Part shown: in pieces, positions 1-64,000 of the stretch
Layout: every line of letters begins with the position of its first letter
Numbering within the stretch: the stretch's first letter is position 1
Assembly (NCBI GenBank): GCA_002069885.1
Contig: MWCD01000001.1
Coordinates: forward strand, 2,770-66,769
Origin: a bacterium ADurb.Bin236
GTDB lineage: Bacteria > UBP15 > UBA6099
Length of the DNA stretch: 64,000 bases
Direction of reading: 5' to 3'
Notes under the pieces: generated by a model
What the model was told of the DNA's origin: nothing
Seen by the model: the letters and a program-made list of their open reading frames with translations, nothing else
Databases searched by the model: none
Translations under genes and position numbers: made by a program

Positions 1-116
1 TTTCTTATCGCCCGCGCTGCGCTTGGGCTTGTCGCATTTTTTTTGAGGAACATTGTTTGATAATGCATTATTGCCCTCCGATATGTCGATAGCGTTCTTG
101 ACTCGCCGTTTGCGCG

Positions 117-2225
117 CTATCTTTTATTGACAACAAATGTCTCGATCAACAGGAACCCGGCGGACAGGAACAGCAAAGGAAACCAGAGAGCGGCGCCTTT
201 GTCTGAGAATATGTCGCCGGGGAAGTTCGACCCTGAAAAACTTGAAGCGTGCAAAGATTTTGCCTTCCAGCTTTTGTATGTTTTTAACAAATCATCAAGA
301 GGCAGTGGGCGAGAGGCTTTGTAAAAATCGTCCGGATTGATTACGAACACGGCGAGGGCGAGGTCGTCATCAGGATGGAGCGCCTTATAGGAGCCGGGAG
401 GGAGAGGAGCGCCGCTCTCAGGAGAGTATATGCCGCCGCCTCGCTCTATTTCTGTGAATGTGAATTTGCCGCCGGATTCCAAATTCAAGACGGTAAGTTC
501 GGACGCGCCCGCGGCATCCGCTCTAATTCTCGCGCGACGTCCATAGATAAACTCATATTCGGAGGCCTGCGAAGAGTCGGTAAGATGTTTTGCGGCAAGG
601 AGAAGAATGGGAACGAACGCCGTTTTTAGAGGAAAGTTAGTCGAAGCCGGGGAGAGGTCTGTGGCAAAAAACACCGCGCCACCGCCGCCTTGCGCGGCTC
701 TTTCGACGATAAGCGGAGAACCGTCTGAAAAGGCCGCCGGAGAGGACGTTTCAGGATTGACCGCATCGACGGCGCAATGAGGATTGAAGCGGGTCTCTCT
801 GAAAGCTGCGAAGACGTTTCCGGACAGCGCGGAGAAAATGGGATGAGCGGAATCGACATCGCCGACAGTGAGAAAAGCGTTTTCGGAGCCGGAAGCGCCC
901 GCTCGTTCGGAGATTGAAATCGAATTTGAGAATAAAGCGCGAGCCACAGCTTGGTTGGCTGAGATTGATTTAGAAGACGTCAAGATAGCGCCGCCGCCTG
1001 AGGAAACGAAGTCCGCCAAAGCCGCGAGGCCTTTAGGATTCAAGCCGGAGGGGTCGAAAACGATGACGGCGTCGAAGTCGGACAGAGCGCGGGCGTCGAC
1101 TCCATCCGGGGAGAGCGTGGAAAGTTCGATAGAGCGCGCTCCGCCTCCCGCTCCTGTGGCCGCGCGAAGACCGCGAAAAAGATAGAATGCCCCGCTTTCA
1201 GGGTCCCTCATCGATTCTTTTGAAGCGACCAGAGCGAGCTTCATTTTTTCGCGGGCTGAGATTATGAACCTTTTAGAAATGTCGTCCGGAAGCCCGTCGC
1301 CTCGCGCCGCGATTCTGCCGGCGGCGTGTCCTGACTCGCCGAGAGTGACGGAGAAGCAACCAGCGGCGTCGCCGTCTTCGTCCATGAGAACGGATTGCTC
1401 GCCTCTTTTATCCGCGTCTATGAACATCTCGACGTTCAGGGCCGCGCCGGCCTGGGCGTCGCCTTTCAAGCGGTAACAGATTTCCATTTCCTCGCCGGGA
1501 GAGGGATAGAGAGGAGTTTCGATTTCGGCTATAGAAAGGTCGTTAACCTTCAGTCCCTGCGATAAATTGACAAAAATGATGTCAGGGTCGCTTTTTGCGG
1601 GATCAAGCGGCGGAGCGATAAAAACGTTTCTCCGCAAATCGGAGAGAACGACTATTTTTTTTTCTACAGAGCGAACATCTCTCATGGAGCGGACGGCTCG
1701 GTTGATAATAAGCCCCAAGTCAGGAGAGCAATAAGATGTCGACGATTTTCGTATCGAGTCGGAAAGGGCGGCTGGATCGCGGGGCAGGGGGCCGGACGGG
1801 GTTTCGCAGGCAAGTTCGAGGCTGACATCGTCTTCGCGGGACGAGACAGCGACAATCTTTTCAGCGGCCGCCTTGGCAAGCTCGAAGAGGGAGACGCCGT
1901 TGTGCTTTGCGTTCATGCCCGGAGAGTTGTCGAGAATTACATGGACGGTCGTAGAGGAAGCCGCGCCGGGGAGCGGGAGCGATAAGCCCCTGATGACGGG
2001 TTGAGAGGCGGCGGCGACGATAGAGGCGAGCGCGGCCATCCTCAACAGCATCACGAGCCATTGGCGAGGGGTGAGGGTCCGCATGCTTTTTCGGCTGGAG
2101 CCTGTCAGCAACATCAGAGCAGGGAACGGCAGACTCTTCAGGCGTCGCCTCATAAAAAGATGCAGAGCAAGCGGTATGGCCACGATGGCCAATCCGAACA
2201 AAAAGGCGGATTGAAGGAACGCCAT
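117..2225 (-). CDS. BatA-N-terminal / VWA-like membrane protein (702 aa)
   Basis: N-terminus MAFLQSAFLFGLAIVAIPLALHLFMRRR matches the aerotolerance-regulator N-terminal domain. A degenerate MIDAS-like VHVILDNSPGM segment follows. It ends 2 nt after the DUF58 gene stop, consistent with an operon. Confidence 0.6.
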   Translation of the reverse strand: MAFLQSAFLFGLAIVAIPLALHLFMRRRLKSLPFPALMLLTGSSRKSMRTLTPRQWLVMLLRMAALASIVAAASQPVIRGLSLPLPGAASSTTVHVILDNSPGMNAKHNGVSLFELAKAAAEKIVAVSSREDDVSLELACETPSGPLPRDPAALSDSIRKSSTSYCSPDLGLIINRAVRSMRDVRSVEKKIVVLSDLRRNVFIAPPLDPAKSDPDIIFVNLSQGLKVNDLSIAEIETPLYPSPGEEMEICYRLKGDAQAGAALNVEMFIDADKRGEQSVLMDEDGDAAGCFSVTLGESGHAAGRIAARGDGLPDDISKRFIISAREKMKLALVASKESMRDPESGAFYLFRGLRAATGAGGGARSIELSTLSPDGVDARALSDFDAVIVFDPSGLNPKGLAALADFVSSGGGAILTSSKSISANQAVARALFSNSISISERAGASGSENAFLTVGDVDSAHPIFSALSGNVFAAFRETRFNPHCAVDAVNPETSSPAAFSDGSPLIVERAAQGGGGAVFFATDLSPASTNFPLKTAFVPILLLAAKHLTDSSQASEYEFIYGRRARIRADAAGASELTVLNLESGGKFTFTEIERGGGIYSPESGAPLPPGSYKALHPDDDLALAVFVINPDDFYKASRPLPLDDLLKTYKSWKAKSLHASSFSGSNFPGDIFSDKGAALWFPLLFLSAGFLLIETFVVNKR

Positions 2226-2227
2226 TT

Positions 2228-3139
2228 CTACCGTCCCGCCCTTCTTCCTCTGGATTCGAGATATTTAAGGAGAGTTTCTTCCGGGGATGCCGAGGTGGGA
2301 GCGCTGACGTAGTCGATGTCCATCCTAGCGCAGAATTCTCGGTAACCTCGAGTGAATGACGAGAGAGCCTTGATGTATGCGGCCCTGACCGCCGAGGGGT
2401 CCGCCGATATGAATGCGCCGGATTCCGGATCAATGAATTTCGCGGCCTTTGCGAAAGGGAAATCAGTTTCTTCCGGAGAGAGTATGTGGAAGATTGTGGC
2501 GTCGTTGCCGCGCCCGCGAAGCGCTCTGAGGCTTTCCATTACAGGTTCGGGAGGCTCAAGAAGGTCGGAGAAGACGATGACGAAAGAGCGACGTTTGAGC
2601 AGGTCGGCGGAAGCGGCAAGCTCTGCGGCGAGCGAGGCGGCTCCGGCGGGCCGGGCGGCGGCGAGGATGGATATCAGCCTGTGCAACTGTCCGCGCGAGG
2701 CCCGATGCTCCGCGCGGGACACAGGCGCTTGCCCTCCGGCTAGCGACAGCCCTACGGCGTCCCCCTGTTTGAGCAAAAGATACGCGACTGACGACGCCAG
2801 AAGTGCGCAACGGTCCCATTTGTTTGAAGAGTCTCCGGCTCCGAAGTCCATAGAGGCGCTGGCGTCCGCGACGATGTGCGCTTGGATGTTGCGTTCTTCC
2901 TCGCGCAGCTTGATGAAATACTTTCCGCTTTTTGCGCGCGCTTTCCAGTCGATGTGCCGGATGTCGTCGCCCGGACTGTAAGGCCGGTGTTCGAGGAACT
3001 CGACGTTGAATCCTTTTGCGTTCGATCTGTGCATGCCGGCCAGAAGCCCGTCGGCGGCAGTCCGCGCCGTCAACTCCATGCGAGCGATTTTATCGATCAA
3101 CTCCGGGGATAGTGTTCTGTTTTTATCGCCATTCGGCAT
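2228..3139 (-). CDS. DUF58 family protein (MoxR-associated VWA-like), 303 aa
   Basis: GFNVEFLEHRPYSPGDDIRHIDWKA is the hallmark DUF58 N-terminal block. It sits upstream of the BatA-like gene, as in Bat operons. Confidence 0.7.
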   Translation of the reverse strand: MPNGDKNRTLSPELIDKIARMELTARTAADGLLAGMHRSNAKGFNVEFLEHRPYSPGDDIRHIDWKARAKSGKYFIKLREEERNIQAHIVADASASMDFGAGDSSNKWDRCALLASSVAYLLLKQGDAVGLSLAGGQAPVSRAEHRASRGQLHRLISILAAARPAGAASLAAELAASADLLKRRSFVIVFSDLLEPPEPVMESLRALRGRGNDATIFHILSPEETDFPFAKAAKFIDPESGAFISADPSAVRAAYIKALSSFTRGYREFCARMDIDYVSAPTSASPEETLLKYLESRGRRAGR

Positions 3140-3411
3140 TGTTCAGACTTGTCTCCAGTGTCCGCGGTCGGGCGCGGCGTATTTTGCGATTTAATAATAC
3201 GCCGCGCCTCTCAATCATTGTAATGGAACATATATGGCTCCTCAATAGCAAGCGGTCATTGGATGGAATAGAAGGTCATGAAATTTTGCAGAGCCGAGAT
3301 AAGTCAAAAGTAGAGTGAAAAAAGTATAATTCCATGAACGAAGTGTTTTTGAGTTGGATAAACAAAGACCGACGAAGGTTTTAGAAAATGTGATATTGCG
3401 CTTGCGCTGTT

Positions 3412-3627
3412 TCAGCCGACGTGTTCGCTAATGATTTCCCCGATGGATTCGCCGAATTCCTTGAGTCCTTCTTCGGGGATGAAAATGAAACTGCGTTTTT
3501 CGCCGTTGCTTTCAGTCACTTTCAGGAATTTGCCGTTGGGATTCTCTTTAAGGTCAAGAAAAAAGGCCTTGTTCCTTGTGATGATTTTCTTGCTGAAGAT
3601 TGTCGTCTCCTCCATCCTGCACCTCAC
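3412..3627 (-). CDS. small PUR-like/DUF3276-like hypothetical protein (71 aa)
   Basis: Compact ORF with a KFLKVTESNGEKRSFIFIPEEGLKEF pattern resembling bacterial PUR-alpha-like proteins. The call rests on motif resemblance only. Confidence 0.35.
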   Translation of the reverse strand: MRCRMEETTIFSKKIITRNKAFFLDLKENPNGKFLKVTESNGEKRSFIFIPEEGLKEFGESIGEIISEHVG

Positions 3628-3836
3628 TAGTAAAATTTCCCATAAAACGCCGCATACGCCACTATAAATAGAAATATAGCTAGTATATCGTAATGTGTCA
3701 ATTAAGAAATGCTAGTAAAAAAAGGAATATTTGTGTGATTTAAATCAATATTCAGGTGTCTGATTTGTCGTTTGAAATAACCACAACAACAATAATTATG
3801 GAAAACTTGTGATTATTAAAAGGCTTTTGAGACAAA

Positions 3837-4535
3837 TCAACCGGGTTGTTTTCGGGAGGTCGCGATGAATTCCTGACGGAGCTTGATAATGGAATCTGGA
3901 GGCACATAACCGCGAACAACAGAACATGGATAGATGAGGCAGCGTTTGCCGATAATCGCGCCGGGCATGGTGACAGAGTTGCAACCGAGTTCGGAACCGT
4001 CGCCAATTAAGGCTCCGAGCTTCCTTCTTCCGGTGGGTAGAGCGGAGCCGTCTGCTAAACTCACTGAGACGGAGCGTTCGCCAGTGTCGACTTTGAAATT
4101 TGCGAGCTTGGTTCCGGCGCCGAGGTTGACGTTTGAACCGAGAATGCTGTCGCCGACATAAGCGAAGTGGGAAGCTTTGGCGCCGTTGAGAAAGATGGAA
4201 TTTTTGACTTCGGTGGTGTGTCCGATGACCGAGCCGTCGCCCGCGATGACGTTGCCGCGAAGATAAGCGCCTTGACGTATTGCGCAATTTTCGCCGATGA
4301 GGGCGGGGCCGATAATCATAGCTCCGGGTTCTACGACGCTGCCGGCGCCGATGGATATCATGTCGCCTTCGAGCCATGCGCCGGGAGACACTTTTCCGAG
4401 GATTCGCGCAGTCCCCGCAGAAGCTATATATGAACCGATAGAGGATAGGGCATTCCACGGGGCTTCAATTTCTGAAAAAACGTCTTTGAACCTGAATCCG
4501 TCGAGGTCGAATAAATCGGTGATTTTCGTTGTCAT
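3837..4535 (-). CDS. hexapeptide-repeat (left-handed beta-helix) acetyltransferase, GlmU C-terminal-like
   Basis: LbH repeats ([LIV]GxxxxIxxxxx) and a segment SIFLNGAKASHFAYVGDSILGSNVNLGAGTKLANF close to the GlmU acetyltransferase core. ATG at 4533-4535 (MTTKITDLF) is chosen over the 99-aa upstream extension of the ORF track. Confidence 0.6.
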   Translation of the reverse strand: MTTKITDLFDLDGFRFKDVFSEIEAPWNALSSIGSYIASAGTARILGKVSPGAWLEGDMISIGAGSVVEPGAMIIGPALIGENCAIRQGAYLRGNVIAGDGSVIGHTTEVKNSIFLNGAKASHFAYVGDSILGSNVNLGAGTKLANFKVDTGERSVSVSLADGSALPTGRRKLGALIGDGSELGCNSVTMPGAIIGKRCLIYPCSVVRGYVPPDSIIKLRQEFIATSRKQPG

Positions 4536-4670
4536 CGGTTGCGGCCTTTCGTGTTTCGCGCTGATGGAGTGATGTCTCTCCGTTGCGCTCGTCAAATGAA
4601 AATTATAGCAGAACAGGCAGTATAGGGTTAAAAGAGAGGGAAAATTGGTCTTTAGCGGAATCAGCGGCGT

Positions 4671-4700
4671 TTGACACAGCAAGAGCGCGGAAAATATAAT
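4671..4700 (+). promoter_or_regulatory. sigma-70 consensus promoter TTGACA-N18-TATAAT upstream of the GH2 gene
   Basis: ttgaca at 4671-4676 and tataat at 4695-4700 are exact consensus hexamers with an 18-nt spacer. A GAGGA RBS and the ATG at 4805 follow about 100 nt downstream. Confidence 0.55.
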
Positions 4701-4804
4701 TGGCGCGGTCGGGAATTCATTGCGGCGGGTGGTTGAAGTTGAGGCGGATACCGACCCGGACGGCGGAGTAAAACAATAGCGAATCGAGGAGCCCGCGAGG
4801 AAAG

Positions 4805-7132
4805 ATGCGCGGAAGATTCGCCGGGAGAACACAGGATATGGCTAGAAAAGAGATATCGCTGGACGGAGACGAATGGCGGATCGGGCAGTGCATGCAGGGG
4901 CAGGGTATGGACGAGGTGTCGAGATGGCTGCCTGCGTTCGTTCCGGGAGACGTCAGGGCGGACCTGCTCAGGCACGGCCTCATAGAGGACCCGTTCATAG
5001 GCAAACAGAACGAGCTTTCGTTGTGGGTGGACGACTGGAACTGGTGGCACAGGCGTGAGATCGACGCCGCGCCGGGGCCGGGAAGGACGTTCGTGAGGTT
5101 CGACGGGATAGACTACAAATCGCACATCTTTTTCAACGGAAGGAAGATAAAGGAAAACGAGGGGATGTTCGCCCCCGTGGTGGTCGAGATATCGGAGATG
5201 TTGGCGAAGCGCAACTCTCTGGCGGTGAACATCGAGTACGCCGGACAGTTCACGGACAGGGAGAAAACGCTGAAATGCCAGATGGGTTTCGGCTGGGATT
5301 TCGCCCCGGCCATGAGGACCTGCGGGTTGTGGGACTCGGTGACGCTTATCCGAACCGGGGATGTTTTCATCCGCCAGTTGGACGTTGAGCCGATCAGGGT
5401 GACGGACGACTACTGGGAAGCGCAAGTAAGGATGACGCTGGATTCGAGGCGGGAGACCGCCATCACGGCGGAGTTCGCCGTCGAAGGGGCCAACTTCAAA
5501 TCCGAGACAAAAACCACCGAGCGCAAGATTCAGGCTTCGGCGGGAATCTCGGAGCATATCATATCGCTTCCGATGAAAGAGCCTGAATTGTGGCAGCCGT
5601 GGGAGGAAGGGAAACCTAATTTGTACAGGCTGACCGCGACTCTGCGCGGCGGCAAGTCGGGGCGCTCGGTTCTGGACGACACCGCCACAAGGTTCGGGAT
5701 GCGCTCCGTGACTCTTCTTCCCAACCAGAACAGGCCGGACGAGAGATGGACGTTCTCGATCAACGACGCGCGCAAATATATAAGGGGAGCCAACTGGGTT
5801 CCGTGCGACTCGATGCCGGGCAGGGCGGGCCGCGAACGTTATGAGAAGCTAATCAAGATGGCCCGTCAGGCAAACGTGAACATGCTGAGAGTGTGGGGCG
5901 GCGGGTTGCGTGAGAAGAAGGCCTTCTATGATTTGTGCGACGAACACGGAATCCTCGTGTGGCAGGAGTTCCCGCTATCCTGCGGAAGAAAGCCGTATCC
6001 CGCTGACGCGGCGTTCAGGAGGCTGCTAAGGAAAGAGGCGACGGGGATACTCGGCTCGCTGCACAATCATCCCAGCGTCGTTTATTACAGCGGGGGCAAC
6101 GAGATAAACCAGACGTTCAACAGGCGGCTGATAAGCATGATGGAGAAGCTTGTCAGGGAGCGGGGCGGGGGCAGGCCGTTCAGGGGCGGCTCTCCGGCGG
6201 TGGGCGAAAGCCACAACTGGAGGGTGTTCCACGGGCTTGCGAACGTCGCCGACTACAGGATGGAACAGTCCTCTTTCCTCAGCGAGTTCGGCATGCAGTC
6301 CGTCCCGGTCAGGGAATCGCTCGACGAGTTCATTCCGAGGGAGAGCCAGTGGCCGGTGGAGCCGAAGTTCCCTTACACTCTGAACGAGTTCCCGCTTAGC
6401 GGCAGGATGAGGGCGGAAGAGTACGACCCGATAAACAGGATGATACTGTCGAATTCCGTCAAAAGGCGGAACGCCGAACTGTGGGCGTACCACGACGCGC
6501 AATTGATGAAGATATTCAGGTACGCCAAGCAGATAGGTTTTTACGACTGCGAATCGTTCATAGACGCGACGCAGAGGATGCAGGCGCACGGGTTGCAGGT
6601 GGCGGTGGAGCACATGAGGCGAAGGAGGTTCGAGGCCGGAGGGGTGATGTTCTGGCAGTTGAACGAGCCGTGGCCGTCTGTCTGCTGGAGCGTGATCGAC
6701 TACTATCTGCGTCCGAAGCTGGCATATCAGAAATTGAAGGAGATATATTCGCCGCTGTTGTTTTCGATGGAGTATCCGCTGGGGCCGTACGAGGCGGACC
6801 AGACGCTGAGAGCGAGGGCTTTCCTGATAAACGACAGGCGGGTCGAGTATTCCGGGCTGGACATAACAGTTAGCGCGACCGGAAAGGGAGGCGTTGAGGT
6901 CGACCGGGTCGAGAGACATGTCGACAGAATGCCGGGGGACGGTATAATAGAAGTCGAACCGGTGGAACTGGCGTTGAGAGGCGAAGGCGGCTGGCGGATA
7001 GAATGCGCGGTGAGCCACGCGGGCAAAGCGTTGTCGCGCAACAGCTACGATTTGACGATTGTCGACCGGGAGGCCACGAAGAAGCTATTCATGGCGGGCG
7101 ACTGGATAATGCACAATATAATCTGGAAATGA
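4805..7132 (+). CDS. glycoside hydrolase family 2, beta-mannosidase-like (775 aa)
   Basis: GH2 sugar-binding N-terminus (DDWNWWHR, VRFDGIDYKSHIFFNG), an NVNMLRVWGGG block typical of beta-mannosidases, and GGNE in the catalytic region. Confidence 0.75.
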   Translation: MRGRFAGRTQDMARKEISLDGDEWRIGQCMQGQGMDEVSRWLPAFVPGDVRADLLRHGLIEDPFIGKQNELSLWVDDWNWWHRREIDAAPGPGRTFVRFDGIDYKSHIFFNGRKIKENEGMFAPVVVEISEMLAKRNSLAVNIEYAGQFTDREKTLKCQMGFGWDFAPAMRTCGLWDSVTLIRTGDVFIRQLDVEPIRVTDDYWEAQVRMTLDSRRETAITAEFAVEGANFKSETKTTERKIQASAGISEHIISLPMKEPELWQPWEEGKPNLYRLTATLRGGKSGRSVLDDTATRFGMRSVTLLPNQNRPDERWTFSINDARKYIRGANWVPCDSMPGRAGRERYEKLIKMARQANVNMLRVWGGGLREKKAFYDLCDEHGILVWQEFPLSCGRKPYPADAAFRRLLRKEATGILGSLHNHPSVVYYSGGNEINQTFNRRLISMMEKLVRERGGGRPFRGGSPAVGESHNWRVFHGLANVADYRMEQSSFLSEFGMQSVPVRESLDEFIPRESQWPVEPKFPYTLNEFPLSGRMRAEEYDPINRMILSNSVKRRNAELWAYHDAQLMKIFRYAKQIGFYDCESFIDATQRMQAHGLQVAVEHMRRRRFEAGGVMFWQLNEPWPSVCWSVIDYYLRPKLAYQKLKEIYSPLLFSMEYPLGPYEADQTLRARAFLINDRRVEYSGLDITVSATGKGGVEVDRVERHVDRMPGDGIIEVEPVELALRGEGGWRIECAVSHAGKALSRNSYDLTIVDREATKKLFMAGDWIMHNIIWK

Positions 7133-7142
7133 GGCGCGAAAG

Positions 7143-8207
7143 ATGAAAGGTCTTATATTGAGCGGCGGCAGAGGAACTAGGCTAAGGCCCTTGACTTACA
7201 CGAGGGCGAAGCAGCTTATCCCCGTCGCGAACAAACCGATTCTCTTCTACGGAATCGAGGCGATCGTCAAAGCCGGAATAAACGAGATAGGAATCATCGT
7301 CGGCGACACGAAAGAAGAGGTCAAAGCGGCGGCGGGGGACGGCTCCCGTTTCGGCTGCAAAATCACATACATCGAACAGGACGAGCCTCTGGGGCTGGCG
7401 CACGCGGTGATGGTCGCCGAACCTTTCCTAAAAGACGACCGCTTCGTCATGTATCTGGGCGACAACATCATCCGGGACGGCATAAACGAACTGGTCGGGC
7501 AGTTTATCGAGAACAAGCCGAATTCGCAGATACTTCTAGCCCGCGTTTCAAACCCGTCGCAGTTCGGCGTTGCGGAGCTGAACGGCAACCTGATAGTAAG
7601 GCTCGAGGAAAAACCAAAGAAACCGCGCTCGGACCTAGCTCTGGTGGGCGTTTACATGTTCGATTCCAACGTGTTCAAGGCCGTCCATTCGATTAAACCA
7701 TCATGGCGCGGCGAGCTTGAGATAACGGACGCGATATCGTGGCTCATAGAAAAGGGTTATGCGGTGGAGCCGTACATAATCAAAGGCTGGTGGAAAGACA
7801 CCGGCAAGCTGGAAGACCTGCTGGAGGCCAACCGCATCATTCTGGATATGATAGACTGCGAATGCAAGGTGAAACTGGAAGGCGGCTCGAGGCTTGAGGG
7901 GAAAGTGGCGGTGGAAGAGGGCGCGGTCATCGAGAACAGCGTGGTGAGAGGCCCGGCGGTGATAGGGGCCGGAGCGAATGTGTCGAACTCGTACATCGGG
8001 CCGTTCACGTCCGTCGGGCCGGGCGCGAAGGTCGTGAACAGCGAGATCGAGCACAGCATCCTGCTCGACGACAGCGAGGTGTCCGATATCGCGGGAAGAA
8101 TCACAGACAGTCTTATCGGGCGCGCGGCGAAAGTGACCCGCTCGGCGGGAACGCCCCGAGCTCTGAGTTTTATGTTGGGAGACCAGAGCGAAGCGACGCT
8201 CCTCTAG
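7143..8207 (+). CDS. sugar-1-phosphate nucleotidyltransferase with C-terminal LbH domain (RmlA/ST0452-like)
   Basis: MKGLILSGGRGTRLRPLTYTRAKQLIPV nucleotidyltransferase signature, followed by C-terminal hexapeptide repeats. Confidence 0.8.
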   Translation: MKGLILSGGRGTRLRPLTYTRAKQLIPVANKPILFYGIEAIVKAGINEIGIIVGDTKEEVKAAAGDGSRFGCKITYIEQDEPLGLAHAVMVAEPFLKDDRFVMYLGDNIIRDGINELVGQFIENKPNSQILLARVSNPSQFGVAELNGNLIVRLEEKPKKPRSDLALVGVYMFDSNVFKAVHSIKPSWRGELEITDAISWLIEKGYAVEPYIIKGWWKDTGKLEDLLEANRIILDMIDCECKVKLEGGSRLEGKVAVEEGAVIENSVVRGPAVIGAGANVSNSYIGPFTSVGPGAKVVNSEIEHSILLDDSEVSDIAGRITDSLIGRAAKVTRSAGTPRALSFMLGDQSEATLL

Positions 8208-8243
8208 TCCGAACGCCTGAAACCAAATAAAAGGGAGACGCCC

Positions 8244-9296
8244 ATGCCGGGAACAGCCACCCTGAACGAAATTGCCGAACAGTTCGACGTCTGGAAAGGG
8301 CTTGTCGACGACATCGACCTGCTGATAAAGGATGTGGAACTGAATTTTCAGGCGAAAGAATACGACGACGTGGTGTTCGTCGGGGCCGGGTCGTCATGGC
8401 ACGCCGCCACCGCCGCAGCGTCGTCTTTCCGGTCGGTGACCGGGGAGATGGCGTTTTCGCTGCCTTCTTCGGAAGTGTGCTATTTTCACAGGAACAACCT
8501 GAAAAAGGAAAGAAAATACATATTCGTTTTCATGTCGCGGTCCGGTCGGACGCCTGAGACCGAGCAGGCGCTTGACGTCGCGCGCAAGAATTACCGCGCG
8601 TCCACCGTGGCTATAAGCTGCGACCCCGCAAGCCCGTTATGCGCCGAATGCGACATGGCGTTCCCGGTGAAGAACTGCGTCGAGGAAAGCGTGACGATGA
8701 CCAAGTCGTTCACGTCAATGTTGATGGTGACGCACATGTTCGCGGCGGCTCTAGGAGAGAGGTACGCTTCGGTGAATCATCTGGAACAGTTGCCGCAAGA
8801 GGGCAGAGCGGCGTTCGAGATGCAACGAAGAGTGGCGGACAGGCTGCTGGATGAATGCCCGGTGGAGAGGACGACCGTGCTTGGCGGAGGGCCGTTCCTC
8901 GGAGTGGCCAGAGAGTGCGCGCTGAAGCTTGAGGAGATGGCGCTTGCGAGGACTGAAGCGATGCCGCCGATGGAATTTCTGCACGGCCCTCGCGCAGCGG
9001 CGGACGCGTCAAGTCTTATCGCTCTCATGATGTCGGACTCGGGCCGGGACGCTGAACTGAAAATCCTCAAAGCGGCAAAACGGCTGGGCGCCAAAACTCT
9101 GGTTATGTCTGACAGAAAAGAAAAGGATTTCGACGACTCTGCGGACTATGCGATACTGACAGGGCGCGGAATGCCCGAGCTTTACAGAGGCATGCTCTAC
9201 GCTCCGTTCATGCAGTATCTGGGAGCCAAGGCGGCGCTCGCAAAAGGGCTTGACCCGGACACACCCCCAAATATTTCGCGCGTGACTTCTCTATAG
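8244..9296 (+). CDS. double-SIS domain sugar isomerase/aminotransferase-like protein (AgaS/GlmS-C-like)
   Basis: VVFVGAGSSWHAATAA and FVFMSRSGRTPET SIS motifs, followed by a second SIS-like half. Confidence 0.65.
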   Translation: MPGTATLNEIAEQFDVWKGLVDDIDLLIKDVELNFQAKEYDDVVFVGAGSSWHAATAAASSFRSVTGEMAFSLPSSEVCYFHRNNLKKERKYIFVFMSRSGRTPETEQALDVARKNYRASTVAISCDPASPLCAECDMAFPVKNCVEESVTMTKSFTSMLMVTHMFAAALGERYASVNHLEQLPQEGRAAFEMQRRVADRLLDECPVERTTVLGGGPFLGVARECALKLEEMALARTEAMPPMEFLHGPRAAADASSLIALMMSDSGRDAELKILKAAKRLGAKTLVMSDRKEKDFDDSADYAILTGRGMPELYRGMLYAPFMQYLGAKAALAKGLDPDTPPNISRVTSL

Positions 9297-9323
9297 TTTT
9301 TTGCTGCTGGTGAATTATTTCAC

Positions 9324-9353
9324 TTGACATGTTTTAAGCTCGTTTGATATGAT
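9324..9353 (+). promoter_or_regulatory. sigma-70-like promoter TTGACA-N18-TATGAT upstream of the SCP2 gene
   Basis: ttgaca at 9324-9329 and tatgat at 9348-9353, with the gene start at 9424. Confidence 0.4.
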
Positions 9354-9423
9354 GATTTCGCTTTCGAAAATGATTTAAGATATCTGCCGCAAGCAACCAT
9401 TAAACTTAAAAGGGGTGTGAAAG

Positions 9424-9756
9424 ATGGCGGTCACATGCGCTGAAATCTTTGCAAGGATGCCGGAGCAGTTCGACGCTGAAGTGGCGGGCGACTGGGACGC
9501 CAAAGTGGCGTACAAGATTGAGGGAGAAGGCGGCGGGAACTGGGCGATGACAGTATCGAACGGCTCTTGCTCGGTCGCTCAGGGCGAAGTGGACGACGCA
9601 ACAGCGACGATAATCACCGACTGCGAAACATGGGTGGGTATAGCGGAAGGCTCTGTGGAGCCAACTACGGCGTTCATGACGGGCAAAATCAGGATCGAAG
9701 GCAATATGGCCGATGTGATGAAGGCTCAGAAGGTCATCAAAAGAGCGGACGCCTGA
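9424..9756 (+). CDS. SCP2 sterol-carrier-like domain protein (110 aa)
   Basis: AFMTGKIRIEGNMADVMKAQKV is the typical SCP2 C-terminal signature. Confidence 0.7.
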   Translation: MAVTCAEIFARMPEQFDAEVAGDWDAKVAYKIEGEGGGNWAMTVSNGSCSVAQGEVDDATATIITDCETWVGIAEGSVEPTTAFMTGKIRIEGNMADVMKAQKVIKRADA

Positions 9757-9850
9757 CGCGCGCCGCGCCGCGCGGCTGGAAAGGTCAGCCGTTGCTTAGC
9801 CGTCCGGCGTTGTTTTTATGCAAGCCGTTTTTGAAGAGCTGAAAATTATC

Positions 9851-9880
9851 TTGTACAATCGTCTTTCGCGGATATATAAT
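9851..9880 (+). promoter_or_regulatory. sigma-70-like promoter TTGTAC-N18-TATAAT upstream of the receiver gene
   Basis: ttgtac at 9851-9856 and tataat at 9875-9880. Confidence 0.4.
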
Positions 9881-9899
9881 TAAGCATATTCAGTTCCGG

Positions 9900-10328
9900 G
9901 TGGGTGGCATGGGACGCAAAACCCTTTTGACGGTCGACGACGATCCGGTGGTGCTCGCGGCGATAAGCGAAGTGTTTTCTGGCGACTACAATGTGCTTAC
10001 CGCTAGAGACGGCCATGAGGCCATCGAGATTGCGAACCAGCACAGAATCGACATCATCCTTCTTGATATTATGATGCCGGGTTTCGACGGTTTCTCCACT
10101 CTTATGCTTCTGAAAGAAAGCCCCGACACAAGAGACATACCGGTCATCATGCTGACCGCCGTAGGAAAGAAGGAAAAAGTGATAACGGCTTTCCGCGACG
10201 GCGCGTCCGGCTACCTTTTAAAACCGTTCAAAGAAGAAACTCTCCGCAACAAACTCGAATCGGTGCTCAAACAGCACGACGAGGAACTCGCGGAGCGTCA
10301 AAACGAAACGCCTCCCCAGAACGGCTAA
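9900..10328 (+). CDS. stand-alone response-regulator receiver (CheY-like), 142 aa
   Basis: LLTVDDDP...ILLDIMMPGFDG...K receiver motifs and no output domain. Confidence 0.8.
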   Translation: MGGMGRKTLLTVDDDPVVLAAISEVFSGDYNVLTARDGHEAIEIANQHRIDIILLDIMMPGFDGFSTLMLLKESPDTRDIPVIMLTAVGKKEKVITAFRDGASGYLLKPFKEETLRNKLESVLKQHDEELAERQNETPPQNG

Positions 10329-10597
10329 CCCGGAACTTTCATTCCAAATCCTTTATTAGAATTCTGTTTTTTTCTCTCCAACGCTATCTATCACTCCTAA
10401 TATTTTACCTGTGCTCAGGATGCTTTTTCTCAAGAGACGCCGGGGGAATAACGCGCAATGCGAGTTTTTGAGCGCTGTTTCTTGTTGTATGTCGCTGCAA
10501 GAGGGCGGAACCGATTGGTTTTTGGTATAATAAACTTTCATTGGAGAAATGCCGACGAGCCGCAGGCTGATGTGAAACAAATGAAAGGCGCGCGAAT

Positions 10598-11740
10598 ATG
10601 AAAATGACATCCAAACAAAGAGTGAGGGCCGCCGTAGAGAGAAAACCTCTCGACAGGCTTCCAGTCATGTTGTGGTTCGAGCCTCAGATGCTGTTGAAAT
10701 GCGCGTCTGAAATCGAGCCTCCGCGCAGCCTGCTCGACAAGGCGGTGTTAGGCGGATTCGAGCTTATCCGCAGGAACGCCCCCTCCGAACAGTTGGCAAA
10801 CGCCGCCGCGCTTTTCGCTTACACCGCCCAGCATGACTATCTGCGACAACTCGGTTCCGACATCGTAGATTTCCATTGGTTCTTCGGGCCGTCCATCATC
10901 AAATCCGTGAACATCAAAGACGGCAATCTCAATATTACGGACAGATATGGAATAAAACGGAGCGTGGTCGGGCTTTATCTTGAGACGGTGGAGCCGCCCT
11001 GCAAAACTATAGAAGACGTCGCGTCATACGAGTTTCCCGACCTGACGCATCCCGCGCTGTACGCCCAGATAAGGATGTACCGAGCGCTGAGGCCCGGAGC
11101 ATCCATCGCGTGCTGGGTTCCCGGCGTTCAGGACTCGTCTCAGCACTGGATGGGATTGCAGAACCTATACACATGGATGATAGAGCGGCCGGATGTCATA
11201 ATGAATTTCTTTGCCGCCATGGCGCGGCATTCTCTGGATGTCATCAGGGGGGCGGTCGCCGCCGGCGCGGATGTCATCATCATCATGGACGACTACGGCT
11301 CGCAGAAAAACCTCCTGATGTCTAAAAGGATGTGGGAGCGGTTCACGTTCCCGTTCCTGAAAATGCAGGTTGACGAGATACACAGGCTGGGCGCGCTGGC
11401 GATGCTGCATTCATGCGGCCACGTAGAGCCTCTGCTGGACAAAATTGTCGAATCCGGAGCCGATATGCTTCACCCGTTTCAGCCCACTGCAGGCAATAAC
11501 CTTGCTCTAGCCAAGCAGAAATACGGCGGCGAACTCTGTTTCGTAACAGGGATAGACGCTCAGAGCATGTCAATGATGACTCCCGCCCAAGTGGCCGGCT
11601 CCATTCGGGAGAACGCCGAGGTCGGAAGAAAAGGCGGCGGATTCGTCCTGAGTTGCACACACTACCTTCAGGAAGATATACCTGAACAGAACATCAAAAC
11701 GATGTTCAAAACCATCAAAAAAGAAACCGCGCTGACTTAA
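10598..11740 (+). CDS. uroporphyrinogen decarboxylase (URO-D)/MtaA-like methyltransferase family protein
   Basis: N-terminal KPLDRLPVMLWFEP, a mid-region IIMDDYG and overall length fit the URO-D/MtaA/CmuA superfamily. Not a true HemE by motif. Confidence 0.55.
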   Translation: MKMTSKQRVRAAVERKPLDRLPVMLWFEPQMLLKCASEIEPPRSLLDKAVLGGFELIRRNAPSEQLANAAALFAYTAQHDYLRQLGSDIVDFHWFFGPSIIKSVNIKDGNLNITDRYGIKRSVVGLYLETVEPPCKTIEDVASYEFPDLTHPALYAQIRMYRALRPGASIACWVPGVQDSSQHWMGLQNLYTWMIERPDVIMNFFAAMARHSLDVIRGAVAAGADVIIIMDDYGSQKNLLMSKRMWERFTFPFLKMQVDEIHRLGALAMLHSCGHVEPLLDKIVESGADMLHPFQPTAGNNLALAKQKYGGELCFVTGIDAQSMSMMTPAQVAGSIRENAEVGRKGGGFVLSCTHYLQEDIPEQNIKTMFKTIKKETALT

Positions 11741-11836
11741 AATTTGCTTCAATCTTTTTTTTATCCGGTATCCTTGGGAAGGATTCAGGGCCAAATATTT
11801 GCACTTTTTAAGGTTTAGAAAGACCAAAATTCTTGA

Positions 11837-11866
11837 TTGACATAGTCTATACCTATTGGTTAATAT
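11837..11866 (+). promoter_or_regulatory. sigma-70-like promoter TTGACA-N17/18-TTAATAT upstream of the lipoprotein gene
   Basis: ttgaca at 11837-11842 and ttaatat at 11860-11866. Confidence 0.4.
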
Positions 11867-11989
11867 TCAACAAGAAATATGGTTATCGTTTAAATACTTT
11901 GAGCAGGTCTGTCATGAAGTGTGCGGCAGACAACAAAGCTCATTTATATATCGAATAAATTCGGCCAAGGATTGAGAGGAGAATAGAAC

Positions 11990-12871
11990 ATGAAAAGAAT
12001 TTTTTCAGTAGTCGTATGTTTTGCGGTGGCAGCTCTTGTTTCTGGATGCTCAGGAGGGGCGGGCAAAGGAACGCAATATGAAAAGTATTCGAGCATTGCT
12101 CACAAATTCAGCGTTGAGGTTCCCAAAGGGGCTGAGAATTTTGAAGTTGAAACAAGAGATGCGGTCACATCAGGCGGCAATTCTGTGACGACAACTCTGT
12201 ATTCTTCGTCATTGAAAGACATAATGTTCATGGTGGCCGCCACGCCGGTCAACATAGTGAGCGACAACGTTAAGGAATCGCTGGAAAAAGGTCGAGACGC
12301 GGTGGCGAATAACGGAGAAGTGATAAGCAAGGGAGAATCCACGCTTGCGGGACAACCGGCTCTGACATTGGTCTACAAAACACAGTCGCAGGGCATGGAT
12401 GTTTATTACAGCGGCGTTTTCGCTTATGTCGAAGGCACTCAATTCCAAGTCTTGTTCGGCTCGACAGATCAGAAAAAGCTTGAGGGAGCCGACGCAAAGC
12501 GCTTCTTCGAATCTTTCAAGTATGATCCTGAAGCTGCCGCGCAGAAAGAAGTCCCCGCAGCGGCGGAAGGCAAAAAAACCTCCGCAGGCAAAGGGCAAAC
12601 ACTGGAATCGCTTTGCAACAAGCTGACGCTTGAGACGAAGAACACGGTGGGAGCCGCTTATACGAGCGAGTTGGAAAACCAGACTCGAACTTCATGTTTG
12701 GCGGCAGCGGACGCTTACAAATCATCTCCCAAAGCAGACGCAGCTATCAGCGTTTTCGTGGGCTACATCATGGACGCATGCGACGGCAAAAGCGGGCAAG
12801 ACTGGATAGCTTGCTATAGCAGTCAAGCCGCTGCAGCAGGGCAGGCCGCAGCCAATGAGATGATGAAATAA
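11990..12871 (+). CDS. lipoprotein (signal peptide plus lipobox), 293 aa
   Basis: MKRIFSVVVCFAVAALVSGCSGG has a VSGC lipobox. Followed by a strong terminator. Confidence 0.7.
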   Translation: MKRIFSVVVCFAVAALVSGCSGGAGKGTQYEKYSSIAHKFSVEVPKGAENFEVETRDAVTSGGNSVTTTLYSSSLKDIMFMVAATPVNIVSDNVKESLEKGRDAVANNGEVISKGESTLAGQPALTLVYKTQSQGMDVYYSGVFAYVEGTQFQVLFGSTDQKKLEGADAKRFFESFKYDPEAAAQKEVPAAAEGKKTSAGKGQTLESLCNKLTLETKNTVGAAYTSELENQTRTSCLAAADAYKSSPKADAAISVFVGYIMDACDGKSGQDWIACYSSQAAAAGQAAANEMMK

Positions 12872-12925
12872 CGGTTAGCTCGCGCATTCGGATTTATTGT
12901 AGTATTTACTAAAAGTGAGCAAACA

Positions 12926-12957
12926 AAAAGCCTCCGATGAGGAGGCTTTTTTGTTTT
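12926..12957 (+). terminator. rho-independent terminator
   Basis: aaaagcctcc-gatga-ggaggctttt hairpin followed by ttgtttt. Confidence 0.75.
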
Positions 12958-13010
12958 GCCGAAGAAGGGAATCGAACCCCCACGAGGAGTGATCCTCGGC
13001 AGATTTTGAG
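12957..13010 (-). repeat. 54-nt copy of the 3' half of tRNA-Leu(CAA) (anticodon loop to discriminator). Candidate att site.
   Basis: Identical to 32980-33033 and to the 3' part of the intact tRNA at 44528-44581. The repeat starts exactly in the anticodon loop. Confidence 0.8.
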
Positions 13011-13455
13011 AAAATTGAAAAATCCAAGAATTATTATTATATAAGGTTTTTATTGTATTCATATAACCTGTGTTATGCGTGTGTTATCAAGATTAAGGGA
13101 GTTTTCGTTGAATACTCGGATTGAAAATGATGGTGTAAATTATTCATGCCGATAATGTGACAATGTTAATCATATTTGCGCCGTATCGATTCATAAGCAA
13201 ATTGTGCCGCCAGTTTGTGAATAGTGTTGTGCTAAGCTACAGGGCATTTCCGTTATCACAAGCTTTGTTGCGTTTATTGAGGCGAGAAACAAGGGGGCGG
13301 ACAAAGTAATATTTAGTTTGAAAATATAAGGGCTTATCCTTAACATGTGAAATCAAGAGGAGTTGTCGGTTTACTTGCGGAGCTGGCAAGGTTGTGTCGG
13401 TGTAAAGGCGATGTTCTCCGTTTTTATAGAAGGGATTGAGGCATAGCTTATTGGG

Positions 13456-16400
13456 ATGACAGACAAAGCAAAAAATCAGACGCAGAGAAAAATGTCGGAA
13501 TTATCTCGGATAAACCAATACGCTGCTGTGATTGCGGCGTTCTGGACTTTTGCCGCGTGCGCGTCGATGTTATGGGGTTTTCAGCTTCAGCGCAACGGGA
13601 TAATAACGCTTGCGAAGAGCCAAGCCCGCGCGGCTTTTCAGAAAGATATTCTTTACCGGAAGTGGAGCGCGGACCGAGGCGGGGTCTACATCAGGGCAAA
13701 CGAGGCCACGCCTCCGAACCCGTATATTCCTGAAAACGCGAGGGAGATTGAGACGTCCGGCGGGGAGAAGCTGACGCTTGTGAATCCGGCATATATGACG
13801 CGGCAGGTTCACGAGATGGGAACGGATGAAAACGGAGTGTTCGGACACATTACGAGCCTGAATCCGATAAGGCCCGAGAACGCTCCGGACGAATGGGAAA
13901 CGGAAGCTTTGAAACTGTTCGAAATAGGCGAAAAGGAAGCGGTGACTGCGGTAAAAACCGGCGACGGCGGCGCTCTGAGATTTATGAGGCCGCTGACAGT
14001 AGAGGCCGGATGTTTGAAATGCCACGCGTCTCAAGGTTACAAGCTGGGAGAGATAAGAGGCGGCATAAGCGTGATGGTTCCGCTCAAGCCGCTAAAGGAA
14101 TCGGTAAGGAGCCACTTGACTGCGATAGCGGCCGGGCACTCCGCGCTCTGGCTGTTCGGAATTGTCGCCATAGCGTCCGGCGCAAGGACTATCCGAAGAG
14201 AAACAAAGCAACGGTTGAAAGACGAGGCGGCTTTGAAAGCCAGCGAGGAGTTTTTGAAGAAATCTCAGGAGATAGCCCATGTGGGTAGCTGGTCGCTCGA
14301 CCTGTCTGACAATTCGATAACTTGGTCGGACGAGGTTTTCAGGATATTCGGACTTGAGCCGGGCAACATAGCCCCAACGTTTGACGCTTTCCTCGAACTG
14401 GTTCATCCAGAAGACAGGGGACAGATTTCAGAAGCGTATGAAAAAGCGATAAAAAGCCATGAACTGACGGAGATCGTCCACAGGATAATCACTCCGGCTA
14501 AACGAACGAGGACGGTAAGGCAGAAAGCATTCATGGCGGACGCGGTCGGGGGAGGCGCGAGGATAGTAGGCACTGTCCACGACATCACCGAGCAACAGGT
14601 ATACGAAGAAAGCCTTAAGATGTCTCGCAAGCTTTGGGAAGACACGTTCAACGCGATAACCGACGTTGTGTTGGTGATAGACAGAGAATTCAAGATATTG
14701 AAAGCCAACAGGATAGCCGAGGACATGTTCGGCTCCGATAGAATTGTCGGCGCGAAATGTCACGAGTTGTTCCACGGGCAGGATTCTCCGCGGCCGTGGT
14801 GTCCGGCGCTTTCGGTTTCGGACACTAAAGAATCAAGGCGCGTCCAGATGAAGGAAGAGTATCTGGGAGGCAGGTGGTTCGACTATTCGGCGCATCCGAT
14901 CTCCGACGAGGTTGGAAATGTGACCCAGATCGTGCTGGTGGCAAGGGACATAACCGAGAAGAAAAGGGCGGAAGAAGAAGCGGCCCGGACCGCGTCGCTT
15001 AACGAGTTGCTCCTTGATTCGTTCCCTCATCCGGCGATGCTCATAGACAAAAACAAAAAAATACTCGCTGCAAACAGGATAGCGAAGAAGATGGGCGCGG
15101 CGCAGGGAGAAAGCTGTTGGAGCAGTTTCGCGGGAATGGCCCGCGCGCCGGGAAACGGGGACGCGGGAAAAGGAGTAGCCGCTCTATCCGCCTGTTCTCA
15201 TCACTGCGACTTCTGTCTCGCTGAAAAGGCTTTCGCGGATATGGAGTCAAAACAGGACTCCAACGTCGGGTTAAAGGGCGGGATATGGGACACACATTGG
15301 GTTCCCGTCGATGAAAACACATATCTGCATTACGCGGTTGATATCTCGGAAATCAGGAAGGCAGAGGAGGCTCTGAGGAAATCGGAGCGGGACCTTGCCA
15401 TAAGAAACAGGATAGCGGATGTGTTCCTTGCGCGCTCTTCAGGCGACGACATGTTCGCGGAAACGCTGGAAGTGGTGCGTAAAGAGCTTGGCAGCGAATA
15501 CGGATACTTCGGCTACATAGACGAAAAAGGGGATTTTGTTTCCGCATCTATGACGCGTGAAGTGTGGGATGTCTGCCAAATTCCGGAAAAGACAAATGTG
15601 TTTCCGAAAGACTGCTGGAACGGGCTTTGGGGACGTTCGCTGATAGGAAAAAGGACGATTTTTTCAAACGAGCCGTTGAAGGTTCCGCAAGGCCATGTTC
15701 CGCTGGACAGGGCAGTAGCGGCGCCGATTGTCTATTCGGGAAAGCTTATAGGGCAGTTGGCGCTGGCAAACAAAAAAGACGATTATACGGATAACGACAT
15801 AAGGTTGATCGACTCGATAACCGAATACATAGCGCCGATCCTTCATTTCAAGTTGACCGCCGAACGCGAAGAGCGCGACAGGAGGAAAGCGGAAACAGCG
15901 ATACGTTCGATCATAGAGGGCACGGCGGCGACGACGGGCAAAGACTTTTTCAGGTCGCTGGCAAAGAACCTCGCGCAGGCGCTTTCCGTGAAATACGCGC
16001 TCATCGCCGAATATCCTGCGGACGCTCCCGGCAAAGCGCGTTCGCTGTCCTTCTGGGCGGGGAACGGATTCGCAGACGATTTCGAATACGATCTGACCGG
16101 AACGCCGTGCGCGGAAGTGTTAGAAAGCGGCAAAGACATCTGCTATTTCCCCAAAAGCGTCAGAGAACTTTTTCCAGATGACGTGGATCTGGCGAAAATG
16201 GGGGCGGAAAGCTATTTGGGAACGTTGATGATGGACTCTGCCGGAAAACGCATTGGGCACGTGGCGGTTCTTGACGACAAGCAAATGGCATTCGATCCAG
16301 ACACGAGAAGAATCTTGAAAGTGTTCGCGGCGCGGGCGCAAGCCGAGATAGAAAGGCTTGGAGCCGAAGAGCAGCTTAAGAGACACAGGGACAGGCTGGA

Positions 16401-17175
16401 AGAAATTGTCGCAGAAAAAACCGTCGAACTAGAAAAGGCGAACCAAGCGGTGTTTCAAACGATGAAATACCAGATGGTGGCGCGTCTATCAATGGGTTTG
16501 TCTCACGAGATAAAGAACCCGTTGGCGATTATGAAAACGCACGCCGAGCTTCTTGAAACCAATGAGGCGGTGGCTAATATCGGCGACGAAGAGATTAGCT
16601 ATTCTCTGTCGGTTTTATTGAAACAGATCGACCGGATATCGACTACTCTGGATAATCTGAGGATTCTATCAAGAGAAAAAGCTTCCGAATTTAAAAACAT
16701 CGAAATCAAGAGTATGATAGGCGAAGTCATCAAGATGTTCTATCCGGCTTTAAGGAAAGCGGGCATAACGGCGAGGCAGTCTTACGCCGAGGACGCTCCT
16801 TCGATAATAGAAGCGGACGAGACGAAGCTGATGCAAATGCTGACGAATCTGGTGTTTAACGCCATGGAAAGCATGTCCGAGAGAGGCGGCAAGTTGACGT
16901 TGTCCCTTGACTCTCTGGAATCCGGCAGACTCGTTCAGATATCGGTGTCGGACACAGGTCGCGGCATTTCTAAAGACAACATTAAGAAGGTGTTCGACCC
17001 GTTCTTCACTACGAAATCGGGAGGAACGGGAATGGGGCTGGCGATTTGCGCGGGCATGGCGGAGGACCACGGCGGCTCGATAAGCGTGGAAAGCGCGGAG
17101 GGCGAAGGCGCGACCTTCAGGTTGACTCTCCCAGCGAGCCAGAGCGCGACTAAGCGGAACGGAGAGAAGGCATGA
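13456..17175 (+). CDS. multidomain sensor histidine kinase: periplasmic DUF3365-like heme-c (CXXCH) domain, PAS and GAF domains, HisKA, HATPase (1239 aa)
   Basis: TM helices at residues ~20-40 and ~215-235. CLKCH is encoded at 14011-14025. PAS-like blocks, GAF-like regions, H-box LSHEIKNPL, and a C-terminal ATPase with DTGRGI...GGTGMGLAI. Confidence 0.85.
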   Translation: MTDKAKNQTQRKMSELSRINQYAAVIAAFWTFAACASMLWGFQLQRNGIITLAKSQARAAFQKDILYRKWSADRGGVYIRANEATPPNPYIPENAREIETSGGEKLTLVNPAYMTRQVHEMGTDENGVFGHITSLNPIRPENAPDEWETEALKLFEIGEKEAVTAVKTGDGGALRFMRPLTVEAGCLKCHASQGYKLGEIRGGISVMVPLKPLKESVRSHLTAIAAGHSALWLFGIVAIASGARTIRRETKQRLKDEAALKASEEFLKKSQEIAHVGSWSLDLSDNSITWSDEVFRIFGLEPGNIAPTFDAFLELVHPEDRGQISEAYEKAIKSHELTEIVHRIITPAKRTRTVRQKAFMADAVGGGARIVGTVHDITEQQVYEESLKMSRKLWEDTFNAITDVVLVIDREFKILKANRIAEDMFGSDRIVGAKCHELFHGQDSPRPWCPALSVSDTKESRRVQMKEEYLGGRWFDYSAHPISDEVGNVTQIVLVARDITEKKRAEEEAARTASLNELLLDSFPHPAMLIDKNKKILAANRIAKKMGAAQGESCWSSFAGMARAPGNGDAGKGVAALSACSHHCDFCLAEKAFADMESKQDSNVGLKGGIWDTHWVPVDENTYLHYAVDISEIRKAEEALRKSERDLAIRNRIADVFLARSSGDDMFAETLEVVRKELGSEYGYFGYIDEKGDFVSASMTREVWDVCQIPEKTNVFPKDCWNGLWGRSLIGKRTIFSNEPLKVPQGHVPLDRAVAAPIVYSGKLIGQLALANKKDDYTDNDIRLIDSITEYIAPILHFKLTAEREERDRRKAETAIRSIIEGTAATTGKDFFRSLAKNLAQALSVKYALIAEYPADAPGKARSLSFWAGNGFADDFEYDLTGTPCAEVLESGKDICYFPKSVRELFPDDVDLAKMGAESYLGTLMMDSAGKRIGHVAVLDDKQMAFDPDTRRILKVFAARAQAEIERLGAEEQLKRHRDRLEEIVAEKTVELEKANQAVFQTMKYQMVARLSMGLSHEIKNPLAIMKTHAELLETNEAVANIGDEEISYSLSVLLKQIDRISTTLDNLRILSREKASEFKNIEIKSMIGEVIKMFYPALRKAGITARQSYAEDAPSIIEADETKLMQMLTNLVFNAMESMSERGGKLTLSLDSLESGRLVQISVSDTGRGISKDNIKKVFDPFFTTKSGGTGMGLAICAGMAEDHGGSISVESAEGEGATFRLTLPASQSATKRNGEKA

Positions 17176-18566
17176 AGGCGAGAATTCTGGTTGTGGACGA
17201 CGAGGCGGACCTTTGCAAAGGCGTGGAGATAGCTCTGAAAAGAGACGGTTATCACGTAGAATCAGTTTTTTCCGGTGAAGAGGCTGTCGAGGTTCTTCAG
17301 GAGAAAAGCTTCGACCTGATTATTCTCGATTATAAGATGACCGGCATGGACGGGCTGGAAACCTTGCGCCAAATCAGGGAGAGATTCGGTGACGTCAGCG
17401 TCATTTTTATCACCGCGCACGGGGATCAGGAGCTTGCCATCAGAAGTTTGGAGCTTGGCGCGACCGAATACATGCACAAACCGTTCAACCTTAAAAATCT
17501 TTCGTTCAGGATTTTCAAGACGCTGAAACTGCATTTGCTGGAAACAGAGATAAAAGAGCTGAAGAAGAATAGCAGAAACAGTTTTTCAGGCATTGTGACG
17601 AGAAATGAAAAGATGAAAGAGATAATGGAGATAGTAGACAGAGTGTCTAAGCATTCAACGCCGGTGCTGATAACGGGCGAGACGGGGACGGGGAAAGAAG
17701 TGATAGCGTCCGCGATACACCACAACACGATGAATCCGAGGAAAGAGAAGGCGTTTCTGACGATAAACTGCGGAGCGGTGCCGGAGCCGCTTATAGAAAG
17801 CGAACTGTTCGGGCATGTAAAAGGCGCGTTTTCAGGAGCGGTTATGGACAAGCAGGGCTTATTTGAGGTCGCAGACGGGGGAACAATCTTTCTGGATGAA
17901 CTTACAAGCGCATCTCCAGCTCTCCAAACAAAACTGCTTCGCATACTCGACTGCGGCGAATATTTAAGGGTGGGCGACACCGCGACAAGGAAGGTTGACG
18001 CGCGGGTTGTCGCCGCAACAAACAAGGACATCCCCGGCGAAATCGAGAAGGGCAATTTCAGGATAGACCTTTATCACAGGCTCAAAGTGGTTCAAATCGA
18101 ACTTCCGCCTCTGAGGGACAGGATAGAGGACATCGAACCGCTGGCGAGGCGTTTTCTCGAAATCTATAACGCGGAGATGGGCAGAAGCGTGAGCATGTCG
18201 GCGGACGCTTTAAGCGTTCTTAAAAGCTATCCTTGGCCGGGCAACATAAGGGAGCTTAAGCACTGCATGGAGAGCGTCGTTCTTATGTGCCGCGGAGAAA
18301 TCATACGGCCTGAAGACCTTCCTGAAAGGATGCGGCTTCTCGACGACAACGAGCTTTCCGGCGATTTCTCAGAGATGAAATCCCGTCTGCTGGAAAACTT
18401 CGAAAGGAAATACTTTGCTTCCATTATTAAAGAAGCGGGCGGAAATATTTCAAAGGCGGCTGATCTGGCAAACCTGAGCCGGGTGTATCTTGCAAAAAAG
18501 CTTAAAGAATACGGGATAGACGCCAAAGAAGAAAAGCAAAGCTCCGGAGATTCTCCCGGCAAATAA
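17172..18566 (+). CDS. sigma-54-dependent response regulator (NtrC family: REC + AAA+ + Fis-type HTH)
   Basis: Receiver ILVVDDE...ILDYKMTGMDG, Walker A GETGTGKE, GAFTGA-type ESELFGHVKGAFSGA, C-terminal HTH. The start overlaps the kinase stop (atga). Confidence 0.9.
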   Translation: MKARILVVDDEADLCKGVEIALKRDGYHVESVFSGEEAVEVLQEKSFDLIILDYKMTGMDGLETLRQIRERFGDVSVIFITAHGDQELAIRSLELGATEYMHKPFNLKNLSFRIFKTLKLHLLETEIKELKKNSRNSFSGIVTRNEKMKEIMEIVDRVSKHSTPVLITGETGTGKEVIASAIHHNTMNPRKEKAFLTINCGAVPEPLIESELFGHVKGAFSGAVMDKQGLFEVADGGTIFLDELTSASPALQTKLLRILDCGEYLRVGDTATRKVDARVVAATNKDIPGEIEKGNFRIDLYHRLKVVQIELPPLRDRIEDIEPLARRFLEIYNAEMGRSVSMSADALSVLKSYPWPGNIRELKHCMESVVLMCRGEIIRPEDLPERMRLLDDNELSGDFSEMKSRLLENFERKYFASIIKEAGGNISKAADLANLSRVYLAKKLKEYGIDAKEEKQSSGDSPGK

Positions 18567-18954
18567 AACTCTTTTTTATTTTCGTATTAATAACATAATC
18601 GGTTTGGCGGCTATGCTGCCGAATGTCGTATCGCGCCTCTTTTTCGAGCGGCTGATCTTGCCGAAGCATCAAAAAAACAGTAGTTATCATATTAAGTCGA
18701 GAAAATAATCCCGCATCGAAAAAGGAATATTTATTACTAGCGCACGTGAGCGGCAGTTGAAGACGTCAACTGTTGTTGGCATTCGCTACCTATCACGCGC
18801 CGCGCGCGGCGGTTCTTATCCAAAATAAATAAACCTTTAACACAAACGATATTTTTATCGTTTCGATTGCGCGCCGCGCCTATGGCTCGTGTTGGCAGGC
18901 TAATTGATATATTAGAACCGCAAGCAGGACGTGACAGGGGGAAACGAAACGCTG

Positions 18955-19371
18955 ATGGAAAACATAGCCGTAGAAACAAGTTTCTCGCAACCTAGGCTGC
19001 TGCTTGTGGACGACGACGCCGGTTTCAGGGAGAACATTGAGGAAATTCTAGACAGGTCATCGATTCAACACGTGTCCAAAGAGGGCGGCGCCGACGCAAT
19101 AAAAGAATTGATACATAACAAAAAAGGTTTCGACTGCGTGCTGCTTGATATGCACATGGGCGGGATAAGCGGAGTGGACACAGCGCGCATGATTAAGAAG
19201 TTGAAGGGCGCGTTGCCGATAGTGATGATGGGAACGGGCGAGTCGCTCCTGATGGAGATAACCGCGCGGACTATAGGATCAAATTGCCATTATATAAAGA
19301 AGCCGTTCAGCGAGGAAGAACTGGTGGACGCGCTGAGACGGTCTATAAGCGCGCCGACGGGAGAGCGCTAA
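18955..19371 (+). CDS. cheY: CheY-like receiver protein
   Basis: LLLVDDD...VLLDMHMGG...K receiver. Start taken at ATG 18955 (AGGGGG upstream). A GTG at 18931 is the alternative. Confidence 0.75.
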   Translation: MENIAVETSFSQPRLLLVDDDAGFRENIEEILDRSSIQHVSKEGGADAIKELIHNKKGFDCVLLDMHMGGISGVDTARMIKKLKGALPIVMMGTGESLLMEITARTIGSNCHYIKKPFSEEELVDALRRSISAPTGER

Positions 19372-19373
19372 AA

Positions 19374-22106
19374 ATGGAAGATAGAGTTAAGACGGCGATA
19401 GAAAATCTCTCGGCGTTGGTGGCGGAGTTCGATGCGGATGACGCGGCGATAAGCCGTTTGATACTTGAAGCAATTGAGGAGATTCGGGATTCGGCGACGG
19501 ATAAGATGGCGGCGCTGCTGGACAAGGTTGAAGGAGCGGTGGTCGACATCTGCGCGGGCGAAACGGATTTTGCCGCCGCTTATGAGGCGTTGGTCTCGGC
19601 GGTCGGCGCGGTTCAGAAGGAGCAGGAATGCGGAGGAAATGCCGAAGACAAGCCCGCAATGCCTGCGGAAGACTTATTTGAGGTTGAGATTCAACACGAT
19701 GTGCTTTCAGGGCTGATTGAACAGGCCGGCCCTTCGAACGACCACGTCACCGGCGTGTGCGGAGACCTTTTCGAGAAGATAGCGGCGGTGAAGACGCTGC
19801 CCGGCAGCTTGAGAAAAAAGATAGGCTACATAGTTGAAACGATAAGTTCTCGCTCCTATGAAAGCGGCCCGTTTGAGGCTCTTGCGGCCCGAATGGAAGA
19901 AGCGGTCGCGGAGGTGGGGAGGACGCTGAAAGAAGCGAAAAGGACGATTGACGCCGAATCCAAATTTGTTGACGACGAGGATTTGACCTCGGTTTTTCTG
20001 GAGCGCCAACAGGCGGCTCTCAATGAGTTTGAATCGGATATATTGAAAGTTGAAAAAGGCGACGCGGTCGCGGCGCTGGATGTGGCGACGACTGTGGGAC
20101 GGCTCGCGGAGGAAACATCCGCCCTTGGGATGAAAGAGGCGGCGGTTTTCCTTGAGAGGCTTTCGGGGCTTATGGGCACAGAGCCGCCGTCGGCTGAAAA
20201 GAAGAAGATAGACGCGTTGCTTGTTTTGAAGGACATACTGCAGGAACATTTCGACGCGTTGTCCGAGGGGCGCGAAGGAAAAATCGACGCGGCGCGCGCC
20301 GAATCGGTCGCTGTTGCGTTCCGAACCGGGCAGGCGCGCCCGGTTGTAAGAACCGAACACGGCTCTGCGAAAAGAATCGCGCCGAAGGTGGTTGTGGACG
20401 CTTCCAACCCGGATTTTCCGGAGTTTATCGCCGAAACCCGCGACTACATCCAAGCGGCGGAAGCCGCGATGATTTCTCTTGAGAAAAACCCGGACGACAA
20501 AGAATGCCTGAATGAGATATTCAGGTGTTTCCATAATGTGAAAGGCATATCGGGTTTTTTCAGTTTGACGGATGTCAACGAGTTGTCTCACAACGCGGAA
20601 ACATTGTTAGACAAGGCCAGAAAAGGGGCAATGGAATTCACTTCCGAGTGCGCCGCAGCGTCGTTCGAAGCGCTGGACATGCTAAAAGAGATGCTGGAGC
20701 GGGTCGAGAGAGCGCTGGGCGGAGGGGCATACAATTCGCCGGAAAGATGGGCGGAACTCATAAACAGGTTGGAGATGATAGCTGCCGGGCAGACGCCGCC
20801 GGAGGCTCAGCGCGCGATTCCGGCGGAAACCAAGCCGCGACCAGCCGCTGAAACGGCAGCGCAAGAGGACTCCGCAGGGGAAAATGTAGTTGCGTCAGTA
20901 GGCCCCGCTGACTTGTCAGCAAATGGAGCTTCAAATCAGAACGCGGGCATGGTCAAAGTCAGCACGAAACGGCTGGACAGCCTGATCGACGCGGTGGGGG
21001 AGCTTGTGATAGCCAACGCGATGGTCACTCAAAGGCTAGAGTTGAAAAATACGATAGACGCCGACCTCGCCCGCAACGTCAACCAGTTGAACAAGATAAC
21101 CCGCGAGCTTCAGGAGCTTGCGATGAGCATGAGAATGGTTTCGTTGAAGAGCGTGTTTCAAAAGATGGCGCGCGTGGCGAGAGACACCTCTATAAAGGCG
21201 GGGGTTCCGATGGAATTCTCGTTTTCAGGAGAAGACACCGAACTGGATCGAAATGTTGTCGAAGAGATAAGCAGCCCGCTGGTGCACATGGTGAGGAACG
21301 CGGTTGACCACGGGATAGAGCCGAGCGAGGAGCGGATGCGCTTGGGCAAGCCGCCGATAGGGAAGATAAAGCTGTCGGCATTCCATGAGGGCGGCGGCGT
21401 GATAATCAGAATCGAAGATGACGGACGAGGACTGGACAGGGAAAGAATAATAGAGAAGGCGCGCAGGCTTGGGATGGTCAGGCCGGACGCCGAACTGAGC
21501 GACCGCGAGGCGTATTCTCTGATATTCAACGCCGGATTTTCCACTGCCGAAAAAGTAACAGACATATCGGGCAGAGGCGTGGGGATGGACGTTGTGAGGC
21601 GCAACATTGAGAGTTTAAGAGGCAGAGTCGAGATAGATTCCTCGAAGGGGAAAGGCTCTGTTTTCACCATAAGGTTGCCGCTGACGCTTGCGATAATAGA
21701 CGGCATGGTGGTGAGGATAGCGGATGAGAACTACATAGTTCCGACGATAGCCATAAGAGAATCGCTGAGGCCGGCGCGGGAGCAATTGACCACAGTGGCC
21801 GGCAAGGGCGAGATGCTTTCGGTTCGCGGAGACCTCATGCCATTGTTCAGGCTGAACAGGTTGTTCGAGGTGGAAAACGCGAAAGAAGACCCGTGCGACG
21901 CGCTGGCTCTGGTGCTGGGAAACAACGGTTCGAGTTGCGCGCTCATGGTGGACGACCTTGTGGGGCAGCAACAGGTGGTCATCAAATCTCTCGGCAAGTC
22001 TTTCGGCAGTCTCGAAGGATTGTCCGGAGGCGCGGTTATGGGAGACGGGCGGGTCGCATTGATTGTGGACGCGGCCGGGCTGGCAAGGCTGGCAAAGAAT
22101 TCTTGA
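19374..22106 (+). CDS. cheA: chemotaxis histidine kinase CheA (Hpt, dimerisation, HATPase, CheW-like domains)
   Basis: Hpt FHNVKGISGFF, ATPase N/G boxes HMVRNAVDHGIE and RIEDDGRGLD, C-terminal CheW-like domain. ATG 19374 has an RBS. The ORF-track start 19284 is rejected because it overlaps the upstream gene. Confidence 0.9.
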   Translation: MEDRVKTAIENLSALVAEFDADDAAISRLILEAIEEIRDSATDKMAALLDKVEGAVVDICAGETDFAAAYEALVSAVGAVQKEQECGGNAEDKPAMPAEDLFEVEIQHDVLSGLIEQAGPSNDHVTGVCGDLFEKIAAVKTLPGSLRKKIGYIVETISSRSYESGPFEALAARMEEAVAEVGRTLKEAKRTIDAESKFVDDEDLTSVFLERQQAALNEFESDILKVEKGDAVAALDVATTVGRLAEETSALGMKEAAVFLERLSGLMGTEPPSAEKKKIDALLVLKDILQEHFDALSEGREGKIDAARAESVAVAFRTGQARPVVRTEHGSAKRIAPKVVVDASNPDFPEFIAETRDYIQAAEAAMISLEKNPDDKECLNEIFRCFHNVKGISGFFSLTDVNELSHNAETLLDKARKGAMEFTSECAAASFEALDMLKEMLERVERALGGGAYNSPERWAELINRLEMIAAGQTPPEAQRAIPAETKPRPAAETAAQEDSAGENVVASVGPADLSANGASNQNAGMVKVSTKRLDSLIDAVGELVIANAMVTQRLELKNTIDADLARNVNQLNKITRELQELAMSMRMVSLKSVFQKMARVARDTSIKAGVPMEFSFSGEDTELDRNVVEEISSPLVHMVRNAVDHGIEPSEERMRLGKPPIGKIKLSAFHEGGGVIIRIEDDGRGLDRERIIEKARRLGMVRPDAELSDREAYSLIFNAGFSTAEKVTDISGRGVGMDVVRRNIESLRGRVEIDSSKGKGSVFTIRLPLTLAIIDGMVVRIADENYIVPTIAIRESLRPAREQLTTVAGKGEMLSVRGDLMPLFRLNRLFEVENAKEDPCDALALVLGNNGSSCALMVDDLVGQQQVVIKSLGKSFGSLEGLSGGAVMGDGRVALIVDAAGLARLAKNS

Positions 22107-22174
22107 CAAAGGCGGAAAGCGAGGCGTGTTTCGGCCTCGCGAAAATATTGACAACTATGGAAAGGAGGCATGAG

Positions 22175-22690
22175 ATGGCGACGGCGATAGAAAGACAGAC
22201 GAATGAAAAAGGCGCGGGCGCGACTCGAAAGTATTTGACTTTCGCGCTCGGCGAAGAGGAATACGGTCTGGAGATAATGAAGGTGCGCGAGATTATTGGA
22301 CTTATGGACATAACTCGGGTGCCGAGGATGCCGGAGTTCGTGCGGGGCGTTATCAACCTGCGCGGCAAAGTGATTCCCGTTCTTGACCTGCGGATGAAGT
22401 TCAACATGGACAAGGCCGAGGACACCGACCAGACGTGCATCATCGTGGTCGATATCGAATCGACCCTGATGGGCGTCGTGGTCGACGAGGTGTCGGAGGT
22501 GATGAACATATCCGAAGAGGATATCGAAGAGACTCCCGAGTTCGGCGCGCGAGTCAACACGGAGTTCATACTCGGCATAGGCAAAGCGCCGGGAAGAGTC
22601 GTTATTTTGCTCAATATAGTAAAGGCGCTCAGCGCCGAGGAAATAATCGCGATTTCAGAAATAAGAAACACAAAACAGGCTTCGGCTTGA
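22175..22690 (+). CDS. cheW: CheW coupling protein
   Basis: [22 protein letters not shown]...[15 protein letters not shown] CheW signature. A perfect AAAGGAGG RBS precedes the ATG at 22175. Confidence 0.9.
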
Positions 22691-22730
22691 AAGCCCGAAG
22701 CGAAATTTAAGAACAGGCGGAGGCGGAAAG

Positions 22731-24989
22731 ATGCTTAAAAACATGAATGTGACTTCAAGAATGATACTTAGTTTCGGGTTGCCGATCCTGCTGATAGGGT
22801 GCATCGTCATTATCGGGTTTTCGGTGTCCGGAAAGGTTTTGTCGAACGCGCTTCTGGTGAAGAACGAAAGCGTTGTATATTCGGGCGTGGCGCGGGACAT
22901 GAAGCTGGCTGTCGTTCAAACCCAGCAATGGCTTACGGACATATCCGCGACCCGAGGGCAGGACGGCCTCAACGACGGTTTCGACCATGCGGAGATGAAC
23001 GCCGTATCGTTTAAAGAGGGCGTGGACAAGTTCATTGAAATGTACGAAGCCGAGAATAATGCCGCGCAAATAGAGGAAATGGAAACCTTAAAAGAGGCTT
23101 ATAATAATTTTTATATAAAAGGAAAAGAGATGGCGAAGGCGTATATAGATGGAGGGCCGGCGGCAGGCAACAAGATGATGGCGAACTTCGACGAATCCGT
23201 GAATGACATCTCCAAGAAAATTGACGCTTTCGTTGATGAGCAGCAGAAGGAAGCCGACGATTCGCTGGCTAACACGATAGCGTCCATAAAAATCCTTAGA
23301 ACATCGATTCTTGCGGTGAGCGCATTAGCCGCGTTTTTGATAATTATTCTCGGCGTCTTATTTACTCGCAGCATAACCGCTTCGTTTGAGAAAGTTCTTG
23401 CGGCGGCTGACGAGAAGGTCGAATATCTCCAGAACCTTCCTACCCCGATAATCGCTGTCGACAAAGATTACACTGTCAAATATGCCAATCTTGCGGCGGC
23501 GTCCGTCCTCGGAAGAAGTCAGGGCGACACGCTCGGAGTAAAGTGCTACGACCTGTTCAAGACGCACCATTGCAACACGGGCGAATGCAGGGTCAGGCAG
23601 GCGATTGAAAGGGACGGCGTGTTCACAGGCGAAACAAGCACGACCCAGAACGGACGGAAGATAGACATCGAATACACGGGAGCCCCGATTAAAGACAAGT
23701 CCGGCAACATCATCGGAGCAATGGAATTCGTCATCGACATAACAGAGCGCAAGAACGTCCTCAAAGACATCGTGGGCGTGGCCGAGGGGCTGGCGGATGG
23801 AGACCTTTCACGGAGGCTGAACGGCAGTTATCAGGGCGACTACGAGATGATAGCCAACTACCTAAACACCTCGATGCAGAACCTGCAGGGAGTGATGAAG
23901 GAGATTACGGCTGTCTGCTCTGATTTGGCGAAAGGGGACCTCACGACTGCCGCCAGCGGAGACTTCAAAGGCGACTATCTGGCAATAGTTAACAACCTGA
24001 ACGAAGCCATAGGCGGCCTGCACGAGGTTGTCAGCCAAGTGGCCGAAGCGGTGGATCAAGTGAACACCGCTAGCGGACAGATAAGCGCGAGCGCGCAGGG
24101 AGTGGCCGAGGGAACTTCGGAACAGGCAAGCTCGCTCGAGGAGATTTCAAGCAGCCTCGAAGAGATGTCCAGCATGACGAAGCAGAACGCTGACAACGCG
24201 GCTCAGGCTCAGGCGCTGAGCAACGAGTCAAAAAACAGCACGGATAAAGGCGGCGAGGCCGTTTCCCGGATGAATAGAGCGATTGAGGACATCAAGAAGT
24301 CGTCGGACGCAACTGCGAAGATAATCAAGACAATCGACGAGATAGCATTCCAGACGAACCTGCTGGCGCTGAACGCGGCTGTTGAAGCCGCCCGCGCGGG
24401 CGAGGCAGGAAAGGGTTTCGCGGTCGTGGCCGAGGAAGTCAGGAATCTGGCGATGCGAAGCGCGGAGGCCGCAAAGAACACCGCCAACATGATAGAGGCG
24501 TCCGTCGGCAACAGCGAGAAAGGCGTCAAGATTGCCGAAGAGGTAAGTCAGACTCTGAAGGAAATAGCGCTCGGCTCGGAGAAGGTGAACAACCTCGTTG
24601 CCGAGATCGCCGCCGCAAGCAAGGAACAGGCGCTGGGAATAGAGCAGGTGAACATTGCGATGGGGCAGATGGACAAAGTCACGCAGCAGAACGCGTCCAG
24701 CGCCGAAGAGTCCGCAAGCGCCGCAGAAGAACTCTCTTCTCAGTCAAAAACTCTCGCTTCTATGGTTTCAAACTTCAGAATCAAAGGAAGCGGCGGTTCG
24801 AGAAGGATTGAGCAGGCTCCCGCGCGGCAGACGGCGCAATCGGTTTCCGGCAATGGGAAAAAGGTTTTCGCCTCGGCGGGCGTATCGTCACGCTTTGATG
24901 AGTCAGGCAGGTCAAGAGGCTCCGCCAACGAGATTATCCCTCTTGATGACGAAGATTTCAGGGAATTTAAGAACAAGCTAATGTCGTAA
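22731..24989 (+). CDS. methyl-accepting chemotaxis protein with two TM helices, a cytoplasmic PAS domain, HAMP and MCP signalling domain
   Basis: [36 protein letters not shown] signalling core. A PAS-like block sits after TM2. Confidence 0.9.
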
Positions 24990-25016
24990 ACGCAACCTTT
25001 CAAAAGATAGTCTTGC

Positions 25017-25060
25017 GACGGAGCCGGGAAACCGGCTCCGTCTTGCTTTTGTCTGTTTTT
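25017..25060 (+). terminator. rho-independent terminator after the MCP gene
   Basis: gacggagccgg-gaaa-ccggctccgtc hairpin followed by ttgcttttgtctgttttt. Confidence 0.75.
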
Positions 25061-25419
25061 CATTGATCGCTACCGAATCCTATGAAGGATTCGGGTTGAT
25101 TCGGCTGTCGGCAAGCGGCTCTCGAAAACGTTGCCAACGCCTTTCGGGCGCGTGTTTCTTGTCTTTTAGCAGGCTGATTAATGAAAACTGCGCAATTATA
25201 GAAAAAACGGCTGTTGTCATTACAAAAAGCTTAAATATTACATTTGCAAAAGGAATTTGTGTTTTCGCGCATGGGTGAGCCAGATAGTTTGTGATTACTG
25301 TTGTTTTCAAAAAAGATGTCTATTGCTTCGCGTAAGTGAAGCGCAGAAAAAAATAAATAAGCCTTTAATAATGCTGATATATCCACATATTGCGCGTTTC
25401 GCTAACGTTCACGGAGATG

Positions 25420-25436
25420 TCGGCATAGCAATTGCA
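25420..25436 (+). promoter_or_regulatory. candidate sigma-54 (-24/-12) promoter tCGGCATagcaaTTGCA upstream of cheR
   Basis: GG at 25422-25423 and GC at 25434-25435 have the canonical 10-nt spacing, and the -12 element is TTGCA. It lies 34 nt upstream of the cheR ATG, and a sigma-54 activator is encoded in the same island. The -26 T is replaced by C. Confidence 0.4.
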
Positions 25437-25469
25437 TTACTTATTAAAACAAAAGAGGGAAAACGGAAG

Positions 25470-26312
25470 ATGACTGCAACGCAACACTACGAACTGAAAG
25501 ACAGAGAATTCAGGAAAATCAGTTCCATAGTATATGACGCATGCCGGATAAATTTGAGAGACGCGAAAAAGGAGCTAGTGCAGGCAAGGCTGGCAAAAAG
25601 GCTCCGGGCGCTAGGCATGGACAGTTACGGCGACTATCTCGACCTTATCGAGAAAGACGCCTGCGAACACACGATAATGATCGATTATCTTTCGACGAAC
25701 CTGACGATGTTTTTTCGCGAGAGGGGACATTTCAACTACCTTGCAGAAGAAGTTTTTCCGCGGATAAGCGAGAGTTCCACTGGAAGGATATGGAGCGCGG
25801 GATGCTCGTCGGGAGAGGAAGCGTACACGCTGGCGATGTTGTTGAGGGAGAACTTGCCGAAGATAAATCTGATGGATTGCCTGATTCTTGCCACAGACAT
25901 TTCAACGAGAATGCTCGAAGCCGCAAAGCGAGGCGTTTACACCGCAAAGCGAATGGAAAACGTGCCTGAAGACATGCTTGAAAAGTATTTCAGGAAAACC
26001 GGAAGAGCGGAAGAGACATTCTTCGAGGCGGGCGCGGCGCTCAAATCGCTTATACGGTTCAGGTACTTAAATTTGATCGGGCCGTGGCCGATGGACGCGA
26101 AGTTCGACGCGATACTTTGCAGGAACGTGATGATATATTTCGACAAGCCGACGCAGCAGGAGCTTGTGGCGCGTTTTTACAACCTTCTGAAGCCCGGCGG
26201 GATTTTCATCGTAGGACATTCCGAAAGTCTAGTGGGAATAAACCATGATTACACATTCGTGCGCCCGTCAATATACAAACGGCCCGCAGGAGAGGAGAGA
26301 GTCGCGTTATGA
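25470..26312 (+). CDS. cheR: chemotaxis protein methyltransferase CheR
   Basis: RIWSAGCSSGEEAYTLAML SAM-binding signature. ATG 25470 has an RBS. The upstream ORF extension is rejected. Confidence 0.9.
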   Translation: MTATQHYELKDREFRKISSIVYDACRINLRDAKKELVQARLAKRLRALGMDSYGDYLDLIEKDACEHTIMIDYLSTNLTMFFRERGHFNYLAEEVFPRISESSTGRIWSAGCSSGEEAYTLAMLLRENLPKINLMDCLILATDISTRMLEAAKRGVYTAKRMENVPEDMLEKYFRKTGRAEETFFEAGAALKSLIRFRYLNLIGPWPMDAKFDAILCRNVMIYFDKPTQQELVARFYNLLKPGGIFIVGHSESLVGINHDYTFVRPSIYKRPAGEERVAL

Positions 26313-26785
26313 CACACAACGTGGGAATATCAGACCTGAAGGTTTCAAACGATCCCGGAGACGACATCAAGACTCATTCGCTCGGCTCTTGCGTCGGGGT
26401 TACGATGTACGACCCTGCGGTTTCAGTGGGCGGAATGCTGCATTATCAACTGCCGTCGGCGCGGGAACACTCGGAAAAAGCCGCGACGAATCCATACATG
26501 TTCGGAGATACGGGAATCACAGAACTGATGAAGGAAGTGTTTGAACGGGGCGCGGACAAGCGCCGGCTCGTGGTGAAACTGGCGGGCGGCTCAAACGTCG
26601 CCGATAAAAACGGCTTCTTCAACATAGGAAAAAGGAATCTCATCATCGCAAAGAAATTCCTCTGGAAGAACGGCCTTTTAATCACCGGCGAGGATGTGGG
26701 CGGCGAAACTTGGCGCAACCTCAAACTCGAATTGGGAAGCGGCCGCGTTTCAATAAAAAGCGGCGACGGCGAATTTGACATATAG
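26309..26785 (+). CDS. cheD: chemoreceptor glutamine deamidase CheD
   Basis: HSLGSCVGVTMYDP...GGMLHY CheD core. Overlaps the cheR stop (translational coupling). Confidence 0.85.
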   Translation: MTHNVGISDLKVSNDPGDDIKTHSLGSCVGVTMYDPAVSVGGMLHYQLPSAREHSEKAATNPYMFGDTGITELMKEVFERGADKRRLVVKLAGGSNVADKNGFFNIGKRNLIIAKKFLWKNGLLITGEDVGGETWRNLKLELGSGRVSIKSGDGEFDI

Positions 26786-26796
26786 GAGGTTCGGCC

Positions 26797-27201
26797 ATGT
26801 CTTTCAACATCATGATAGTCGACGACTCAACCATTATCCGCACGATGATTAAAAGAACGATAACTCTGGCCGGAATTCCAACGGGCATAATCGTCGAAGC
26901 GCAAAACGGGGCGGAGGCGTTAGTTTCCCTCGGCGAAAACTGGATCGACCTGATTTTTACGGATATCAACATGCCGGTGATGGATGGGGTTGAGATGCTG
27001 GAAAGAATCAGCCGCGAAGAAAGAATCAGCGACACTCCAGTGATAGTTGTCTCGACTGAAGGAAGCGAAACGAAAATCGACCGCTTGACGCGAATGGACA
27101 ACGTGAAAGCGTTCATAAGAAAGCCTTTCGCTCCGGAGAATCTCCGAGACGCCGTTGAAGCGGCGCTGTCGGAGAGAATTCAGGAGGCTGCAAATGCTTG
27201 A
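26797..27201 (+). CDS. cheY: CheY-like receiver protein
   Basis: IMIVDDS...IFTDINMPVMDG...K receiver. Confidence 0.8.
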   Translation: MSFNIMIVDDSTIIRTMIKRTITLAGIPTGIIVEAQNGAEALVSLGENWIDLIFTDINMPVMDGVEMLERISREERISDTPVIVVSTEGSETKIDRLTRMDNVKAFIRKPFAPENLRDAVEAALSERIQEAANA

Positions 27202-27682
27202 CGAGAAGCTTCGGCAGGTTGCTCAAAGGATATTAGAGGACGCGGCGTTCGTTTTTGTGGACGGGGGGGCAGAAGACGCTATCGAGCTTCTTAACGGAGA
27301 AAACGCGTTGTCGGCGACGCTGGAATTCGACGGCGAGTTCTCAGGCTCGATGTCCATGTCCGCTTCTTATTCATTGGCGAAAACAATGGCGGCAAATCTC
27401 CTTGGCGCGGACGATCTCGACCCTGAAGCTGAAAGCAAAAAGACCGACGCTATCGGAGAGCTGCTTAACATGGTTTGCGGAAACCTGCTGCCGGAAATAG
27501 CGGGGACTTCTCCTGAATTCAAAATTGGCGCGCCTCGCGCCGTGTCGTTTGACGAGACTAAGCGTCAGTCAGCGGATATTGCCCGCTCAAACGGAAGCTT
27601 GGTTGCCATGTCGGTTGAAGGATGTGAAGTCGTGATGTCGTTATTGATTAACGACGAATCCGGAGCGGGAGAACGTGTGTGA
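27194..27682 (+). CDS. cheX: CheX-like (CheC-family) phosphatase
   Basis: IGELLNMVCGNLL block typical of CheX. ATG 27194 overlaps the CheY stop. Confidence 0.65.
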   Translation: MLDEKLRQVAQRILEDAAFVFVDGGAEDAIELLNGENALSATLEFDGEFSGSMSMSASYSLAKTMAANLLGADDLDPEAESKKTDAIGELLNMVCGNLLPEIAGTSPEFKIGAPRAVSFDETKRQSADIARSNGSLVAMSVEGCEVVMSLLINDESGAGERV

Positions 27683-27746
27683 TCGCTTGCGGCTCCCATT
27701 TTGAAGATGAGGCGGACGAAAGAGATAAGAGCGAACAGCGGAAAGG

Positions 27747-29531
27747 ATGATAAAAATGAGCGAAAACGGAAAAGTGAATATCGAGATATCAGGAGACGAG
27801 ATGACGGCGGTGGCCTTCATAACTCCTCCCGGCCTGACAGGCAAACCGGTGGAAGTGGCGGATGTGAAAAAGTCGCTCGAAGAAGCCGGCGTCGTTCACG
27901 GCATAGTGAACAATGAGCGAATTAAATCGTTCGTTGACGAGGGGCGGCTGATCCCAATTGATTTTCTCGCGGCGGCTGGAACCCGTCCCGGGCATGGCGC
28001 GGACGCTTCTATTGAAAACGTCTGGCTTAAAAAAGACGCTCCCGCCAGAATCGACGAAAAAGGCAGGATCAACCTGCGCGAGCTTAATGTCGTGAAATCC
28101 GTGTCTCAGGGTGAAACCATCGCGGTGAAAACGCCGCCCACTCGCGGCGAGACCGGGATGACCGTTAAAGGCGTTGAAATTCCCGGCGAGTGGGGTTCCG
28201 ACGTTTCATTCAAGGCGGGCCGCAATGTAATCGTTTCTGACGACGGGTTGGAGTTCAGGGCCGCAATCAGCGGCTCCCCGAATTACGCGGGCGGAATCCT
28301 CAATGTCGATCCGGTGTTTGTCGTGGATGGCGACGTGGATTACTCCACCGGAAATATCAACTTCGCCGGGGCGCTCGATATAAGAGGAAACGTGCAGGAC
28401 GGTTTCGTTGTCAGGGCAGAGGGAAACATTACGATCGGGGGGAATGTTCAGGCTGCGGAAGTGGTTTCCGGTGGCGATGTCGTTGTGAAAGGCGGCATAA
28501 TCACGCGGCATGAGGGCGTCGTCGCGGCGGCCGGTAGCGTAAGCGCGAAGTTTATCGAAAATTCCGAAGTCGAGGCCGAGGGAGACGTGGTGGCTGAGCG
28601 AGCCGTCATCAATAGTCTCGTCAAATGCAATGGGACCGTGATTTGCTCGGACGGCGAGGGAAAAATCATGGGCGGCGAAATCATGGCCTATAACGAAATC
28701 CGCGCAAAACATCTCGGTTCGGACAAAGAGTCCAAGACCACGCTCCGCGCGGGTTTCAAGCACGACATATACATAAAAATGTCTGAAATGGAAAAAAAAC
28801 TTGAGGAAATAATCGAGGAAGCCGCCGGTCTTCAGAAAAACCTCCTCGCAAAAAACGCCAAACCGGAACTGGTCGCCGAGGTGAAACAGAAAATCCAGTC
28901 TCTTGAGACCGAAAAGTTAGGCCTTCAGCAGAGAATCGCTTCGCTTCGCCTCCGGGTTCAGGTGAACCCGTTTGCGACGGTGAAAGGCGAGGAATACATA
29001 CATCCCGGCTGCGTGGTTTACATCGGCGGTTCAAGGGAAAGGATAGCGAACCCCCTCAAGTTCGCCACTCTTATGGCGGACGCTGACGGGGGCGTGGCGT
29101 TGTCGTCTTACGACGAAACCAGCGGAAGCATCAAAACGGTTAGAGTCGGCTCGAAAGAAAAAAAGAAAACTGTCATGATAGTGGACGACGCCAGATTCAT
29201 GAGAAACAAACTCAAGAACATCCTCGAAAACGGCAACTTCAGAGTGGTTGGCGAAGCCGAGGACGGCAGACAGGCGGTGATGTTGTTCCAGAAACTCAAG
29301 CCAGATGTCGTGACCATGGACATAACGATGCCAGATGTCGACGGCATCAGCTCTTTGCGGGCGATAAAGAAAATTCATCCGGACGCAAGAGTCGTTATGA
29401 TATCGGCGCTCGGACAGAAAGAGAAAGTCCGCGACAGTCTTGTTGCCGGCGCGAGGGACTTTATTATAAAACCTTTCATCCCTGAGAAAGTCATCGACAC
29501 CATGACTAAAGTTCTTGAAAAAACCAACTGA
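27747..29531 (+). CDS. FapA/DUF342 domain protein fused to a C-terminal CheY-like receiver (594 aa)
   Basis: N-terminal DUF342-type beta-helical repeats (GNINFAGALDIRGNVQDGFVV...GGNVQAAEV), a coiled-coil segment, then VMIVDDARFMRNKL...VTMDITMPDVDG...K. Confidence 0.7.
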   Translation: MIKMSENGKVNIEISGDEMTAVAFITPPGLTGKPVEVADVKKSLEEAGVVHGIVNNERIKSFVDEGRLIPIDFLAAAGTRPGHGADASIENVWLKKDAPARIDEKGRINLRELNVVKSVSQGETIAVKTPPTRGETGMTVKGVEIPGEWGSDVSFKAGRNVIVSDDGLEFRAAISGSPNYAGGILNVDPVFVVDGDVDYSTGNINFAGALDIRGNVQDGFVVRAEGNITIGGNVQAAEVVSGGDVVVKGGIITRHEGVVAAAGSVSAKFIENSEVEAEGDVVAERAVINSLVKCNGTVICSDGEGKIMGGEIMAYNEIRAKHLGSDKESKTTLRAGFKHDIYIKMSEMEKKLEEIIEEAAGLQKNLLAKNAKPELVAEVKQKIQSLETEKLGLQQRIASLRLRVQVNPFATVKGEEYIHPGCVVYIGGSRERIANPLKFATLMADADGGVALSSYDETSGSIKTVRVGSKEKKKTVMIVDDARFMRNKLKNILENGNFRVVGEAEDGRQAVMLFQKLKPDVVTMDITMPDVDGISSLRAIKKIHPDARVVMISALGQKEKVRDSLVAGARDFIIKPFIPEKVIDTMTKVLEKTN

Positions 29532-29544
29532 GGCGGATACGGCG

Positions 29545-30081
29545 ATGAAAGCGGTTTTTCTGAATCCTTTTGTGAAGTCTGTTTTTGAGATACTCGAAAG
29601 CGTGGTTTATGAGACTCCCGAAAAAGGCGACATATTCATCCGGGAACGGTATCCGTGCAACATGGAGACCGTCTCGGCGATGGTTGGCATAACCGGAAAG
29701 CTTACGGGGCAGGTGACGCTGACCATGAGCCGCAAGTCGGCAATCTCCATCGCGGCAAAAATGATGATGGAGGATGGACTTGAGGAATTGGACGAATGCG
29801 CCCAGAGCGCGCTCGCCGAGATGGCGAACATGGTGGCCGCCAACGCCGCCGCCAGCCTATGCGACGACGGATATGAATGCGACATCACCACTCCGACGGT
29901 GATTACCGGCTCCAACATCGAGATTTCCTTCAGGCCGGAAGTAAAAACTATCGTTATTCCGCTTACGCTCAGCGTAGGCAGCATCGACGTGAATATTTCA
30001 GTGGCCGAGACATCTTTTATAAAAGGGTTGCAAGGCTCCGCGCGCGCGGCATCCGAAACTGCCGCCGCAGGGGCGATTTGA
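29545..30081 (+). CDS. cheX: second CheX-like (CheC-family) phosphatase
   Basis: MVGITGKLTGQVTLTM...LAEMANMVAANAA matches the CheX family. ATG 29545. Confidence 0.6.
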   Translation: MKAVFLNPFVKSVFEILESVVYETPEKGDIFIRERYPCNMETVSAMVGITGKLTGQVTLTMSRKSAISIAAKMMMEDGLEELDECAQSALAEMANMVAANAAASLCDDGYECDITTPTVITGSNIEISFRPEVKTIVIPLTLSVGSIDVNISVAETSFIKGLQGSARAASETAAAGAI

Positions 30082-30108
30082 AATACTGAAAGTTTAATTG
30101 AGGTTATT

Positions 30109-30516
30109 ATGGCGGCTTTTAACTGGAGCGATAAATATTCGGTAAATGTGGCCGAGATGGACGCGCAACATAAAAAACTAGTGGGGCTTCTTAACGAGCT
30201 TGACGAGGCCATGAGTCAGGGCAAAGGAAGAACCATCGTCGGAAGGATTCTATCGGGTCTGGTCGATTACGCGGCGACTCACTTCCGAGATGAGGAATCT
30301 CTGATGGAGCGGCATGGTTTCGCAGACATTGAGGCGCACAAGGCTCTTCACGACAAGTTGACGGCCCAAGCCACAAGCCTCAACGCTGAGTTTCAAGCGG
30401 GAAGCATTTCTGTCACCATAGATACTATGAATTTCCTTACGAACTGGCTGACCGACCACATTCTCGGAACGGACAGCAGGTACGGCGCATATCTCAACGG
30501 GAAAGGAATATACTGA
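30109..30516 (+). CDS. bacteriohemerythrin (hemerythrin-like metal-binding domain), 135 aa
   Basis: MDAQHKKL, HFRDEE, HKALH and TNWLTDHI His/Glu iron ligands spaced as in hemerythrin. Confidence 0.8.
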   Translation: MAAFNWSDKYSVNVAEMDAQHKKLVGLLNELDEAMSQGKGRTIVGRILSGLVDYAATHFRDEESLMERHGFADIEAHKALHDKLTAQATSLNAEFQAGSISVTIDTMNFLTNWLTDHILGTDSRYGAYLNGKGIY

Positions 30517-30563
30517 ATCCGGTTCATCCGAGCGTGAAGCGGCTGCGGTAAGGTTAATCATCG

Positions 30564-31850
30564 ATGAGCGAATCATCTTGCAACTTGTCTGGCGTGGCTC
30601 TTGTGATGTCGGATTTTTTAGATTTGGTGAACCCGAAACTGTCCGGGCATCACAGGTCAGTTGCGTATATCGCAATGTCCGTGGCGGAAAGGCTGGGCCT
30701 GCCGTCCGAGAGCAAAGAAGACATAATACTGGCGTCTCTAACACACGACATAGGCGCGCTTTCCGTTGCCGACAGGATGGAGGCGCTGGATTTCGAGTTC
30801 GTCGACGCCGACAGCCACGCGCGAGCCGGAAGCAGGCTGATCGCAGCGTGCGCTCCGCTTTCCGGCGTGGCGGACATTGTGGCCCGGCATCATGAATGGC
30901 ACGACTCATTCGTAAAATCAGGGGTGGACGCCGACATTGCGTTGAGCGCCTCGATAGTCCATCTCGCCGACAGGGTGTCCATTCTGCTGAACGACAGCTC
31001 CGAGCCGTTGTCGCAACGCAAGAAAATAATCGAAAAAATATCCAAAAGGGCAGGCGGAATGTTCAACCCGCGGGTCGCGGCCGCATTCATCGAAGAATCG
31101 CGCCGCGAAGCGTTCTGGTTCGGCACATTGCCGGAATTCAGAGACTCGGCCATCGCAAGGTTCGTGTCTGAAAACGGGGACGTTGACCTGTCAACGGCTG
31201 ACATGCTCGATGTGGCTAAGCTCTTCTGCCGGATAATAGACTACCGGAGCAGTTTCACCGCCGCGCATTCAGCGGGAGTGGCGGCCTGCGCCAGCGCTAT
31301 CGGCGGCTGCCTAGGTTTGCCGAACCATGAAAAAGCGCGGCTGGAAACTGCGGGCTATATGCACGATATCGGCAAAATGGCGGTTCCTTCATCCCTTATT
31401 GAAAAAAGAGGCGGGCTTGCCGACGAAGAGTTCAACATAGTGAAGTCTCACGCGTTTTATACTTATCACCTTCTGGACAAACTACCCTGTTTTTCCGTCG
31501 TCAGGGATTACGCCGCCATGCACCACGAAAAAATAAACGGGAACGGCTATCCTTTCAAACTCAAAGGCGGCGAGATACCGACGGGAGCCAGAATCGTGGC
31601 GGTCGCAGACGTGTTCACAGCCCTCTCAGAAGACCGTCCGTTCAGAAAAGCCTTAGCATTGGATGACACAATCAAAACTATCGACGAGATGGCTTCAGAC
31701 GGCTCTCTTGACGGCGATATCACGCGCGCGCTCAAATCCAACCTGAGCCTTGTCGATTCAGCCAGAGCAAAAGCGCAGCGCGCAGCCATTTTTGAATACC
31801 GCTCTTTCGAGGACGGACGCGGAATAATCGCTCACAGCGCGTCAGCTTAA
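30564..31850 (+). CDS. tandem-HD protein: degenerate N-terminal HD domain plus canonical C-terminal HD-GYP c-di-GMP phosphodiesterase domain
   Basis: First domain has LTHDIG...HHEWHD with no GYP. Second has MHDIGK...HHEKINGNGYP. Confidence 0.8.
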   Translation: MSESSCNLSGVALVMSDFLDLVNPKLSGHHRSVAYIAMSVAERLGLPSESKEDIILASLTHDIGALSVADRMEALDFEFVDADSHARAGSRLIAACAPLSGVADIVARHHEWHDSFVKSGVDADIALSASIVHLADRVSILLNDSSEPLSQRKKIIEKISKRAGGMFNPRVAAAFIEESRREAFWFGTLPEFRDSAIARFVSENGDVDLSTADMLDVAKLFCRIIDYRSSFTAAHSAGVAACASAIGGCLGLPNHEKARLETAGYMHDIGKMAVPSSLIEKRGGLADEEFNIVKSHAFYTYHLLDKLPCFSVVRDYAAMHHEKINGNGYPFKLKGGEIPTGARIVAVADVFTALSEDRPFRKALALDDTIKTIDEMASDGSLDGDITRALKSNLSLVDSARAKAQRAAIFEYRSFEDGRGIIAHSASA

Positions 31851-31903
31851 CTAACGAAAGGCCGGACGACGCCGACAACTAGGCAATCCGGGATAATGGA
31901 GAT

Positions 31904-32512
31904 ATGGAAAACACAGCCAGAAAATTTATCAGATCAAAAAAAATCCTTGTTGAGAACGTGGAGCCGGGGATGACGCTCGCAGAGGACATTAAAACCGCAG
32001 CGGGCGGAGTAATTCTTCCGGCGGACTCCATCCTATCAATGACCAACATCGAGAGGTTGAAAGAGTTTGATATTTTCTCGATATATGTCGAGGAAGAGAC
32101 AGTTCTCCGGGAGTCCGACGCAATGCGCGGGAAGCGAGCTGTGGTTATCGACGACGCTCTTTTCTTCAGGCACATGTTCTCCAAGATGCTCTACAAGATG
32201 GGCATATTCGTGATGGAAGAAGTGGAAACCGCAGAGGAAGGCGTGTGCCACGCGAGAAAATACCGGCCGGACCTCGTGATAGTCGATATCCATCTTCCCG
32301 GCATGACCGGTATAGAAGCGATTAGGGACATAAAAAGCAAATGCAGCGGCTCGAAATGCGTCGCAGTTTCCACTGACAAAGACCGGAAGACGGTAGTGGA
32401 CGCCCTGCGCGCCGGAGCCGATGACTTTCTGGTCAAACCTGTAATGTGGGATCGCCTCAAACCTAGGATATGCAAACTATTTGATAGTGGCAAAGACGCT
32501 GTTGTCATGTGA
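31904..32512 (+). CDS. response regulator with an N-terminal domain of unknown function and a C-terminal receiver
   Basis: VVIDDALFFRHM...VIVDIHLPGMTG...K receiver in the C-terminal half. Confidence 0.7.
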   Translation: MENTARKFIRSKKILVENVEPGMTLAEDIKTAAGGVILPADSILSMTNIERLKEFDIFSIYVEEETVLRESDAMRGKRAVVIDDALFFRHMFSKMLYKMGIFVMEEVETAEEGVCHARKYRPDLVIVDIHLPGMTGIEAIRDIKSKCSGSKCVAVSTDKDRKTVVDALRAGADDFLVKPVMWDRLKPRICKLFDSGKDAVVM

Positions 32513-32702
32513 TCCGCGTGTCTGAAGAAGAAACGTTCGGACAACTCAATTATGAAAATCCCGGGTAGAATCGTAAAGATGATAAAAGATTTATCGCTGA
32601 CTTGGCCTTGAAACTTTGAAAACTTAAAAATCTTCTCTTAAAGCTCTCTCTTTGTTATGCAAGGCAATGGAAAGTTTCAGTTGACTGCGCTGGTGATTAC
32701 TG

Positions 32703-33033
32703 TTGTTCAAAGTCAGCGCAAATGAGAATCCTAGGCGATAGAAACAAATAATAGATGCGGGTAGTGAGTCAAGGGGCTGGCTTTGCGATGCTGAAGGTGG
32801 TATTAAAGGAGCTTGGCATTGCAGAGATAAATGTTTTAAAAAAGATTAAGAAGCCAATTCCATGTGAGCCGAAAATCCTTAAATGTGCGCAAGATTTGTG
32901 CTAGGGTTTTTATGAATTTGCAGAAGCAATTAAAATTGGCTAAAATCCAAAATCGCTCTTATTTACTGGGCGTTTTCTATGCCGAAGAAGGGAATCGAAC
33001 CCCCACGAGGAGTGATCCTCGGCAGATTTTGAG
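32703..33033. repeat. 331-bp direct repeat, about 99% identical to 44250-44581: a 277-bp non-coding block plus the 54-nt tRNA-Leu 3'-half
   Basis: Base-by-base comparison shows one substitution and one 1-nt indel. It ends exactly at the anticodon-loop junction of the tRNA fragment (32980-33033). Confidence 0.85.
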
Positions 33034-33863
33034 AGAATTGAGAATCTCAAAATTTATTTTCATACAAGGCTTTTATTACATTCAAACAACCTGTGTTACG
33101 CGTGTGTTATAGAGATTCAGGATACATTCATTAAATTCTTGGATTGAAAAGGGTGTGGTAAATTATTCATGCCAATAATGTGACAATGTACTCCTCGTGA
33201 TGTATATTCGGGTTAAAGAGACATTTGCTTGTCCTTAGAGAATCTTTAACAATAGCGACCATTGCTAATAGGAGGCTTGAAAACTTAAAACTTGCGTTCG
33301 GAACATCTGCCTCTCTTGCTGATTTCCGATTCTCATTATCGATTAAGATGAACAACGCAGTCAGACGCTGGAACAACCTTTATGTTAAAGTAACAGACGC
33401 CTATAGAAACAGAAATTCAACTACACTTCAAAACCGTGATTATTGAAATAACGTCTATGCACGAAGTTGCATCGTGCGCTGTGGGTAAACCACTCCACGC
33501 ACGATGATTTTGCCTTTATCGCAGAACTCCGCGACATCCGCGCCTTATCCCACCTGTTTTCGTTTTTTTCCCGATACTCCTTAACGGCAGAGGTTTCGAC
33601 TTCATACTCAAGTTCCTTGTTTCTCTGAAAGTCATACAATGAGATTATATTTTTACGCGTTGCTGTAGGAAATGATGTCATACGATTTATTATTTGGAAT
33701 TATACATGAATTGTTGCTGTTTTCGCTCATGCACAAAAGAATGATTTTTGCGCCGGCGCACAAAAAGATAGGTGAAATCTATTAAGAACAACTATAATTT
33801 GCCAGATTCTATATAAATTCGGAGAAACAGCAATCAATTATCTTCGGATTTGGGAATTAGGTT

Positions 33864-36800
33864 TTAGTCGAATTTGAATTTAATGGAAATGTAAGGGCCT
33901 TTGCCCCAATAAGAGTCGCCGGCGAGGTCGGAGTCGAAGTCGTCGAAGCTGTAGCCTGTTGTCAACCAGATGTTTTTCAAGCATTTGTAGCCGAGTTCGG
34001 CGGAACCGCCGATGCTCTGTGAATTGATGCTTCTGCTTCTCAACGTCCTTGCTTCCAGCCCGATGTCGAACCTGCTGGTCAGATCATAAGTAAACCGCCC
34101 GGCAACCATATCAGTGTAAGACCTGAACAAGTCTGTTTTTGAAATTTTTGCCGCGTATTTTCCGGTTAACGAAAAGCTTTTCGACGGGTGGTAAACGCCC
34201 TCTATGGAATAGATCCTCGCCGACGGAGTGGAGTCCGAAACGACGGGAGAGCTTCTGTCGCGCTTGAATTCTATACGAGCGAAAGCATTGAAGCGGTTGT
34301 TGTGGGCTGGTCTGTAGGCGACACCGACCATGCTGCCGGTGGTGGTGCGCTGTGCTCCGGTCGAGTATCCGGTATTGGACCACCGTTGGCGAAGGAGCAG
34401 GGAGTAATCTGTTCCCATCTTGGCAGCCAGACCGAGTTCGGCGAGGCGGGAAGTATCGAGAGTCGAGTCGCGGTATTCGGCTCTTGCGGTCATTTTAACA
34501 TCTCTCATGAACACAAATTCAGTTCCCGCCGTAACCGCGAAAGCATCGGGGTCGCGCTGCATCTCCGCGCCCTTTACGGTGTTTAGTTTTTCGAGGGAGA
34601 CAGATCCGGAAACCCGGTCGTTGAGAGCAAACTTGTTTCGGACGCCGATAGCCCGCTGGACCCTGCGGCCGTCCGCGCCGCCTTCGAGCCGGTATTCGTT
34701 AAACGCGGACGTGTCCCGCGCAATCGGAGTCTCAACGCCGAGGACATTGCGCCAGCTCCGGCTGCCGTCGAGCCGCCAGAACTCTCTCCTTGCATAAAGA
34801 TGTCCGGCGCCCTTCAGTTTGTAGTCCAGTTTGGCGCTGCTGACGTTGAAGTTGTTATCCTGAATGTCCTGCTGGTGTTCCAGAGTGAGCGCGAGCCTCG
34901 GCCTGATGTTCCCGGTGAGCGAAAACCGCGCGGCGGTCGTCTTACTCGGCGTGCGCTCGGAGATGTCGAAAGGATACCGTGTCCGGTCGGTGTTCGTGAT
35001 GATAAAGTTATCATTGGAACTTTCGCGCAGCAGCTCCGACTCGAATTTCATGTTCCGAATCGTCCGTTTCAGGAGAATCGAGCTCAGGCGGTGATCCATG
35101 TAGTTGACGCTGTCTCTCTCCGTGAAGAACTTGCCCGCGAGGGTCGTGTTTCGATTTTTGAGGAATGAGAATTCGAGTCCTTTTTTCTCCATGCCGCGCT
35201 GCGCATCCACCGCAGACATATTCCCGAAGTAACTCCTCGTGTTTCTCCAGTAGGCGGTAATTTTCGTTCTCTCCAGCGCGTCGCTCTTAAGTTCGAACGA
35301 CCACCCGCCGCCGTTTTTAAGCGCGAGGATATTGTCGATGTTGAACAGCGACTTCGTTTCGGCAAACTCGTATTTCAGGGTGGTGAGCTTGTGGAGTTTG
35401 TAGTCGAAGTCCATGCCCCAGAGATGATAGTCGGAGGTTTCGGCTTCCTGAGTGACTCCCGTGAACCCGACACCGAGGCGGTCGTTCAGTTTGAACCTCA
35501 GCCGGGCGCCGTAGATGTAATACGTGTTTCCGCCGCCCTCTGTCTCATAGCTGACAATCAGGTAAACGGGATTCAGGTCTTCGTCGTAGCTTGGCAACGG
35601 ATCCTTTAGCAGGATTGCGCCGGTTTCGTAATCGATGGAGTATTCGGACCACCTTGACAGTGTGTCTCTGTTCAGCGCCGCCTCTGGCCGGAGCCTGTCG
35701 CGGATTTCGACGGCCACGGTTTCGCTGCCGTCCATAATCGGGGCGGCGGACAGATAATAGTAGCCGGATACGCCGCGGCCGGGTATCGCGTCCACCACCT
35801 GCGACTGGTCGGTGTGAGTCTCGAATGCGGACAGGCGGTACTTATCCGTGTTCATGCCGATCTTCAGGCCGTTGAAGGAGCGCGAGTACGCGCTCAGTTT
35901 CGTCTCGTTGAATCCCGTCTCAAAGTCTCCGAACAGCAAATGGGACTTGCGGCGGTCGAGACGCAGATAAAGTTTCTCGCGGGACTGAGCTTCGAAGCTC
36001 GTCACGCTGTCGTCGCCGTAGATCGGGTACTGGTCTTCGGCGTCAGGATTGCGCAACGAGTTAAAGAAAAGGTCGGGGCGTTTGCTCTTGTGTGAGTCGT
36101 ATGAGAGAGTAAGAAGCGAATCGTCGCCGATTTTTCTTTTTGTGAACAGAGCGCCGCGGGCGCCAGCGTAGCCGCCCCGGTCGAACCAGCCATCGCTGCT
36201 GCGGATCAGTTCCGTGTCTCCGCCCGCTTTCCCGCTGCCGAACCTGAATTCCACGAGGCCCACCGAGAGGTTGTCGCCGAGGTCGGGCGTGAAGTGCACC
36301 TTCGCGGAACCCTGTAGTTCGCCGAACGCGACGGTTATCACCGCCTCGCCTGCCTGTCTCGGCGCTTTTACATCGAACCGCGCAGCGCCGCCGCTGTAGA
36401 GAACCTGCACGCCGTCCATGCTCGCGTCCGCGTCTTTCGTGTCTATTTCCCCGGAGGTTGTTTCGACGGTCGCGATACCTTCATATGCCACGGGAAGCCC
36501 TTTATCGTCGTACACCGAAGCGGAGACGCGCGCCTTCGAAGCGCCGTCCGCGATGATTTCCGTTTTTTCGGGTTTCACCTCAATCTTGGCGGGTAGCCCG
36601 GCGGCGGTAATCCTGATTTCCTTTTCGCTTGTTATATTTCCGTCTTCGTCCCGGGTTTCCGCGCGTATCGCGTTTTCCGCTCCGGGCGCGAGTTGGATTC
36701 CTATGTATTGGTAGATAGCTATTTCAAGCTCGGATTCCGTTATCTTTTTACCGACCCTTTTGCTGCTAACCGGTTCGTCGTTGAGGAAGAGGTAAACCTT

Positions 36801-39800
36801 CGCGGCAAGCGGAGCTTTGACCGTGATATTAGTGTTTGCCGCCGAGGAGACCGATCCGTCCTCGGGATAGAGGATGTCGAGGTCGGGAGTCATCGATGAA
36901 ATCTCTTCTTCGAGAGGAACGTAAACGAACTCTGTCCTGCCGGCGGCCGCGGCCTGTCCGGAGGTTGCGGCTTTTTCGCGGGTTTCCATATTTCTTCTAT
37001 CCGCTGATTCCTTATCGCCGGATACAGTGAAGTCCGCGTTCATGATGCCGCCGGAAACCATGTCTATGAACTGCGAATCCGGATCGCCGGCGAACCTGTT
37101 GGTGGATAGCGAGGAGATCGATATTCCGGCGGGAAGGGTCTTTGCTTCGATCTTAAGCACATGCAGTCCGGGCGTTACGCCGATCACCGAATACTTGCCG
37201 TCCGTTCCGGTTACGATCCTCGCGCCGTCTTCCATGTAAATTGCGACTCCGGACACACCCGGCTCTCCGCGGCTCTGCATTCCGTCGCCGTCAGAATCCA
37301 CAAAAACTTTGCCGACGATGGTGCCGTTCGAGGTGAACACGCCTTCTTTAATGGTTACAGTGTAATATGCGGTGTTGGAAGAAACTGTTTTTGCGCCGAG
37401 AGTTCCCTGAGCGTAAGCGGTGTTTTTGCCATCGCCACGCTTGCTGTCCACTCCGACGACCGTGCTGTAGGAAATTTCGAAGTAACCGCCGGCTGCAAGG
37501 GAAGTGACGCTCCACGCGAGAGTCATGGAAGCGGGCCTTGCGGGGTCAGCCGCCGCGCCGCTGAGTGTTGTCGAGCCGTCGATATACTGCATCCCATGCG
37601 GCAGTATGTCGGTCACCGTGATGTCGTTCACCGGCCAGCTTCCCGAGTTGGAAACACGCACCGTGTACCTTACGATATCTCCGATAGTGGCATTTTTTTT
37701 ATCTGCGGTCTTGGTCACTGCGAGAAGTTCGATCACCGGCGGGTCCACCGGGATGTCGAAGTTCAACGGATAATAAACCAAGTCTCCGCTTTCGACAACG
37801 CCCGCGTCCTCAAATTCGCCCGGGAGCGGGGTTACGAAAGGATTGCCCTTAGACCTTTCATCCACCCTGTACTGCTTCGGCATCTCCGAATTGGGAATCA
37901 GTGATGGGAAAGTAAAATTTCCTCCGACTGCAACGCTTACCCGGTAGTGAGCGCCGTCGGGTGTCTTGGGAACATAGTAAAAAGTAAAAACACCGTCCGC
38001 GCTGGTTCCCGCAACCGAGGGGCTGGGATTGGGTTGGTTATAAGGAAGCGCGACAGAAGTTTCCACGGACTGATCTATTTGGGTAAGGGTCACCACGGCG
38101 CCCGCGACCGGTTCGCCGGTCATCGAGTTGAATACACGGCGCTGCGGCTCCACTAACGCGAACTGACGTGAAAGCGGGGTGCCGTTCGGATCAAACGGAT
38201 CGATATATATCCCTTCGAGTTCTCCTCCCGCAGTTAATGTTATATGACCGTTTCCGGACGTTGCGGCGGTCGCCGATGACCTTGCCGCGCGCGTGGCGGC
38301 CATTTCGCACTGACCGCTGTTCAAGATGTTCGGCACGCAGCCGCGGAACATTTCGGAGTTCGTCCCGACCTCGGTAAGCACGACGGTTTCCGTATCGCCG
38401 CTCAACTTATCAACAATTGTGACTTCCAATGTGTCTTTTGTGTTGGGATTGATATTTCTATCCGCGTCGTTGACTTGCAGATATATGTCCTCATAAGTCA
38501 TTAGCGTGCGTTTAATAGTCGTATATGTTTTATTGTAGATTTCTAGGTAATTATCGACGTCGCGAGCCGAAACCACGGTGGTCGCAGTCGCTGACACCGG
38601 GTCTGAGTCGTCCGCTGTTACGGTCGCCACATTTTTAATCGTATCGCCATCGAGTTCGCTGTCCGGCACGTTGAGAAGCAACTTGAGAGTTTTGCTTTCT
38701 CCGGCGGACAGATCGCCGATGTTCCATGAAACCGAGCCGTTGGAGAAAGTCCCCCCGTTGTCCGCGCTGACGAAACTCGTTTTCTCCGGGATGGGGTCTG
38801 TAGCGAACACGTTTGAAAGCTGTATGTATCCGTCGTTGGAAATCAGTATGGTGTAATAGATGTCGTTTCCCGCGAACGCGGGAAGGCCGGTCTTTGTAAC
38901 TGAAAGCGATGCCTTGCGGATATAAGTTTCGACCGAATTAGAAACCGCCGGAGCAAGTTCGGCGCAGGTTATCGAGGCGATATTGGTGATGGTGGTTTCG
39001 AGCGCGGAGATGGATGAAACGGAAACGGAGAATTCCAGATCGCCTTCAGCGCCGGGAACGATAGCTCCGAGATCCCATGAAACAATGCGGCCCGAGAGAA
39101 CACCGCCGCCCGTGATCGAATTTTCCACGAGCGAGGTTTCGGACGGCAATTCATTGATGACTCTCGCCAGAGACGCATCCGCATTGCCGATGTTCTTGTA
39201 ATGAAGAGCGTAGGTGATTGTGCCGCCGGGGCCGACCACGGCGGACGAGGCCGATAGCGACAGTTTAAGATTCGGTCCCGCGCCGACCATTATGCTATTG
39301 GTATAATTGGTTTGTGTTTCATCCGAAACCATCGTGATGGAATTCTCGATGACATCGCCGACTGAAATTGCGCTTGGGTCGGCGGGAGGATAATCGGCCG
39401 CAGTTTTGACGACGCCGGTGAGTGTGAGCGTGCCGCTCTGACCTACTGCCAGCGATCCGAGATTCCATGAAACGGTCCCGCCGGCCGGACCGGCGGCGTA
39501 AACTCCGCCGCCGGTCGCCGACGAGAATATCACATAATCAGAAATCGAGTTCGTGAGAACTACATTCGATGCATCAGAATTGCCCGAGTTCTCGTAGTAG
39601 ATCGTATAAACGAGCAGTGACCCCATAGCCGTCGGGTCGGAGCTTTCAGTGACCCGGAGGAACAGAACGGGGGCTCCGGAAACTGTGACCTCCGCCTGAG
39701 CTTCGACTCCGGGCATGGGATTTCCGCCCGCGTCACGATACGAAACGAGAGCGCGGTTGACAATCAGGGTTCCGATCGGAGGGCTAGATGCGCGCGCCGG

Positions 39801-39884
39801 CGGGCATGCTGCGGCAAGCGCCATCAGGCATATAAGCGCCGCTCGCGCTGCAATACCGGTGATTTTGCGCTTTACCGATCCCAT
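33864..39884 (-). CDS. giant secreted DUF11-repeat / Ig-like surface protein with a roughly 900-aa C-terminal predicted outer-membrane beta-barrel (2006 aa)
   Basis: Signal peptide MGSVKRKITGIAARAALICLMALAAACPPARA. Multiple DUF11-type repeats (LxYTIxYxNxGNxxASNVVL). C-terminal region has alternating hydrophobic/aromatic strands and ends in ...ISIKFKFD. Confidence 0.75.
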   Translation of the reverse strand: MGSVKRKITGIAARAALICLMALAAACPPARASSPPIGTLIVNRALVSYRDAGGNPMPGVEAQAEVTVSGAPVLFLRVTESSDPTAMGSLLVYTIYYENSGNSDASNVVLTNSISDYVIFSSATGGGVYAAGPAGGTVSWNLGSLAVGQSGTLTLTGVVKTAADYPPADPSAISVGDVIENSITMVSDETQTNYTNSIMVGAGPNLKLSLSASSAVVGPGGTITYALHYKNIGNADASLARVINELPSETSLVENSITGGGVLSGRIVSWDLGAIVPGAEGDLEFSVSVSSISALETTITNIASITCAELAPAVSNSVETYIRKASLSVTKTGLPAFAGNDIYYTILISNDGYIQLSNVFATDPIPEKTSFVSADNGGTFSNGSVSWNIGDLSAGESKTLKLLLNVPDSELDGDTIKNVATVTADDSDPVSATATTVVSARDVDNYLEIYNKTYTTIKRTLMTYEDIYLQVNDADRNINPNTKDTLEVTIVDKLSGDTETVVLTEVGTNSEMFRGCVPNILNSGQCEMAATRAARSSATAATSGNGHITLTAGGELEGIYIDPFDPNGTPLSRQFALVEPQRRVFNSMTGEPVAGAVVTLTQIDQSVETSVALPYNQPNPSPSVAGTSADGVFTFYYVPKTPDGAHYRVSVAVGGNFTFPSLIPNSEMPKQYRVDERSKGNPFVTPLPGEFEDAGVVESGDLVYYPLNFDIPVDPPVIELLAVTKTADKKNATIGDIVRYTVRVSNSGSWPVNDITVTDILPHGMQYIDGSTTLSGAAADPARPASMTLAWSVTSLAAGGYFEISYSTVVGVDSKRGDGKNTAYAQGTLGAKTVSSNTAYYTVTIKEGVFTSNGTIVGKVFVDSDGDGMQSRGEPGVSGVAIYMEDGARIVTGTDGKYSVIGVTPGLHVLKIEAKTLPAGISISSLSTNRFAGDPDSQFIDMVSGGIMNADFTVSGDKESADRRNMETREKAATSGQAAAAGRTEFVYVPLEEEISSMTPDLDILYPEDGSVSSAANTNITVKAPLAAKVYLFLNDEPVSSKRVGKKITESELEIAIYQYIGIQLAPGAENAIRAETRDEDGNITSEKEIRITAAGLPAKIEVKPEKTEIIADGASKARVSASVYDDKGLPVAYEGIATVETTSGEIDTKDADASMDGVQVLYSGGAARFDVKAPRQAGEAVITVAFGELQGSAKVHFTPDLGDNLSVGLVEFRFGSGKAGGDTELIRSSDGWFDRGGYAGARGALFTKRKIGDDSLLTLSYDSHKSKRPDLFFNSLRNPDAEDQYPIYGDDSVTSFEAQSREKLYLRLDRRKSHLLFGDFETGFNETKLSAYSRSFNGLKIGMNTDKYRLSAFETHTDQSQVVDAIPGRGVSGYYYLSAAPIMDGSETVAVEIRDRLRPEAALNRDTLSRWSEYSIDYETGAILLKDPLPSYDEDLNPVYLIVSYETEGGGNTYYIYGARLRFKLNDRLGVGFTGVTQEAETSDYHLWGMDFDYKLHKLTTLKYEFAETKSLFNIDNILALKNGGGWSFELKSDALERTKITAYWRNTRSYFGNMSAVDAQRGMEKKGLEFSFLKNRNTTLAGKFFTERDSVNYMDHRLSSILLKRTIRNMKFESELLRESSNDNFIITNTDRTRYPFDISERTPSKTTAARFSLTGNIRPRLALTLEHQQDIQDNNFNVSSAKLDYKLKGAGHLYARREFWRLDGSRSWRNVLGVETPIARDTSAFNEYRLEGGADGRRVQRAIGVRNKFALNDRVSGSVSLEKLNTVKGAEMQRDPDAFAVTAGTEFVFMRDVKMTARAEYRDSTLDTSRLAELGLAAKMGTDYSLLLRQRWSNTGYSTGAQRTTTGSMVGVAYRPAHNNRFNAFARIEFKRDRSSPVVSDSTPSARIYSIEGVYHPSKSFSLTGKYAAKISKTDLFRSYTDMVAGRFTYDLTSRFDIGLEARTLRSRSINSQSIGGSAELGYKCLKNIWLTTGYSFDDFDSDLAGDSYWGKGPYISIKFKFD

Positions 39885-39915
39885 AAACAGCTCAGAACCC
39901 TTTCATTCCAATTCG

Positions 39916-41709
39916 TCAATTTATAGTCACAGAAAACCGCAGGACATACGTGCCGCCTGCGCCGAGACTCGGCGTTTCACCGAGAGCGTTGTTGGAACCC
40001 GAGTCGTAAGTCGCGCCGTCGCCGTCGCTTGCATCCGTCCGGGAAACAAGCGTTCCCGTAGTGGCGCCCGTGTACAGACTGCCCGGCACGTATGTCGTGT
40101 GCAGCGGGATGTGATCGGTTATAACTACTACCGTGGCCACTCCTGTGCCGGAATTGGTTGCAGTTATCGTGTAGGTGAGAGTCGTTCCGGGAGGCTGAGT
40201 TCCGGTAGGGCTGACCGATTTGGTAAGCGTGACAACCGGCGCTGTGACCGTGGTGGTGAAGGTAAGGATGTCGCTCTTCGAGGTGTCAACCGAAGACTTC
40301 CCGGTCACGGCAAGGGTATCGATGCTCTGGTCCGAGGCGCCGGCGGGTATCGTAACTACTGCCAGCACAGAGATGGTCCCATTCTGCGCCAGCGTGCCGG
40401 TATCGACTTTGCCGTCGGCATCCGTGTCCGTCAGCAGATAATCTCCGTCGTTGCCGGATATGCCGTCGTTGTTCATATCCGCCCAGAACACCCATGTCCA
40501 GCCTTGGCTGGACGTGTAAGTCAAGTCGATCACGTCGTTGGAGTTTGTGTAGTTGTGGACTGTGAAAGGGTAGGTGATTTTGTCGCTCGGATCGCCTGAA
40601 AGCGCTGTTATGGTGACGGTCAGGTCAACCGAAGCGAGCGCGCCCACGAATAACGTTCTGCCGTTCGAGTATGTGGTTACATTGTTCGGCCCGGAAACGT
40701 ATGCGACGGACGCCTGATTCGTGATGGTCGAGTTATATGCCACGCCGCTGTTCACCGTGGCCTGAAATGTCACCGCCTTGGTTGAACCGGCATTGATTGT
40801 TCCCACAGTTACCGTCACCGCGCCTCCGGTTGTCCCGTTGTAATCCGAGCCGTCGTCGCCGGTGGCGTCCGTTTTCGTGGTTCCGTCTAATGTTATGCTG
40901 CCCGGCACGTACGTGACGCCCGTCGGGACGACGTCGGTCATTACAACCGAAGTTCCCGCCGACGACCCGGTGTTCGACATGGTGATCGTGTATGTCACGG
41001 TGTCGCCGGGCGCGGGGGATTCAGGCGAGTGGGTCTTAGCGGCATTAATCACCGCCGCGGCGACTGTCGTGGTGTACAGACCCGTGGTTGTCTGCCCGGG
41101 GTCGAACTGCGAAGTCGCCGTTATGGTAATGGTGTTGCTCGTGCCGTCCGTGGCGGCGCCGGACGCCGGAATCGTCACAAACATAAAAACGTCGTAATCG
41201 TCGTCCGCAACGACTGTTCCGGTTGTGTATTTTCCGGCGACGGCGGTCATCAGCGTGTCCGTCCCGGCATCGTAAGTATGGTTATTGTTAATATCGTAAT
41301 AGAATGTGATCGAAGACGGTGTCCACGCGCCCCCGACTGCATACGTGAAGTCGAACTTGTCGCTTCCGTTTCCGTCATTGAATATCTGAAAAAAATGCAT
41401 GATCGTAGTGTTGTTGGCGCCTGCCATGGTCCCGGACGGAGGGACTAACGAGACTGCTGCCACCTGACTTACCGTAGTTGTGACGGTGTTCGAGTAAACG
41501 CGCGTCATCGAGTTGTTGTTGGCGTCCTTGTAGTCAACGTACGCTTGATTCGAGATGATGGTGCCGGATGCCGTCCCGACCGCGTACAGTTTCGCCGCGG
41601 CCGCGACTATCCCCGCCGCCGCGAGCAGGAACAGCAGCGCCTCTAAAAACCGTTTCTTTTTTCCGTTTCTTATTTTCGTTGCATTTCTCATTACAGAGCC
41701 CCCTTTCAA
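39916..41709 (-). CDS. secreted DUF11-repeat protein (597 aa)
   Basis: Signal peptide-like N-terminus. Repeated TYTITxxNTG / DxxDxDG blocks. Confidence 0.7.
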   Translation of the reverse strand: MKGGSVMRNATKIRNGKKKRFLEALLFLLAAAGIVAAAAKLYAVGTASGTIISNQAYVDYKDANNNSMTRVYSNTVTTTVSQVAAVSLVPPSGTMAGANNTTIMHFFQIFNDGNGSDKFDFTYAVGGAWTPSSITFYYDINNNHTYDAGTDTLMTAVAGKYTTGTVVADDDYDVFMFVTIPASGAATDGTSNTITITATSQFDPGQTTTGLYTTTVAAAVINAAKTHSPESPAPGDTVTYTITMSNTGSSAGTSVVMTDVVPTGVTYVPGSITLDGTTKTDATGDDGSDYNGTTGGAVTVTVGTINAGSTKAVTFQATVNSGVAYNSTITNQASVAYVSGPNNVTTYSNGRTLFVGALASVDLTVTITALSGDPSDKITYPFTVHNYTNSNDVIDLTYTSSQGWTWVFWADMNNDGISGNDGDYLLTDTDADGKVDTGTLAQNGTISVLAVVTIPAGASDQSIDTLAVTGKSSVDTSKSDILTFTTTVTAPVVTLTKSVSPTGTQPPGTTLTYTITATNSGTGVATVVVITDHIPLHTTYVPGSLYTGATTGTLVSRTDASDGDGATYDSGSNNALGETPSLGAGGTYVLRFSVTIN

Positions 41710-41713
41710 GGAC

Positions 41714-42241
41714 TTACTTTACTTTTACTTTAAAACTGACCTTGCCCGACTTTCCCGGCTCCACCGTTTTGGCAATCAGCCACTTGATGTGGGTGTACAT
41801 ATCCGCCGGGGCTTCTTTCTCTTCGCTTTTTCCATCGGGTTTTTCCTCTATATATTTAATCGGAGGTTTCTGGAACACCCGCCCTCCGTCTATACTGAAT
41901 CCAATCTCCGTGTCTTTTCCATCAGCGCTGCCGATTATGTAAACCGTACCCTTCGGGACTGGGTCCACCACGGAGATGTCCTTCAACGGCGCTTTTCCTT
42001 CATTGGTGTAGGTTATGGCATAAACCAGAACGTCGCCGCGTTCAGCGTTGTCCGCAGGCTTCAGTTCCGTAACTTTCTTTCCGTTCTTCTCGACAATGGA
42101 TACAAGGTTTGCTTTGATTTCGAGCTTCAGAGGCTGTTTTAGCGATTTGCCTTTTTCCTGCGCCACCGCGGACCGCGCCGCGAACGCCGCCATCAGAAGA
42201 ACCACGACAATGCAAGCTGTTCTGATCTTGTAATTTTTCAT
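41714..42241 (-). CDS. small secreted single-DUF11-domain protein (175 aa)
   Basis: Signal peptide MKNYKIRTACIVVVLLMAAFAARSAVAQE, then DVLVYAITYTNEGKAPLKDISVVDPVP. Confidence 0.7.
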   Translation of the reverse strand: MKNYKIRTACIVVVLLMAAFAARSAVAQEKGKSLKQPLKLEIKANLVSIVEKNGKKVTELKPADNAERGDVLVYAITYTNEGKAPLKDISVVDPVPKGTVYIIGSADGKDTEIGFSIDGGRVFQKPPIKYIEEKPDGKSEEKEAPADMYTHIKWLIAKTVEPGKSGKVSFKVKVK

Positions 42242-42254
42242 GATATGTTTCCTT

Positions 42255-44015
42255 TCAATTCACGGACACCGTGAAGCAGACAATCCCCTCGTCCGTCCCT
42301 GAATTAGGAACGGAGTCGTTAGCGGAAACGTTGCCGATTTTGAAAATGATGTTGGAGCCGCTGAGTTCAGCTTCGTCGCCGTCCACGGCGTCTGTTTTAG
42401 CAGTAGCCGTAGCGCAAGTGGCGGCGGCGCCGCCGATCTTGAGGCTGTTTACGCTATATATTGCTCCCGTCGGTATTGAGTCGGTGATCTGAACCACGCT
42501 CGCCGCCGCGCCTCCAATATTTTGATACCTGACCGTGTATGTTATCGTCGCCCCGGGCAGCACGGTGGCTGTTGACGTCGTTTTGGTCAGTGTGATCTGG
42601 GGCGCGGTGACAACAACAGGCGCGGTGTGGCCCGTGGTTGCCGTGGTGAAGTTTGCGCCGGACACCGTCGCGGTATTGTAGGCCGTCGTGTTCGGCCCGC
42701 CGACTTTCGCCTTGAATATAAGCGTCACTGTTCCATTCACGATCCCTACTTTTTTCGGAACTGTCCAGCTACCGCTCCAAGTCTGGTTCTGCCCGTTTAT
42801 CGTCGGATTTGAAGTAGTCAGTCCGGATGTGTTTCCCGTTATGTAAGTGAATCCGTTCGGAAGAGTATCAGTGATATTGGAAATCCAGCCGTCGCCCGGC
42901 CCGCTGTTGGTGACTGTGATTGTGTATGTGGCGGTTGCGCCCGAAACCGCTGATCCGACATCGACTACTTTTGCGATCGTTATCGTAGGGCCGTATATCT
43001 GAAGCGTATCGGTTCGCGTCTGATTCATAAGCCCGCCGGCGCTTATTTGATCGTGGTATGTCACTGTAACCGTCTCGGAAGGCATGACCTCGAGGATATT
43101 GTTCCCAAGTATCGGTATGGAGGAGGAAGTAGTGGCCGACCCGGTGAATATTCCGGTGTTCGCTCCTGTTTCCGTGAGAGTAATAGCCAGCGTATCTCCC
43201 GTCTGGGTCGTCAGGGTGACGGTTACCGTCTGCGTTGTTGCGGTGTCAACATTAATGTCCGAGTCGTTCACGCGAACGTATAGCGAAGCGCCGGAGTCTG
43301 CCATAGTAACATCGCCGTTCCCCGCAGCGTCCGCCACAAACATCACGGCGCCTGTGGTCGGCGTTGTGCCGACCAGCTTAACAGGGTCGGAAACCGCCGT
43401 GTATAGATCCGATCCGGCCACGAGGTCCGCAGAAAGAACTACTCCGTTGCTCGAGGACCCGAACCACAGCCTTATGGGAGAATTGTCATTAATCCCGGTC
43501 GCCGTTTTGAATGTGCTGTATGGGAATCTCCAATCGACGAAGTAATCCTGATTTCCGTTTATTGTCGTATCAGCGGCGGTGATTACGATATTACCTGAAA
43601 CCGTAATGGTCGAAACGCTGGTCTCCGGGCCATCGTTTGGGCTTCCCATCGTTCCCTGCGTCGAATTCTGCCACAGGACTATGGTTTCGGGATTTCCGAT
43701 TCCGTCAACCATTATAGACCATTCATAATCTCCCGCGTTGTTGTTTGAATCGATCAGCACTCCCCAGCCGAATGAAGCAAGCAGCCCTTGTCCGCCGGAG
43801 CCTGCAGGGTTGGAGTCTAACCTGAGCCGGAAATACATATAATTGCCGTCGTTGTAAATGAAAGCCGCATCGTGCGCGGGCGAGGATACTATATTTCTCG
43901 AACCGTTAGCATCAGTGAGGGAATCCTGAAGCAGGTCGCCATTTTTGAATACCGGAATCCACTGCGCAGTCGTCGGCCATGCCTCAACCTTCGTTGCCTG
44001 CAGCAAAGCCGACAA
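42255..44015 (-). CDS. DUF11-repeat surface protein (586 aa as called). The true start is probably upstream, up to about 44063.
   Basis: DUF11 blocks (ATYTITVTNSGPGDG, ITYTVRYQNIGGAAAS). An in-frame upstream extension encodes a textbook signal peptide (SKKHTIQIFFISIIALSALLQA|TKVEA) but no ATG/GTG/TTG precedes it. Confidence 0.65.
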   Translation of the reverse strand: MSALLQATKVEAWPTTAQWIPVFKNGDLLQDSLTDANGSRNIVSSPAHDAAFIYNDGNYMYFRLRLDSNPAGSGGQGLLASFGWGVLIDSNNNAGDYEWSIMVDGIGNPETIVLWQNSTQGTMGSPNDGPETSVSTITVSGNIVITAADTTINGNQDYFVDWRFPYSTFKTATGINDNSPIRLWFGSSSNGVVLSADLVAGSDLYTAVSDPVKLVGTTPTTGAVMFVADAAGNGDVTMADSGASLYVRVNDSDINVDTATTQTVTVTLTTQTGDTLAITLTETGANTGIFTGSATTSSSIPILGNNILEVMPSETVTVTYHDQISAGGLMNQTRTDTLQIYGPTITIAKVVDVGSAVSGATATYTITVTNSGPGDGWISNITDTLPNGFTYITGNTSGLTTSNPTINGQNQTWSGSWTVPKKVGIVNGTVTLIFKAKVGGPNTTAYNTATVSGANFTTATTGHTAPVVVTAPQITLTKTTSTATVLPGATITYTVRYQNIGGAAASVVQITDSIPTGAIYSVNSLKIGGAAATCATATAKTDAVDGDEAELSGSNIIFKIGNVSANDSVPNSGTDEGIVCFTVSVN

Positions 44016-44249
44016 GGCTATAATTGAAATAAAAAAAATTTGTATTGTATGTTTTTTTGAAATATTAAATTCCTCTCATTTTAATATATATATCACAAAA
44101 CAATCTCATTATGACAAGCTTGTTAAAAAAATATCTTAATAATTAATAATTGAAGTTTTCACCCGCGCAGGATAATAATTCGAAGATGACTATCTCAAAT
44201 GGTTTGAGGGGCGCGGCGAACAGTGAGCAGTTGGAGATGACCATGCGCC

Positions 44250-44581
44250 TTGTTCAAAGTCAGCGCAAATGAGAATCCTAGGCGATAGAAAACAAATAAT
44301 AGATTCGGGTAGTGAGTCAAGGGGCTGGCTTTGCGATGCTGAAGGTGGTATTAAAGGAGCTTGGCATTGCAGAGATAAATGTTTTAAAAAAGATTAAGAA
44401 GCCAATTCCATGTGAGCCGAAAATCCTTAAATGTGCGCAAGATTTGTGCTAGGGTTTTTATGAATTTGCAGAAGCAATTAAAATTGGCTAAAATCCAAAA
44501 TCGCTCTTATTTACTGGGCGTTTTCTATGCCGAAGAAGGGAATCGAACCCCCACGAGGAGTGATCCTCGGCAGATTTTGAG
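44250..44581. repeat. 332-bp direct repeat (partner of 32703-33033) lying 3' of, and overlapping, the intact tRNA-Leu
   Basis: Same comparison as for 32703-33033. Contains a TTGCAG-N17-TAAAAT promoter-like motif at 44466-44494 on the plus strand. Confidence 0.85.
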
Positions 44582-44613
44582 TCTGCTGCGTCTACCTGTT
44601 CCGCCACTTCGGC
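44528..44613 (-). tRNA. tRNA-Leu (anticodon CAA), class II with long variable arm. CCA not encoded.
   Basis: Reverse complement folds by hand as GCCGAAG / D-arm GCG-GAACAGGTAGA-CGC / anticodon stem GCAGA, loop CTCAAAA (CAA) / variable arm CGAGGATCACTCCTCGT / T-arm GGGGG-TTCGATT-CCCTT with two G-U pairs / CTTCGGC plus discriminator A. Confidence 0.8.
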
Positions 44614-44695
44614 TCGCGTATGAATTTTACTTCTTTTGCGCCGCTTTTCAAGGTCTTCTTGTGTTTTTAATCCCGAATCCTGACGGAGCCGGGTT

Positions 44696-45409
44696 TCATC
44701 TGGAAGAAAGGCATTGACCGAGGTCTGAGACGCCGTCCTGATGGAAGACGCATTCCTTATGCCTGTCTTCAGCTTTCTGCTCGCAGTCGTATCCGGCGTG
44801 TTTTTCGAGTTGTTCGAGTCTTCGCAACACGCACTGAAGCACCATCGTGTCAGGGTCGGGAAGGATTTCACCGGCGGGGCCGACGGCGCGAAGTCTTTCG
44901 CTGGCGATAATTCTGCCGGGGATGCCGACTACGGTGCTGCCGGGCGGAACGGGTTTTACGACAACCGCGCCGGAGCCGACGAGGGAGCCTTCGCCGATTG
45001 TTATGGGGCCAAGCACTTTGGCTCCCGCTCCTATCACCACGTTTTTCTCGATGGTCGGGTGGCGCTTGCCTCGTTCGAGGGACACTCCTCCTAGGCTTAC
45101 CCCCTGATATATAAGAACGCCGTCGCCGATTTCAGCGGTTTCGCCGATGACGACGCCCATGCCGTGGTCGATTACGACTCCCCGGCCCAGCTTCGCGCCG
45201 GGATGTATTTCCACTCCTGTGAAGAATCTGGCGATGTGGGAGATGAGACGCGGTAGCAGGGGCACATTCATTCCGTGCAGGAAATGGGCGACTCTGTGCG
45301 CTACCAACGCGTGAAGTCCGGGATAGCACAACAGGACTTCCAGCGTTCCGCGCGCGGCGGGATCCTTTTCAAATATTGCTTTGACATCTTCTCTGAGCCT
45401 CTTAAACAA
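44696..45409 (-). CDS. cysE: serine O-acetyltransferase
   Basis: SATase N-terminal helix domain ([24 protein letters not shown]), then LbH repeats with [38 protein letters not shown]. Confidence 0.85.
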
Positions 45410-45448
45410 TGTTTCCTCCCGAGGGCGAGAAGAGTCGAACGCCCGCCC

Positions 45449-46384
45449 TCATGCTTCGATACCGGCGAAAAGATCCGTCGACATATATCTTTCTCCGAAA
45501 CTGGGGAAAATTACAACAATAAGTTTGCCCGCGTTTTCGGGTTTTGACGCCACTTCCAAGGCGGCGGTCGCCGCCGCGCCTGCGGATATCCCCACGAAAA
45601 TGCCTTCCTCGCGCGCCAGCCGTCTCGACATAGCCATCGCGCTGTCATTTGACACCTTGACGATTTCGTCAATGAGACCTGTTTTGAGCACATCCGGAAT
45701 GAAGCCTGCTCCGATGCCCTGTATTTTGTGAGGTCCGGGCTGCCCGCCTGACAAAACAGGGGAGGCCTCCGGCTCGACGGCGACAGTGCGGAATGAAGGT
45801 TTCTTGGACTTGATGACTTCGGATATGCCGGTTAGAGTTCCCCCGGTTCCGACGCCGCTGACAAGAATGTCCGCTCGGCCTTCAGTGTCTTCCCATATCT
45901 CAAGAGCGGTGGTCTCGCGATGAATTTTCGGGTTCGCCGAGTTCTTGAACTGCTGGGGCATGTAAGCGTCGGGAGTCTGGGATAATATCTCCTCGGCTTT
46001 TTCTATAGCGCCTTTCATTCCTTTCGGGCCGGGAGTCAGGACTAGTTCGGCGCCGAGGAATCTTAGAAGCTTGCGTCGCTCTACGCTCATCGTCTCCGGC
46101 ATGGTCAGAATGCATCTGTAACCTTTGACGGCGGCCACGAAGGCTAAGGCGATGCCGGTGTTGCCGCTTGTCGGTTCGACAATTACCGAGCCGGTCTTTA
46201 TAGCTCCAGCAGCCTCCGCTTCTTCAATCATGCTCAGCCCGATCCTGTCTTTGACACTCGCCATCGGATTCATAGATTCAAGCTTGGCGACAACTTCTGC
46301 GTTCAGGCCGGCTGTCACCTTGTTCAGTCTCACCAACGGCGTTTTACCTATAATTTTCGTGATGTCATCATAAATTCCCGGCAT
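45449..46384 (-). CDS. cysK: cysteine synthase A (O-acetylserine sulfhydrylase)
   Basis: [12 protein letters not shown]...[11 protein letters not shown] (PLP lysine) and [12 protein letters not shown]. Start taken at ATG 46382-46384 (MPGIYDD, GGAGG RBS) rather than the 11-aa longer ORF. Confidence 0.85.
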
Positions 46385-46632
46385 TTTTATTCCTCCCGAA
46401 TCGGTCATTTCGACCATTTAGATTCAGGCGTCGACAGAGAAAAAACGTCAAAGCCTACCCAATATTAACAATCTCTATCGACTTTGTCAAGATTAAAAAC
46501 CCTAACTTTTTTTTATCGATGAATAAACAGAATAGAAGGGAAAAATGTTCCGACATGAATGTCATTAAAAATTGAACTAATAATGACTGGAAATGTCTAA
46601 AAAATGGTGGATAATATATTAGAGGTAAAAAA

Positions 46633-47277
46633 ATGGACAACGAAGAACGCGGAATCGAAGAACCGGAAGGGCTTTCGGCGGAGGGGATGCAAGCGAGCGC
46701 AGAGAGCGCCTCTGTTGAACCTCCTAAAAAGTATTCGGCTGTAGCGAAGGAACTGTACGACTGGGTAAAATCCATAGCTATAGCGCTTGTGATAGCCTTG
46801 GTTTTCAAAGCGACGATAATGCAGTCTTACGCAGTACCGACGGGGTCGATGATACCGACGGTGATGCCGAACGACAGGTTTTTCGGGAGCAGGATAACTT
46901 TAAAATTCAGAGAGCCAGTGAGAGGGGAAGTAATAACGTTCAAGCCGCCTGAGGCGATCCCCAATCCGGAAAGAGACAGATTCGGCAAACCTATCCCGCT
47001 GATGAAGAGGATAATAGCGGTCGAAGGCGACGAGGTGTATGTGAAGCAAGGCGCGGTGTATGTGAACGGGGTAAAGATGAGAGAGCCGTATATAGCAGAG
47101 CCGCCGATGTACGATATGCCCGCCGTCAAGGTTCCGGAGGGGATGCTGTTTGTTCTCGGAGACAATCGAAACAACAGCTACGACAGCCATGCATGGGGTT
47201 TTTTACAGAAAAAAAATGTCGATTCGATAATTTTTATGAGATATTGGCCGATTGTCAGAGCCGGTCTTGTTAAGTGA
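46633..47277 (+). CDS. lepB: signal peptidase I
   Basis: TM helix, VPTGSMIPTV (catalytic Ser box) and VLGDNRNNSYDSHAWG box. Confidence 0.85.
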   Translation: MDNEERGIEEPEGLSAEGMQASAESASVEPPKKYSAVAKELYDWVKSIAIALVIALVFKATIMQSYAVPTGSMIPTVMPNDRFFGSRITLKFREPVRGEVITFKPPEAIPNPERDRFGKPIPLMKRIIAVEGDEVYVKQGAVYVNGVKMREPYIAEPPMYDMPAVKVPEGMLFVLGDNRNNSYDSHAWGFLQKKNVDSIIFMRYWPIVRAGLVK

Positions 47278-47464
47278 TTTGAAAGTATTCGGTATTTTGC
47301 TGGATTTGGCGGCTCTGAAAATATACTTCCGCCCTCAATTCGTTTAATAGACAACTGTTCCCAATTCTGGTATCGTACTACAGAACACGCGGAAAATGGC
47401 CGAATCGCCGTCCGCGAGGAACTGCCGTCTCAGGTTCCTTATACTATTATTCGTGAGGTGGTGA

Positions 47465-48613
47465 ATGATACCGAGGAAGCTTTTTAGCGAGGAACACAAG
47501 ATTTTCAGGGACGCCTTCAGGAAATTTCTGGAGAAAGAAGTTGTTCCTTATCACGAAGAATGGGAAAAGGCGGGACAGGTTCCTGCTGAGGCATGGCGCA
47601 AGGCGGGCGAGAATGGTTTTCTATGCCCGTGGGTTTCGGAAGAACTGGGCGGTTCCGGGGTGGACTTCCTGTATTCGGCGATAATCATCGAAGAGTGCTC
47701 TTACGCCAGAGTGTCGGGGTTCCTGCTCGGCCTTCACTCGGATGTCGTGGTTCCCTACATTGGGGCATTTGGGAACGCGGAGCAGAAGAAGAGATGGCTG
47801 CCGGGCTGCGTGACCGGCGAAACGATTACGGCGGTGGCCATGACGGAGCCGGGAGCGGGATCTGACCTCGCCTCTATAACCACGACGGCTGTAAAAGACG
47901 GCGACCACTATGTGATCAACGGACAGAAGACATTTATTTCCAACGGACTGATATCGAATCTGGTCATAGTGGCCGCGAAGACGAACACGAAAGCCGATCC
48001 GCCGCACACGGGGATATCGCTCATAGTGGTGGAGGAGGGCGCGCCGGGTTTCGTTCGCGGTCGCAGGCTTGATAAAATGGGGATGAAAGCGCAGGACACG
48101 GCGGAGATGTATTTCGAGGACTGCCGCGTTCCGTGCTCGAACCTGCTGGGCAGCGAGGGTCTCGGCTTTATTTATATGATGCAAAAGCTCCAGCAGGAGC
48201 GGCTTGTATGCGCCATCGGCTCTCAGGCCGCCGCAGAGCAGATGCTCAAAGACGCGGTCAAGTACACCAAAGAGCGCGTCGCCTTCGGCAGGCCGATATC
48301 GAAATTCCAGAACACCAGATTCAAGCTGGCCGAGATGGCGACGGAGATAGAGATTGGCCGCGCTTTCGTAGACAGGCTCATCGAGAGCCATGTGGCCGGC
48401 AAAGACGTCGTGACCGAAACCTGCATGGCCAAGTGGTGGGTAACCGAGATGGCCAAAAGGACGGCGGACACTGCTCTTCAACTGTACGGCGGGTACGGAT
48501 ACATGCTCGAATATCCGATATGCAAAGACTACATGGACATCCGGGTGCAGACTATCTTCGCCGGGACGACAGAGATAATGAAGGAAATCATCGGCAGAAG
48601 AATGGGCCTGTGA
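47465..48613 (+). CDS. acyl-CoA dehydrogenase
   Basis: Full ACAD architecture: N-terminal alpha domain, middle beta domain with TEPGAGSD, C-terminal QLYGGYGY catalytic region. Confidence 0.85.
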   Translation: MIPRKLFSEEHKIFRDAFRKFLEKEVVPYHEEWEKAGQVPAEAWRKAGENGFLCPWVSEELGGSGVDFLYSAIIIEECSYARVSGFLLGLHSDVVVPYIGAFGNAEQKKRWLPGCVTGETITAVAMTEPGAGSDLASITTTAVKDGDHYVINGQKTFISNGLISNLVIVAAKTNTKADPPHTGISLIVVEEGAPGFVRGRRLDKMGMKAQDTAEMYFEDCRVPCSNLLGSEGLGFIYMMQKLQQERLVCAIGSQAAAEQMLKDAVKYTKERVAFGRPISKFQNTRFKLAEMATEIEIGRAFVDRLIESHVAGKDVVTETCMAKWWVTEMAKRTADTALQLYGGYGYMLEYPICKDYMDIRVQTIFAGTTEIMKEIIGRRMGL

Positions 48614-48717
48614 AGTTCCAGCGGCATTGATTGAAATGAAAATTCACAGACGCGCTCGCGGCGCGGCATGCGTCGCCGCGCATCCCGCGAGGACAGCGTC
48701 TTTCGGAGGGTTATATA

Positions 48718-51700
48718 GTGTGGGAAGATTTCGTTCACCTTCACGTTCATACTGAATACAGCATGCTGGACGGAGCGAGTAGGGTTTCGGCGATTGTGGA
48801 CCGCGCCGCCGAGTTAGGCATGAAATCCATCGCGATGACGGACCACGGAAACATGTTCGGAGCCGTGAAGTTCATTGCGGCGGCGAAGAAAAAAGGGATC
48901 AAACCTCTTTTAGGCTGCGAAATATACGTGGCTCCTAGAAGAAGATTCGACAAAGAGCACCCTCTGGACAGGGACATATTCCATCTGCTGTTGCTGATAA
49001 AGAACAAGACAGGATACCAAAATCTTATCAAGATGGTGTCGCTGGCTCACACGGAAGGTTTCTATTACAAGCCGCGAGTGGACAAAGAGTTGCTCGAAAA
49101 GCACAGCGAGGGACTGATCGCGATGTCGGCGTGCCTCGGCGGGGAGGTTCCGTCTTTTATCCTTCGAGGTCAGACGGACGAGGCCCGAAAACGCGCGCAG
49201 TGGCACAGGGACGTGTTCGGCGAGGAAAATTACTTTCTCGAAATAATGGATCACGGCCTTGAGGAGCAGTCGAAGGCGAACGCAGGCCTTATCGATCTTT
49301 CGAGGGAGTTGTCCATCCCGCTTGTGGCGACGAACGACTCTCACTACCTTCAGCCTGAAGACGCGCTGGTTCAGGACGTGATGATGTGCGTTCAGGAGGG
49401 AAAAACTCTCGATGACGCCAACAGGCTCAGTTTCGAGTCGAAAGAGTTCTATCTGAAATCGGCTCGCGAAATGATGGATGTTTTCGCCGACAGGCCCGAG
49501 GCATTGGCGATAACAGCGGAGATAGCGGAACGCTGCGAGTTCTCGTTTGAATCAAACCGTCCGATACTTCCCCATTTCGAGGTGGAAGGCGGGAAAACGG
49601 ACAAGGAATATCTAAGCGAACTCGCTTTCAAAGGCATAGAGAAGAAATATCCGGCGGTGACGAAAAGCATCAGAGAACGCGCTGAGTTCGAGTTGAAAGT
49701 CATCAACGACATGGGCTTCGCGGAGTATTTTCTCATCGTGTGGGACTTGTTGAGATACGCGAGGGAAAACGGCATACCAGTCGGCCCCGGAAGAGGCTCG
49801 GTCGCCGGCAGCATCGTGGCTTACGCTCTGGACATCACTCAAATCGAGCCTCTTAAATACGGGCTGCTATTCGAGCGTTTCCTGAATCCCGACAGGCGCA
49901 CCATGCCTGACATCGACATGGACTTCTGCTATGAGCGGCGCGGAGAGGTCATCGACTACGCCAAACGCAAATACGGCGAAGACAAAGTGGCGATGATAAT
50001 CACGTTCGGGCGCGAAAAGGCGAGGGCAGCTATAAGGGATGTGGGACGGGTGCTCGGTATGCCACTGCCTGTAGTGGACAAAGTCGCCAAGCTGGTTCCG
50101 TTCGTGATTCCAGACCAGAAAGTGACGATCGAAAACGCGATAAACTTCACTCCCGAACTTAAATATCTCTACGACAACGATCCCGATATCGGAAAGCTTC
50201 TGAGGATATCCAAGCAGATAGAAGGGCTGCCTAGAAACATATCGACGCACGCGGCGGGTGTCGTTATCACCGACCAGCCCGTGACGGATTTGATTCCGAT
50301 TTATCAGTCCACAAAAGACGAAGTTCCGATGACACAGTTCGTCCATGAAGACCTTGAGAGCTTGGGGCTGCTCAAGATGGACTTTCTGGGGCTGCGCAAC
50401 CTGACCGTTCTCGCGGACGCCGCGCGCTACGTTGAAAAAAGAACTGGCAAAAAAATTGATTTGGATCATCTGCCCCTCGACGACGACAAGTCGTATGAAG
50501 TCTTCCGCAGCGGAGAAACGGACGGCGTGTTCCAGTTCGAGGGAAACACCGTGAAACGGCTGTGCGCGCGGCTTCAGCCAACATGCATCGAAGATCTTAT
50601 CGCGCTGAACGCGCTGAACAGGCCCGGCCCGCTTAGGGGCGGCGACGTCGATAAATTTTTCGAAAATCGCAAGAAAGACCCCAAGAAAGTCGAATATCCT
50701 CACCCGAAGCTCGAAGTGGTTTTAAGAGAAACTTCGGGAGTTCTCCTTTATCAGGAACAGGCGATGCAGATCGCCCACTTTGTTGCCGGCTTCACTCTTG
50801 CTCAGGCCGACGAACTAAGAAAAGCGATGGCGAAAAAGAAACAAGAAGACATGGACAGGCTCGGCGTGAAATTCATCGCCGGCGCGGAAGAAACGCTTGG
50901 AAGCAAAGCGGCGGCGGAAACTCTTTTCAACCAGATAGACAGTTTTTCCGGATACGGTTTCAACAAAAGCCACAGCGCCGTTTACGCATATATCGCTTAT
51001 CAGACCGCCTACCTCAAGGCGAACTATCCGGTGGAATTCATGGCTGCTCTGCTGACAAGCGTCATGGACGACAGCGAAAAGATAGCAAAGTACATAGACG
51101 AATGCCGCAGAATGAAAATTGAAGTCACCCCGCCGGACATCAACGTCGGACAGGCGATTTTCGCTCCGGTGGAGGACAGAATCGTTTTTGGACTAGCCGC
51201 CGTGAAAAACGTGGGAGGCGGCGCAATCGAGGCGATTATCAAAGAGCGGGATGAGAACGGGCATTACAAATCCCTTTTCGAGTTTTGCGCGAGAGTAGAC
51301 CTCCGGGCGGTCAACTCCAAAGCTATCGAATCTCTTATACGCTCCGGAGGAATGGACGGCATCGACGGAAACCGCGCGCAGAAAATGGCGGCGGTCGAAG
51401 AGGCGATGGAATACGGCAAGAAAGTGCAGCGAGACAGGGATTCCGGCCAGACATGTCTCTTCGGCGACGAAGAGACCTCCAAATGCTACGAGCCTGAACT
51501 GCCTCAAATCGAGGAGTTCGGCATGAGGACTCTGCTTCAGGACGAAAAAGAGCTTATCGGACTCTATCTATCCCACAATCCGCTTGATCCGTACAGAGCG
51601 TGGTTGACTCAGAAGGCGAATATTTCCGCCGTAGAAGTGGTCGAGATAGACCCTTCCGAGCGAAGAGAAGTCGTGGTGGCGGGATCAATATCGCGGGTAA

Positions 51701-52233
51701 AAACTTTCAACTTGAAGTCAGGCGACCAGATGGCATTCGTCGATCTGGAGGACTACACCGGCAAAATCCTCGTCTCTATCGGTCCGAGGGAATGGGTAAA
51801 ATATTCAAATCATGTTCGAGAGGACAACGTGGTGGCGGTGAAGGGCCGCGTCTGGGCAAAATCAAGGGACAACGGCGGCGGCGAAGACGACGAGGAAACT
51901 CTTGAATACAGAGTCATGTGCAATGAAATAGAGCCTTATCTTGAAACTCCCGAAGCCGGCAAAAAATCCGAGCCAGTGAAACGAAGAGTCCATTTTAGAA
52001 TCGCAGGTTCGACAGGCGACGAGAAGTCGGCGGAGTTGGTGCGCGAACTCAAGCGCCTCCTTAACGCGAACAGCGGCGACAACGACGTCGTGATTCATAT
52101 CGACGAAGGAAAAAAAGCCCGCAAGTTCCTTCTCTCCGGCAATAGCGGCGCGCGTTACAGCCCTGAACTGTTGCGTATCGCCAGAAGAATTTTCGGCGAG
52201 AGCAACGTCTGGGTCGAAACCGACAGACAGTAG
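48718..52233 (+). CDS. dnaE: DNA polymerase III alpha subunit
   Basis: N-terminal PHP domain FVHLHVHTEYSMLDG. The polymerase core and OB fold are inferred from the 1171-aa length and layout. GTG start at 48718 with a GGAGGG RBS. Confidence 0.9.
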   Translation: MWEDFVHLHVHTEYSMLDGASRVSAIVDRAAELGMKSIAMTDHGNMFGAVKFIAAAKKKGIKPLLGCEIYVAPRRRFDKEHPLDRDIFHLLLLIKNKTGYQNLIKMVSLAHTEGFYYKPRVDKELLEKHSEGLIAMSACLGGEVPSFILRGQTDEARKRAQWHRDVFGEENYFLEIMDHGLEEQSKANAGLIDLSRELSIPLVATNDSHYLQPEDALVQDVMMCVQEGKTLDDANRLSFESKEFYLKSAREMMDVFADRPEALAITAEIAERCEFSFESNRPILPHFEVEGGKTDKEYLSELAFKGIEKKYPAVTKSIRERAEFELKVINDMGFAEYFLIVWDLLRYARENGIPVGPGRGSVAGSIVAYALDITQIEPLKYGLLFERFLNPDRRTMPDIDMDFCYERRGEVIDYAKRKYGEDKVAMIITFGREKARAAIRDVGRVLGMPLPVVDKVAKLVPFVIPDQKVTIENAINFTPELKYLYDNDPDIGKLLRISKQIEGLPRNISTHAAGVVITDQPVTDLIPIYQSTKDEVPMTQFVHEDLESLGLLKMDFLGLRNLTVLADAARYVEKRTGKKIDLDHLPLDDDKSYEVFRSGETDGVFQFEGNTVKRLCARLQPTCIEDLIALNALNRPGPLRGGDVDKFFENRKKDPKKVEYPHPKLEVVLRETSGVLLYQEQAMQIAHFVAGFTLAQADELRKAMAKKKQEDMDRLGVKFIAGAEETLGSKAAAETLFNQIDSFSGYGFNKSHSAVYAYIAYQTAYLKANYPVEFMAALLTSVMDDSEKIAKYIDECRRMKIEVTPPDINVGQAIFAPVEDRIVFGLAAVKNVGGGAIEAIIKERDENGHYKSLFEFCARVDLRAVNSKAIESLIRSGGMDGIDGNRAQKMAAVEEAMEYGKKVQRDRDSGQTCLFGDEETSKCYEPELPQIEEFGMRTLLQDEKELIGLYLSHNPLDPYRAWLTQKANISAVEVVEIDPSERREVVVAGSISRVKTFNLKSGDQMAFVDLEDYTGKILVSIGPREWVKYSNHVREDNVVAVKGRVWAKSRDNGGGEDDEETLEYRVMCNEIEPYLETPEAGKKSEPVKRRVHFRIAGSTGDEKSAELVRELKRLLNANSGDNDVVIHIDEGKKARKFLLSGNSGARYSPELLRIARRIFGESNVWVETDRQ

Positions 52234-52373
52234 CTGCGCCTTAGCGTTAATGCGGGCAATCGCCATGCGCGGGTCTTATCACAAACATTTCCCGAATTGT
52301 TTAACGGATTTGAATTGACTTATTCGTGCATCCGTAAAGTTATGAAACCTACAATGTCGTTCCGATCTGATAG

Positions 52374-53396
52374 CTAGCGTAATTCGCTGGCCGGAGGAAG
52401 GTTGTACACGGATTTAAGCCATTCTTTTAGATCAGATTCGAGTTGAGGATTTAGAAGAATGATGCTGAGGTGGCCGTGAGGGTATCTCTTCAGAACAGGT
52501 TTGTCCCAAGAATGCCAGAGATTTTCCGTCACTTCCTCCGGAACCATAGCGTCGTAGATTCCGTGAGCGATAAAAATTCTTTCGGGCGGCAACAAAGGTT
52601 TCAGATTCGGCAAAGACATGCCCGCCAAAGTGTCCTTATATTTAGTGATGAGGCGGGCGGCCCTCGGATTCTCTTTTTCGAACAGCCTTCCGAGCCTGCT
52701 TGTTTTGAAAATCTCGCCGAGGTCGGAGGCGGGGCATACCAGCACCGCGAAGTCCACAAGCGGCTCTACGCACGCCATAAGGCCGCTTAACAGGCCTCCG
52801 AAAGACACGCCCATCACGCCGACCAGCCGCGCGCCTTTTTTCTTCTTCGCCCAGTTTGCCACCGACATCACGTCGAACAGCGACTGCCGCATCGTCTCCA
52901 TCGTGTGAATGGCGTCTTCTTTGAACGTGTGTTCGCCAGCGAAAGAGTCCCTCGGCGTCCGATTCATGTGATAGGGCAGGTCGGGCATCGCGCAGTTGAT
53001 ACCGTCGCGCACCAGCAATCTGCAATACCTGTCGAACAGCAGGTAAGACTCCATCCGCCAACCGTGAAGAAGTATCACCATCGGGAGGTCGGGCCGACCA
53101 TGACGCTCGTAATACCGCCCGTGAACGATGTTGTTCGCTCGATGCCTCGTGTACACCGGGCTGTCGAACTGAAAACGCATAATGTTATAGTTGCGACGCG
53201 CCGAAGGCGAGGATATCTTCATATCCGGCACATAACCGGGATTCTTAAAGTATTCGAGAGGTTCCCGCGCGTTCTCGTTCTCGACGTATTCTTCAAGGCT
53301 GCCGATAGCAGCCGCCACCTCGGCGGCGTTCTTCTGCTTGCCCATATACATATAGGACATTTCGTCGATCGATCTGACCAGATATTCCCATAACAT
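52374..53396 (-). CDS. alpha/beta-fold hydrolase (serine hydrolase)
   Basis: GVMGVSFGG nucleophile elbow (GxSxG) and HGxxD-type acid/His region. Start taken at ATG 53394-53396. The 143-aa upstream ORF extension is rejected. Confidence 0.65.
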   Translation of the reverse strand: MLWEYLVRSIDEMSYMYMGKQKNAAEVAAAIGSLEEYVENENAREPLEYFKNPGYVPDMKISSPSARRNYNIMRFQFDSPVYTRHRANNIVHGRYYERHGRPDLPMVILLHGWRMESYLLFDRYCRLLVRDGINCAMPDLPYHMNRTPRDSFAGEHTFKEDAIHTMETMRQSLFDVMSVANWAKKKKGARLVGVMGVSFGGLLSGLMACVEPLVDFAVLVCPASDLGEIFKTSRLGRLFEKENPRAARLITKYKDTLAGMSLPNLKPLLPPERIFIAHGIYDAMVPEEVTENLWHSWDKPVLKRYPHGHLSIILLNPQLESDLKEWLKSVYNLPPASELR

Positions 53397-53534
53397 GCGA
53401 AAATTATGGCCGGAGCCAATCTTTTTGTCAAAGAGACCCGCATTAATGTATAATGACGCTGACGACCGAGCGCGCGGCGAGCAACGCGCCTCTGTCGCGG
53501 GAGCGACTCTCTCTATTCTCGGAGGTGGCGGCTG

Positions 53535-54026
53535 ATGCCCGAAAGTGTCAAATGCCCGTTCTGCAATTATGAAACGCCTTACCCTACCCGCGACAAAGTG
53601 TTCGAGTGCATGGGCGAATGCTATTCCACCTACACTCTTGCCGGCGTCGACGACGACAGAATCCGCATGAAGATGCGCCTCATCGAAGTCTTCTTTCTGG
53701 ATCATGGCGACACGCCCATGATCGCTCCCGATGAAATCGATTCCAAATGCGAATTCAAAACCATTCCCGCATGCGTCGCCGATGAGATAATCGTCTTCTC
53801 CCGCCAGAAACGCGTCGATGAGCACGAAATCGACAAACTCAAGAACGCCGACGAGATTGAGATTGAGATCGGCATCGACACGCTCGAAAGGCTGCGCGCT
53901 GCTCTAGACCGCTTCGAGCGCGACGTCAACGATGATTCCACTCCCAAAGAAAACCTTATAAACGAAATCAAACTTGTTGAAACAATAGCGCGGGTCATCA
54001 GGGAAAAACTGGAACTATCGCTTTGA
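53535..54026 (+). CDS. zinc-ribbon (CxxC...CxxxC) hypothetical protein, 163 aa
   Basis: CPFC...CMGEC N-terminal metal-binding motif. The stop overlaps the next gene start (atga), so the two are likely co-translated. Confidence 0.5.
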   Translation: MPESVKCPFCNYETPYPTRDKVFECMGECYSTYTLAGVDDDRIRMKMRLIEVFFLDHGDTPMIAPDEIDSKCEFKTIPACVADEIIVFSRQKRVDEHEIDKLKNADEIEIEIGIDTLERLRAALDRFERDVNDDSTPKENLINEIKLVETIARVIREKLELSL

Positions 54027-55288
54027 AAACCGCGCGCCGCGCCTTAACTTCAATTTTCTTCTCAGTGTCATTTGCCGTGTTCGCCGCGAGTTTCGCCGTA
54101 TGCGCTCAAAACGACATCGAAGGTTCAGCGGCTCAAGATAAAAGAACCTGCGTCGTTAGGGTCAATGACGAGGCCGGCTCCGGTTTCGGGTCCGCCGCTC
54201 AAGCCGCCCTATCTGAAATCCTGAGACTGAACGGTTGCGAAACTGTCGACGCCTCTGACTCCGCGCCGCTCTCTGAACGCGATGTCATTGAATTCATTTA
54301 TACCATCGAAAACTTTAAGACCAAGAAGAAAATCAACACGAAGGGAGCTTTGCTGGCTGGAGGCATTTCATCCGCTTACGTCAACTCCGTGACAGTTTCA
54401 GCCCGTCTTGAAGCTGTCTCAGGCGGACAAGCTTTTTTCAACAAAGAAGCGGAATACGAAAACAATCCGAGCGAGATATATTCGGCATGGCGGCGCGCGG
54501 AAGGAACAAAAAAACGAGCCTCCGAGTTTGCGGCTTACGAATTGGCTTCGGATTTCATCGTCGAATCAGACTGGATCGAAAATAGAAAAAACATAAGCAG
54601 GCCCGCGTCTCCGCCAAGCGATCTTCTCACGAAAGACAGCGATGTCTGGTCGTTTGTGGCGGGAGGGTTCGCTGGAATCGCGATTCATGAAGCGGGGCAT
54701 TTCGCAGGCGCCGCGTTGACCGGACATAACGCGCGGTTCAAGGGAAACGACTCCCGCACATTCACCGCAGGCCCTGAGCTTTCGCTTTTCGCATCTCTTC
54801 TGTTCTCGCACAGGACAGGCAAAGACATGCTTCTGCCGCTGCTTCCGGACGTCGTTTACGACTTTGACGTGTTCGAGACTTCGGCTGGGCTTGAATACGC
54901 GGACGAGAACGGCGCTCCTATATCGAACGGCGCGCGGGATCACTCTCTGCTCTCGTATTCCGGCGTGATGTTCCAGACTTTCGCCAACGAGATAATCCTT
55001 ACGCGGCGGCCCGATCTGATAGAGCATGACGATCCGTTTGCCAAAGGCATTTTCTTTATTAATGTAGTTCTCCCAGTGTTCTATATAGCGCACGGCTACT
55101 CGGACCCTAACAGCGATTTGCTGTTGTTGCAGAAGAGTTCGGGGCTGGACAGATGGCAGGTAAACGCGATGGTCGCCGCGCCCGCCGCTCTGGACGCGTA
55201 CAGGTTTTACCATCCCGAAAAGAAAAAGTTGCGAATTTACTCGCGCATAGCCAAACTTATTCCTGTTATTGTGTGCCTGACCAGATGA
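54023..55288 (+). CDS. secreted/membrane hypothetical protein with HExxH (HEAGH) zinc-metallopeptidase-like motif
   Basis: Signal peptide MKTARRALTSIFFSVSFAVFAASFAVCAQ. AIHEAGHFAGAALTGH sits within a hydrophobic stretch. The protease call is based on the motif only. Confidence 0.45.
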   Translation: MKTARRALTSIFFSVSFAVFAASFAVCAQNDIEGSAAQDKRTCVVRVNDEAGSGFGSAAQAALSEILRLNGCETVDASDSAPLSERDVIEFIYTIENFKTKKKINTKGALLAGGISSAYVNSVTVSARLEAVSGGQAFFNKEAEYENNPSEIYSAWRRAEGTKKRASEFAAYELASDFIVESDWIENRKNISRPASPPSDLLTKDSDVWSFVAGGFAGIAIHEAGHFAGAALTGHNARFKGNDSRTFTAGPELSLFASLLFSHRTGKDMLLPLLPDVVYDFDVFETSAGLEYADENGAPISNGARDHSLLSYSGVMFQTFANEIILTRRPDLIEHDDPFAKGIFFINVVLPVFYIAHGYSDPNSDLLLLQKSSGLDRWQVNAMVAAPAALDAYRFYHPEKKKLRIYSRIAKLIPVIVCLTR

Positions 55289-55356
55289 AAGCCGAAGACT
55301 GAAATCCGACGAAGGCGCATAAAGGCGGCGCGGCTCGCGGCGCCGCCGGAGGATAT

Positions 55357-56550
55357 TTGAATATCAAGGCCCTCACTTTTACCAGTTATTTTTACCTGAT
55401 GTCATACGCGTTCGCCGTCACCATAATCGGTCCGTGCAACGCCGGGATAGACGCGGATTTCCATGCGGGCGAGCGCGCTATGGGGGCGCTCGTTTCAGTT
55501 CATTTCATAGGATTCATCGTCACAACCCTCTATGCGGGGTATCTCATCGACCGCATAGGGCTTAAGCCGGTTATGGTCGCCGGAGTATCTTTGCTCGGCG
55601 CGATGCTGGTCGCGTTTGGTTTGTCCCGGTCGCTCACGGCTCTATTTATTGTGATGTTTATCATGGGAGTCGGCGGCGGCGCGGTGGAAAGCTCAGTCAA
55701 CGCGCTTGTTTCCGCCATTCACAAAGACACGCGAGTGTACTCTCTCAATCTGTTGCACGTTTTTTTCGGCGTGGGAGCGTTCACATGGCCGATGATAGCG
55801 GGCTATCTGCTTGAAACAGGCATGTCGTGGCGGCCCCTTTACCACATGATCGGCGCTTTCTCATTCGCGATGGCTCTTATCGTCGCAGCTCAGAAGTACC
55901 CCGAAGCCGAAGCGGGGCAGGCGGTGAAACTCGGCGACGTGTTCGGCATGATAAAAAAACCGACCGTGCTGCTCGTCGGAGGCGTCGTCGCTTTTTACGT
56001 CGGCGGCGAGATGGGCATCAACACGTGGGTCGTCAGATATTTCGAACAGGAGCTTCAATTCAAATCCGCAGCAGCGCCCGTCATAGGAATACTGGTGACC
56101 CCCAGCTTCGTTCTCTCGTTCTTCTGGTTCACCATGACCGTCGGCAGACTCGTTGCGACCTTCGCGGGAAAGGTGGTTCCCGACTACATTTTGTTGAGAG
56201 TAGTGACCGCGCTGTCCGCAGCGTCGGCAGTGACCGCATTCTTAGTGAGAAGCCCACTCGCCGCCGGTTTTTTCATCGGCCTTACAGGTCTTTTCTTCTC
56301 CGGCATATTCGCCACCTCCGTGGCTATCGGCGGCAACAGGTTCCCCGACAGGCTCGGCATGATAAGCGGCATCGTCATAGGTTTCTCAGGACTTGGAAAT
56401 GTGCTCTTTAACTATGGGGTAGGGGAAGTGGCCCAGAGAACAGGCAGTATCAGAATCGGCTTGCTCTTCGCATCCGCCATGCTTGTGTGCATGGCCGCAT
56501 GCGCTTTCTCAATCAAGAAACCCGGCGAAGCCTACAAAGGCGACGGTTGA
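55357..56550 (+). CDS. MFS transporter (12 TM)
   Basis: Hydrophobicity pattern with GYLIDRIGLKP (an MFS signature resembling motif A) between TM2 and TM3. Confidence 0.8.
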   Translation: MNIKALTFTSYFYLMSYAFAVTIIGPCNAGIDADFHAGERAMGALVSVHFIGFIVTTLYAGYLIDRIGLKPVMVAGVSLLGAMLVAFGLSRSLTALFIVMFIMGVGGGAVESSVNALVSAIHKDTRVYSLNLLHVFFGVGAFTWPMIAGYLLETGMSWRPLYHMIGAFSFAMALIVAAQKYPEAEAGQAVKLGDVFGMIKKPTVLLVGGVVAFYVGGEMGINTWVVRYFEQELQFKSAAAPVIGILVTPSFVLSFFWFTMTVGRLVATFAGKVVPDYILLRVVTALSAASAVTAFLVRSPLAAGFFIGLTGLFFSGIFATSVAIGGNRFPDRLGMISGIVIGFSGLGNVLFNYGVGEVAQRTGSIRIGLLFASAMLVCMAACAFSIKKPGEAYKGDG

Positions 56551-56598
56551 ATGATTCCGGGTGTCGTCTAATAAAATCGCAAACAAATCAAGATAGCT

Positions 56599-59202
56599 TT
56601 AGTTTCCGGTTTGGAGTTTCTTCACCAAGTTGTCGAGTTCGGCGGAAAGGTTTTTGAGGGTTTGCACGGCGTCCGCCGCGTTGGCCGCCAAGTTGGAAGT
56701 CTCCTCCGAGAACGTCAGTATGTCTTTCATCGAAGATTCAACTTGCTTTATCTCGCCTCTGCGCTGTTCGATTGATTCAGTGGTCTGCTTTATAAGAACA
56801 GTGACCCCGTTGATGGATTCGAGGATTTTATCGAGCGCCAATCCGGCTCTGTCGGACAATGCGCTTCCTTCGACAACCCTGTTTCTGGCCCGGTCGGTCG
56901 ATTCGTTCGCTTTCTTGACGCGCTCCTGTATTCGCCTGACGATAGTGGTGATTTCCCGCGTGGACTCGACGCTTTTCACCGCCAGCGAACTGATTTCCTT
57001 TGCGACCACCGAGAAGCCTCGTCCGTAATCTCCCGCGCGCGCGGCCTCGATGGAAGCGTTAAGAGAGAGCAGGTTGGTCTGGTCGGAAATCTCGTCGATA
57101 GCTTTAACTATCTCATCGATTTCGTCCGCGCTCACTTCTAGGTCCTGCATGACCGAATTGATTTCCTCCATCGCCTCGCCGACCTGCCGCATACCGGCAA
57201 CGGCCTTGCGCGTGGTGTCGCCTCCGGAGGCGGCGTCCTCGTTGGTCCGTTCCGAGAGGCTCAGCATATCTTTGGAACGGGTCACCACCGCCACCACAGA
57301 AGCCGCCATATCGTCCACGAAACGCGAAGTCTTTCTTATGGATTCCGCCTGTCTCAAAGCGCCTTCCTGAAGTTGCTCGGTAATGACCCTGATGTTCGCG
57401 CACGTGCTGTCGACGGAGGCGGAGCTTTCGCGAACCTTCGATACCAGAAGTCTCAACCTCTTGAACATGTGGTTGAGATTCTTCTTGAGGTCGGCGATTA
57501 TGCCCTGTTCGTCGCTCCTGACAGGCAGTTGAACCGAAAGGTCGCCGTCCGTCGCCTGCGCCACCGTGACGAGAATCTCGCGAACCTGCCTTTCGAGCGT
57601 CTCCTTCTGCTCGGAGTCGGTCTGCTTCATCGCCTCTATCTGTTCTATCTTCACCTTGAGGTCGGATGTCATCTGATTCAACGCGCGTCCGACCCTGCTG
57701 ATTTCGTCCGATCTGCGCGTCTCGAACACCACCGTGAAATCCCCTTCGGACGCGGCTTCGATAACTTTCAAAAGCTGGGAGACTTCTCCTTCGAGATAGC
57801 TTCTCCTCGATTTGTTCATCTCTATCATGCTTTGCAGGTCGACTATCATTTCAGAGAGGGCGACGCCCAGCCTGCCGATTTCGTCTTTGTCGTCCCCGGA
57901 ATAAACCTTCGTGAAATCGCCCTGAGCCGCCGCGTTGATAATTTCAAGCAGTTCGGTGACTTTCTGTTCCAGATACAATCTTTGGGAGTTATCGCGGGCT
58001 ATCATCGCGTCGAGGTCGGAAATCATCTGGTTGAGCGAGTTGGCGATGGCGGTGAACTCAGCGTCGTCATCCGAGCATTCAAAACGCGCAGTGAAATCCC
58101 CTTTGGCGGCGGCGTCTATGGTGGTCGTAAGCTTAGCCACTTGAGACTCAAGGTATGCGCGCTGTTTCTTGTCTTTGTCCACCATCAGGCGCAAGTTGGA
58201 CACCATAACGTTGAAGGCGTGAGTCAGGCGGCCCACTTCATCCTTGGAATCCACCGGCAAAGGCTCGACATCCAAGTGCCCCGTCGCCACACGGTCGGCG
58301 CTTTGCGCCATTTTGATTATCGGAGCGGTCAATTCCTCCGTGAACTTCTTCGCGCGCGTGTACACCGCCGCCAGCATCAGACCCGTGAATCCGACACACG
58401 CGAAAAATATCAGAACCAGCGCCCGGCGCACAGCGTTGTTGTCCGTCGCTATTATCAGCGAAATGGTTTCCTCGTCCGTTTTTTGCAACTCGACATGCGA
58501 GAGGTCCAGCCGTTTGCCGATGAATCGAATCTTTTTTCTGGCTTTTTCTATCTTTTCCGGGACTCCGGCTTTCTTTTTTCTTTTGACTACCTTATCCGCA
58601 AGAGAAGACGCTATTACTTCGCCGTTACGCGTTATCATTATTTCAGCGCCTATGAGAGAAGACAGCCTTTGGGCGAAGTTATTGTCTAAAAAATAGCCGA
58701 CCGTGACCGCGCCGACGTTATTGTTGTTGAAGACGACAGGAGACGTGCTAATCAGAGCCGGTTTCCCGTCAACCGCCGTTATAGATTGAGACGACTCGCC
58801 GGAAAGCGCCGCGGCCACATAATCGACTCCGCCTTCCTGTTCGGCGAACACGTCCGGCGCGTGGCCCTTTGCTATCACAAATCCGTCCCGCTCGTGCACG
58901 GTTATTATGTCCACGTTCATATTCTTGAATAGCGGGGTTATAACGCCCAAAACGAGGTGCCGGCGGCTGTCGTCCACGCCTAGACGCACATCGTTGTAAG
59001 AAGATATCATCGTCGCGAACGCCATGGAGCCGCGCTTCAAATCCTCATAGTTCGACTTGGCGCTCGACGCCTTTATCCTGTTCTCCCGCTGAATCGTGCT
59101 CTGATTCATCCAGAAAAAAACAATGACGATGAACAGCGAGGCGGCCGCGATGGCCACCGGCGGGATAATCGAGGATCTGAACACTCTGGCGCTGATATTC
59201 AT
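56599..59202 (-). CDS. methyl-accepting chemotaxis protein with periplasmic sensor domain and a poly-HAMP array (about five tandem HAMP-like units)
   Basis: Two TM helices. Repeated about 52-aa units RxYLExxVxxLLxxIxAAxxGDFT...DEIGRLGxAL. C-terminal MCP core [29 protein letters not shown]. Confidence 0.85.
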
Positions 59203-59291
59203 CTGGCTGGCACCTCTGCCGGAGCAATTTTATTTAACGGCTCTTGCCGCTCTATCATCCGGCCATGCGCCGGACGACCATATTCAATATG

Positions 59292-60167
59292 TCATTCTTT
59301 AAAAAGAAGCACTGACGCGGCCTGCTCGTAAAAACCCGGATCGCGTTCGGCAAATCCGACTTCCGGGATGCCTGTGGATGGATTCAGCACCGGCGCGCCG
59401 AGCGGCGTCGTGGCGTTCCTGTCCAACGACAACAGCACTTCTTTCAACTTGTCCGAAATCCTTTTCGGGAGCCTGTTGGACACCACCCAAGCGTCGTTAG
59501 GAATCGGCGGCGTAGTGTGAATTATCCTATAGACATCTCCATACCGCTTCTTATTTATCCTGTAGCTGGTCTCCCATGTGGCTCCGCCGTCCACGACCCT
59601 GTTCTTCACGGCCTTTGCCACCTCGTCGTGGTCGCCCAGATAAAAGTATTTTTTGAAAAATGTCTTTGGCTCCAGTCCTTGTTCCCTCATATAGGCCACA
59701 GGCATTTTATATCCCGAACTCGAAGTCTGATCCACGAAAGCGAAAACCTTGTTCTTAAGCCCTGAAAAATCCTTGATGCCAGAGTCTTTGTGCGTTATCA
59801 CATAGCCCAGATAATGGTCGCTGTCTTTGCCTTCATAATCGCGGATGGAAGTGGCGATGTAGCGTATATTGGCGTTTGCGCGACGCGCTTTTAGGTATGA
59901 AATCGCGTTGAGACAGGCGAAATGAACCCTTCCCAGCGATATCTCCCTGACTAATTCGTCGTATGACTGATAAAGCACTATGTCGAATGTTTCGCCTGTC
60001 TGCAAATCAATGTAGTCTAAAAGCGGCTCAAACATGGCCTTCATTTCGGCCTCTGAACCCCATGGAACCACGCTGAATATATAATTCTGAGCTGATGCGC
60101 GCGCGGTAATAAAAACCGCCGCAAGCGTCACAATCGCAGAAAATACGGCTCTCATTTTCATAAGCAT
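59292..60167 (-). CDS. PhnD/SsuA-like periplasmic substrate-binding protein
   Basis: Signal peptide. Type-2 periplasmic binding protein fold, with N-terminus IFSVVPWGSEAEM...LYQSYDELVREISLGRVHFACLN resembling PhnD. Confidence 0.6.
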   Translation of the reverse strand: MLMKMRAVFSAIVTLAAVFITARASAQNYIFSVVPWGSEAEMKAMFEPLLDYIDLQTGETFDIVLYQSYDELVREISLGRVHFACLNAISYLKARRANANIRYIATSIRDYEGKDSDHYLGYVITHKDSGIKDFSGLKNKVFAFVDQTSSSGYKMPVAYMREQGLEPKTFFKKYFYLGDHDEVAKAVKNRVVDGGATWETSYRINKKRYGDVYRIIHTTPPIPNDAWVVSNRLPKRISDKLKEVLLSLDRNATTPLGAPVLNPSTGIPEVGFAERDPGFYEQAASVLLFKE

Positions 60168-60245
60168 TCAGTATTATACAACCTTGTTTTGAATAAGGCC
60201 ATATATGATGGACGCCCGACGGTTATGATTAAAGTCGAACGGAAT

Positions 60246-62960
60246 TCATGTCGCGATATTTAGAGCCTGAGACAATATCTGTTTTAATTCCTGAAGGTCG
60301 AAAGGTTTTTGCAGAAACGAGATAGCGCCTTTTTCGAGCAAAGCTGCCGCCGCCCCGTCTTTGCTGTATCCTGAGCAAATGACAATTTTTGCTCGCGGGT
60401 CGATTTTTTTCAGTTCTTCAAAAACTTCAGAACCGTCCATTTCAGGCATTATCATATCCAAGATAACGACATCCAGTTCAGAATGATTCATTCTAAAATA
60501 ATCCACGCCTTCGGCGCCGGATGACGCGGTAACCACTGAACAGCCCGAAACTCGCAAAAGGCGAGATGTCATAGAAAGGAAGTCTGTGTTGTCGTCAATC
60601 AAGAGTATAGAACAGCTTTTGTTATCATAGACAGGCTGGAAAGTGTCGGCGATGAACGCTTCTTCCGCCCCGGCCACAGGAAGCAGCATGGTAACTGTGG
60701 TTCCCTTGCCGGGTCTGCTTTCGACTCTTATATGCCCGTTGTGGTTCGTGATTATGCCGTGAGCTATATATAATCCCAGCCCGGTCCCGATTCCGACTTC
60801 TTTGGTTGTGAAAAAAGGCTCGAAAACTTTTAAAAGCGTTTCTTCGTCCATGCCGTGGCCGGAGTCAGTTATTGAAATGCGGCAGTAATTGCCGGGAGGA
60901 AGAACAGGTTCGACTGCTCCTAATTCCTTGACATCAATGTTGATCACGCAACATGATATCAGGATCTCGCCCGCTCCCATCATGGCGTCCGAGGCGTTTA
61001 TGCAGACATTCAGCAGGGCTTGATTGATTTGATTTGAATCTACGCTCACCACCGGAGACGGGATTTGCGTGTCGGTTTTCACCTTTACGCTTATCGGAAT
61101 GGTTCTGGATAGAATGTCGACAAGGTCGTTGATTAACGTGTCCGCAGAAACAGGCCGAACGTTGAGTTTCTCTTTTCGAGAGAAAGTGAGAAGCTTCATT
61201 GTGAGTTCTTTTGCGCGTTTAGTGACATCTTTGATTTTATGAAACCGGTCGGCGCCGGGCGAGTCAGGATGCTGCGCGAGCGCGACGTCGCACGTACCCA
61301 TAATCACAGCCAGCATGTTGTTAAAATCGTGAGCCACGCCTCCAGTCATTGTGCCGATCGCTTCAAGCTTTTTTGATTGGAACAACTGCTGCTGCAACAT
61401 TTCATTTTCTCGCTGCTTGCTTATAAGATCGGTGATGTCGCGTATCACGGTCGCCATGCACACGTCGCTGCCGTCTTCGTTATTCCTCACTGCGAACTTC
61501 GTTATCAGAGCCTCGATGATTTCGCCTGTTTTCAGGTTTCTTATCTTGGCTTGGCCCGACCATGTTCCTTTTGAAATCAGCGCTGGCATAATGTCATTTC
61601 TGATTGAGGCATGCTCTTCTTTCACGGCTATGTCAAAGACCGACAAATCCGATATGTCGGAATCCTCGTTAAGTCCGATGAGCTTTTTCCCGTTTTTGTT
61701 CATAAAGAGCAGTTTGCCTTCGATGTCAGCCATGCCGATCAAATCAACGCTGTTTTCCACGAGAGCTTTGAACTTCATCAGTTCAGTTTCGGCGTTTTTC
61801 TTGTCTGTAATGTCTCTAGCCACGAATAGAACTGATTTAACGCATCCGTTTGATTTAACCGGAACTGCCACGCAGTCGAACCACTCCATGCCCGTGAATT
61901 CCATGATATTGATCTCGCGTCTGATGGGTTCGCCTTTCGCCACCGCGCAGTCAAAAATATCCTTGATCAGCCTGTATGAAAATTCAGGCGAAATTGTAGA
62001 AACTCTCTGTCCTAAAATGGCATTGGCAGGCAAATTAATCATCTTTAGGATGGAAGCGTTCACATATTTGACCACTCCGTCAACGCCGATAAGGCAGATA
62101 AAATCGCTTGAAGATTCGGCAAGCAGTCGGTATTTCTCTTCCGACTCCAGCAGTTTTGCGGTTTTATCGTCAATTTCGAGTTTGAAGTTTTTAAGCTCGG
62201 CGGCCATTCGGTTGAAACCATTTGCCAGAAGCATTGCTTCATCCAGCGACGACACTCTAACTCGGGTGTCCAAATCGCCCCTCGAAATCCCCCGCATCGC
62301 CGATACCACATCAAGAATGGGGCGGACAGTGAAACGCGCGAGAAAAACGGCAACTATAGCTCCGATCATGCACAGCAACGCAAGAGAAGCCATATTGCGC
62401 GCAAAATTCGCTCTCTCTTCCTCAATGAATCGGCTGACGAAATAGCCTGTCTCTATTCGCCCCCAGTTTTTGCCGTTCATAGTCATCGGCATGGATATTT
62501 TGCCGAACAATGGAGATTGAGGGGCTATTAAATCTATTGACGTGTTTTCTGCGGCGTCTGAAAAATGCTCGATGTCGGGAATTTCGAGGCCGCGTTTTCT
62601 AGCCAGTTCGTAGTTAAAGGCAAAAGCCGAAGGGCAGCCTTCTTCATTAAAAACTATCACGTACAAAAGCTGGAGTATTTCAGGGCCTTCGTCTTTTGTG
62701 TATAGCGTCAGGACGTTTTTAACATAGTTGTCGGTGCGCTCCCAATCCGGCTGAGGGCTCAGCGTGTGAGCCGAAGCGATAAGAGACGCCATGCGCGCCA
62801 TTTCGTCGCGCGCCTGTCTCTCTCTCATTTTTAAACCGGATGAAAGGCTTATATAGGAAAAAACCGCCATGCTGACAAACAACAACGCAACGACGAAAGC
62901 GATTATCTTGGACTGAAGCCTGATAGGCGGCCTTTCGGAGTTCTGATCGCGGTTTTTCAT
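60246..62960 (-). CDS. hybrid sensor histidine kinase (periplasmic domain, HAMP, three PAS, HisKA, HATPase, C-terminal receiver)
   Basis: H-box GGVAHDFNNML, ATPase ITDSGHGMD...GTGLGLYIA, receiver ILLIDDN...VILDMIMPEMDG...K. Confidence 0.9.
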   Translation of the reverse strand: MKNRDQNSERPPIRLQSKIIAFVVALLFVSMAVFSYISLSSGLKMRERQARDEMARMASLIASAHTLSPQPDWERTDNYVKNVLTLYTKDEGPEILQLLYVIVFNEEGCPSAFAFNYELARKRGLEIPDIEHFSDAAENTSIDLIAPQSPLFGKISMPMTMNGKNWGRIETGYFVSRFIEEERANFARNMASLALLCMIGAIVAVFLARFTVRPILDVVSAMRGISRGDLDTRVRVSSLDEAMLLANGFNRMAAELKNFKLEIDDKTAKLLESEEKYRLLAESSSDFICLIGVDGVVKYVNASILKMINLPANAILGQRVSTISPEFSYRLIKDIFDCAVAKGEPIRREINIMEFTGMEWFDCVAVPVKSNGCVKSVLFVARDITDKKNAETELMKFKALVENSVDLIGMADIEGKLLFMNKNGKKLIGLNEDSDISDLSVFDIAVKEEHASIRNDIMPALISKGTWSGQAKIRNLKTGEIIEALITKFAVRNNEDGSDVCMATVIRDITDLISKQRENEMLQQQLFQSKKLEAIGTMTGGVAHDFNNMLAVIMGTCDVALAQHPDSPGADRFHKIKDVTKRAKELTMKLLTFSRKEKLNVRPVSADTLINDLVDILSRTIPISVKVKTDTQIPSPVVSVDSNQINQALLNVCINASDAMMGAGEILISCCVINIDVKELGAVEPVLPPGNYCRISITDSGHGMDEETLLKVFEPFFTTKEVGIGTGLGLYIAHGIITNHNGHIRVESRPGKGTTVTMLLPVAGAEEAFIADTFQPVYDNKSCSILLIDDNTDFLSMTSRLLRVSGCSVVTASSGAEGVDYFRMNHSELDVVILDMIMPEMDGSEVFEELKKIDPRAKIVICSGYSKDGAAAALLEKGAISFLQKPFDLQELKQILSQALNIAT

Positions 62961-62978
62961 CCGCCTGTCCTTTCGAAA

Positions 62979-63995
62979 CTAACGTTTTTTTGCGACATCA
63001 GATAGTCTGGAGATATTTTCCTTTGCTTCGGCGCGCCACGTTTTGTCGGCTGTGATATCCGCGACGATTTTCCAGCGCCTGACGGCTTCTTCGACGTTCC
63101 CGCCGCGCTCAAGATTCAACGCGTATCTTTTCAGAGAAGGTTCGGATCGCGCAAGGAAAGCATTGCAGTATTTCCTGTCGTATGCTCCCTCTTTGGTTTC
63201 CTCACAAATCTTTCTGACTTCATCAATATAATTGCCGTAGCCAAATAAATCAGTGTAAATGCTCTGCATGTCAAGAAGCAGAAGGGGCCTTTTCTTCAAC
63301 AGTGATTCGTATATATTATATGCGGTTTCTTTATCGCCGTTCATTTCATGACTTCTTGCGAGTCTGTATAGTAAGTCTTCTTTCTTATTGTCGTCAGCGA
63401 AGTCGAGGGCTTTTTTGAAGGATTGAGCGGCCTGCGGCCACCTCCCGGCATTGTAGAGTTTCCATGCCTTAGAGTAAGCGTCGCGTCCTTTTTGCGAACT
63501 GAACTGAATTGTCGGCATTGCGTAAACGCCTTGATTCGAGCCTAAAAACAGCATGTCCGAATTTACCGCAACCGCTGTGATATTGTTTGCTTCGAGACCG
63601 CAGTCCTTGCCGAAACGCTCCCATCTGCCGGTCAGCCTGCTGTGTTTATAAATGCCTTGTTTTGTGGCGACCCACACGTTCGGGCCGTCTACGAACAAAT
63701 CGTTCACGTGCGTTCCGCAGACGGCTCCGGCGTCGTTGTAAGAGACAAGATGTCTCGTGCGCGTGTCAAATCTATATACGCCGGAATTGTTAGGTCCCGG
63801 AGGAAAAGTGCGTTCCCGGCAGCCTATCCACATTGCGTCGCCGTCCGCCTGCGCTGTTTGAACATCGAATAAGTCCACGCCGACGTGATTGAACGCTCCT
63901 GTGGCGGCGTTGAATTTTCTTATGCCTGTGTCCATTCCGGCCCATACCGATTCTCTTGCGCGGATCAGAAATGTCATGTGAGGCGAGAATCGCAT
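62979..63995 (-). CDS. two-component-regulator-propeller (Reg_prop)-like / TPR-like protein. The N-terminus may extend beyond the window.
   Basis: Reg_prop-like repeats (NVWVATKQGIYKH, MLFLGSNQGVYAM), then a helical TPR-like C-terminus. The ORF starts at the window edge. Confidence 0.5.
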   Translation of the reverse strand: MRFSPHMTFLIRARESVWAGMDTGIRKFNAATGAFNHVGVDLFDVQTAQADGDAMWIGCRERTFPPGPNNSGVYRFDTRTRHLVSYNDAGAVCGTHVNDLFVDGPNVWVATKQGIYKHSRLTGRWERFGKDCGLEANNITAVAVNSDMLFLGSNQGVYAMPTIQFSSQKGRDAYSKAWKLYNAGRWPQAAQSFKKALDFADDNKKEDLLYRLARSHEMNGDKETAYNIYESLLKKRPLLLLDMQSIYTDLFGYGNYIDEVRKICEETKEGAYDRKYCNAFLARSEPSLKRYALNLERGGNVEEAVRRWKIVADITADKTWRAEAKENISRLSDVAKKR

Positions 63996-64000
63996 GTAGT

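Follow-up and report, generated by a model that had tools for sequence, protein, structure and literature searches.

Two tandem islands without recombinase genes bounded by three copies of a tRNA-Leu(CAA) 3' half in an uncultured digester bacterium

Introduction

How did two large blocks of genes come to stand in tandem beside a tRNA gene, separated by exact copies of half of that gene, in a region where no recombinase is found? The question is raised by a 64-kb stretch of DNA (the window) from an uncultured digester bacterium. A first-pass annotation recognized in it three direct copies of the 3' half of tRNA-Leu(CAA) and read them as the bounds of serially integrated elements, either mobilized in trans or left as fixed remnants. 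The tRNA-gene (tDNA) islands collected by Islander provide the background to this reading: an anticodon-centred attP was assigned to 2083 of 3919 islands, tandem arrays with at least two members number 125, and tDNA targeting is known for tyrosine integrases only (PMC4383910).

Results

The tRNA gene and its displaced 3' halves

The intact tRNA-Leu(CAA) gene (44528-44613, minus strand) is the sole tRNA gene of the window according to ARAGORN and Rfam (RF00005, 55.6 bits), as had been expected. Its 3' 54 nt (core copy 3, 44528-44581) recur without mismatch, on the same minus strand, at 32980-33033 (core copy 2) and at 12957-13010 (core copy 1), the copies being spaced 11,548 and 20,023 nt apart. 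Read in the orientation of the tRNA, the 54-mer opens with CTCAAAA, its first letter being base 1 of the anticodon loop, and runs as far as the discriminator; the anticodon is at position 35. The beginning of the identity block coincides with a canonical crossover sublocation, the anticodon loop (classes as in PMC4383910). Sequence comparison agreed to the base with the first-pass annotation on the three copies and on their start within the loop.

Of the features by which Islander recognizes tDNA islands, an intact tRNA gene and cognate displaced fragments in direct orientation that bound the islands are present. Copy 3 would represent the attL core, copy 2 the attR of the island closer to the tRNA gene (island A) as well as the attL of the next one (island B), and copy 1, the outermost displaced 3' half, is read as the 3' end that the tRNA gene had originally. 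No further degenerate copies of the tRNA, or of the arms described below, were detected in the window.

Arms shared by the two islands

Both ends of each island consist of an exact core and a conserved arm, that is, attL and attR are kept, which strengthens the structural reading of two tandem islands downstream of tRNA-Leu(CAA). The tRNA-proximal arm, X, is a non-coding block of 278 nt located upstream of the surface-protein operon in island A (44250-44527, minus strand) and repeated in island B (32703-32979, minus strand). The two copies are 99.3% identical, differing by one substitution and one 1-nt indel, and their homology ends at a sharp boundary. Neither a credible ORF nor a Pfam match was found in the X arm of island A. 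The distal arm Y of island A (33034-33189, minus strand; 156 nt) corresponds to Y' of island B (13011-13166, minus strand) with an identity of about 80% (79-83%). Island A's Y carries CCTGTGTTACGCGTGTGTTAT, as well as an inverted repeat (33026-33034 / 33045-53) extending across the boundary of the core. Rfam matched only the tRNA, with no other structured RNA in the arms. The annotation had described a homologous end block in each island; this block is real, but there are two of them, the 278-nt X arm having been overlooked.

Since both islands share X and Y, their internal junction, Y-core-X, is laid out like an attP site of 0.49 kb. The arms have sharp bounds, and the boundaries between arm and cargo fall at the same positions in both islands, whereas the cargoes are unrelated and oppositely oriented. 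Y and Y' are about 20% apart but the adjoining 54-nt cores are identical, indicating that the arms diverged before integration. This favours two separate elements and speaks against a duplication in situ.

Cargo of the islands

Pfam searches confirmed that a surface-protein operon occupies one island and a sensor kinase with a Che-like system the other. The cargo of island A (33190-44249, minus strand) includes a four-gene DUF11/CLIPPER operon of isopeptide-forming fimbrial type (33864-44015) and an AT-rich non-coding stretch of 675 nt (33190-33863). Elsewhere the DUF11 operon is kept as a module in other contexts. The tetranucleotide correlation of island A is lower, which may reflect the composition of repeat proteins.

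The cargo of island B (13167-32702, plus strand; genes at 13456-32512) encodes a DUF3365/PAS/GAF histidine kinase, a sigma-54 activator, CheA-CheW, CheW, a PAS-MCP, CheR and CheD, together with response regulators, two CheX, FapA-REC, hemerythrin and HD_5 proteins (Pfam). Outside the species, no ortholog of the kinase exceeds 39% identity; by contrast, the 293-aa gene flanking the island has a relative at 84% identity. In composition island B equals the flanks (tetranucleotide r = 0.95-0.96), so that composition lends no support to a foreign origin. Of two putative connections between the cargoes, the first was rejected and the second found no support. An ancestral linkage of the FapA/HD_5 genes to the DUF11 operon, hinted at by L039, involved proteins of only 24-29% identity that are not orthologous. 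A sigma-54 promoter tying the island B activator to the DUF11 operon was represented by matches at chance level, the motif in X lacking the -24 GG.

Search for recombinases and helper elements

Across the 64 kb, neither the scanned ORFs nor the precomputed Pfam annotations revealed an integrase, excisionase or transposase domain, in line with what had been noted before. Beyond the window, about 10 kb of DNA on the left and about 6 kb on the right yielded no recombinase either. No tyrosine integrase was detected among the island ORFs, those of the junctions, or the gap translated in all six frames. Small ORFs of X, Y and the junction gaps gave no Pfam match to integrase remnants, nor did a six-frame Pfam scan of the 675-nt stretch at 33190-33863; likewise, the junction ORFs and the six-frame gap scan gave no sign of a decayed integrase, relaxase or T4SS pseudogene. 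According to Pfam, the islands have neither phage structural nor conjugation (T4SS, relaxase) genes, and an element-encoded tyrosine recombinase with a replication (primase/helicase) module is absent from them. They are devoid of integration and transfer genes and carry signalling and surface-protein genes only.

Helper elements were sought in other collections. Viral contigs contained no exact match to the 54-mer, and no match when scanned with the 28-nt 3' end of the tRNA plus two conserved Y motifs; Y-core-X had no blastn match among phages and plasmids. As these viral, phage and plasmid collections yielded no cognate integrase or matching attP, the enzymology discussed below is wholly inferred.

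Flanks of the array

Core copy 1 is abutted by a bidirectional intrinsic terminator (12925-12951), which also serves the convergent 293-aa gene (11990-12871). This double association is the reason to take the terminator as the native attB flank. At the opposite end, L026 and L032 have conserved counterparts of the 55 nt that precede the tRNA, and the 5' half of the tRNA with its promoter can therefore be regarded as native. In four other genomes with an identical tRNA 3' half, a terminator hairpin comes directly after the complete tRNA-Leu(CAA) and no fragment is present, a state that would resemble an empty site. These four genomes are non-syntenic with the locus on both sides of the tRNA, so no true orthologous empty site was observed. 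Homologs of the 293-aa gene at 84% and 51% identity lie in unrelated contexts that lack this tRNA.

Distribution and fixation in the species

The possibility that the 54-mer is a dispersed repeat unrelated to the tRNA was rejected, given that in exact scans outside this species it occurs only inside complete tRNA-Leu(CAA) genes. Matches were obtained in three species-representative genomes, each within a complete gene of this kind, and in six metagenome contigs, of which four hold the complete tRNA-Leu(CAA) of other genomes and two belong to this species, one of them with the junction at fragment 2. The four genomes with tRNA and terminator also show that the identical arrangement is not universal among the genomes compared.

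Within the species the picture is uniform. About 20 contigs from many samples are all collinear with the locus at 99.4-100% identity, that is, with strains up to 0.6% divergent, and wherever the 293-aa gene, the CysE-like gene or the final gene of island B lies on a recorded contig, the arrangement around it is the same, with neither an empty-site nor a single-island variant. An empty-site-like state appeared solely in the four non-syntenic genomes. One JGI contig of 60.9 kb covers the 293-aa gene together with both islands and the fragment 2 between them, and other assemblies independently cross each junction. Reproduction of all junctions in independent assemblies shows that the array is not a mis-assembly.

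Discussion

Proposed origin of the array

Based on the sequence evidence, the locus probably consists of two decayed CIME-like islands without a recombinase, arrayed in tandem and fixed, which arose by tRNA-targeted attP x attB recombination with a crossover in the anticodon loop. The ancestral state would have been cysK-cysE-tRNA-Leu(CAA) convergent with the 293-aa gene, with one terminator for both. We infer that island B, composed of X, the chemosensory cargo and Y', integrated first; the tRNA would have been rebuilt from the core copy of the island, and the original 3' half displaced to 12957-13010. A related island A, with X, the DUF11 operon and Y, would then have entered the regenerated tRNA gene, leaving the attP-like Y-core-X at the internal junction. 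The recombinase, most likely a tyrosine integrase, may have been supplied in trans or lost later, and the array would presumably be unable to move on its own. If island A formed a circle, its junction would be near-identical to the chromosomal junction at 32703-33189.

Two features fit this origin less easily. The similarity of X (99.3%) compared with that of Y (about 80%) needs an extra assumption: mosaic arms, an X common in the population of origin, or homologous recombination across core and X. Moreover, identical arm-cargo boundaries are not expected from independent deletions of integrase genes, which counts against such a loss. These boundaries, together with the unrelated and opposite cargoes, would be better explained if X-core-Y were the complete 0.49-kb backbone of recombinase-free 'mega-cassettes' inserted at tRNA-Leu(CAA) by a dedicated recombinase acting in trans. 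By analogy with integron cassettes, operon-sized cargo would sit between short arms, with a tRNA gene as attachment site and payloads of 10-20 kb. We regard this as decidedly improbable.

Alternative explanations

It was also considered that the islands are live cis-mobilisable elements and that A, B or the composite is still excised and re-integrated by a tyrosine integrase whose gene lies at another genomic site or on an ICE, phage or plasmid that shares both the cell and the attP. The three intact cores agree with this idea, as do the 99.3% identity of X and the sharp common bounds of the arms, which are expected of recombination sites under selection. There are precedents in the documented accretion and cis-mobilisation of CIMEs with ICEs (PMC5704250) and in the excision of tandem tRNA-flanked elements reported for tycheposons (10.1101/2020.12.28.424599). 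Such mobility is nevertheless unlikely in view of the lack of presence/absence polymorphism among the same-species contigs, of a matching attP or core in the viral, phage and plasmid collections, and of an integrase in the window and about 16 kb of extra flank. Between elements mobilized in trans and fixed remnants the evidence leans towards the latter, owing to the uniform arrangement within the species, the lack of variants and the lack of a cognate integrase or attP in the collections.

Island A could alternatively have entered by Campbell-type homologous recombination between a circle carrying the DUF11 operon with Y-core-X and the attL of island B, a route that would be integrase-free in the host. 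One crossover through the homology yields exactly the observed product, and the core+X duplicate (about 331 nt) is 99.3-100% identical compared with about 80% for Y/Y'. However, a circle of Y-core-X and cargo still presupposes site-specific excision in a donor, and the Y'-core end of island B is left unexplained. The end product equals that of an integrase, so that the two routes cannot be discriminated from the sequence alone; we give little credence to this one. The least plausible option, which is very improbable, is that the array is an assembly chimera at the repeat or the result of a duplication of the tRNA region in situ followed by decay. Short contigs do stop at or near the repeat bounds (L004 at 13165, L035 at 33033, and L036/L037 near 32732-32766), yet the JGI contig spans both islands and each junction is crossed in other assemblies. 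As to a duplication in situ, it cannot yield 0% divergence in the core beside about 20% in Y/Y'.

Significance and comparison with known systems

The locus offers a cleanly resolved case from an uncultured lineage in which traits the size of an operon, here a set of fimbrial adhesin genes and a complete chemosensory pathway, became fixed beside a tRNA gene while the delivery machinery is gone. Island finders that require an integrase, such as Islander, would overlook arrays of this type. If the arms were substrates of a recombinase acting in trans, integrase-free cargo modules would extend beyond the Firmicutes, the group for which CIMEs were originally described. For now, the locus adds one more instance and no new principle.

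Among the closest known systems are the tDNA islands of Islander (Williams 2002; Hudson et al., 2015, PMC4383910), which share with the islands described here a regenerated intact tDNA, a direct fragment starting at the anticodon loop, comparable sizes (11.5 and 20 kb here) and the occurrence of tandem arrays. Islander, however, demands an integrase gene for each member of an array (PMC4383910) and neither island here has one, so its algorithm would not call this array. The tycheposons of Prochlorococcus (Hackl et al., 10.1101/2020.12.28.424599) belong to an unrelated lineage and habitat, and their definition includes a tyrosine recombinase and a replication module of their own, both absent here. 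Like the present array, they comprise cargo elements stacked by a tRNA gene with only partial tRNA copies in between; further inside the island come degenerate remnants and additional partial tRNAs, and the cargo consists of adaptive operons and not of phage genes.

CIMEs and tandem accretion are described for the ICESt1/ICESt3-related elements of Streptococcus thermophilus (Pavlovic 2004; Bellanger 2011; both cited in PMC5704250). Contrary to those arrays, both members are recombinase-less here and have no ICE or IME partner, and no remnants of conjugation or integration modules were found that would tie the islands to an ICE or IME. In addition, the present host is uncultured, and any cis-mobilisation of its islands would be hypothetical. 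The resemblance lies in the architecture: as described there, CIMEs keep attL and attR while the genes for integration and transfer are missing, and they stand in tandem at the 3' end of the target gene with a copy of the att core in between, an arrangement for which successive site-specific integrations are invoked. The array in the digester bacterium thus probably represents decayed mobile elements of an already known kind rather than a new mechanism.

Structure of the Array

A single tRNA was detected in the 64 kb by ARAGORN, a tRNA-Leu(CAA) located at 44528-44613 on the minus strand, and this was also the sole RNA family matched in the window by Rfam (RF00005, 55.6 bits). Its 3' half, a 54-nt core extending in tRNA orientation from CTCAAAA (base 1 of the anticodon loop) to the discriminator base, was located by sequence comparison inside the intact gene (copy 3, 44528-44581, minus strand) and occurs twice more as exact displaced matches in the same orientation as the tRNA, at 32980-33033 (copy 2) and at 12957-13010 (copy 1, the outermost). 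The first-pass annotation, which had described three mismatch-free, same-orientation copies and expected one full tRNA-Leu and no other, proved correct in coordinates and description.

The repeats reach past the core that had been noted, with an arm X on one side and an arm Y on the other. Arm X of island A (the segment with the DUF11 operon) lies beyond the tRNA 3' end at 44250-44527 and matches 32703-32979, the arm X of island B (the chemosensory segment), beyond core copy 2; a single substitution and a 1-nt indel are the only differences between the two over 278 nt (99.3% identity), and the homology ends abruptly at the identical point in both. Arms Y (island A, 33034-33189) and Y' (island B, 13011-13166), of 156 nt each, are 79-83% identical, have their outer boundary in common; CCTGTGTTAYGCGTGTGTTAT and GTAAATTATTCATGCCRATAATGTGACAATGT are among their strongly conserved blocks. 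Read in the direction of the tRNA, the parts follow one another as tRNA, X, DUF11 operon, Y, core copy 2, X, chemosensory cluster, Y', core copy 1 and a terminator. The internal junction Y-core-X (32703-33189) is thus arranged like an attP site, which is what site-specific integration would leave inside a tandem array.

A 9-nt perfect inverted repeat (ATTTTGAGA / TCTCAAAAT, 33026-33034 / 33045-33053, 10-nt spacer) spans the core/Y boundary and re-uses anticodon-loop sequence, with an imperfect counterpart at 13003-13026, and may be a dyad to which a recombinase binds as a core-type site. The sigma-54-like motif TAGCACAAATCTTGCG in X (32888-32903 and 44436-44451, minus strand, that of the DUF11 operon) gained no support: the GG of the -24 element is missing from it, and its matches across the window are as many as chance predicts (24 observed vs 24.4 expected).

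Conservation Within and Outside the Species

The source is an unclassified bacterium, bacterium ADurb.Bin236. Many independent assemblies yielded same-species contigs that match the window at 99.4-100% identity and remain collinear with it across every junction, which excludes mis-assembly; a single JGI contig of 60.9 kb starts in the left flank, crosses island B and fragment 2, and reaches island A. The empty-site or single-island variants sought following the first-pass annotation were not found among these contigs, including strains 0.4-0.6% divergent; the sampled population is fixed for the array. In several independent assemblies contigs end at clustered spots, L004 at 13165 (the exact outer boundary of Y'), L006-L009 at 13692-13753, and L005 and L010 at 14779, a pattern that may reflect microdiversity among strains, or a variant left unassembled, at the island B start and kinase sensor region.

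The possibility that the 54-mer is a dispersed repeat unrelated to the tRNA, raised in the first-pass annotation as contrary to its reading, was discarded because outside this species it occurs only within complete tRNA-Leu(CAA) genes (three species representatives and metagenome contigs not of this species); it was never found in viral contigs. In four other genomes (L025/L030, L026/L033, L027/L031 and L032), which have the identical tRNA-Leu(CAA) 3' half, what comes after the tRNA is unrelated sequence without any fragment; immediately 3' of it, a terminator hairpin can be made out clearly in L025, L026 and L032. In the window, a bidirectional terminator (12925-12951), common to the convergent 293-aa gene of the left flank (11990-12871), abuts core copy 1, as expected if this fragment is the original tRNA 3' end. 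L026 and L032 share the 55 nt that lie 5' of the tRNA, which marks its promoter and 5' half as native. A weak resemblance links the initial ~30 nt of X to what naturally lies downstream of the tRNA in L032; as weak evidence, this would fit an attP arm once taken from a tRNA locus. Conserved gene order around tRNA-Leu(CAA) was found in none of these genomes, hence no strictly orthologous empty site was identified among them. In L025, L026, L027 and L032 wholly different genes (adenylate cyclases, an amidohydrolase, a RES-domain protein, unknowns) lie on both sides, and even without att scars the surroundings of the tRNA look like a hot spot for rearrangement in these genomes.

Cargo and Flanking Regions

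Island A carries a four-gene DUF11/CLIPPER operon (33864-44015; proteins of about 590, 175, 590 and 2000 aa), the homologs of which are named isopeptide-forming fimbrial proteins by their sources. The same module, with its order kept and 44-61% identity, is present in other uncultured bacteria (L039, 7616-18043; L038, 8079-14831), and such modules lie in unrelated genomic contexts without tRNA-Leu, X or Y; the operon looks like a portable pilus or adhesin module. In L038 (5676-9416) it lies just downstream of a tRNA-Ala(CGC), beside an N6_N4 DNA methyltransferase and a GmrSD_N fragment, and this may be a second tRNA-associated island with the same module.

The cargo of island B (13456-32512) is oriented opposite to that of island A relative to X and Y. 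According to Pfam it encodes a DUF3365/PAS/GAF histidine kinase, a sigma-54 activator, CheA-CheW, CheW, PAS-MCP, CheR and CheD, together with response regulators, two CheX, FapA-REC, a hemerythrin and an HD_5 protein; no CheB was seen in this cluster. The DUF3365 (Tll0287-like) sensor kinase and the sigma-54 activator precede the chemosensory genes. This content suggests that the pathway is chemosensory-like and that its output is not flagellar motility. Outside the species no homolog of the kinase exceeds 39% identity, whereas the 293-aa gene of the adjoining chromosome has a relative at 84%.

The flanks contain housekeeping genes (URO-D, SIS and NTP-transferase on the left; CysE-like, CysK-like, signal peptidase, acyl-CoA dehydrogenase and DnaE on the right). 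Integrase, excisionase and transposase domains are absent from all scanned ORFs and precomputed Pfam annotations of the window, as had been claimed, and no recombinase was found in the small junction ORFs, the six-frame translation of the 675-nt non-coding stretch of island A, or about 10 kb further left and 6 kb further right. Island B shows no foreign compositional signal (tetranucleotide r = 0.95-0.96 vs flanks) and island A a weak one, of which its repeat-protein content may be the source; thus, acquisition was not recent on a compositional timescale, or the donor was a related genome. GC and AT skews are strongly positive along the long plus-strand gene run (1-33000) and flatten or reverse at minus-strand genes (33-45 kb and beyond 52 kb), tracking gene orientation.

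Origin of the Array

The structure supports reading the locus as an array of two CIME-like islands (cis-mobilisable elements that keep attL and attR without integration or transfer genes) formed by successive integrations. Island B would have integrated first at tRNA-Leu(CAA), and island A second, into the regenerated tRNA. An in-situ duplication would diverge evenly and is contradicted by cores identical to each other and to the tRNA beside Y and Y' arms that are about 20% divergent, which argues for two elements that were related yet separate, both of which had to carry a perfect copy of the tRNA 3' half.

Successive integration fits less well with X being 99.3% identical between islands and Y only about 80%. 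Arm-cargo boundaries also coincide in both islands, which independent integrase-gene deletions would not be expected to yield. A source population with the X arm in common is one possible explanation; island A may instead have entered via homologous recombination through the core and X, or the element family may never have had its own recombinase. The proposed tandem tRNA-targeted array is supported as regards arms, cores and layout; fixation and the absence of any helper argue against its current mobility.

Anticodon-centred attP sites define the commonest class of tDNA islands, and as far as known only tyrosine integrases target tDNAs (PMC4383910). Accretion in tandem is established, as is decay to CIMEs that have no integrase but retain attL and attR (PMC5704250). 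This kind of structure (decayed tandem tDNA islands, or CIMEs) is thus already known, and this locus adds a new example, its ends unusually tidy, from an uncultured lineage. The array resembles tycheposons, in which cargo elements are stacked with partial tRNAs between them (10.1101/2020.12.28.424599).

Follow-up and report, generated by a model that had tools for sequence, protein, structure and literature searches.

A putative F7-like accessory chemosensory cluster with a FapA-receiver fusion, a hemerythrin and an HD-GYP phosphodiesterase in an uncultured digester bacterium

Chemosensory systems of the F7 class pair with receptors of the 36H class (PMC9321776; PMC7184735). Their ancestral gene order is cheY-cheA-cheW-aer2-cheR-cheD-cheB (PMC7184735), and in some lineages they drive flagella (PMC7184735; PMC9321776). 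FapA of Vibrio vulnificus is known as a flagellar assembly and positioning protein (PMC7914778), and a fusion of hemerythrin to HD-GYP has been described as a redox-gated c-di-GMP phosphodiesterase (PMC9388753).

A cluster with counterparts to these systems is found in a 64,000-nucleotide stretch of DNA (the window) from a bacterium ADurb.Bin236-like uncultured organism of anaerobic digesters. On the basis of sequence comparison, we put at about 0.55 the probability that it encodes an accessory chemosensory pathway of F7-like type with a 36H receptor. The cluster is a variant of an already known chemosensory type, in which cheB has been lost and a hemerythrin and a cyclic-dinucleotide phosphodiesterase have been acquired. 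All genes lie on the + strand, every listed domain was recovered by Pfam profile search, and Pfam and NCBIfam both back all gene identities. An earlier note on this DNA had listed the same genes and domains; profile searches confirmed each protein at its coordinates, the start of CheR excepted.

The first che operon begins with cheY1 (18955-19371), which encodes a single-domain receiver with Gly at the T87 position; D12, D13, D57 and K109 are kept here and in all other receivers of the cluster. The next gene, cheA (19374-22106), encodes a 910-residue kinase that has Hpt, dimerisation, HATPase and CheW domains but lacks P2; its N-terminal extension of about 340 residues has no Pfam match. It is followed by cheW (22103-22690; 138 bits) and by the gene for a PAS-diHAMP chemoreceptor (22731-24989; PAS-HAMP-MCP in Pfam) with predicted transmembrane segments. 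The operon ends in an intrinsic terminator (25017-25052, + strand), the 11-bp stem of which (25017-25042) has nine G-C pairs and is followed by a T tract. This is the strongest terminator in the region and is conserved in a 95%-identical relative (L086); it supports the proposed division into two che operons. The second operon opens with cheR (25470-26312; 280 residues), whose true start is at 25470 rather than 25257, as fixed by an upstream 1-nt indel in a relative. Then come cheD (26309-26785), encoding a deamidase and possible methylesterase, cheY2 (26797-27201; active-site residues intact) and cheX1 (27194-27682), whose phosphatase product carries one D-x3-E-x2-N-x22-P motif. A second phosphatase gene, cheX2 (29515-30081), also encodes the CheX motif and has a dN of 0 against the 95%-identical relative. 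The catalytic motifs of both CheX and CheD are found in the sequence, and profile searches bear out the view that the phosphatases are of CheX type, with no CheZ.

Because the receptor aligns without gaps to residues 229-519 of E. coli Tsr (291 residues), it is assigned to class 36H. The cluster receptors of relatives align to it without gaps as well, and it keeps Glu/Gln methylation pairs. The 36H assignment in turn points to an F7-like class, judged by receptor heptad class and gene order. The core order, cheY-cheA-cheW-mcp-cheR-cheD(-cheB), is that of ancestral F7 clusters. The pathway had been proposed to serve an 'alternative cellular function'; its class is refined here from unclassified 'ACF' to F7-like.

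The cluster lies between att-like repeats derived from an intact tRNA-Leu(CAA) gene (44528-44613, - strand; ARAGORN, Rfam), so the suggested bounding of the segment is real. The 3' 54-58 nt of this tRNA recur at 32980-33033 and 12957-13010. The left repeat (12950-13166) consists of the tRNA fragment, at about 12957-13010 and identical in its core to 44528-44581, followed by a 156-nt arm, and over its 217 nt it shares 83% identity with 32973-33189. In the middle repeat (32703-33189) both arm types flank the tRNA fragment, and 32703-33033 equals 44250-44581 except for one 1-nt indel. No integrase is present, and neither an empty site nor a compositional shift was found; horizontal portability of the cluster is unproven. 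The DUF11 genes, once suggested as targets of the pathway, occupy a separate repeat-bounded segment and are not neighbours of the cluster in the 95%-identical relative, which leaves such control unsupported.

Downstream of cheX1 is a gene (27747-29531) that joins FapA_N and a FapA beta-solenoid to a CheY-like receiver (Pfam 222, 129 and 97 bits). This family comprises about 27 clusters, exclusively from MAGs. Judged by gene content, the outputs conserved across the clade are predicted to be this FapA-receiver protein and the last receiver of about 205 residues. Since the only characterised FapA protein, to our knowledge, is the Vibrio one, and it controls flagellation, a motility role for the fusion is as plausible as a non-motility one.

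This raises the question of whether the locus is simply an ordinary second flagellar operon, in which phosphorylated CheY targets the motor, flagellar placement is aided by the FapA fusion, another Che system provides CheB, and the HD-GYP enzyme merely co-regulates motility. Besides the flagellar precedents for FapA and for some F7 systems, the fused receiver shares 50-56% identity with the motor-type CheY of Bacillus, and the window also encodes a second receptor, of another (44H-like) class, by which at least one more Che system is implied. Cross-talk with such a system, named in the earlier note as a refuting outcome, is possible. However, sharing of arrays and adaptation enzymes between heptad classes is not expected, given their established class specificity, and that receptor should thus share neither with the 36H receptor. 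The window contains no flagellar genes, and none are consistently near the cluster in relatives, where the neighbours vary between type IV pilus genes (L003), sugar hydrolases (L004) and a hybrid kinase (L002, L084). Four receivers, two phosphatases and a phosphodiesterase also exceed the needs of motor control. A flagellar operon is therefore considered possible but unlikely, and an accessory pathway is preferred.

Regulation of the accessory pathway may involve the two genes that precede it. A 1239-residue sensor histidine kinase (13456-17175) has a periplasmic Tll0287-like heme-c domain (77.6 bits against a Pfam cut-off of 24.1) followed by PAS, GAF, HisKA and HATPase domains. Its single CXXCH motif (CLKCH, residue 186) lies between hydrophobic helices at 22-42 and 221-241. 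The gene overlaps by 4 nt that of an NtrC-type sigma-54-dependent response regulator (17172-18566; REC, Sigma54_activat and HTH_8), in which the Asp/Lys phospho-acceptor residues are intact. The regions upstream of the two che operons, 18720-18907 and 25248-25435, are colinear paralogues offset by 6528 nt (none of 2000 shuffles matched the observed score), and both end in a GG-N10-G(C/A) element in the same register. Before cheY1 this element is a weak sigma-54-like -24/-12 sequence, TGGCAG-N5-TTGA (18893-18907, + strand), without the GC dinucleotide at -12. Before cheR it reads CGGCAT-N5-TTGC (25421-25435, + strand) and is kept in the 95%-identical relative, whereas its flanks differ. This paralogous architecture is compatible with control by the adjacent kinase and activator.

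Alternatively, the kinase and activator could be mere neighbours with targets elsewhere, the che operons being read from other promoters. The pair is absent beside the cluster in two distant relatives (L003, L006), whose upstream flanks carry other receivers instead, including a LuxR-type regulator in L003. Relaxed sigma-54 patterns occur at chance level in the window (43 observed against 52.8 expected), the cheY1 element departs from consensus at -12, and sigma-70-like hexamers could serve the che operons. On the other hand, the pair shares strand and repeat-bounded segment with the che genes and ends 388 nt upstream of them, and the duplicated upstream architecture is common to both operons. 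The 64 kb contain a single match to the strict motif GGCAY-N5-TTGC, and it lies 35 nt 5' of the cheR start. Unrelated neighbours are thus a doubtful explanation, and sigma-54 control remains the working model.

The end of the second operon encodes a single-domain bacteriohemerythrin (30109-30516) with a visible His/Glu/Asp diiron ligand pattern, a tandem HD phosphodiesterase (30564-31850; two HD_5/HD domains) and the last receiver (31904-32512), which by Pfam and homologue comparison has an N-terminal domain of about 75 residues before its REC. In the enzyme the N-terminal HD lacks GYP, and a full HD-GYP (HD ... HHEKINGNGYP) makes up the C-terminal domain. Gaps of 27-53 nt and the lack of a + strand terminator uphold the proposed co-transcription of hemerythrin and HD-GYP with the che genes. 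The claim of an HD-GYP output needs narrowing, however, since the two genes are restricted to this species-level lineage: no relative with the FapA fusion at 68% identity or less has them. Lying between cheX2 and the last-receiver gene, both of which are conserved, they are an insertion at the species level.

It is conceivable, but rather improbable, that both are passengers, co-transcribed yet without a functional tie to CheA signalling. Their absence from those relatives would fit this, as would the fact that three of four sampled homologues of the HD-GYP enzyme are stand-alone genes. Nevertheless, the insertion lies precisely before a receiver whose N-terminal domain is fused to HD-GYP in six of nine longer homologues tested. 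Among the sampled homologues whose context could be used, the closest is a tandem HD-GYP of 44% identity in L184, which stands last in a homologous che cluster, directly after a CheY 62% identical to the FapA-fusion receiver. Both genes are also under purifying selection (dN/dS 0.31 for hemerythrin and 0.05 for HD-GYP). A functional link is thus favoured; since the last receiver is retained in relatives with no HD-GYP gene beside it, this enzyme may not be its primary partner.

The absence of CheB, asserted previously, holds for these 64 kb: profile searches found no CheB methylesterase domain, and tblastn of the whole window with a relative's CheB returned receiver-domain matches only, with no CheB remnant. 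In the more distant relatives of the cluster (L003, L004, L082, L184) cheB occupies precisely the slot that separates cheX1 from the FapA-receiver gene, here reduced to a 64-nt junction (27683-27746); it is missing both here and in L086. Because the four relatives retain it in the same slot, its absence reflects a recent deletion in this lineage rather than a trait of the whole family. All 12 genes from cheA through the last receiver are under purifying selection, with dN/dS values of 0.00-0.31 at dS 0.07-0.41 against L086, which has the same deletion. With this selection and with all cluster ORFs intact in at least eight assemblies, it is scarcely credible that the deletion is a step towards pseudogenisation, unusual as it is for CheR to be retained when a core adaptation enzyme is lost.

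Taken as a pathway, the heme-c kinase would sense periplasmic redox state or a gas and phosphorylate the sigma-54 activator, which would then turn on both che operons. The transmembrane PAS receptor, CheW and CheA would phosphorylate CheY1, CheY2, the FapA fusion and the last receiver, and the two CheX proteins would reset these four CheY-type receivers. CheR would methylate the receptor and, with CheB deleted, CheD would deamidate and probably demethylate it. One output, conserved in the clade, would be a phosphorylation-controlled FapA protein, presumably acting in polar organelle assembly or positioning. In the other, species-specific output, the last receiver, through its HD-GYP-type N-terminal domain, and the hemerythrin would tune the tandem HD-GYP enzyme, so that chemosensory and O2/redox inputs would be brought together in the breakdown of c-di-GMP (or 3'3'-cGAMP).

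The closest described systems are Che2 of Pseudomonas aeruginosa and cluster III of Vibrio cholerae (stage 1/2 F7; Ortega et al. 2020, PMC7184735). They share the core order with a PAS-containing 36H receptor, likewise lack cheZ, are accessory systems beside another receptor class, and have functions not tied to the motor. The present receptor is transmembrane with one PAS, in contrast to the soluble, multi-PAS/HAMP, heme-b Aer2, to which its similarity is weak (E 6e-8, mostly HAMP). Here there are no genes for an anti-sigma antagonist or phosphatase, cheB is deleted, extra cheY-cheX-FapA-REC-cheX-REC genes are present, and the host is not a proteobacterium; membership of F7 is putative. With the CheC/CheX-CheD modules of Thermotoga and Bacillus the locus shares the single D/S-x3-E-x2-N-x22-P site of CheX, and the best NCBIfam match of its CheD is the Thermotoga deamidase/methylesterase model, at a score below that model's cut-off. 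Those systems have 44H receptors and keep CheB, in contrast to the 36H receptor and the lack of CheB in this cluster.

The Vibrio vulnificus FapA (DUF342) has the same FapA_N and beta-solenoid, scored here well over the Pfam cut-offs, but it has no receiver and is controlled by EIIA-Glc sequestration, while the present protein ends in a CheY-like receiver and is encoded in a che operon. As in the Ferrovum Bhr-HD-GYP protein (PMC9388753), a diiron hemerythrin is paired with an HD-GYP phosphodiesterase; that protein is a fusion with redox-gated c-di-GMP hydrolysis, and here the genes are separate, the HD domains are in tandem, and the pair is part of a che operon. Vibrio cholerae V-cGAP3, a 3'3'-cGAMP phosphodiesterase and the best PDB match (5z7c, 1.2e-35), also has a degenerate N-terminal HD before a catalytic C-terminal HD-GYP, with strong similarity confined to the C-terminal half and a substrate preference here not readable from sequence. 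Finally, as in Wsp-type pathways, where CheA signals to a CheY-GGDEF protein, a chemosensory core is coupled to cyclic-dinucleotide turnover; in this case the receptor class differs, and the enzyme is unfused to a receiver and degrades rather than synthesises the dinucleotide.

The gene list that the earlier note gave for this 19-kb stretch was borne out by Pfam scans, and all of the genes read in the same direction. A 1239-aa histidine kinase (13456-17175) is followed by a sigma-54-dependent response regulator (17172-18566), and by a first che operon encoding CheY1 (18955-19371), CheA (19374-22106), CheW (22103-22690), and a PAS-HAMP chemoreceptor (22731-24989). This operon is separated from a second one by an intrinsic terminator (25017-25042 plus a T tract), the strongest in the region. 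The second operon encodes CheR, CheD, CheY, CheX (27194-27682), a FapA_N-FapA-receiver fusion (27747-29531), a second CheX (29515-30081), a hemerythrin, a tandem-HD protein, and a 202-aa receiver protein (31904-32512). The start of cheR was moved from 25257 to 25470, since the longer frame is disrupted by a 1-nt upstream indel in a close relative, and the sequence is conserved among relatives only from just past 25470. The acidic pocket and lysine are retained in all five receivers of the cluster, as is the Cys/His pair in CheD. Both CheX proteins pass the cut-off of the Pfam CheX model, and each has a single copy of the phosphatase site D/S-x3-E-x2-N-x22-P, at residue 85 in CheX1 and residue 98 in CheX2. 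CheA carries a ~340-aa N-terminal extension ahead of the Hpt domain (19374-20420) that has no Pfam match; the extension is also found in relatives, with conservation limited to a few helical blocks.

The cytoplasmic domain of the cluster receptor aligns with residues 229-519 of E. coli Tsr over 291 residues with zero gaps, while alignment with TM1143, a 44H receptor from Thermotoga, requires indels. The receptors of three related clusters (L003, L082, and L184) are gapless against the window's receptor across 250-293 residues. Taken together, the gapless alignments with Tsr and with the relatives place the cluster receptors in the 36H class. An Aer2-type heme-b receptor was rejected: the similarity to Aer2 is weak and falls chiefly in the HAMP region, and the cluster receptor has two TM segments and a Cys-rich PAS insert. 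A second chemoreceptor, with a CHASE4 domain and three HAMP domains, is encoded at 56599-59202 (minus strand). Its signalling domain aligns almost without gaps with the 44H Thermotoga receptor and poorly with the 36H one, and it thus differs in class from the cluster receptor. Another chemosensory system is therefore very probable in this organism. The neighbours after this gene encode a phosphonate-type binding protein (59292-60167) and a PAS hybrid kinase (60246-62960).

The FapA-receiver fusion, with FapA_N and FapA beta-solenoid domains (128.9 and 222 bits in Pfam), is rare; ~27 clusters, all from MAGs, were found when 8000 word-sharing candidates from 5.8 billion proteins were scored. It served as the marker for retrieving homologous che clusters. 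A search of solved structures with the FapA part gave no usable match, and an assignment of DUF342 to Caulobacter CpaM proved to be wrong, the paper giving DUF3426, on ZitP. The anatomy of the fusion and its comparative context suggest that it is a clade-wide output of the cluster. The fusion also opens a way into the biochemistry of the FapA/DUF342 family, which is poorly understood, and it predicts that FapA is regulated by phosphorylation.

The surroundings of the fusion vary among the relatives. L082, which has the closest FapA-fusion relative (68% identity), shows three extra features (3922-5156 and 11863-13563). Two of them are a second CheR that is N-terminally truncated and a metallo-beta-lactamase-fold protein within the cluster with a marginal match to the ODP family. 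The latter was rejected as an ODP-type O2 sensor, since it scores 27.8 bits with Pfam ODP against a cut-off of 27.2 and matches glyoxalase II enzymes best in the PDB. In the third, a downstream protein, a glycosyltransferase is fused to a module resembling the last receiver, a hint of a polysaccharide output. In L003, genes of a type IV pilus (15974-20771; PilT-like ATPase, PilC, and prepilin peptidase) stand near the cluster; in other relatives its neighbours are unrelated. L004 and L005 belong to one MAG (JBAYJY01) that has two FapA-receiver genes in two different che clusters, the second with divergent CheA, CheW, CheR, and CheD at 31-46% identity to the window's proteins.

CheB had been described as missing, and this holds within the 64 kb, where a CheB query matched receiver domains only. 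In four more distant relatives (L003, L004, L006, and L082) the gene order is cheY-cheA-cheW-receptor-cheR-cheD-cheY-cheX-cheB-(cheX)-FapA-REC-cheX-receiver (~206 aa), and the slot taken by cheB corresponds to a 64-nt spacer in the window (27683-27746). The constant position of cheB in the relatives indicates that it belongs to this cluster type. The 95%-identical relative L086 (GCA_029573925.1, nucleotide identity) shares the window's derived layout. Between the two, dN/dS is 0.00-0.31, at a dS of 0.07-0.41, for each of the 12 genes that run from cheA to the last receiver. Selection thus keeps the form that lacks CheB and carries HD-GYP, and the cluster is not in decay.

Glu/Gln pairs are retained in the receptor at the sites of methylation in Tsr, and CheR is intact. 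The best family match of CheD in NCBIfam is a Thermotoga 'deamidase/glutamate methylesterase' model, under its cut-off. Thermotoga CheD is reportedly able to hydrolyse receptor methyl esters, and with this precedent the simplest model is that CheD would take over the role of CheB in receptor demethylation. The CheB of another Che system may instead act in trans on the cluster receptor; the second receptor makes such a system very probable, and that receptor is of another class. For substitution by CheD, clusters that have CheR and CheD, have provably lost CheB, and are under purifying selection would be a natural test of CheD as the sole in vivo demethylase.

The genes for the hemerythrin and the HD-GYP protein are absent in L003, L004, L006, and L082, where cheX2 directly precedes the last receiver gene. 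In the window they are embedded in the che operon, just as first described, with gaps of 27-53 nt and no terminator, and the HD-GYP gene is inserted directly before the last receiver gene. Bacteriohemerythrins are recognised by H, HxxxE, HxxxH, and HxxxxD ligands in a four-helix protein of ~130 aa; the present protein (135 aa, 62.9 bits in Pfam) has all of its diiron ligands, in AQH, HFRDE, HKALH, and HILGTD. The C-terminal domain of the HD protein has the HD-GYP motif (YMHDIGK and HHEKINGNGYP; HD_5, 154.8 bits), and the N-terminal domain keeps HD without GYP and is thus degenerate. The best solved relative of the HD protein is V-cGAP3, a tandem HD-GYP enzyme. The predicted enzyme may act on c-di-GMP or 3'3'-cGAMP, as its sequence does not discriminate between the two.

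The nearest HD-GYP homologue with usable context (44% identity) closes a homologous che cluster in L184, with the order PAS receptor (62% identical)-cheR-cheD-cheY-cheX-cheB-cheY-HD-GYP. Directly 5' of this HD-GYP gene lies a cheY whose product shares 62% identity with the FapA-fusion receiver. A search of 1.84 billion representatives detected 26 relatives of the ~75-residue domain at the N-terminus of the last receiver; in the nine longer ones that were tested, the domain stands before HD-GYP domains (six) or receivers (three), with a weak DUF3391 signal in one. Given that this domain is mostly found on HD-GYP enzymes, the last receiver resembles the regulatory half of an RpfG-like protein. 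AlphaFold, run on the last receiver without an alignment, gave no usable model (mean pLDDT 44.6). The operon embedding, the L184 context, and the relatives of the N-terminal domain argue that the HD-GYP insertion is probably tied functionally to the Che pathway; against a fixed association with che genes, three of four sampled HD-GYP homologues are stand-alone.

A fusion of hemerythrin and HD-GYP domains is a characterised redox-gated c-di-GMP phosphodiesterase (PMC9388753), and thus there is precedent for a free neighbouring hemerythrin acting on an HD-GYP enzyme. The order hemerythrin, HD-GYP, and then a receiver whose N-terminal domain is of HD-GYP type suggests a route by which Che signalling in this uncultured anaerobe lineage may feed into the turnover of cyclic dinucleotides, a hypothesis within reach of experiment. 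In another locus (L187, 8001-11656), a stand-alone tandem HD-GYP homologue lies beside genes for a rubredoxin-flavin reductase and a hybrid-cluster protein, which is a redox/nitrosative-stress context.

Upstream of the che operons, the kinase has a Tll0287-like domain (77.6 bits against a Pfam cut-off of 24.1) and one CXXCH site, CLKCH at residue 186, flanked by TM helices 22-42 and 221-241. The proposed heme-c sensor is therefore matched by profile, by site, and by predicted extracytoplasmic location, and a periplasmic c-type heme sensor is a fair reading of these features. No solved homologue of the domain was detectable by sequence search. The PAS domains of both sensors contain Cys-rich inserts, of 16 residues in the receptor (residues 272-287; 23544-23591) and with the pattern C...CSHHCDFC in the kinase (residues 554-587; 15115-15216). 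The inserts match no known motif, and suggest that the two proteins may share a metal or redox cofactor.

The intergenic regions before cheY1 and cheR are colinear paralogues at a constant offset of 6528 nt, with several blocks of 9-21 nt in common. Their diagonal score is 17, against a shuffle maximum of 9 (0/2000 shuffles reach 17). In the same register lie a -24/-12 element before cheR (25421-25435, CGGCAT-AGCAA-TTGC) and a -24/-12-like element before cheY1 (18893-18907, TGGCAG-N5-TTGA). A sigma-54 promoter has GG at -24 and GC at -12 at exact spacing (TGGCAC-N5-TTGC); the element before cheY1 lacks the GC at -12 (TTGA). The only GGCAY-N5-TTGC in the 64 kb lies 35 nt upstream of the cheR start codon in the correct orientation, and this element is unchanged in L086 while adjacent bases vary. 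Relaxed sigma-54 patterns occur at chance level in the window, and weight is placed only on the strict motif and on the paralogy of the two upstream regions. Besides L086, exact-match look-ups returned only strains of >99.6% identity, hence no variation at the first promoter. The kinase/activator pair is not beside the cluster in distant relatives, and a metagenome scan with the activator found only relatives of <=41% identity. The two upstream regions are suggestive of sigma-54 promoters at both che operons, which would be served by the activator encoded just upstream.

The pathway had been placed in an att-bounded, horizontally portable island, and of this the boundaries stand. The 3' 54-58 nt of tRNA-Leu(CAA) (44528-44613, minus strand) recur at 32980-33033 and 12957-13010, and these three core copies delimit a kinase-activator-che segment (13011-32979) and a DUF11 surface-protein segment (33034-44527). 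The arm adjoining the core at 32703-32979 is identical to that at 44250-44526 but for one 1-nt indel, the other repeat arm is 83% identical, and the junctions are seen again in independent assemblies. As for portability, no integrase or recombinase was found among window ORFs and Pfam scans, no compositional shift (G+C is 0.49-0.56 within the segment as well as outside it), and no empty att site among reachable contigs. In L086, homology ends 7 nt past the last receiver gene and is followed by unrelated genes without a tRNA fragment; this different right flank is the only sign of mobility of the segment, and horizontal portability is plausible.

The idea that the Che pathway controls the DUF11 genes found no support. 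These genes (33864-44015, minus strand) encode four proteins with DUF11/CLIPPER repeats, of which one, 2006 aa in length, has an extended C-terminal region free of repeat matches. They form a segment of their own between 330-nt repeats (32703-33033 and 44250-44581) that are identical but for one 1-nt indel and include the tRNA-Leu 3' end, with no integrase. Just beyond the left repeat, a stand-alone receiver gene (9909-10328) adjoins an SCP2-domain gene (9424-9756) and a URO-D-like gene; BatA-like and DUF58 genes, belonging to an aerotolerance-type operon, occupy 117-3139 (minus strand) at the window's left end. The source bacterium is uncultured and abundant in anaerobic-digester metagenomes, with cluster copies that are identical or >99.6% identical in at least eight assemblies. 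Among relatives of its DnaE, those down to ~54% identity are all unclassified ('bacterium'), and the nearest with a name are Bacillota at 47-50%.

The mechanism set out above is inferred from anatomy and comparative context. Its most novel version, to which we give about one chance in five, would be a naturally CheB-less pathway in which CheD is the sole esterase opposing CheR, and in which CheA feeds two unprecedented outputs: a receiver-fused FapA for polar-organelle assembly, and a 'split RpfG', where the receiver with an HD-GYP-type domain and the free hemerythrin gate the tandem HD-GYP enzyme. The heme-c kinase would switch the unit on via sigma-54. If true, cyclic-dinucleotide hydrolysis would integrate ligand, redox, and O2 signals, and polar-organelle assembly would come under chemosensory phosphorylation control through the receiver-fused FapA.

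Among known systems, F7 systems pair with 36H receptors (PMC9321776; PMC7184735). Ancestral F7 clusters have the order cheY-cheA-cheW-PAS receptor-cheR-cheD-cheB, and their function 'remains unclear' but is not motor control (PMC7184735). The gene order in the window agrees with this up to cheD, and cheB is absent; in the relatives, cheB differs from the ancestral order in coming after an inserted cheY-cheX pair. CheZ was not found in the cluster by Pfam scans. The best NCBIfam matches of CheA, CheR, and the MCP are enteric or Aer2 models, all under equivalog cut-offs, and the CheA core scores 345 bits against E. coli CheA and 328 bits against T. maritima CheA. The term 'F7-like' is thus a proxy drawn from receptor class and gene order rather than a formal class, and as such is well supported. 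As an accessory F7-like chemosensory cluster, the system falls within a known kind, from which it departs in specific ways: the loss of CheB, two CheX phosphatases, the FapA-receiver fusion, a species-level gain of hemerythrin and tandem HD-GYP beside a receiver with an HD-GYP-type domain, and, likely, sigma-54 control by the heme-c kinase. Current models are not overturned by these departures; the catalogue of F7-like outputs and adaptation layouts is extended.

Follow-up and report, generated by a model that had tools for sequence, protein, structure and literature searches.

We consider it likely that a long direct repeat in the genome of bacterium ADurb.Bin236 is the tRNA-side end of two islands, which stand in tandem and without an integrase in the 3' part of a tRNA-Leu(CAA) gene. 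The array is of a known kind, that of tandem, integrase-less and att-flanked islands at a tRNA gene, and these members of it are new. On this reading, a long repeat is accounted for by the shared end of two stacked, integrase-less islands, and an insertion hotspot at tRNA-Leu(CAA), complete with its empty site, is documented in an uncultured bacterium from anaerobic digesters. In the following, the window means the whole stretch of DNA that was analysed, at its full length of 64,000 nucleotides.

Anatomy of the tRNA-Leu(CAA) array

Sequence comparison placed copy 2 of the direct repeat at positions 32703-33033 (331 nt) and copy 1 at 44250-44581 (332 nt). The copies differ in two places in all, namely by a 1-nt indel in a run of A residues, which numbers three in copy 2 (32742-32744) and four in copy 1 (44289-44292), and by one substitution (G32757 vs T44305). 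We thereby reproduced the coordinates and both differences of the near-identical 331-bp repeat, with its partner at 44250-44581, that a first-pass annotation of this DNA had reported. The final 276 nt of both copies are identical (32758-33033 and 44306-44581) and consist of 54 nt from the 3' part of tRNA-Leu(CAA) and 222 nt of flank. Homology is lost sharply on the cargo side of the repeat, where the earlier statement that the surrounding DNA is unrelated holds; it does not hold on the other side, where 33034-33189 resembles 13011-13166. Both these homologous distal arms and a third tRNA fragment (12957-13010) had been overlooked.

Read along the strand of the tRNA, the locus consists of promoter, tRNA 5' part, core, block, cargo X1, arm 1, core, block, cargo X2, arm 2, core and native terminator. 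The intact tRNA-Leu(CAA) gene lies on the minus strand at 44528-44613 (ARAGORN; Rfam RF00005, 55.6 bits), and its promoter-like site on the same strand, TTGAAA-N16-TAAAAT (44624-44651, 10/12), is conserved with two relatives, W2 and S. By sequence comparison, the 3' 54 nt of the intact gene are core copy 1 (44528-44581). Core copy 2 (32980-33033) is a 54-nt tRNA-Leu 3' fragment that extends from the anticodon loop to the discriminator base, and core copy 3 (12957-13010), the third such fragment, forms an attR-like outer boundary. All three cores are on the minus strand and are identical. In an alignment with the tRNAs of other species, core identity sets in at the 5' edge of the anticodon loop and continues as far as the discriminator base; Williams reportedly described this anticodon-loop sublocation in 2002 as typical for one class of tRNA-targeting tyrosine integrases.

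Each core borders on a piece of non-coding DNA that belongs to an island; blocks, arms and native trailer are given here without strand. Block copy 1 (44250-44527, 278 nt, GC 0.38) is the tRNA-proximal, P'-arm-like end of island E1, and block copy 2 (32703-32979, 277 nt) is the tRNA-proximal end of island E2. Of 278 aligned positions, 2 differ between the blocks (99.3% identity), both of them within 56 nt of the cargo end. At the opposite island ends are distal arm 1 of E1 (33034-33189, 156 nt, GC 0.31) and distal arm 2 of E2 (13011-13166, 156 nt, GC 0.28), which differ at about 32 of 154 positions (~80% identity) and whose homology again ends sharply. Blocks and arms are AT-rich (0.38 and 0.28-0.31, respectively, vs 0.526 in the window), a composition that is usual for attP arms. 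Between these ends lie the cargoes X1 (33190-44249, minus strand) and X2 (13167-32702, plus strand), so that the islands measure 11,548 bp (E1) and 20,023 bp (E2), 31,571 bp in total. The middle junction of arm (156 bp), core (54 bp) and block (277 bp) covers 487 bp (32703-33189) and has an attP-like form. Core copy 3 has no block and is followed at once by the native tRNA-Leu trailer (12904-12956), which is contiguous with the tRNA in relative W2 and contains a strong bidirectional intrinsic terminator of 11 pairs (12925-12951).

No inverted repeats joining the block and arm ends were found, nor was an IHF consensus. A transposon or MITE was considered and rejected, as terminal inverted repeats and a transposase are lacking and the repeat is a gene-derived 54-nt core rather than a short target-site duplication.

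Independent assemblies, empty site and relatives

Contigs of the same population were gathered by exact-protein look-ups of the flanking genes (ENA, JGI, Logan and NCBI MAGs), and every junction of the array was found in independent assemblies (ENA, JGI, NCBI MAGs). The junction from the tRNA through the block into the region upstream of DUF11 is present in loci L001-L003, that of response regulator, block and core, partly with arm 1, in L016 and L017, with L023 crossing it too, and that of the third site at core copy 3 in L006-L015. Two of the fetched contigs cross the middle junction: L023 in part, and a 60.9-kb JGI contig (L016), which carries the left flank, the middle junction and a CysE variant. 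The run of protein accessions suggests that a 49.9-kb MAG contig and a 542.8-kb ADurb.Bin236 contig also span this junction with the same gene order. When seven block copies were aligned, copy 1 was set apart from copy 2 by the indel and the T/G substitution in every case, and each block copy carries a private SNP in other samples. Since the differences are fixed across assemblies and each copy has private SNPs, copies 1 and 2 are two real paralogues. Both islands were present in all assemblies seen; the retention of X1 in every one of them, despite a 331-bp direct repeat that should make it prone to deletion, suggests either recency or selection.

The relative W2 (loci L043-L046), which was found through the CysE variant P0254, shares 94-96% nucleotide identity with the window from DnaE to CysE. 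Its gene order is CysE, tRNA promoter and tRNA-Leu, followed directly by terminator and trailer without a block, and this terminator and trailer are 93.5% identical to window positions 13010-12904. On this sequence comparison, W2 is the empty site, and the organism of the window acquired all DNA between the outer cores by insertion. A scan of the genome collection with the 54-nt core added three other MAG species with unoccupied tRNAs: each has a single intact tRNA-Leu(CAA), none has the block, and in two of them (L020, L021) the terminator directly follows. Because the tRNA of W2 is joined directly to its terminator, the 277-bp block is to be regarded as island-end DNA and not as a tRNA trailer.

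Homology between the window and W2 also breaks off some 50 nt beyond the terminator and 33 nt short of the stop of a 293-aa gene (window 12871-12904; L043 11013-11154), so that the far flank of the site is variable too, and several W2 contigs break at this far edge of homology. The 293-aa gene stands in a different context in species T (L024); its homologues proved non-syntenic and for that reason uninformative. On the other flank, the gene that comes after CysE is BipA in the related species S and T and tRNA-Leu in the window and W2, with the break in synteny at most about 20 nt upstream of the tRNA promoter (window 44668-44695; L033 3368-3559; L038 10715-10909). The tRNA-Leu gene of species S lies between an amidohydrolase gene and an 832-aa ORF.

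Searches for further relatives of the island ends covered several collections. Five scans of viral contigs (one by the core, two by block patterns and two by arm patterns) and BLASTN of plasmids and phages with the 487-bp junction found nothing, a metagenome scan with one arm motif recovered the same population only, and none of the loci fetched from outside this population contained another copy of block or arms. Likewise, neither a cognate integrase nor an autonomous relative with block or arms was found among viral contigs, plasmids and phages, in the genome scan by core or in the metagenome scan by arm motif. The block and arm sequences are without relatives in the collections searched, and thus apparently do not belong to a known element.

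Origin of the repeat

In the mechanism we propose, block and 54-nt core would together make up one half of a recombination site that resembles attP and spans about 490 bp. The layout corresponds to attL, a hybrid attR/attL junction and attR, as two successive attP x attB insertions would leave it. Since the core spans the anticodon loop to the tRNA 3' end, each insertion rebuilt the tRNA and pushed the earlier core copy and the native terminator further away. Such tandem insertion with rebuilding of the tRNA is shown by genomic anatomy, that is, by the layout of the array and by the empty site in a close relative. The array thus combines a rebuilt tRNA 3' target, distal core repeats and an unoccupied site, as in integrative islands, with the absence of an integrase gene from the islands. 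The insertions would have been carried out by a site-specific recombinase, probably of the tyrosine type, that acted in the region of the anticodon loop and that may be encoded elsewhere or may have been lost. The islands would accordingly be CIME-like, able to move only in trans or together with a helper element, or they could be fossils.

If two diverged relatives had simply accreted, the sequences on either side of the core should have diverged to a similar degree, whereas 99.3% identity was seen in the blocks and about 80% in the arms. With 2 of 278 vs about 32 of 154 positions differing, the core and block copies share a much more recent template than the arms, and both copies may stem from one very recent template. 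This could have come about by two routes. Either the circle of the second island had a block that was already identical to the resident one, in which case recombination could have taken place anywhere in the shared 331 bp and could even have been RecA-mediated, or core and block were subject to later gene conversion. Conversion of an originally 80%-similar block was rejected as the sole cause, since the last 56 nt, with 2 differences, would then be expected to hold about 11. The first-pass annotation had offered element DNA at the tRNA-proximal end of both islands and a very recent duplication or gene conversion as alternatives. The former is borne out by the absence of the block from the native trailer, the empty site and the three other species, and the latter is needed in addition to account for the unequal identities of blocks and arms, so that the earlier interpretation is partly supported.

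Other explanations of the repeat concern its reality and the nature of the block. It had been considered from the outset that the second copy might be an assembly artefact, and the repeat, or its end, is often where short-read contigs break (L017-L019, L004); however, L016 and, in part, L023, both from other samples, cross the middle junction, as two more contigs seem to do to judge by accession order, and the two copy-specific differences recur in every assembly, which refutes this explanation and leaves it virtually impossible. We find it scarcely conceivable that the block is a native 3' trailer which this lineage conserves at tRNA-Leu(CAA) and which was duplicated along with the gene fragment, another possibility that had been raised earlier. 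The block does lie directly 3' of the intact tRNA, and its opening bases, TAGAAAACGCC, resemble the opening of the W2 trailer, TAGCAAAAAAGCC, but an intrinsic terminator instead of the block immediately follows the third fragment, as it does the tRNA genes of W2, S and the distant MAG RA.bin91; the block is missing from all three other species, and the W2 empty site has already refuted a native trailer. It is very improbable as well that the block works as a non-coding module, for instance as a regulatory region, an outward-reading promoter or a small RNA, whose copies selection keeps identical, and the earlier proposal of a conserved non-coding RNA or regulatory module was not supported. A promoter-like TTTGCA-N18-TAAAAT lies on the plus strand of both block copies, together with a weak plus-strand terminator-like hairpin, and TGTG occurs seven times on the plus strand and not at all on the minus strand of the 487-bp junction (32703-33189), where about 1.4 occurrences are expected, a weak observation that was counted post hoc. 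Against such a module, an Rfam scan, as suggested by the first-pass annotation, found only the tRNA, both at the gathering threshold and at E≤10, and the block folds no better than its shuffles on either strand (z +1.02 and +0.27). The motif that had been described as good and promoter-like on the plus strand is a 9/12 match, and the four promoter-like sites of its region are in line with the 3.7 expected from shuffles. No copy of the block was found outside this population, and selection alone would not yield blocks of 99.3% identity beside arms of 80%. The longest ORF inside the block, of 46 aa, had no Pfam match (E≤1) and one spurious repetitive hit among 1.84 billion representative proteins. 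The block is thus without a detectable function beyond that of an element end, in which it may carry arm-type binding sites: the TGTG motifs, including a TGTGTTA-N4-TGTGTTA that is conserved in both arms, may be sites at which a recombinase binds.

An exchange of cassettes that is independent of an integrase, with the 331 bp of core and block as portable homology for RecA, is a further explanation, which we regard as unlikely. Here, a circle of cargo, arm, core and block would be looped out and re-inserted into any genome that carries the succession of tRNA, core and block, and the second insertion would require no site-specific recombinase. The shared 331 bp, of which 276 nt are perfectly identical, are long enough for RecA, and near-identical blocks beside unlike arms would be directly accounted for. 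The lack of an integrase within the window and the replacement of clusters between conserved flanks at a tRNA-Gly locus, which proceeded without att repeats, also fit this explanation. However, a first insertion into a virgin tRNA would share just 54 nt with its target, and the boundary falls exactly at the anticodon loop, with the tRNA rebuilt; homologous arms beyond both cores are a hallmark of attP x attB recombination, and the origin of arm and block would be left unexplained. Two successive site-specific insertions, followed or accompanied by homogenisation of core and block, are therefore the reading that we prefer.

Island cargo, cluster exchange and known systems

The two islands differ in their cargo. 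X1 contains four DUF11 (CLIPPER) surface-protein genes of 586, 175, 597 and 2006 aa, separated by AT-rich spacers, and has a tetranucleotide signature that differs from that of the flanks (r 0.73-0.79), to which its biased protein composition may contribute. A protein identical to the 583-aa DUF11 protein P0287 (window 42255-44006) is labelled 'Candidatus Syntrophosphaera sp.' by NCBI in one MAG, probably through a binning error for this contig. X2 encodes, as judged by Pfam, a complete chemosensory system, with a PAS/GAF histidine kinase, a sigma-54 activator, CheY, CheA, CheW, an MCP, CheR, CheD, a further CheY, CheX, a FapA-receiver protein, CheX/C, hemerythrin, an HD-GYP-type HD protein and a receiver. 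The composition of X2 is host-like (tetranucleotide r 0.95 vs the flanks). Pfam detected no integrase, excisionase, transposase or conjugation gene in the large ORFs (at least 134 aa) of both islands and the far right flank, and no such gene was found among the ORFs of spacers and blocks (Pfam, E≤1) or in the precomputed domain lists of the other called flank genes. Remnants of mobility genes were not found in the islands either.

The chemosensory cluster also occurs in a relative, R (GCA_029573925.1 and a JGI contig; L036, L037, L047), at a different tRNA gene. Window positions 13279-32519 share 93.9-94.9% nucleotide identity with the cluster of R by BLAST, and similarity extends to about 32546 by alignment, so that X2 and the R cluster have diverged to a degree like that of the core genome. 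In R, the cluster (L047 9825-16172; L036 1-12882) lies between ProS/tRNA-Gly(CCC) and YdjM/MFS and starts about 215 nt after the tRNA-Gly 3' end. Neither block, arm, tRNA fragment nor att-like repeats were found around it, and its far end holds no detected repeat of a tRNA-Gly fragment. Two independent assemblies of R (L036, L037) break inside cheA at nearly the same spot (window ~19624-19677), which points to a repeat, or to variation between strains, in the N-terminal region of CheA. In the window's organism, the slot between tRNA-Gly(CCC) and YdjM, on another contig (L048 10554-17593), is occupied by a 7-kb cyclase cluster instead, with genes for a GAF-cyclase, a 283-aa protein, a 315-aa protein, a cyclase and a Wzy_C/TPR protein, and homology to R is lost 4 nt beyond the 3' end of tRNA-Gly. 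RA.bin91 (L020 1787-6502) has a homologous cyclase cluster of four genes, 175 nt 3' of tRNA-Leu(CAA), and the two cyclases of this cluster share 43-54% amino-acid identity with those of the window's organism.

Clusters have thus been replaced between conserved flanks at the tRNA-Gly locus without att repeats, and gene clusters of this lineage seem to be exchanged between the 3' flanks of tRNA genes. Because of its host-like composition and its att-less copy at tRNA-Gly in R, X2 does not resemble the classical foreign cargo of an island; our interpretation of the 331-bp repeat is unaffected by this finding. A complete 19-kb chemosensory system in two different tRNA-adjacent slots of ~95% identical genomes indicates that native signalling modules may be reshuffled by flexible tRNA flanks and not only by classical foreign islands. 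One could speculate, though we think it quite unlikely, that host-like, operon-sized clusters (chemosensory, cyclase and adhesin) are giant cassettes that shuttle between the 3' flanks of tRNA-Leu-CAA and tRNA-Gly-CCC. In that case, a recombinase acting in trans on a site of about 490 bp would have its platform in the tRNA-Leu array, and the units would be integron-like rather than decayed ICEs. If such a recombinase were found, the array would offer a tractable case of operon-sized, cargo-only cassettes.

Among described systems, CIMEs are elements that have kept attL and attR but have lost the genes for integration and transfer, and they occur in tandem accretions (PMC5704250). The islands described here retain attL- and attR-type ends at the sequence level and lack integration and transfer genes. 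Descent from a decayed ICE or IME is not apparent in them, since no remnant mobility genes are present and X2 is a host-like cluster that occupies another locus in a sister genome. With the ICESt1/ICESt3-related CIMEs of Streptococcus thermophilus (PMC5704250) they share attL/attR-type bounds without integration or transfer genes, the tandem position at the 3' end of the target gene, a hybrid att junction and conserved arms beyond a short gene-derived repeat. Unlike the S. thermophilus elements, they have no known integrase-bearing relative, target the anticodon-loop site of tRNA-Leu(CAA), carry host-like 19-kb chemosensory cargo in place of decayed ICE genes, show strongly unequal identities of block and arm, and reside in a host from an uncultured anaerobic-digester lineage, bacterium ADurb.Bin236.

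Dehalococcoides has islands in tandem at ssrA, fifteen of which are devoid of an integration module and have been proposed as CIMEs (PMC3146451). The ssrA islands resemble the present array in their tandem position downstream of a small-RNA gene, in direct repeats of the gene's 3' end and in conserved adjoining sequence, but have a 20-bp repeat, the serine recombinase DsiB and, in many of them, a retained module (PMC3146451), where our islands have a 54-nt gene-derived core with a shared arm of 277 bp and no recombinase that we could see. In the tycheposon arrays of Prochlorococcus, successive integrations at one tRNA also displace older elements inward, partial tRNAs lie between the units, and the cargo is adaptive and of host type; tycheposons differ from the islands here in having their own tyrosine recombinase and replication genes, and there is no sequence relationship (bioRxiv 10.1101/2020.12.28.424599). 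By analogy only, the islands are also similar to integron gene cassettes, which consist of cargo and a recombination site without a recombinase of their own and line up in tandem at one platform. In contrast to integron cassettes, our array has no attC structure, IntI or attI, its units are multi-operon stretches of 11-20 kb, and its platform is a tRNA gene.

Some observations concern transcription at the island ends. The intact tRNA-Leu is separated from its native terminator, which is now 31.5 kb away, and no minus-strand terminator was detected in the block (44528-44250); transcription of the tRNA may therefore read through towards the DUF11 operon. Beyond arm 1, a non-coding spacer of 674 nt (33190-33863) extends to the stop of the 2006-aa gene. 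It includes an 86-aa ORF on the minus strand (33421-33681), which has no Pfam match, and a hairpin terminator-like site at 33745-33766.

Follow-up and report, generated by a model that had tools for sequence, protein, structure and literature searches.

The operon and its genomic setting

The window, i.e. the whole stretch of 64,000 nucleotides that was analysed, carries on its minus strand four open reading frames of 586, 175, 597 and 2006 amino acids, here named A, B, C and D; these frames and the profile matches given below bear out a preliminary description of four minus-strand genes with DUF11 content. Gene A (42255..44063, minus strand), which encodes the proposed tip subunit, yields 586 aa when read from the TTG codon at 44015 and 602 aa when read from an ATT codon at 44063, which sits 8 nt after GAGAGG. 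Since the signal peptide ending in A|WP that is common to all A homologues requires the longer form, we placed the start at the ATT; the 602-aa protein has a signal peptide at residues 1–28 with cleavage at VEA|WP. Thus, the earlier statement that all four proteins carry signal peptides holds with this start, but not for A as called from TTG. Gene B (41714..42241, minus strand) encodes 175 aa, comprising a signal peptide and a single domain of the DUF11 family that lacks its hairpin. Gene C (39916..41691, minus strand), the proposed shaft or adaptor subunit, is 591 aa long from ATG or 597 aa from TTG at 41709, and gene D (33864..39884, minus strand) encodes the proposed base subunit of 2006 aa. 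The genes are separated by 13 nt (A–B), 4 nt (B–C; 22 nt with the ATG at 41691 as the start of C) and 31 nt (C–D), which keeps the upper limit of the 5–31 nt given previously and revises the lower one. A sigma-70-like promoter match (44169..44198, minus strand; a consensus match only) precedes the proposed A start by about 105 nt. The same operon is found in the same context on at least five other independent contigs, and it is therefore not an assembly artefact.

An intact tRNA-Leu(CAA) gene (44528..44613, minus strand) overlaps the right copy of a 332-nt direct repeat (44250..44581), which consists of the 3' half of the tRNA from the anticodon loop and 278 nt downstream of it. In the left copy (32703..33033), the tRNA-Leu 3' half at 32980–33033 is an orphan, and the two copies differ by one indel and one mismatch. 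Between the left copy and the end of gene D there is an AT-rich non-coding spacer of 830 nt (33034..33863), with a terminator-like hairpin on the minus strand at 33745–33766. The preliminary description had taken att-like repeats beside the tRNA as the bounds of a mobile island. The single direct repeat with its tRNA half is real; nevertheless, that the operon is the cargo of an element integrated at tRNA-Leu and still able to move is improbable. The repeat begins exactly at the anticodon loop, where tyrosine integrases classically cross over, and the AT-rich spacer at one end would also suit such an element. However, 332 nt far exceeds the normal length of an att core, and the segment and its flanks have similar GC contents. 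Neither inside nor beside the segment was a gene for an integrase, an excisionase or transfer detected, nor any remnant of one, the spacer included. The metagenomes searched yielded neither an empty site nor another context, all independent contigs showing the occupied state. Linkage to a tRNA is also not a feature of the homologous operons: of 24, only one lies within 10 kb of a tRNA, and repeats are absent there.

Split CLIPPER domains and their complementary termini

DUF11 has been renamed CLIPPER and describes an isopeptide-bonded, Ig-like stalk domain of fibrillar adhesins, which are usually single-chain proteins (PMC12617251); its Lys–Asn bond has been shown by experiment (Costa et al. 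2025, PMC12617251; PDB 9IFR). The DUF11 assignment is confirmed by profile searches: PF01345 matches D (167 bits in four stretches), C (58.6 bits) and A (57.5 bits) above the Pfam cutoff, and B, which scores slightly below it (22.8 against 24.6), passes for TIGR01451 (39.7, cutoff 24). C also matches TIGR04226, the 'RrgB_K2N_iso_D2' model. In the alignment with 9IFR, the Lys maps to the motif 'vTKt' and the Asp to 'tDxlP', and Lys/Asp/Asn triads are present in several CLIPPER domains of the operon. Behind its signal peptide and an N-terminal region, A has two CLIPPER domains, the first complete and the second, at the C-terminus, without the hairpin; the N-terminal region is unique and conserved and has no family match, and the tip region differs among relatives. 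D begins with its signal peptide and a donor hairpin, followed by four complete CLIPPER domains, an SdrD_B domain, two Ig domains of the invasin-like type and, last, the predicted giant β-barrel. CLIPPER domains 1 and 2 of D lack the Lys, and a weak, sub-threshold CarboxypepD_reg-like stretch lies between domains 3 and 4.

The termini of the four proteins are complementary. A, B and C each end immediately before the final β-hairpin of their last CLIPPER domain, and mature C and mature D each begin with such a hairpin. The acceptor domain of A (aa ~487–602; 42258..42605, minus strand) has kept the Lys, within TLTKT, and also the catalytic Asp, within ITDSIP, and ends in '...CFTVSVN*', with no Asn hairpin; that of C (aa ~485–591; 39919..40239, minus strand), in which K491 and D526 are invariant, ends in '...LRFSVTIN*'. 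Mature C and mature D carry their donor hairpins at the N-terminus, C at aa ~37–75 (41467..41583, minus strand; 'GTIISNQAYVDYKDANNNSMTRVYSNTVTTTV') and D at aa ~33–70 (39675..39788, minus strand; 'SSPPIGTLIVNRALVSYRDAGGNPMPGVEAQAEVTV'). Since all four CLIPPER domains of D already own a hairpin, its N-terminal one is extra. The window thus contains three domain bodies without a hairpin (A, B and C) and two hairpins without a body (C and D). D is a donor with no acceptor and A an acceptor with no donor, so that at least one join must link different proteins.

These features are conserved. The homologues of A (21), B (23) and C (about 27 intact ones) all end within 0–2 residues of the strand 'G..v.F.V.i[NDKQE]', the strand that is followed in the complete domains of D by the hairpin 'NtAya...SNtayytV'. 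The motif 'GTxIxNxAxxxYxDanGN...SNxVxtxV' stands directly behind the signal peptide in every C homologue and in nearly all D homologues of full length, and extends to distant B-C'-D operons and to systems of Rhizobiaceae. G43, N48, A50, D56 and N58 of the C donor are invariant in 67/67 homologues, as are the acceptor residues K491 and D526 in the same set, and the Lys and Asp of A acceptors are at least 90% conserved. Overall, Lys and Asp of the A and C acceptors and Asn of the donor hairpins vary little or not at all. The B family conserves neither Lys nor Asp, the B of the window having Leu where many homologues have Lys, and B has a conserved insert, SIDGG...YTHIRW. When an acceptor is joined to a real donor, the Pfam match reaches the end of the profile and the PF24595 score rises, by 14.0, 7.7 and 17.7 bits with the C donor on the acceptors of A, C and B, respectively, and by 7.9, 1.5 and 9.3 bits with the D donor. 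Reversed donors gave gains of 3.9, 0 and 5.5 bits in the same order and an unrelated N-terminus about 0; the gains are modest, and PF01345 also rises by a few bits with reversed hairpins.

The four proteins could also be co-transcribed, independent adhesins with no mutual assembly, D being a self-sufficient autotransporter-like protein, the hairpin of C closing in cis and the truncations of A and B being tolerated or completed otherwise. The single-chain model of C (mean pLDDT 88.7; hairpin 90–95, C-terminal domain 94–97) most likely represents a well-packed hairpin docked on the last domain of the same chain, and this confident packing is what such a reading would expect. It also agrees with the single-chain habit of CLIPPER proteins noted above, and Gram-positive tip adhesins with domains formed from both chain ends are known. 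We nevertheless consider it rather unlikely, as the hairpin of D and the unfinished domains of A and B, all conserved features, would stay unsatisfied. Moreover, the fold ends with the N-terminal piece of C and starts with its C-terminal piece, an order expected of a cut tandem array and not of one domain inserted in another. The gene order A-B-C-D is kept in about 17 loci across phyla, with variants in others, and this strict conservation of order and termini argues for co-function. The relatives belong to Desulfobacterota, Nitrospirota, Lentisphaerota, Moraxellaceae and other groups; B is missing at a cultured Desulfatibacillum locus. Around these operons only A, B, C and D recur as gene families.

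The predicted giant β-barrel of D

The C-terminal module of D (aa ~1205–2006; 33867..36272, minus strand), which ends in '...ISIKFKFD', is confidently predicted to form a β-barrel of about 35–40 strands, a count read from the DSSP string of the model and not from inspected geometry. It is directly preceded by the two Ig-like domains (Big_1 or invasin D3-like; aa ~1000–1200; 36285..36887, minus strand) and includes, at aa ~1370–1438, a small β insert that is highly conserved. A model of residues 961–2006 (mean pLDDT 82, pTM 0.68) shows the two Ig domains and long β-hairpin strands, and its fold matches are the large outer-membrane barrels SlpA, MtrB, SprA, LptD and FimD. The sequence itself gives a weak porin-like match, and the last ~800 aa have no relative in Pfam, NCBIfam or PDB. 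Clustering at 50% identity nonetheless divides the barrel family into more than 3,200 groups, and it is thus a large family without annotation in any database searched. Judging from the model, the barrel probably sits in the outer membrane. The only hydrophobic helices in A–D are the signal peptides, with no transmembrane helix beyond them; what had been described as a membrane anchor is therefore not a helix, and the 'anchor' corresponds to this predicted barrel.

Throughout the family, the barrel either forms part of a giant repeat protein or has its own gene immediately behind the gene of such a protein. Some relatives form two-gene systems of a giant protein and a barrel protein with no split CLIPPER domain joining them; the split domain is thus a feature of one branch and not of the whole family. 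In some relatives an OmpA-family gene lies directly downstream of the barrel gene, which would suit an inward-facing arrangement, in which the outer membrane holds the barrel while the stalk, together with its partners, serves as a tether in the periplasm or across the envelope, or as the anchor of an S-layer. This arrangement is very improbable. Judged from domain counts, more than ten Ig-like stalk domains together with C and A would far exceed the width of the periplasm; domains of the CLIPPER, SdrD_B and invasin types typically occur in adhesins outside the cell; and the tip region of A varies between relatives. It had been reasoned at first that homologous operons that were always chromosomal and unrelated to surface structures would speak against the initial reading of a surface fibre as island cargo: the homologous loci do look chromosomal, yet their genes are those of surface structures.

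A proposed surface fibre and its relation to known systems

On balance, we favour, by a modest preference, the view that the operon encodes a self-contained, Sec-dependent surface fibre of a diderm bacterium, built from CLIPPER domains that are split between polypeptides. D would be the base, its giant barrel lying in the outer membrane and its Ig-like stalk of ~1,200 aa pointing outward, with the free N-terminal β-hairpin at the tip of the stalk. C, having a free hairpin of the same kind as D and a last domain without its own, would be the shaft, and A, with its unique N-terminal region as the likely binding tip before the hairpin-less last domain, would end the fibre. The hairpin of one protein would enter the unfinished domain of the next, A (or B) receiving that of C, in one or several copies, and C that of D, so that head-to-tail complementation would restore a continuous string of Ig-like beads. 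The joints at the A and C acceptors would probably be locked by a spontaneous Lys–Asn isopeptide bond, with the acceptor Asp as catalyst. Owing to the lack of a conserved Lys and Asp in its family, B, a single hairpin-less domain, is probably bound without a covalent link and would act as an alternative cap or as a chaperone-like holding partner; not every joint or domain can be covalent, given the Leu in the B of the window and the missing Lys in domains 1 and 2 of D. As a pore for export and anchoring, the barrel is the obvious candidate, and it would hold the fibre in place; export through it is the most plausible route of the subunits over the outer membrane, as suggested by gene linkage and barrel size only. 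The initial reading of a fibre or adhesin system with tip, small subunit, adaptor and anchor fits the conserved gene order and the complementary termini.

The same pairing could instead give a defined 1:1:1 complex (A-C-D or B-C-D), with one donor per acceptor, i.e. a long articulated adhesin of three chains and no pilus of variable length. The existence of two distinct conserved donor classes (C and D) and three acceptor classes (A, B and C) suggests specific pairing; also in favour of such a complex, the C donor gave a larger score gain than the D donor on every acceptor tested. No sequence feature forbids C-to-C pairing, however, and operons of Rhizobiaceae, with at least two small donor-plus-acceptor subunits each, look pilin-like; one locus (L055) has two C-like genes. 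We regard the complex as possible but doubtful.

The proposed fibre shares features with several known systems. With the CLIPPER fibrillar adhesins (PMC12617251; 9IFR) it has in common the stalk domain family and long, secreted, repeat-rich proteins, but the described examples consist of one chain each, have their bonds within that chain and are anchored by other means, for instance an OmpA-like domain. In the operon, terminal domains are divided between proteins and the proposed anchor is a giant β-barrel, which PMC12617251 does not mention. As in chaperone–usher pili of the type 1 and P kind, an unfinished Ig-like fold would be closed by an extension at the N-terminus of the following subunit, the tip protein has an acceptor and no donor, the genes run from tip to base and the pore would be an outer-membrane β-barrel with an inserted domain. 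Profile and fold searches of the operon found no PapD-like chaperone and no usher homology; the earlier statement that there is no usher nevertheless does not hold in that form, since D carries a giant predicted outer-membrane barrel as the candidate pore. In contrast to chaperone–usher pili, the donor is a two-strand hairpin instead of a single strand and a covalent lock is likely, and the barrel has ~35–40 predicted strands, not the 24 of an usher, and is fused to the base subunit. Donor-strand insertion followed by an intermolecular isopeptide lock is known from archaeal threads (Sulfolobus, PMC9715654) and from BsaA of Clostridium perfringens, where the bond is N35–K74 with E56 as catalyst (PMC11580942). 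Their folds (TasA-like and thread subunits) are nevertheless unrelated to that of the operon, and they are homopolymers of archaea or monoderms with no outer-membrane component.

Sortase pili of the RrgB or SpaA type likewise have CnaA/CnaB-type isopeptide domains, covalently joined subunits and distinct tip, shaft and base, but the operon has no sortase, LPXTG or pilin motif, its host is diderm and the proposed joining is fold complementation, not transpeptidation. Type V secretion (classical and inverse autotransporters and two-partner secretion) also places passenger and β-barrel in one polypeptide or in adjacent genes, and invasin/intimin-type Ig domains adjoin the barrel there too. The predicted barrel of D differs in that it exceeds the 12- or 16-strand barrels of type V about threefold in size and has no sequence relationship to them; the operon lacks POTRA and LysM domains, and extra subunits would join the passenger. 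Isopeptag/pilin-C, SpyTag/SpyCatcher and SnoopTag/SnoopCatcher are engineered split isopeptide pairs in which the bond forms spontaneously on docking, and they resemble the operon in having one reactive residue on a terminal strand and two on a separate domain body. If the proposed fibre is correct, the operon would hold a natural, conserved split isopeptide pair that builds a surface structure, whereas the engineered pairs are laboratory constructs.

The operon and its CLIPPER domains

The four minus-strand genes named in the preliminary description exist at the sizes given there: A (42255-44015, 586 aa), B (41714-42241, 175 aa), C (39916-41709, 597 aa) and D (33864-39884, 2006 aa), with intergenic distances of 13, 4 (or 22) and 31 nt. 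Signal peptides, which had been claimed for all four proteins, are evident in B, C and D. That of A, however, is lost when the gene is called from TTG, and is present only with an ATT start at 44063, 8 nt past GAGAGG. Within 44015-44063 (minus strand) the only canonical start, TTG at 44015, would remove most of a signal peptide that is shared by all A homologues and ends in 'A|WP' in each; the ATT arrangement is identical in independent contigs. Gene A appears, from these sequences, to use a non-canonical ATT start codon. A membrane-anchored member had also been proposed. We found no transmembrane helix in A, B, C or D besides the signal peptides; instead, D ends in a predicted β-barrel.

DUF11 (PF01345), renamed CLIPPER in 2025, is an Ig-type domain similar to CnaA in which an Asp catalyses an intramolecular Lys-Asn isopeptide bond (PMC12617251; PDB 9IFR); the stalks of fibrillar adhesins are made of such domains (PMC12617251). 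The operon proteins are members of this family. The DUF11 repeats ascribed to all four were recovered with Pfam and NCBIfam: PF01345 matches D (167 bits), C (58.6 bits) and A (57.5 bits) significantly, and B, at 22.8 bits under the cutoff of 24.6, is recognized by TIGR01451 (39.7 bits, cutoff 24). C also matches TIGR04226, an isopeptide-forming fimbrial domain; the NCBI label 'isopeptide-forming domain-containing fimbrial protein' on some C homologues stems from the domain match alone. D further carries an SdrD_B domain and Ig domains resembling invasin D3, as well as a CarboxypepD_reg-like stretch that matches weakly, below threshold. Among solved structures, sequence searches related D to the 9IFR CLIPPER domain alone and gave no relative of either C or the A N-terminal region.

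When a D domain is aligned to 9IFR, the Lys falls at 'vTKt' and the Asp at 'tDxlP'. Full triads, with Lys in the first strand, the catalytic Asp, and Asn in the penultimate strand, are found in one internal domain each of A and C and in domains 3 and 4 of D. Isopeptide-forming residues, for which a CnaB-like type had been envisaged, are thus present and CnaA-like, although domains 1 and 2 of D lack the Lys and hence a complete triad. The triads could form intramolecular isopeptide bonds, bond formation itself being predicted from the residues.

Split domains and the proposed fibre

On the evidence of sequence and structure prediction, the operon is best seen as encoding a putative strand-complementation surface fibre, made of split isopeptide domains and seated on a giant outer-membrane barrel. 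The split is visible at both ends of the proteins. All of the ~70 examined homologues of A, B and intact C end 0-2 residues past the strand 'G..v.F.V.i[NDKQE]', and the window's own A, B and C end in '...FxVxV[NK]'; a complete CLIPPER domain continues beyond that strand into a β-hairpin with the isopeptide Asn, as in D ('...GKNTAYAQGTLGAKTVSSNTAYYTV'). A hairpin of the form 'GTxIxNxAxxxYxDanGN...SNxVxtxV' lies directly after the signal peptide in every C and in nearly every full-length D homologue, where it runs into the next domain without a linker, and distant B-C'-D operons have the same start. We call this free N-terminal hairpin the donor, and the C-terminal CLIPPER domain that lacks a hairpin the acceptor. 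The window thus holds three domain bodies without a hairpin (A, B and C) and two hairpins without a body (C and D). Since all four CLIPPER domains of D are complete and A and B have no donor, the join of D to its partner, at least, would have to be made between different polypeptides, which we regard as probable.

Donor residues G43, N48, A50, D56 and N58 and acceptor residues K491 and D526 are invariant in 67 C homologues (numbering of the 591-aa form of C that starts at the ATG at 41691). At least 90% of the A acceptors retain the Lys and the Asp; in those of B the Lys is not conserved (Leu in the window's B, R/T/Q in others), and distant B homologues also lack the Asp. We then measured how many bits each acceptor gains on PF24595 when a donor is added, with a reversed donor and an unrelated N-terminus as controls. 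The C donor raised the score of the A, C and B acceptors by 14.0, 7.7 and 17.7 bits and the D donor by 7.9, 1.5 and 9.3 bits, compared with 3.9, 0 and 5.5 bits for the reversed donor and about 0 in each case for the unrelated N-terminus. Acceptors alone match the front part of the Pfam profile, and with the C donor the match reaches the profile end; PF01345 was less discriminating than PF24595 in this test.

The predicted structure of C (mean pLDDT 88.7; 90-95 for the hairpin and 94-97 for the last domain) is consistent with the hairpin completing the last domain of C and, as a single-chain model, is equally compatible with pairing in cis and in trans. Trans assembly is favoured because C has the last strands of the fold at its N-terminus and the first strands at its C-terminus: this is the order that a tandem array cut in a loop would have, and a domain insertion would give another.

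In the overall model, which we hold with moderate confidence, split CLIPPER domains are joined between chains and the D barrel serves as the base. All four proteins would be exported by Sec, and D would be inserted in the outer membrane via its barrel, with a stalk bearing the free N-terminal hairpin. This hairpin would dock in C, A or B by way of their incomplete C-terminal domain, and the hairpin of C would dock in A, B or another C. The outcome would be an unbroken chain of Ig-like beads in which C links a basal D to a distal A or B; in operons that are without one of them, A and B act as interchangeable outer ends. The invariant acceptor Lys and Asp and the invariant donor Asn point to a covalent lock in the A and C joints, which by analogy resembles those of BsaA (PMC11580942) and archaeal threads (PMC9715654); we propose such a lock at the joints tentatively. 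For B, which lacks these residues, the likelier role is that of a cap bound non-covalently, or of a holding partner.

The free-hairpin pattern extends to Rhizobiaceae systems, in proteins of 325-385 aa that combine a donor start with an abrupt, conserved C-terminus. In the Rhizobiaceae-type loci L066, L067, L069, L070 and L080 there are one or two of these per operon, upstream of a stalk protein and a barrel protein; their signal peptide is followed by 'A|TIDNTVTA...' and they end in '...FTxxYTVTQx[DE][IV]Dxx[QG]*'. From these sequences they look like pilin-sized donor-plus-acceptor subunits. The giant proteins of two-gene systems, which are without A, B and C partners, begin with a complete domain. 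Joining of giant and barrel proteins by split domains was ruled out for these systems, whose proteins have conserved C-terminal modules of other kinds. Ahead of standalone barrels (loci L008, L047, L048, L052 and L062-L085), the giant repeat proteins end in modules specific to the lineage, '...LRLxY...YxLxIETRV..' in Alphaproteobacteria and '...VKVWxD..PGARL...WCEEPL' in Gemmatimonadota, and the conserved sequences may represent a different coupling of cargo to barrel. We also considered a natural split of D, which is broken into two ORFs in the MAGs of L007/L034 and L018; as the break lies inside a domain (L007) or beside an N run (L018), these are probably assembly gaps or frameshifts.

The barrel of D and known surface systems

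The last ~800 aa of D have no sequence match in Pfam, NCBIfam or the PDB. We predicted the structure of residues 961-2006 from a 40-sequence alignment (mean pLDDT 82, pTM 0.68) and obtained two Ig-like domains, followed by ~35-40 long β-strands with short turns between them and interrupted after the first ~8 strands by a small, highly conserved β insert. Foldseek against the PDB matched the Ig pair to intimin D00-D0 and found only a loose likeness of the barrel to large barrels of the outer membrane (SlpA, MtrB, SprA, LptD, TonB-dependent receptors and FimD), with TM-scores of at most 0.33. In a profile search against PDB sequences the Ig pair resembled invasin and part of the barrel weakly resembled a porin (OmpT, E = 2.5e-5), with no usher, LptD, Omp85 or autotransporter match. 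On the basis of the model, the C-terminus of D is predicted to be a giant outer-membrane barrel of a large, undescribed family, which comprises 3,254 clusters at 50% identity at E <= 1e-30 and 8,192 at E <= 1e-3. Nearly all members have the barrel at the C-terminus, whether as a standalone protein (~1,000-1,200 aa) or behind a long stalk in the same chain; in a minority of family members (e.g. P0253, P0270, P0331, P0337 and P0363) it is placed mid-protein and followed by ~300-500 further residues. The insert (D residues ~1370-1438; ~35570-35776, minus strand) has the motif 'G.SG...S...RDR...R..DY...G...D...NP' and is the most conserved stretch of the whole family. Its position recalls, by analogy, the plug domain of ushers. 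The barrel is the only candidate outer-membrane route encoded with the system; we infer export through it, and a tip-first order of assembly, with some reserve.

In its logic the proposed fibre would work like a chaperone-usher pilus, with an incomplete fold, an N-terminal donor, a donor-less tip subunit and a basal barrel. The truncated terminal domains and N-terminal hairpins form an analogous pattern, but the fold differs, the operon's donor has two strands rather than one, and its trans pairing is itself inferred. No PapD-like periplasmic chaperone was found among the four proteins or their neighbours, and none recurs around homologous operons, in agreement with the preliminary description. 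The four proteins have no Pfam/NCBIfam match to the usher (PF00577), none emerged from the PDB profile search, and the likeness of the D barrel to the FimD fold is weak (TM-score 0.33, normalized on the target). The stated lack of a sortase also stands, for the window region as well as the related loci, and the C-termini of A, B and C carry no LPXTG-type sorting signal. Autotransporters of types Va and Ve have a 12-strand barrel, in contrast to the ~35-40 strands predicted for D, and the four proteins match neither PF03797 nor PF11924. For two-partner secretion (type Vb) there was no Pfam/NCBIfam match to the Omp85-type 16-strand barrel, POTRA or TPS domains, and no PDB profile match. Judged by these genes and domains, as far as sequences tell, the operon is outside the chaperone-usher, sortase-pilus, autotransporter and two-partner-secretion families. 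A link to type 11 secretion (T11SS) was ruled out, as the apparent DUF11 in a paper on that system is DUF1194, which is unrelated.

Taken jointly, these readings would define an unrecognized class of diderm pilus or fibre together with a new outer-membrane export and anchoring pathway, a combination that we consider rather doubtful as a whole. Subunits would polymerize without sortase, chaperone or usher, a naturally split CnaA-type (CLIPPER) domain receiving its hairpin from the next subunit; a spontaneous intermolecular isopeptide bond would fix the hairpin, and the ~35-40-strand barrel would export and hold the fibre. The original observation of a four-gene repeat operon is confirmed, and its interpretation as a surface fibre or adhesin system is partly supported and substantially extended. 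Our literature search turned up no publication on this operon, its split domains or the family of barrels. To our knowledge, covalently reinforced fibres have so far come mainly from Gram-positive sortase pili, with a few archaeal and clostridial filaments. If the proposal is true, it would add a new route to such fibres in two-membrane bacteria, and would give a very large unannotated barrel family a role as dedicated pore and anchor for Ig-repeat adhesins. It would also provide a natural counterpart to engineered 'tag/catcher' protein-ligation pairs, with several mutually specific donor/acceptor pairs in one operon that might be of use in protein engineering.

Related operons and the tRNA-Leu repeat

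We collected 78 related genome loci and scanned their context with a 10-sequence alignment. The order A-B-C-D recurs in Syntrophales, Smithella, Desulfobacterales, Nitrospirota and unclassified MAGs. In some loci A is placed after D, including cultured Desulfatibacillum alkenivorans DSM 16219 (locus L031; C-D-A, no B). A B-C'-D form occurs in Moraxellaceae, Thiotrichaceae, Oceanococcus and Ca. Angelobacter, and a separate barrel protein follows right after a giant repeat protein in Steroidobacteraceae, Burkholderiales, Gemmatimonadota and Rhizobiaceae. Whether by fusion or by adjacency, the barrel is therefore joined to or next to a repeat adhesin. The barrel family is spread over Desulfobacterota, Nitrospirota, Gemmatimonadota, Gamma-, Beta- and Alphaproteobacteria and other groups. 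Among the carriers are many anaerobes of digesters and sediments, either syntrophic or sulfate-reducing, and in such habitats cell-to-cell attachment matters. Clustering of all neighbouring ORFs gave only the A, B, C and D families and no further conserved partner gene, and by this measure the system looks self-contained. In the Steroidobacteraceae locus L008, an OmpA-family gene with thrombospondin type 3 repeats (13207-14355) lies directly downstream of the barrel gene; its product may be a peptidoglycan tether of the system.

The operon had also been described as island cargo behind a tRNA-Leu, a claim that has weak support. The tRNA-half direct repeat is real: a 332-nt direct repeat (32703-33033 and 44250-44581; one indel, one mismatch) surrounds the operon, contains the 3' part of tRNA-Leu(CAA) (44528-44613) and starts exactly at its anticodon loop. 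From the sequence, this boundary suggests an old integrase-mediated event, and a past insertion of the operon is possible. However, the repeats neither enclose nor adjoin an integrase or other mobility gene, and small ORFs in the spacer have no integrase match; exact-match scans of metagenome contigs, which divergent relatives would escape, found only the occupied junction and no empty site; the GC of the operon segment is close to that of its flanks; and the operon family is generally unlinked to tRNAs. Present mobility is unlikely. Locus L014 has a tRNA-Leu near the operon without repeats.

At 332 nt the repeat is far longer than the usual att core. It reaches 278 nt past the tRNA 3' end, such that both copies share seemingly ordinary downstream chromosomal sequence. 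Imprecise excision and re-entry, or homologous recombination, are possible origins. The repeat was not found in other contexts in metagenomes. An 830-nt AT-rich stretch (33034-33863; GC 0.42 for the enclosing 2 kb) separates gene D from the left repeat and has no convincing ORF, RNA family match or integrase remnant; an Rfam scan of the window returned tRNA only. The operon plus its flanks recurs in the MAG GCA_022704265.1, and five or more other metagenome contigs carry it too. Its neighbours are cysE/cysK on one side and chemotaxis genes on the other. The latter form a chemotaxis-type cluster directly left of the repeat (25257-32512) with CheR, CheD and two CheX-like proteins, which also holds a FapA-response regulator fusion, a hemerythrin, a tandem HD-domain (HD_5) protein and a response regulator.
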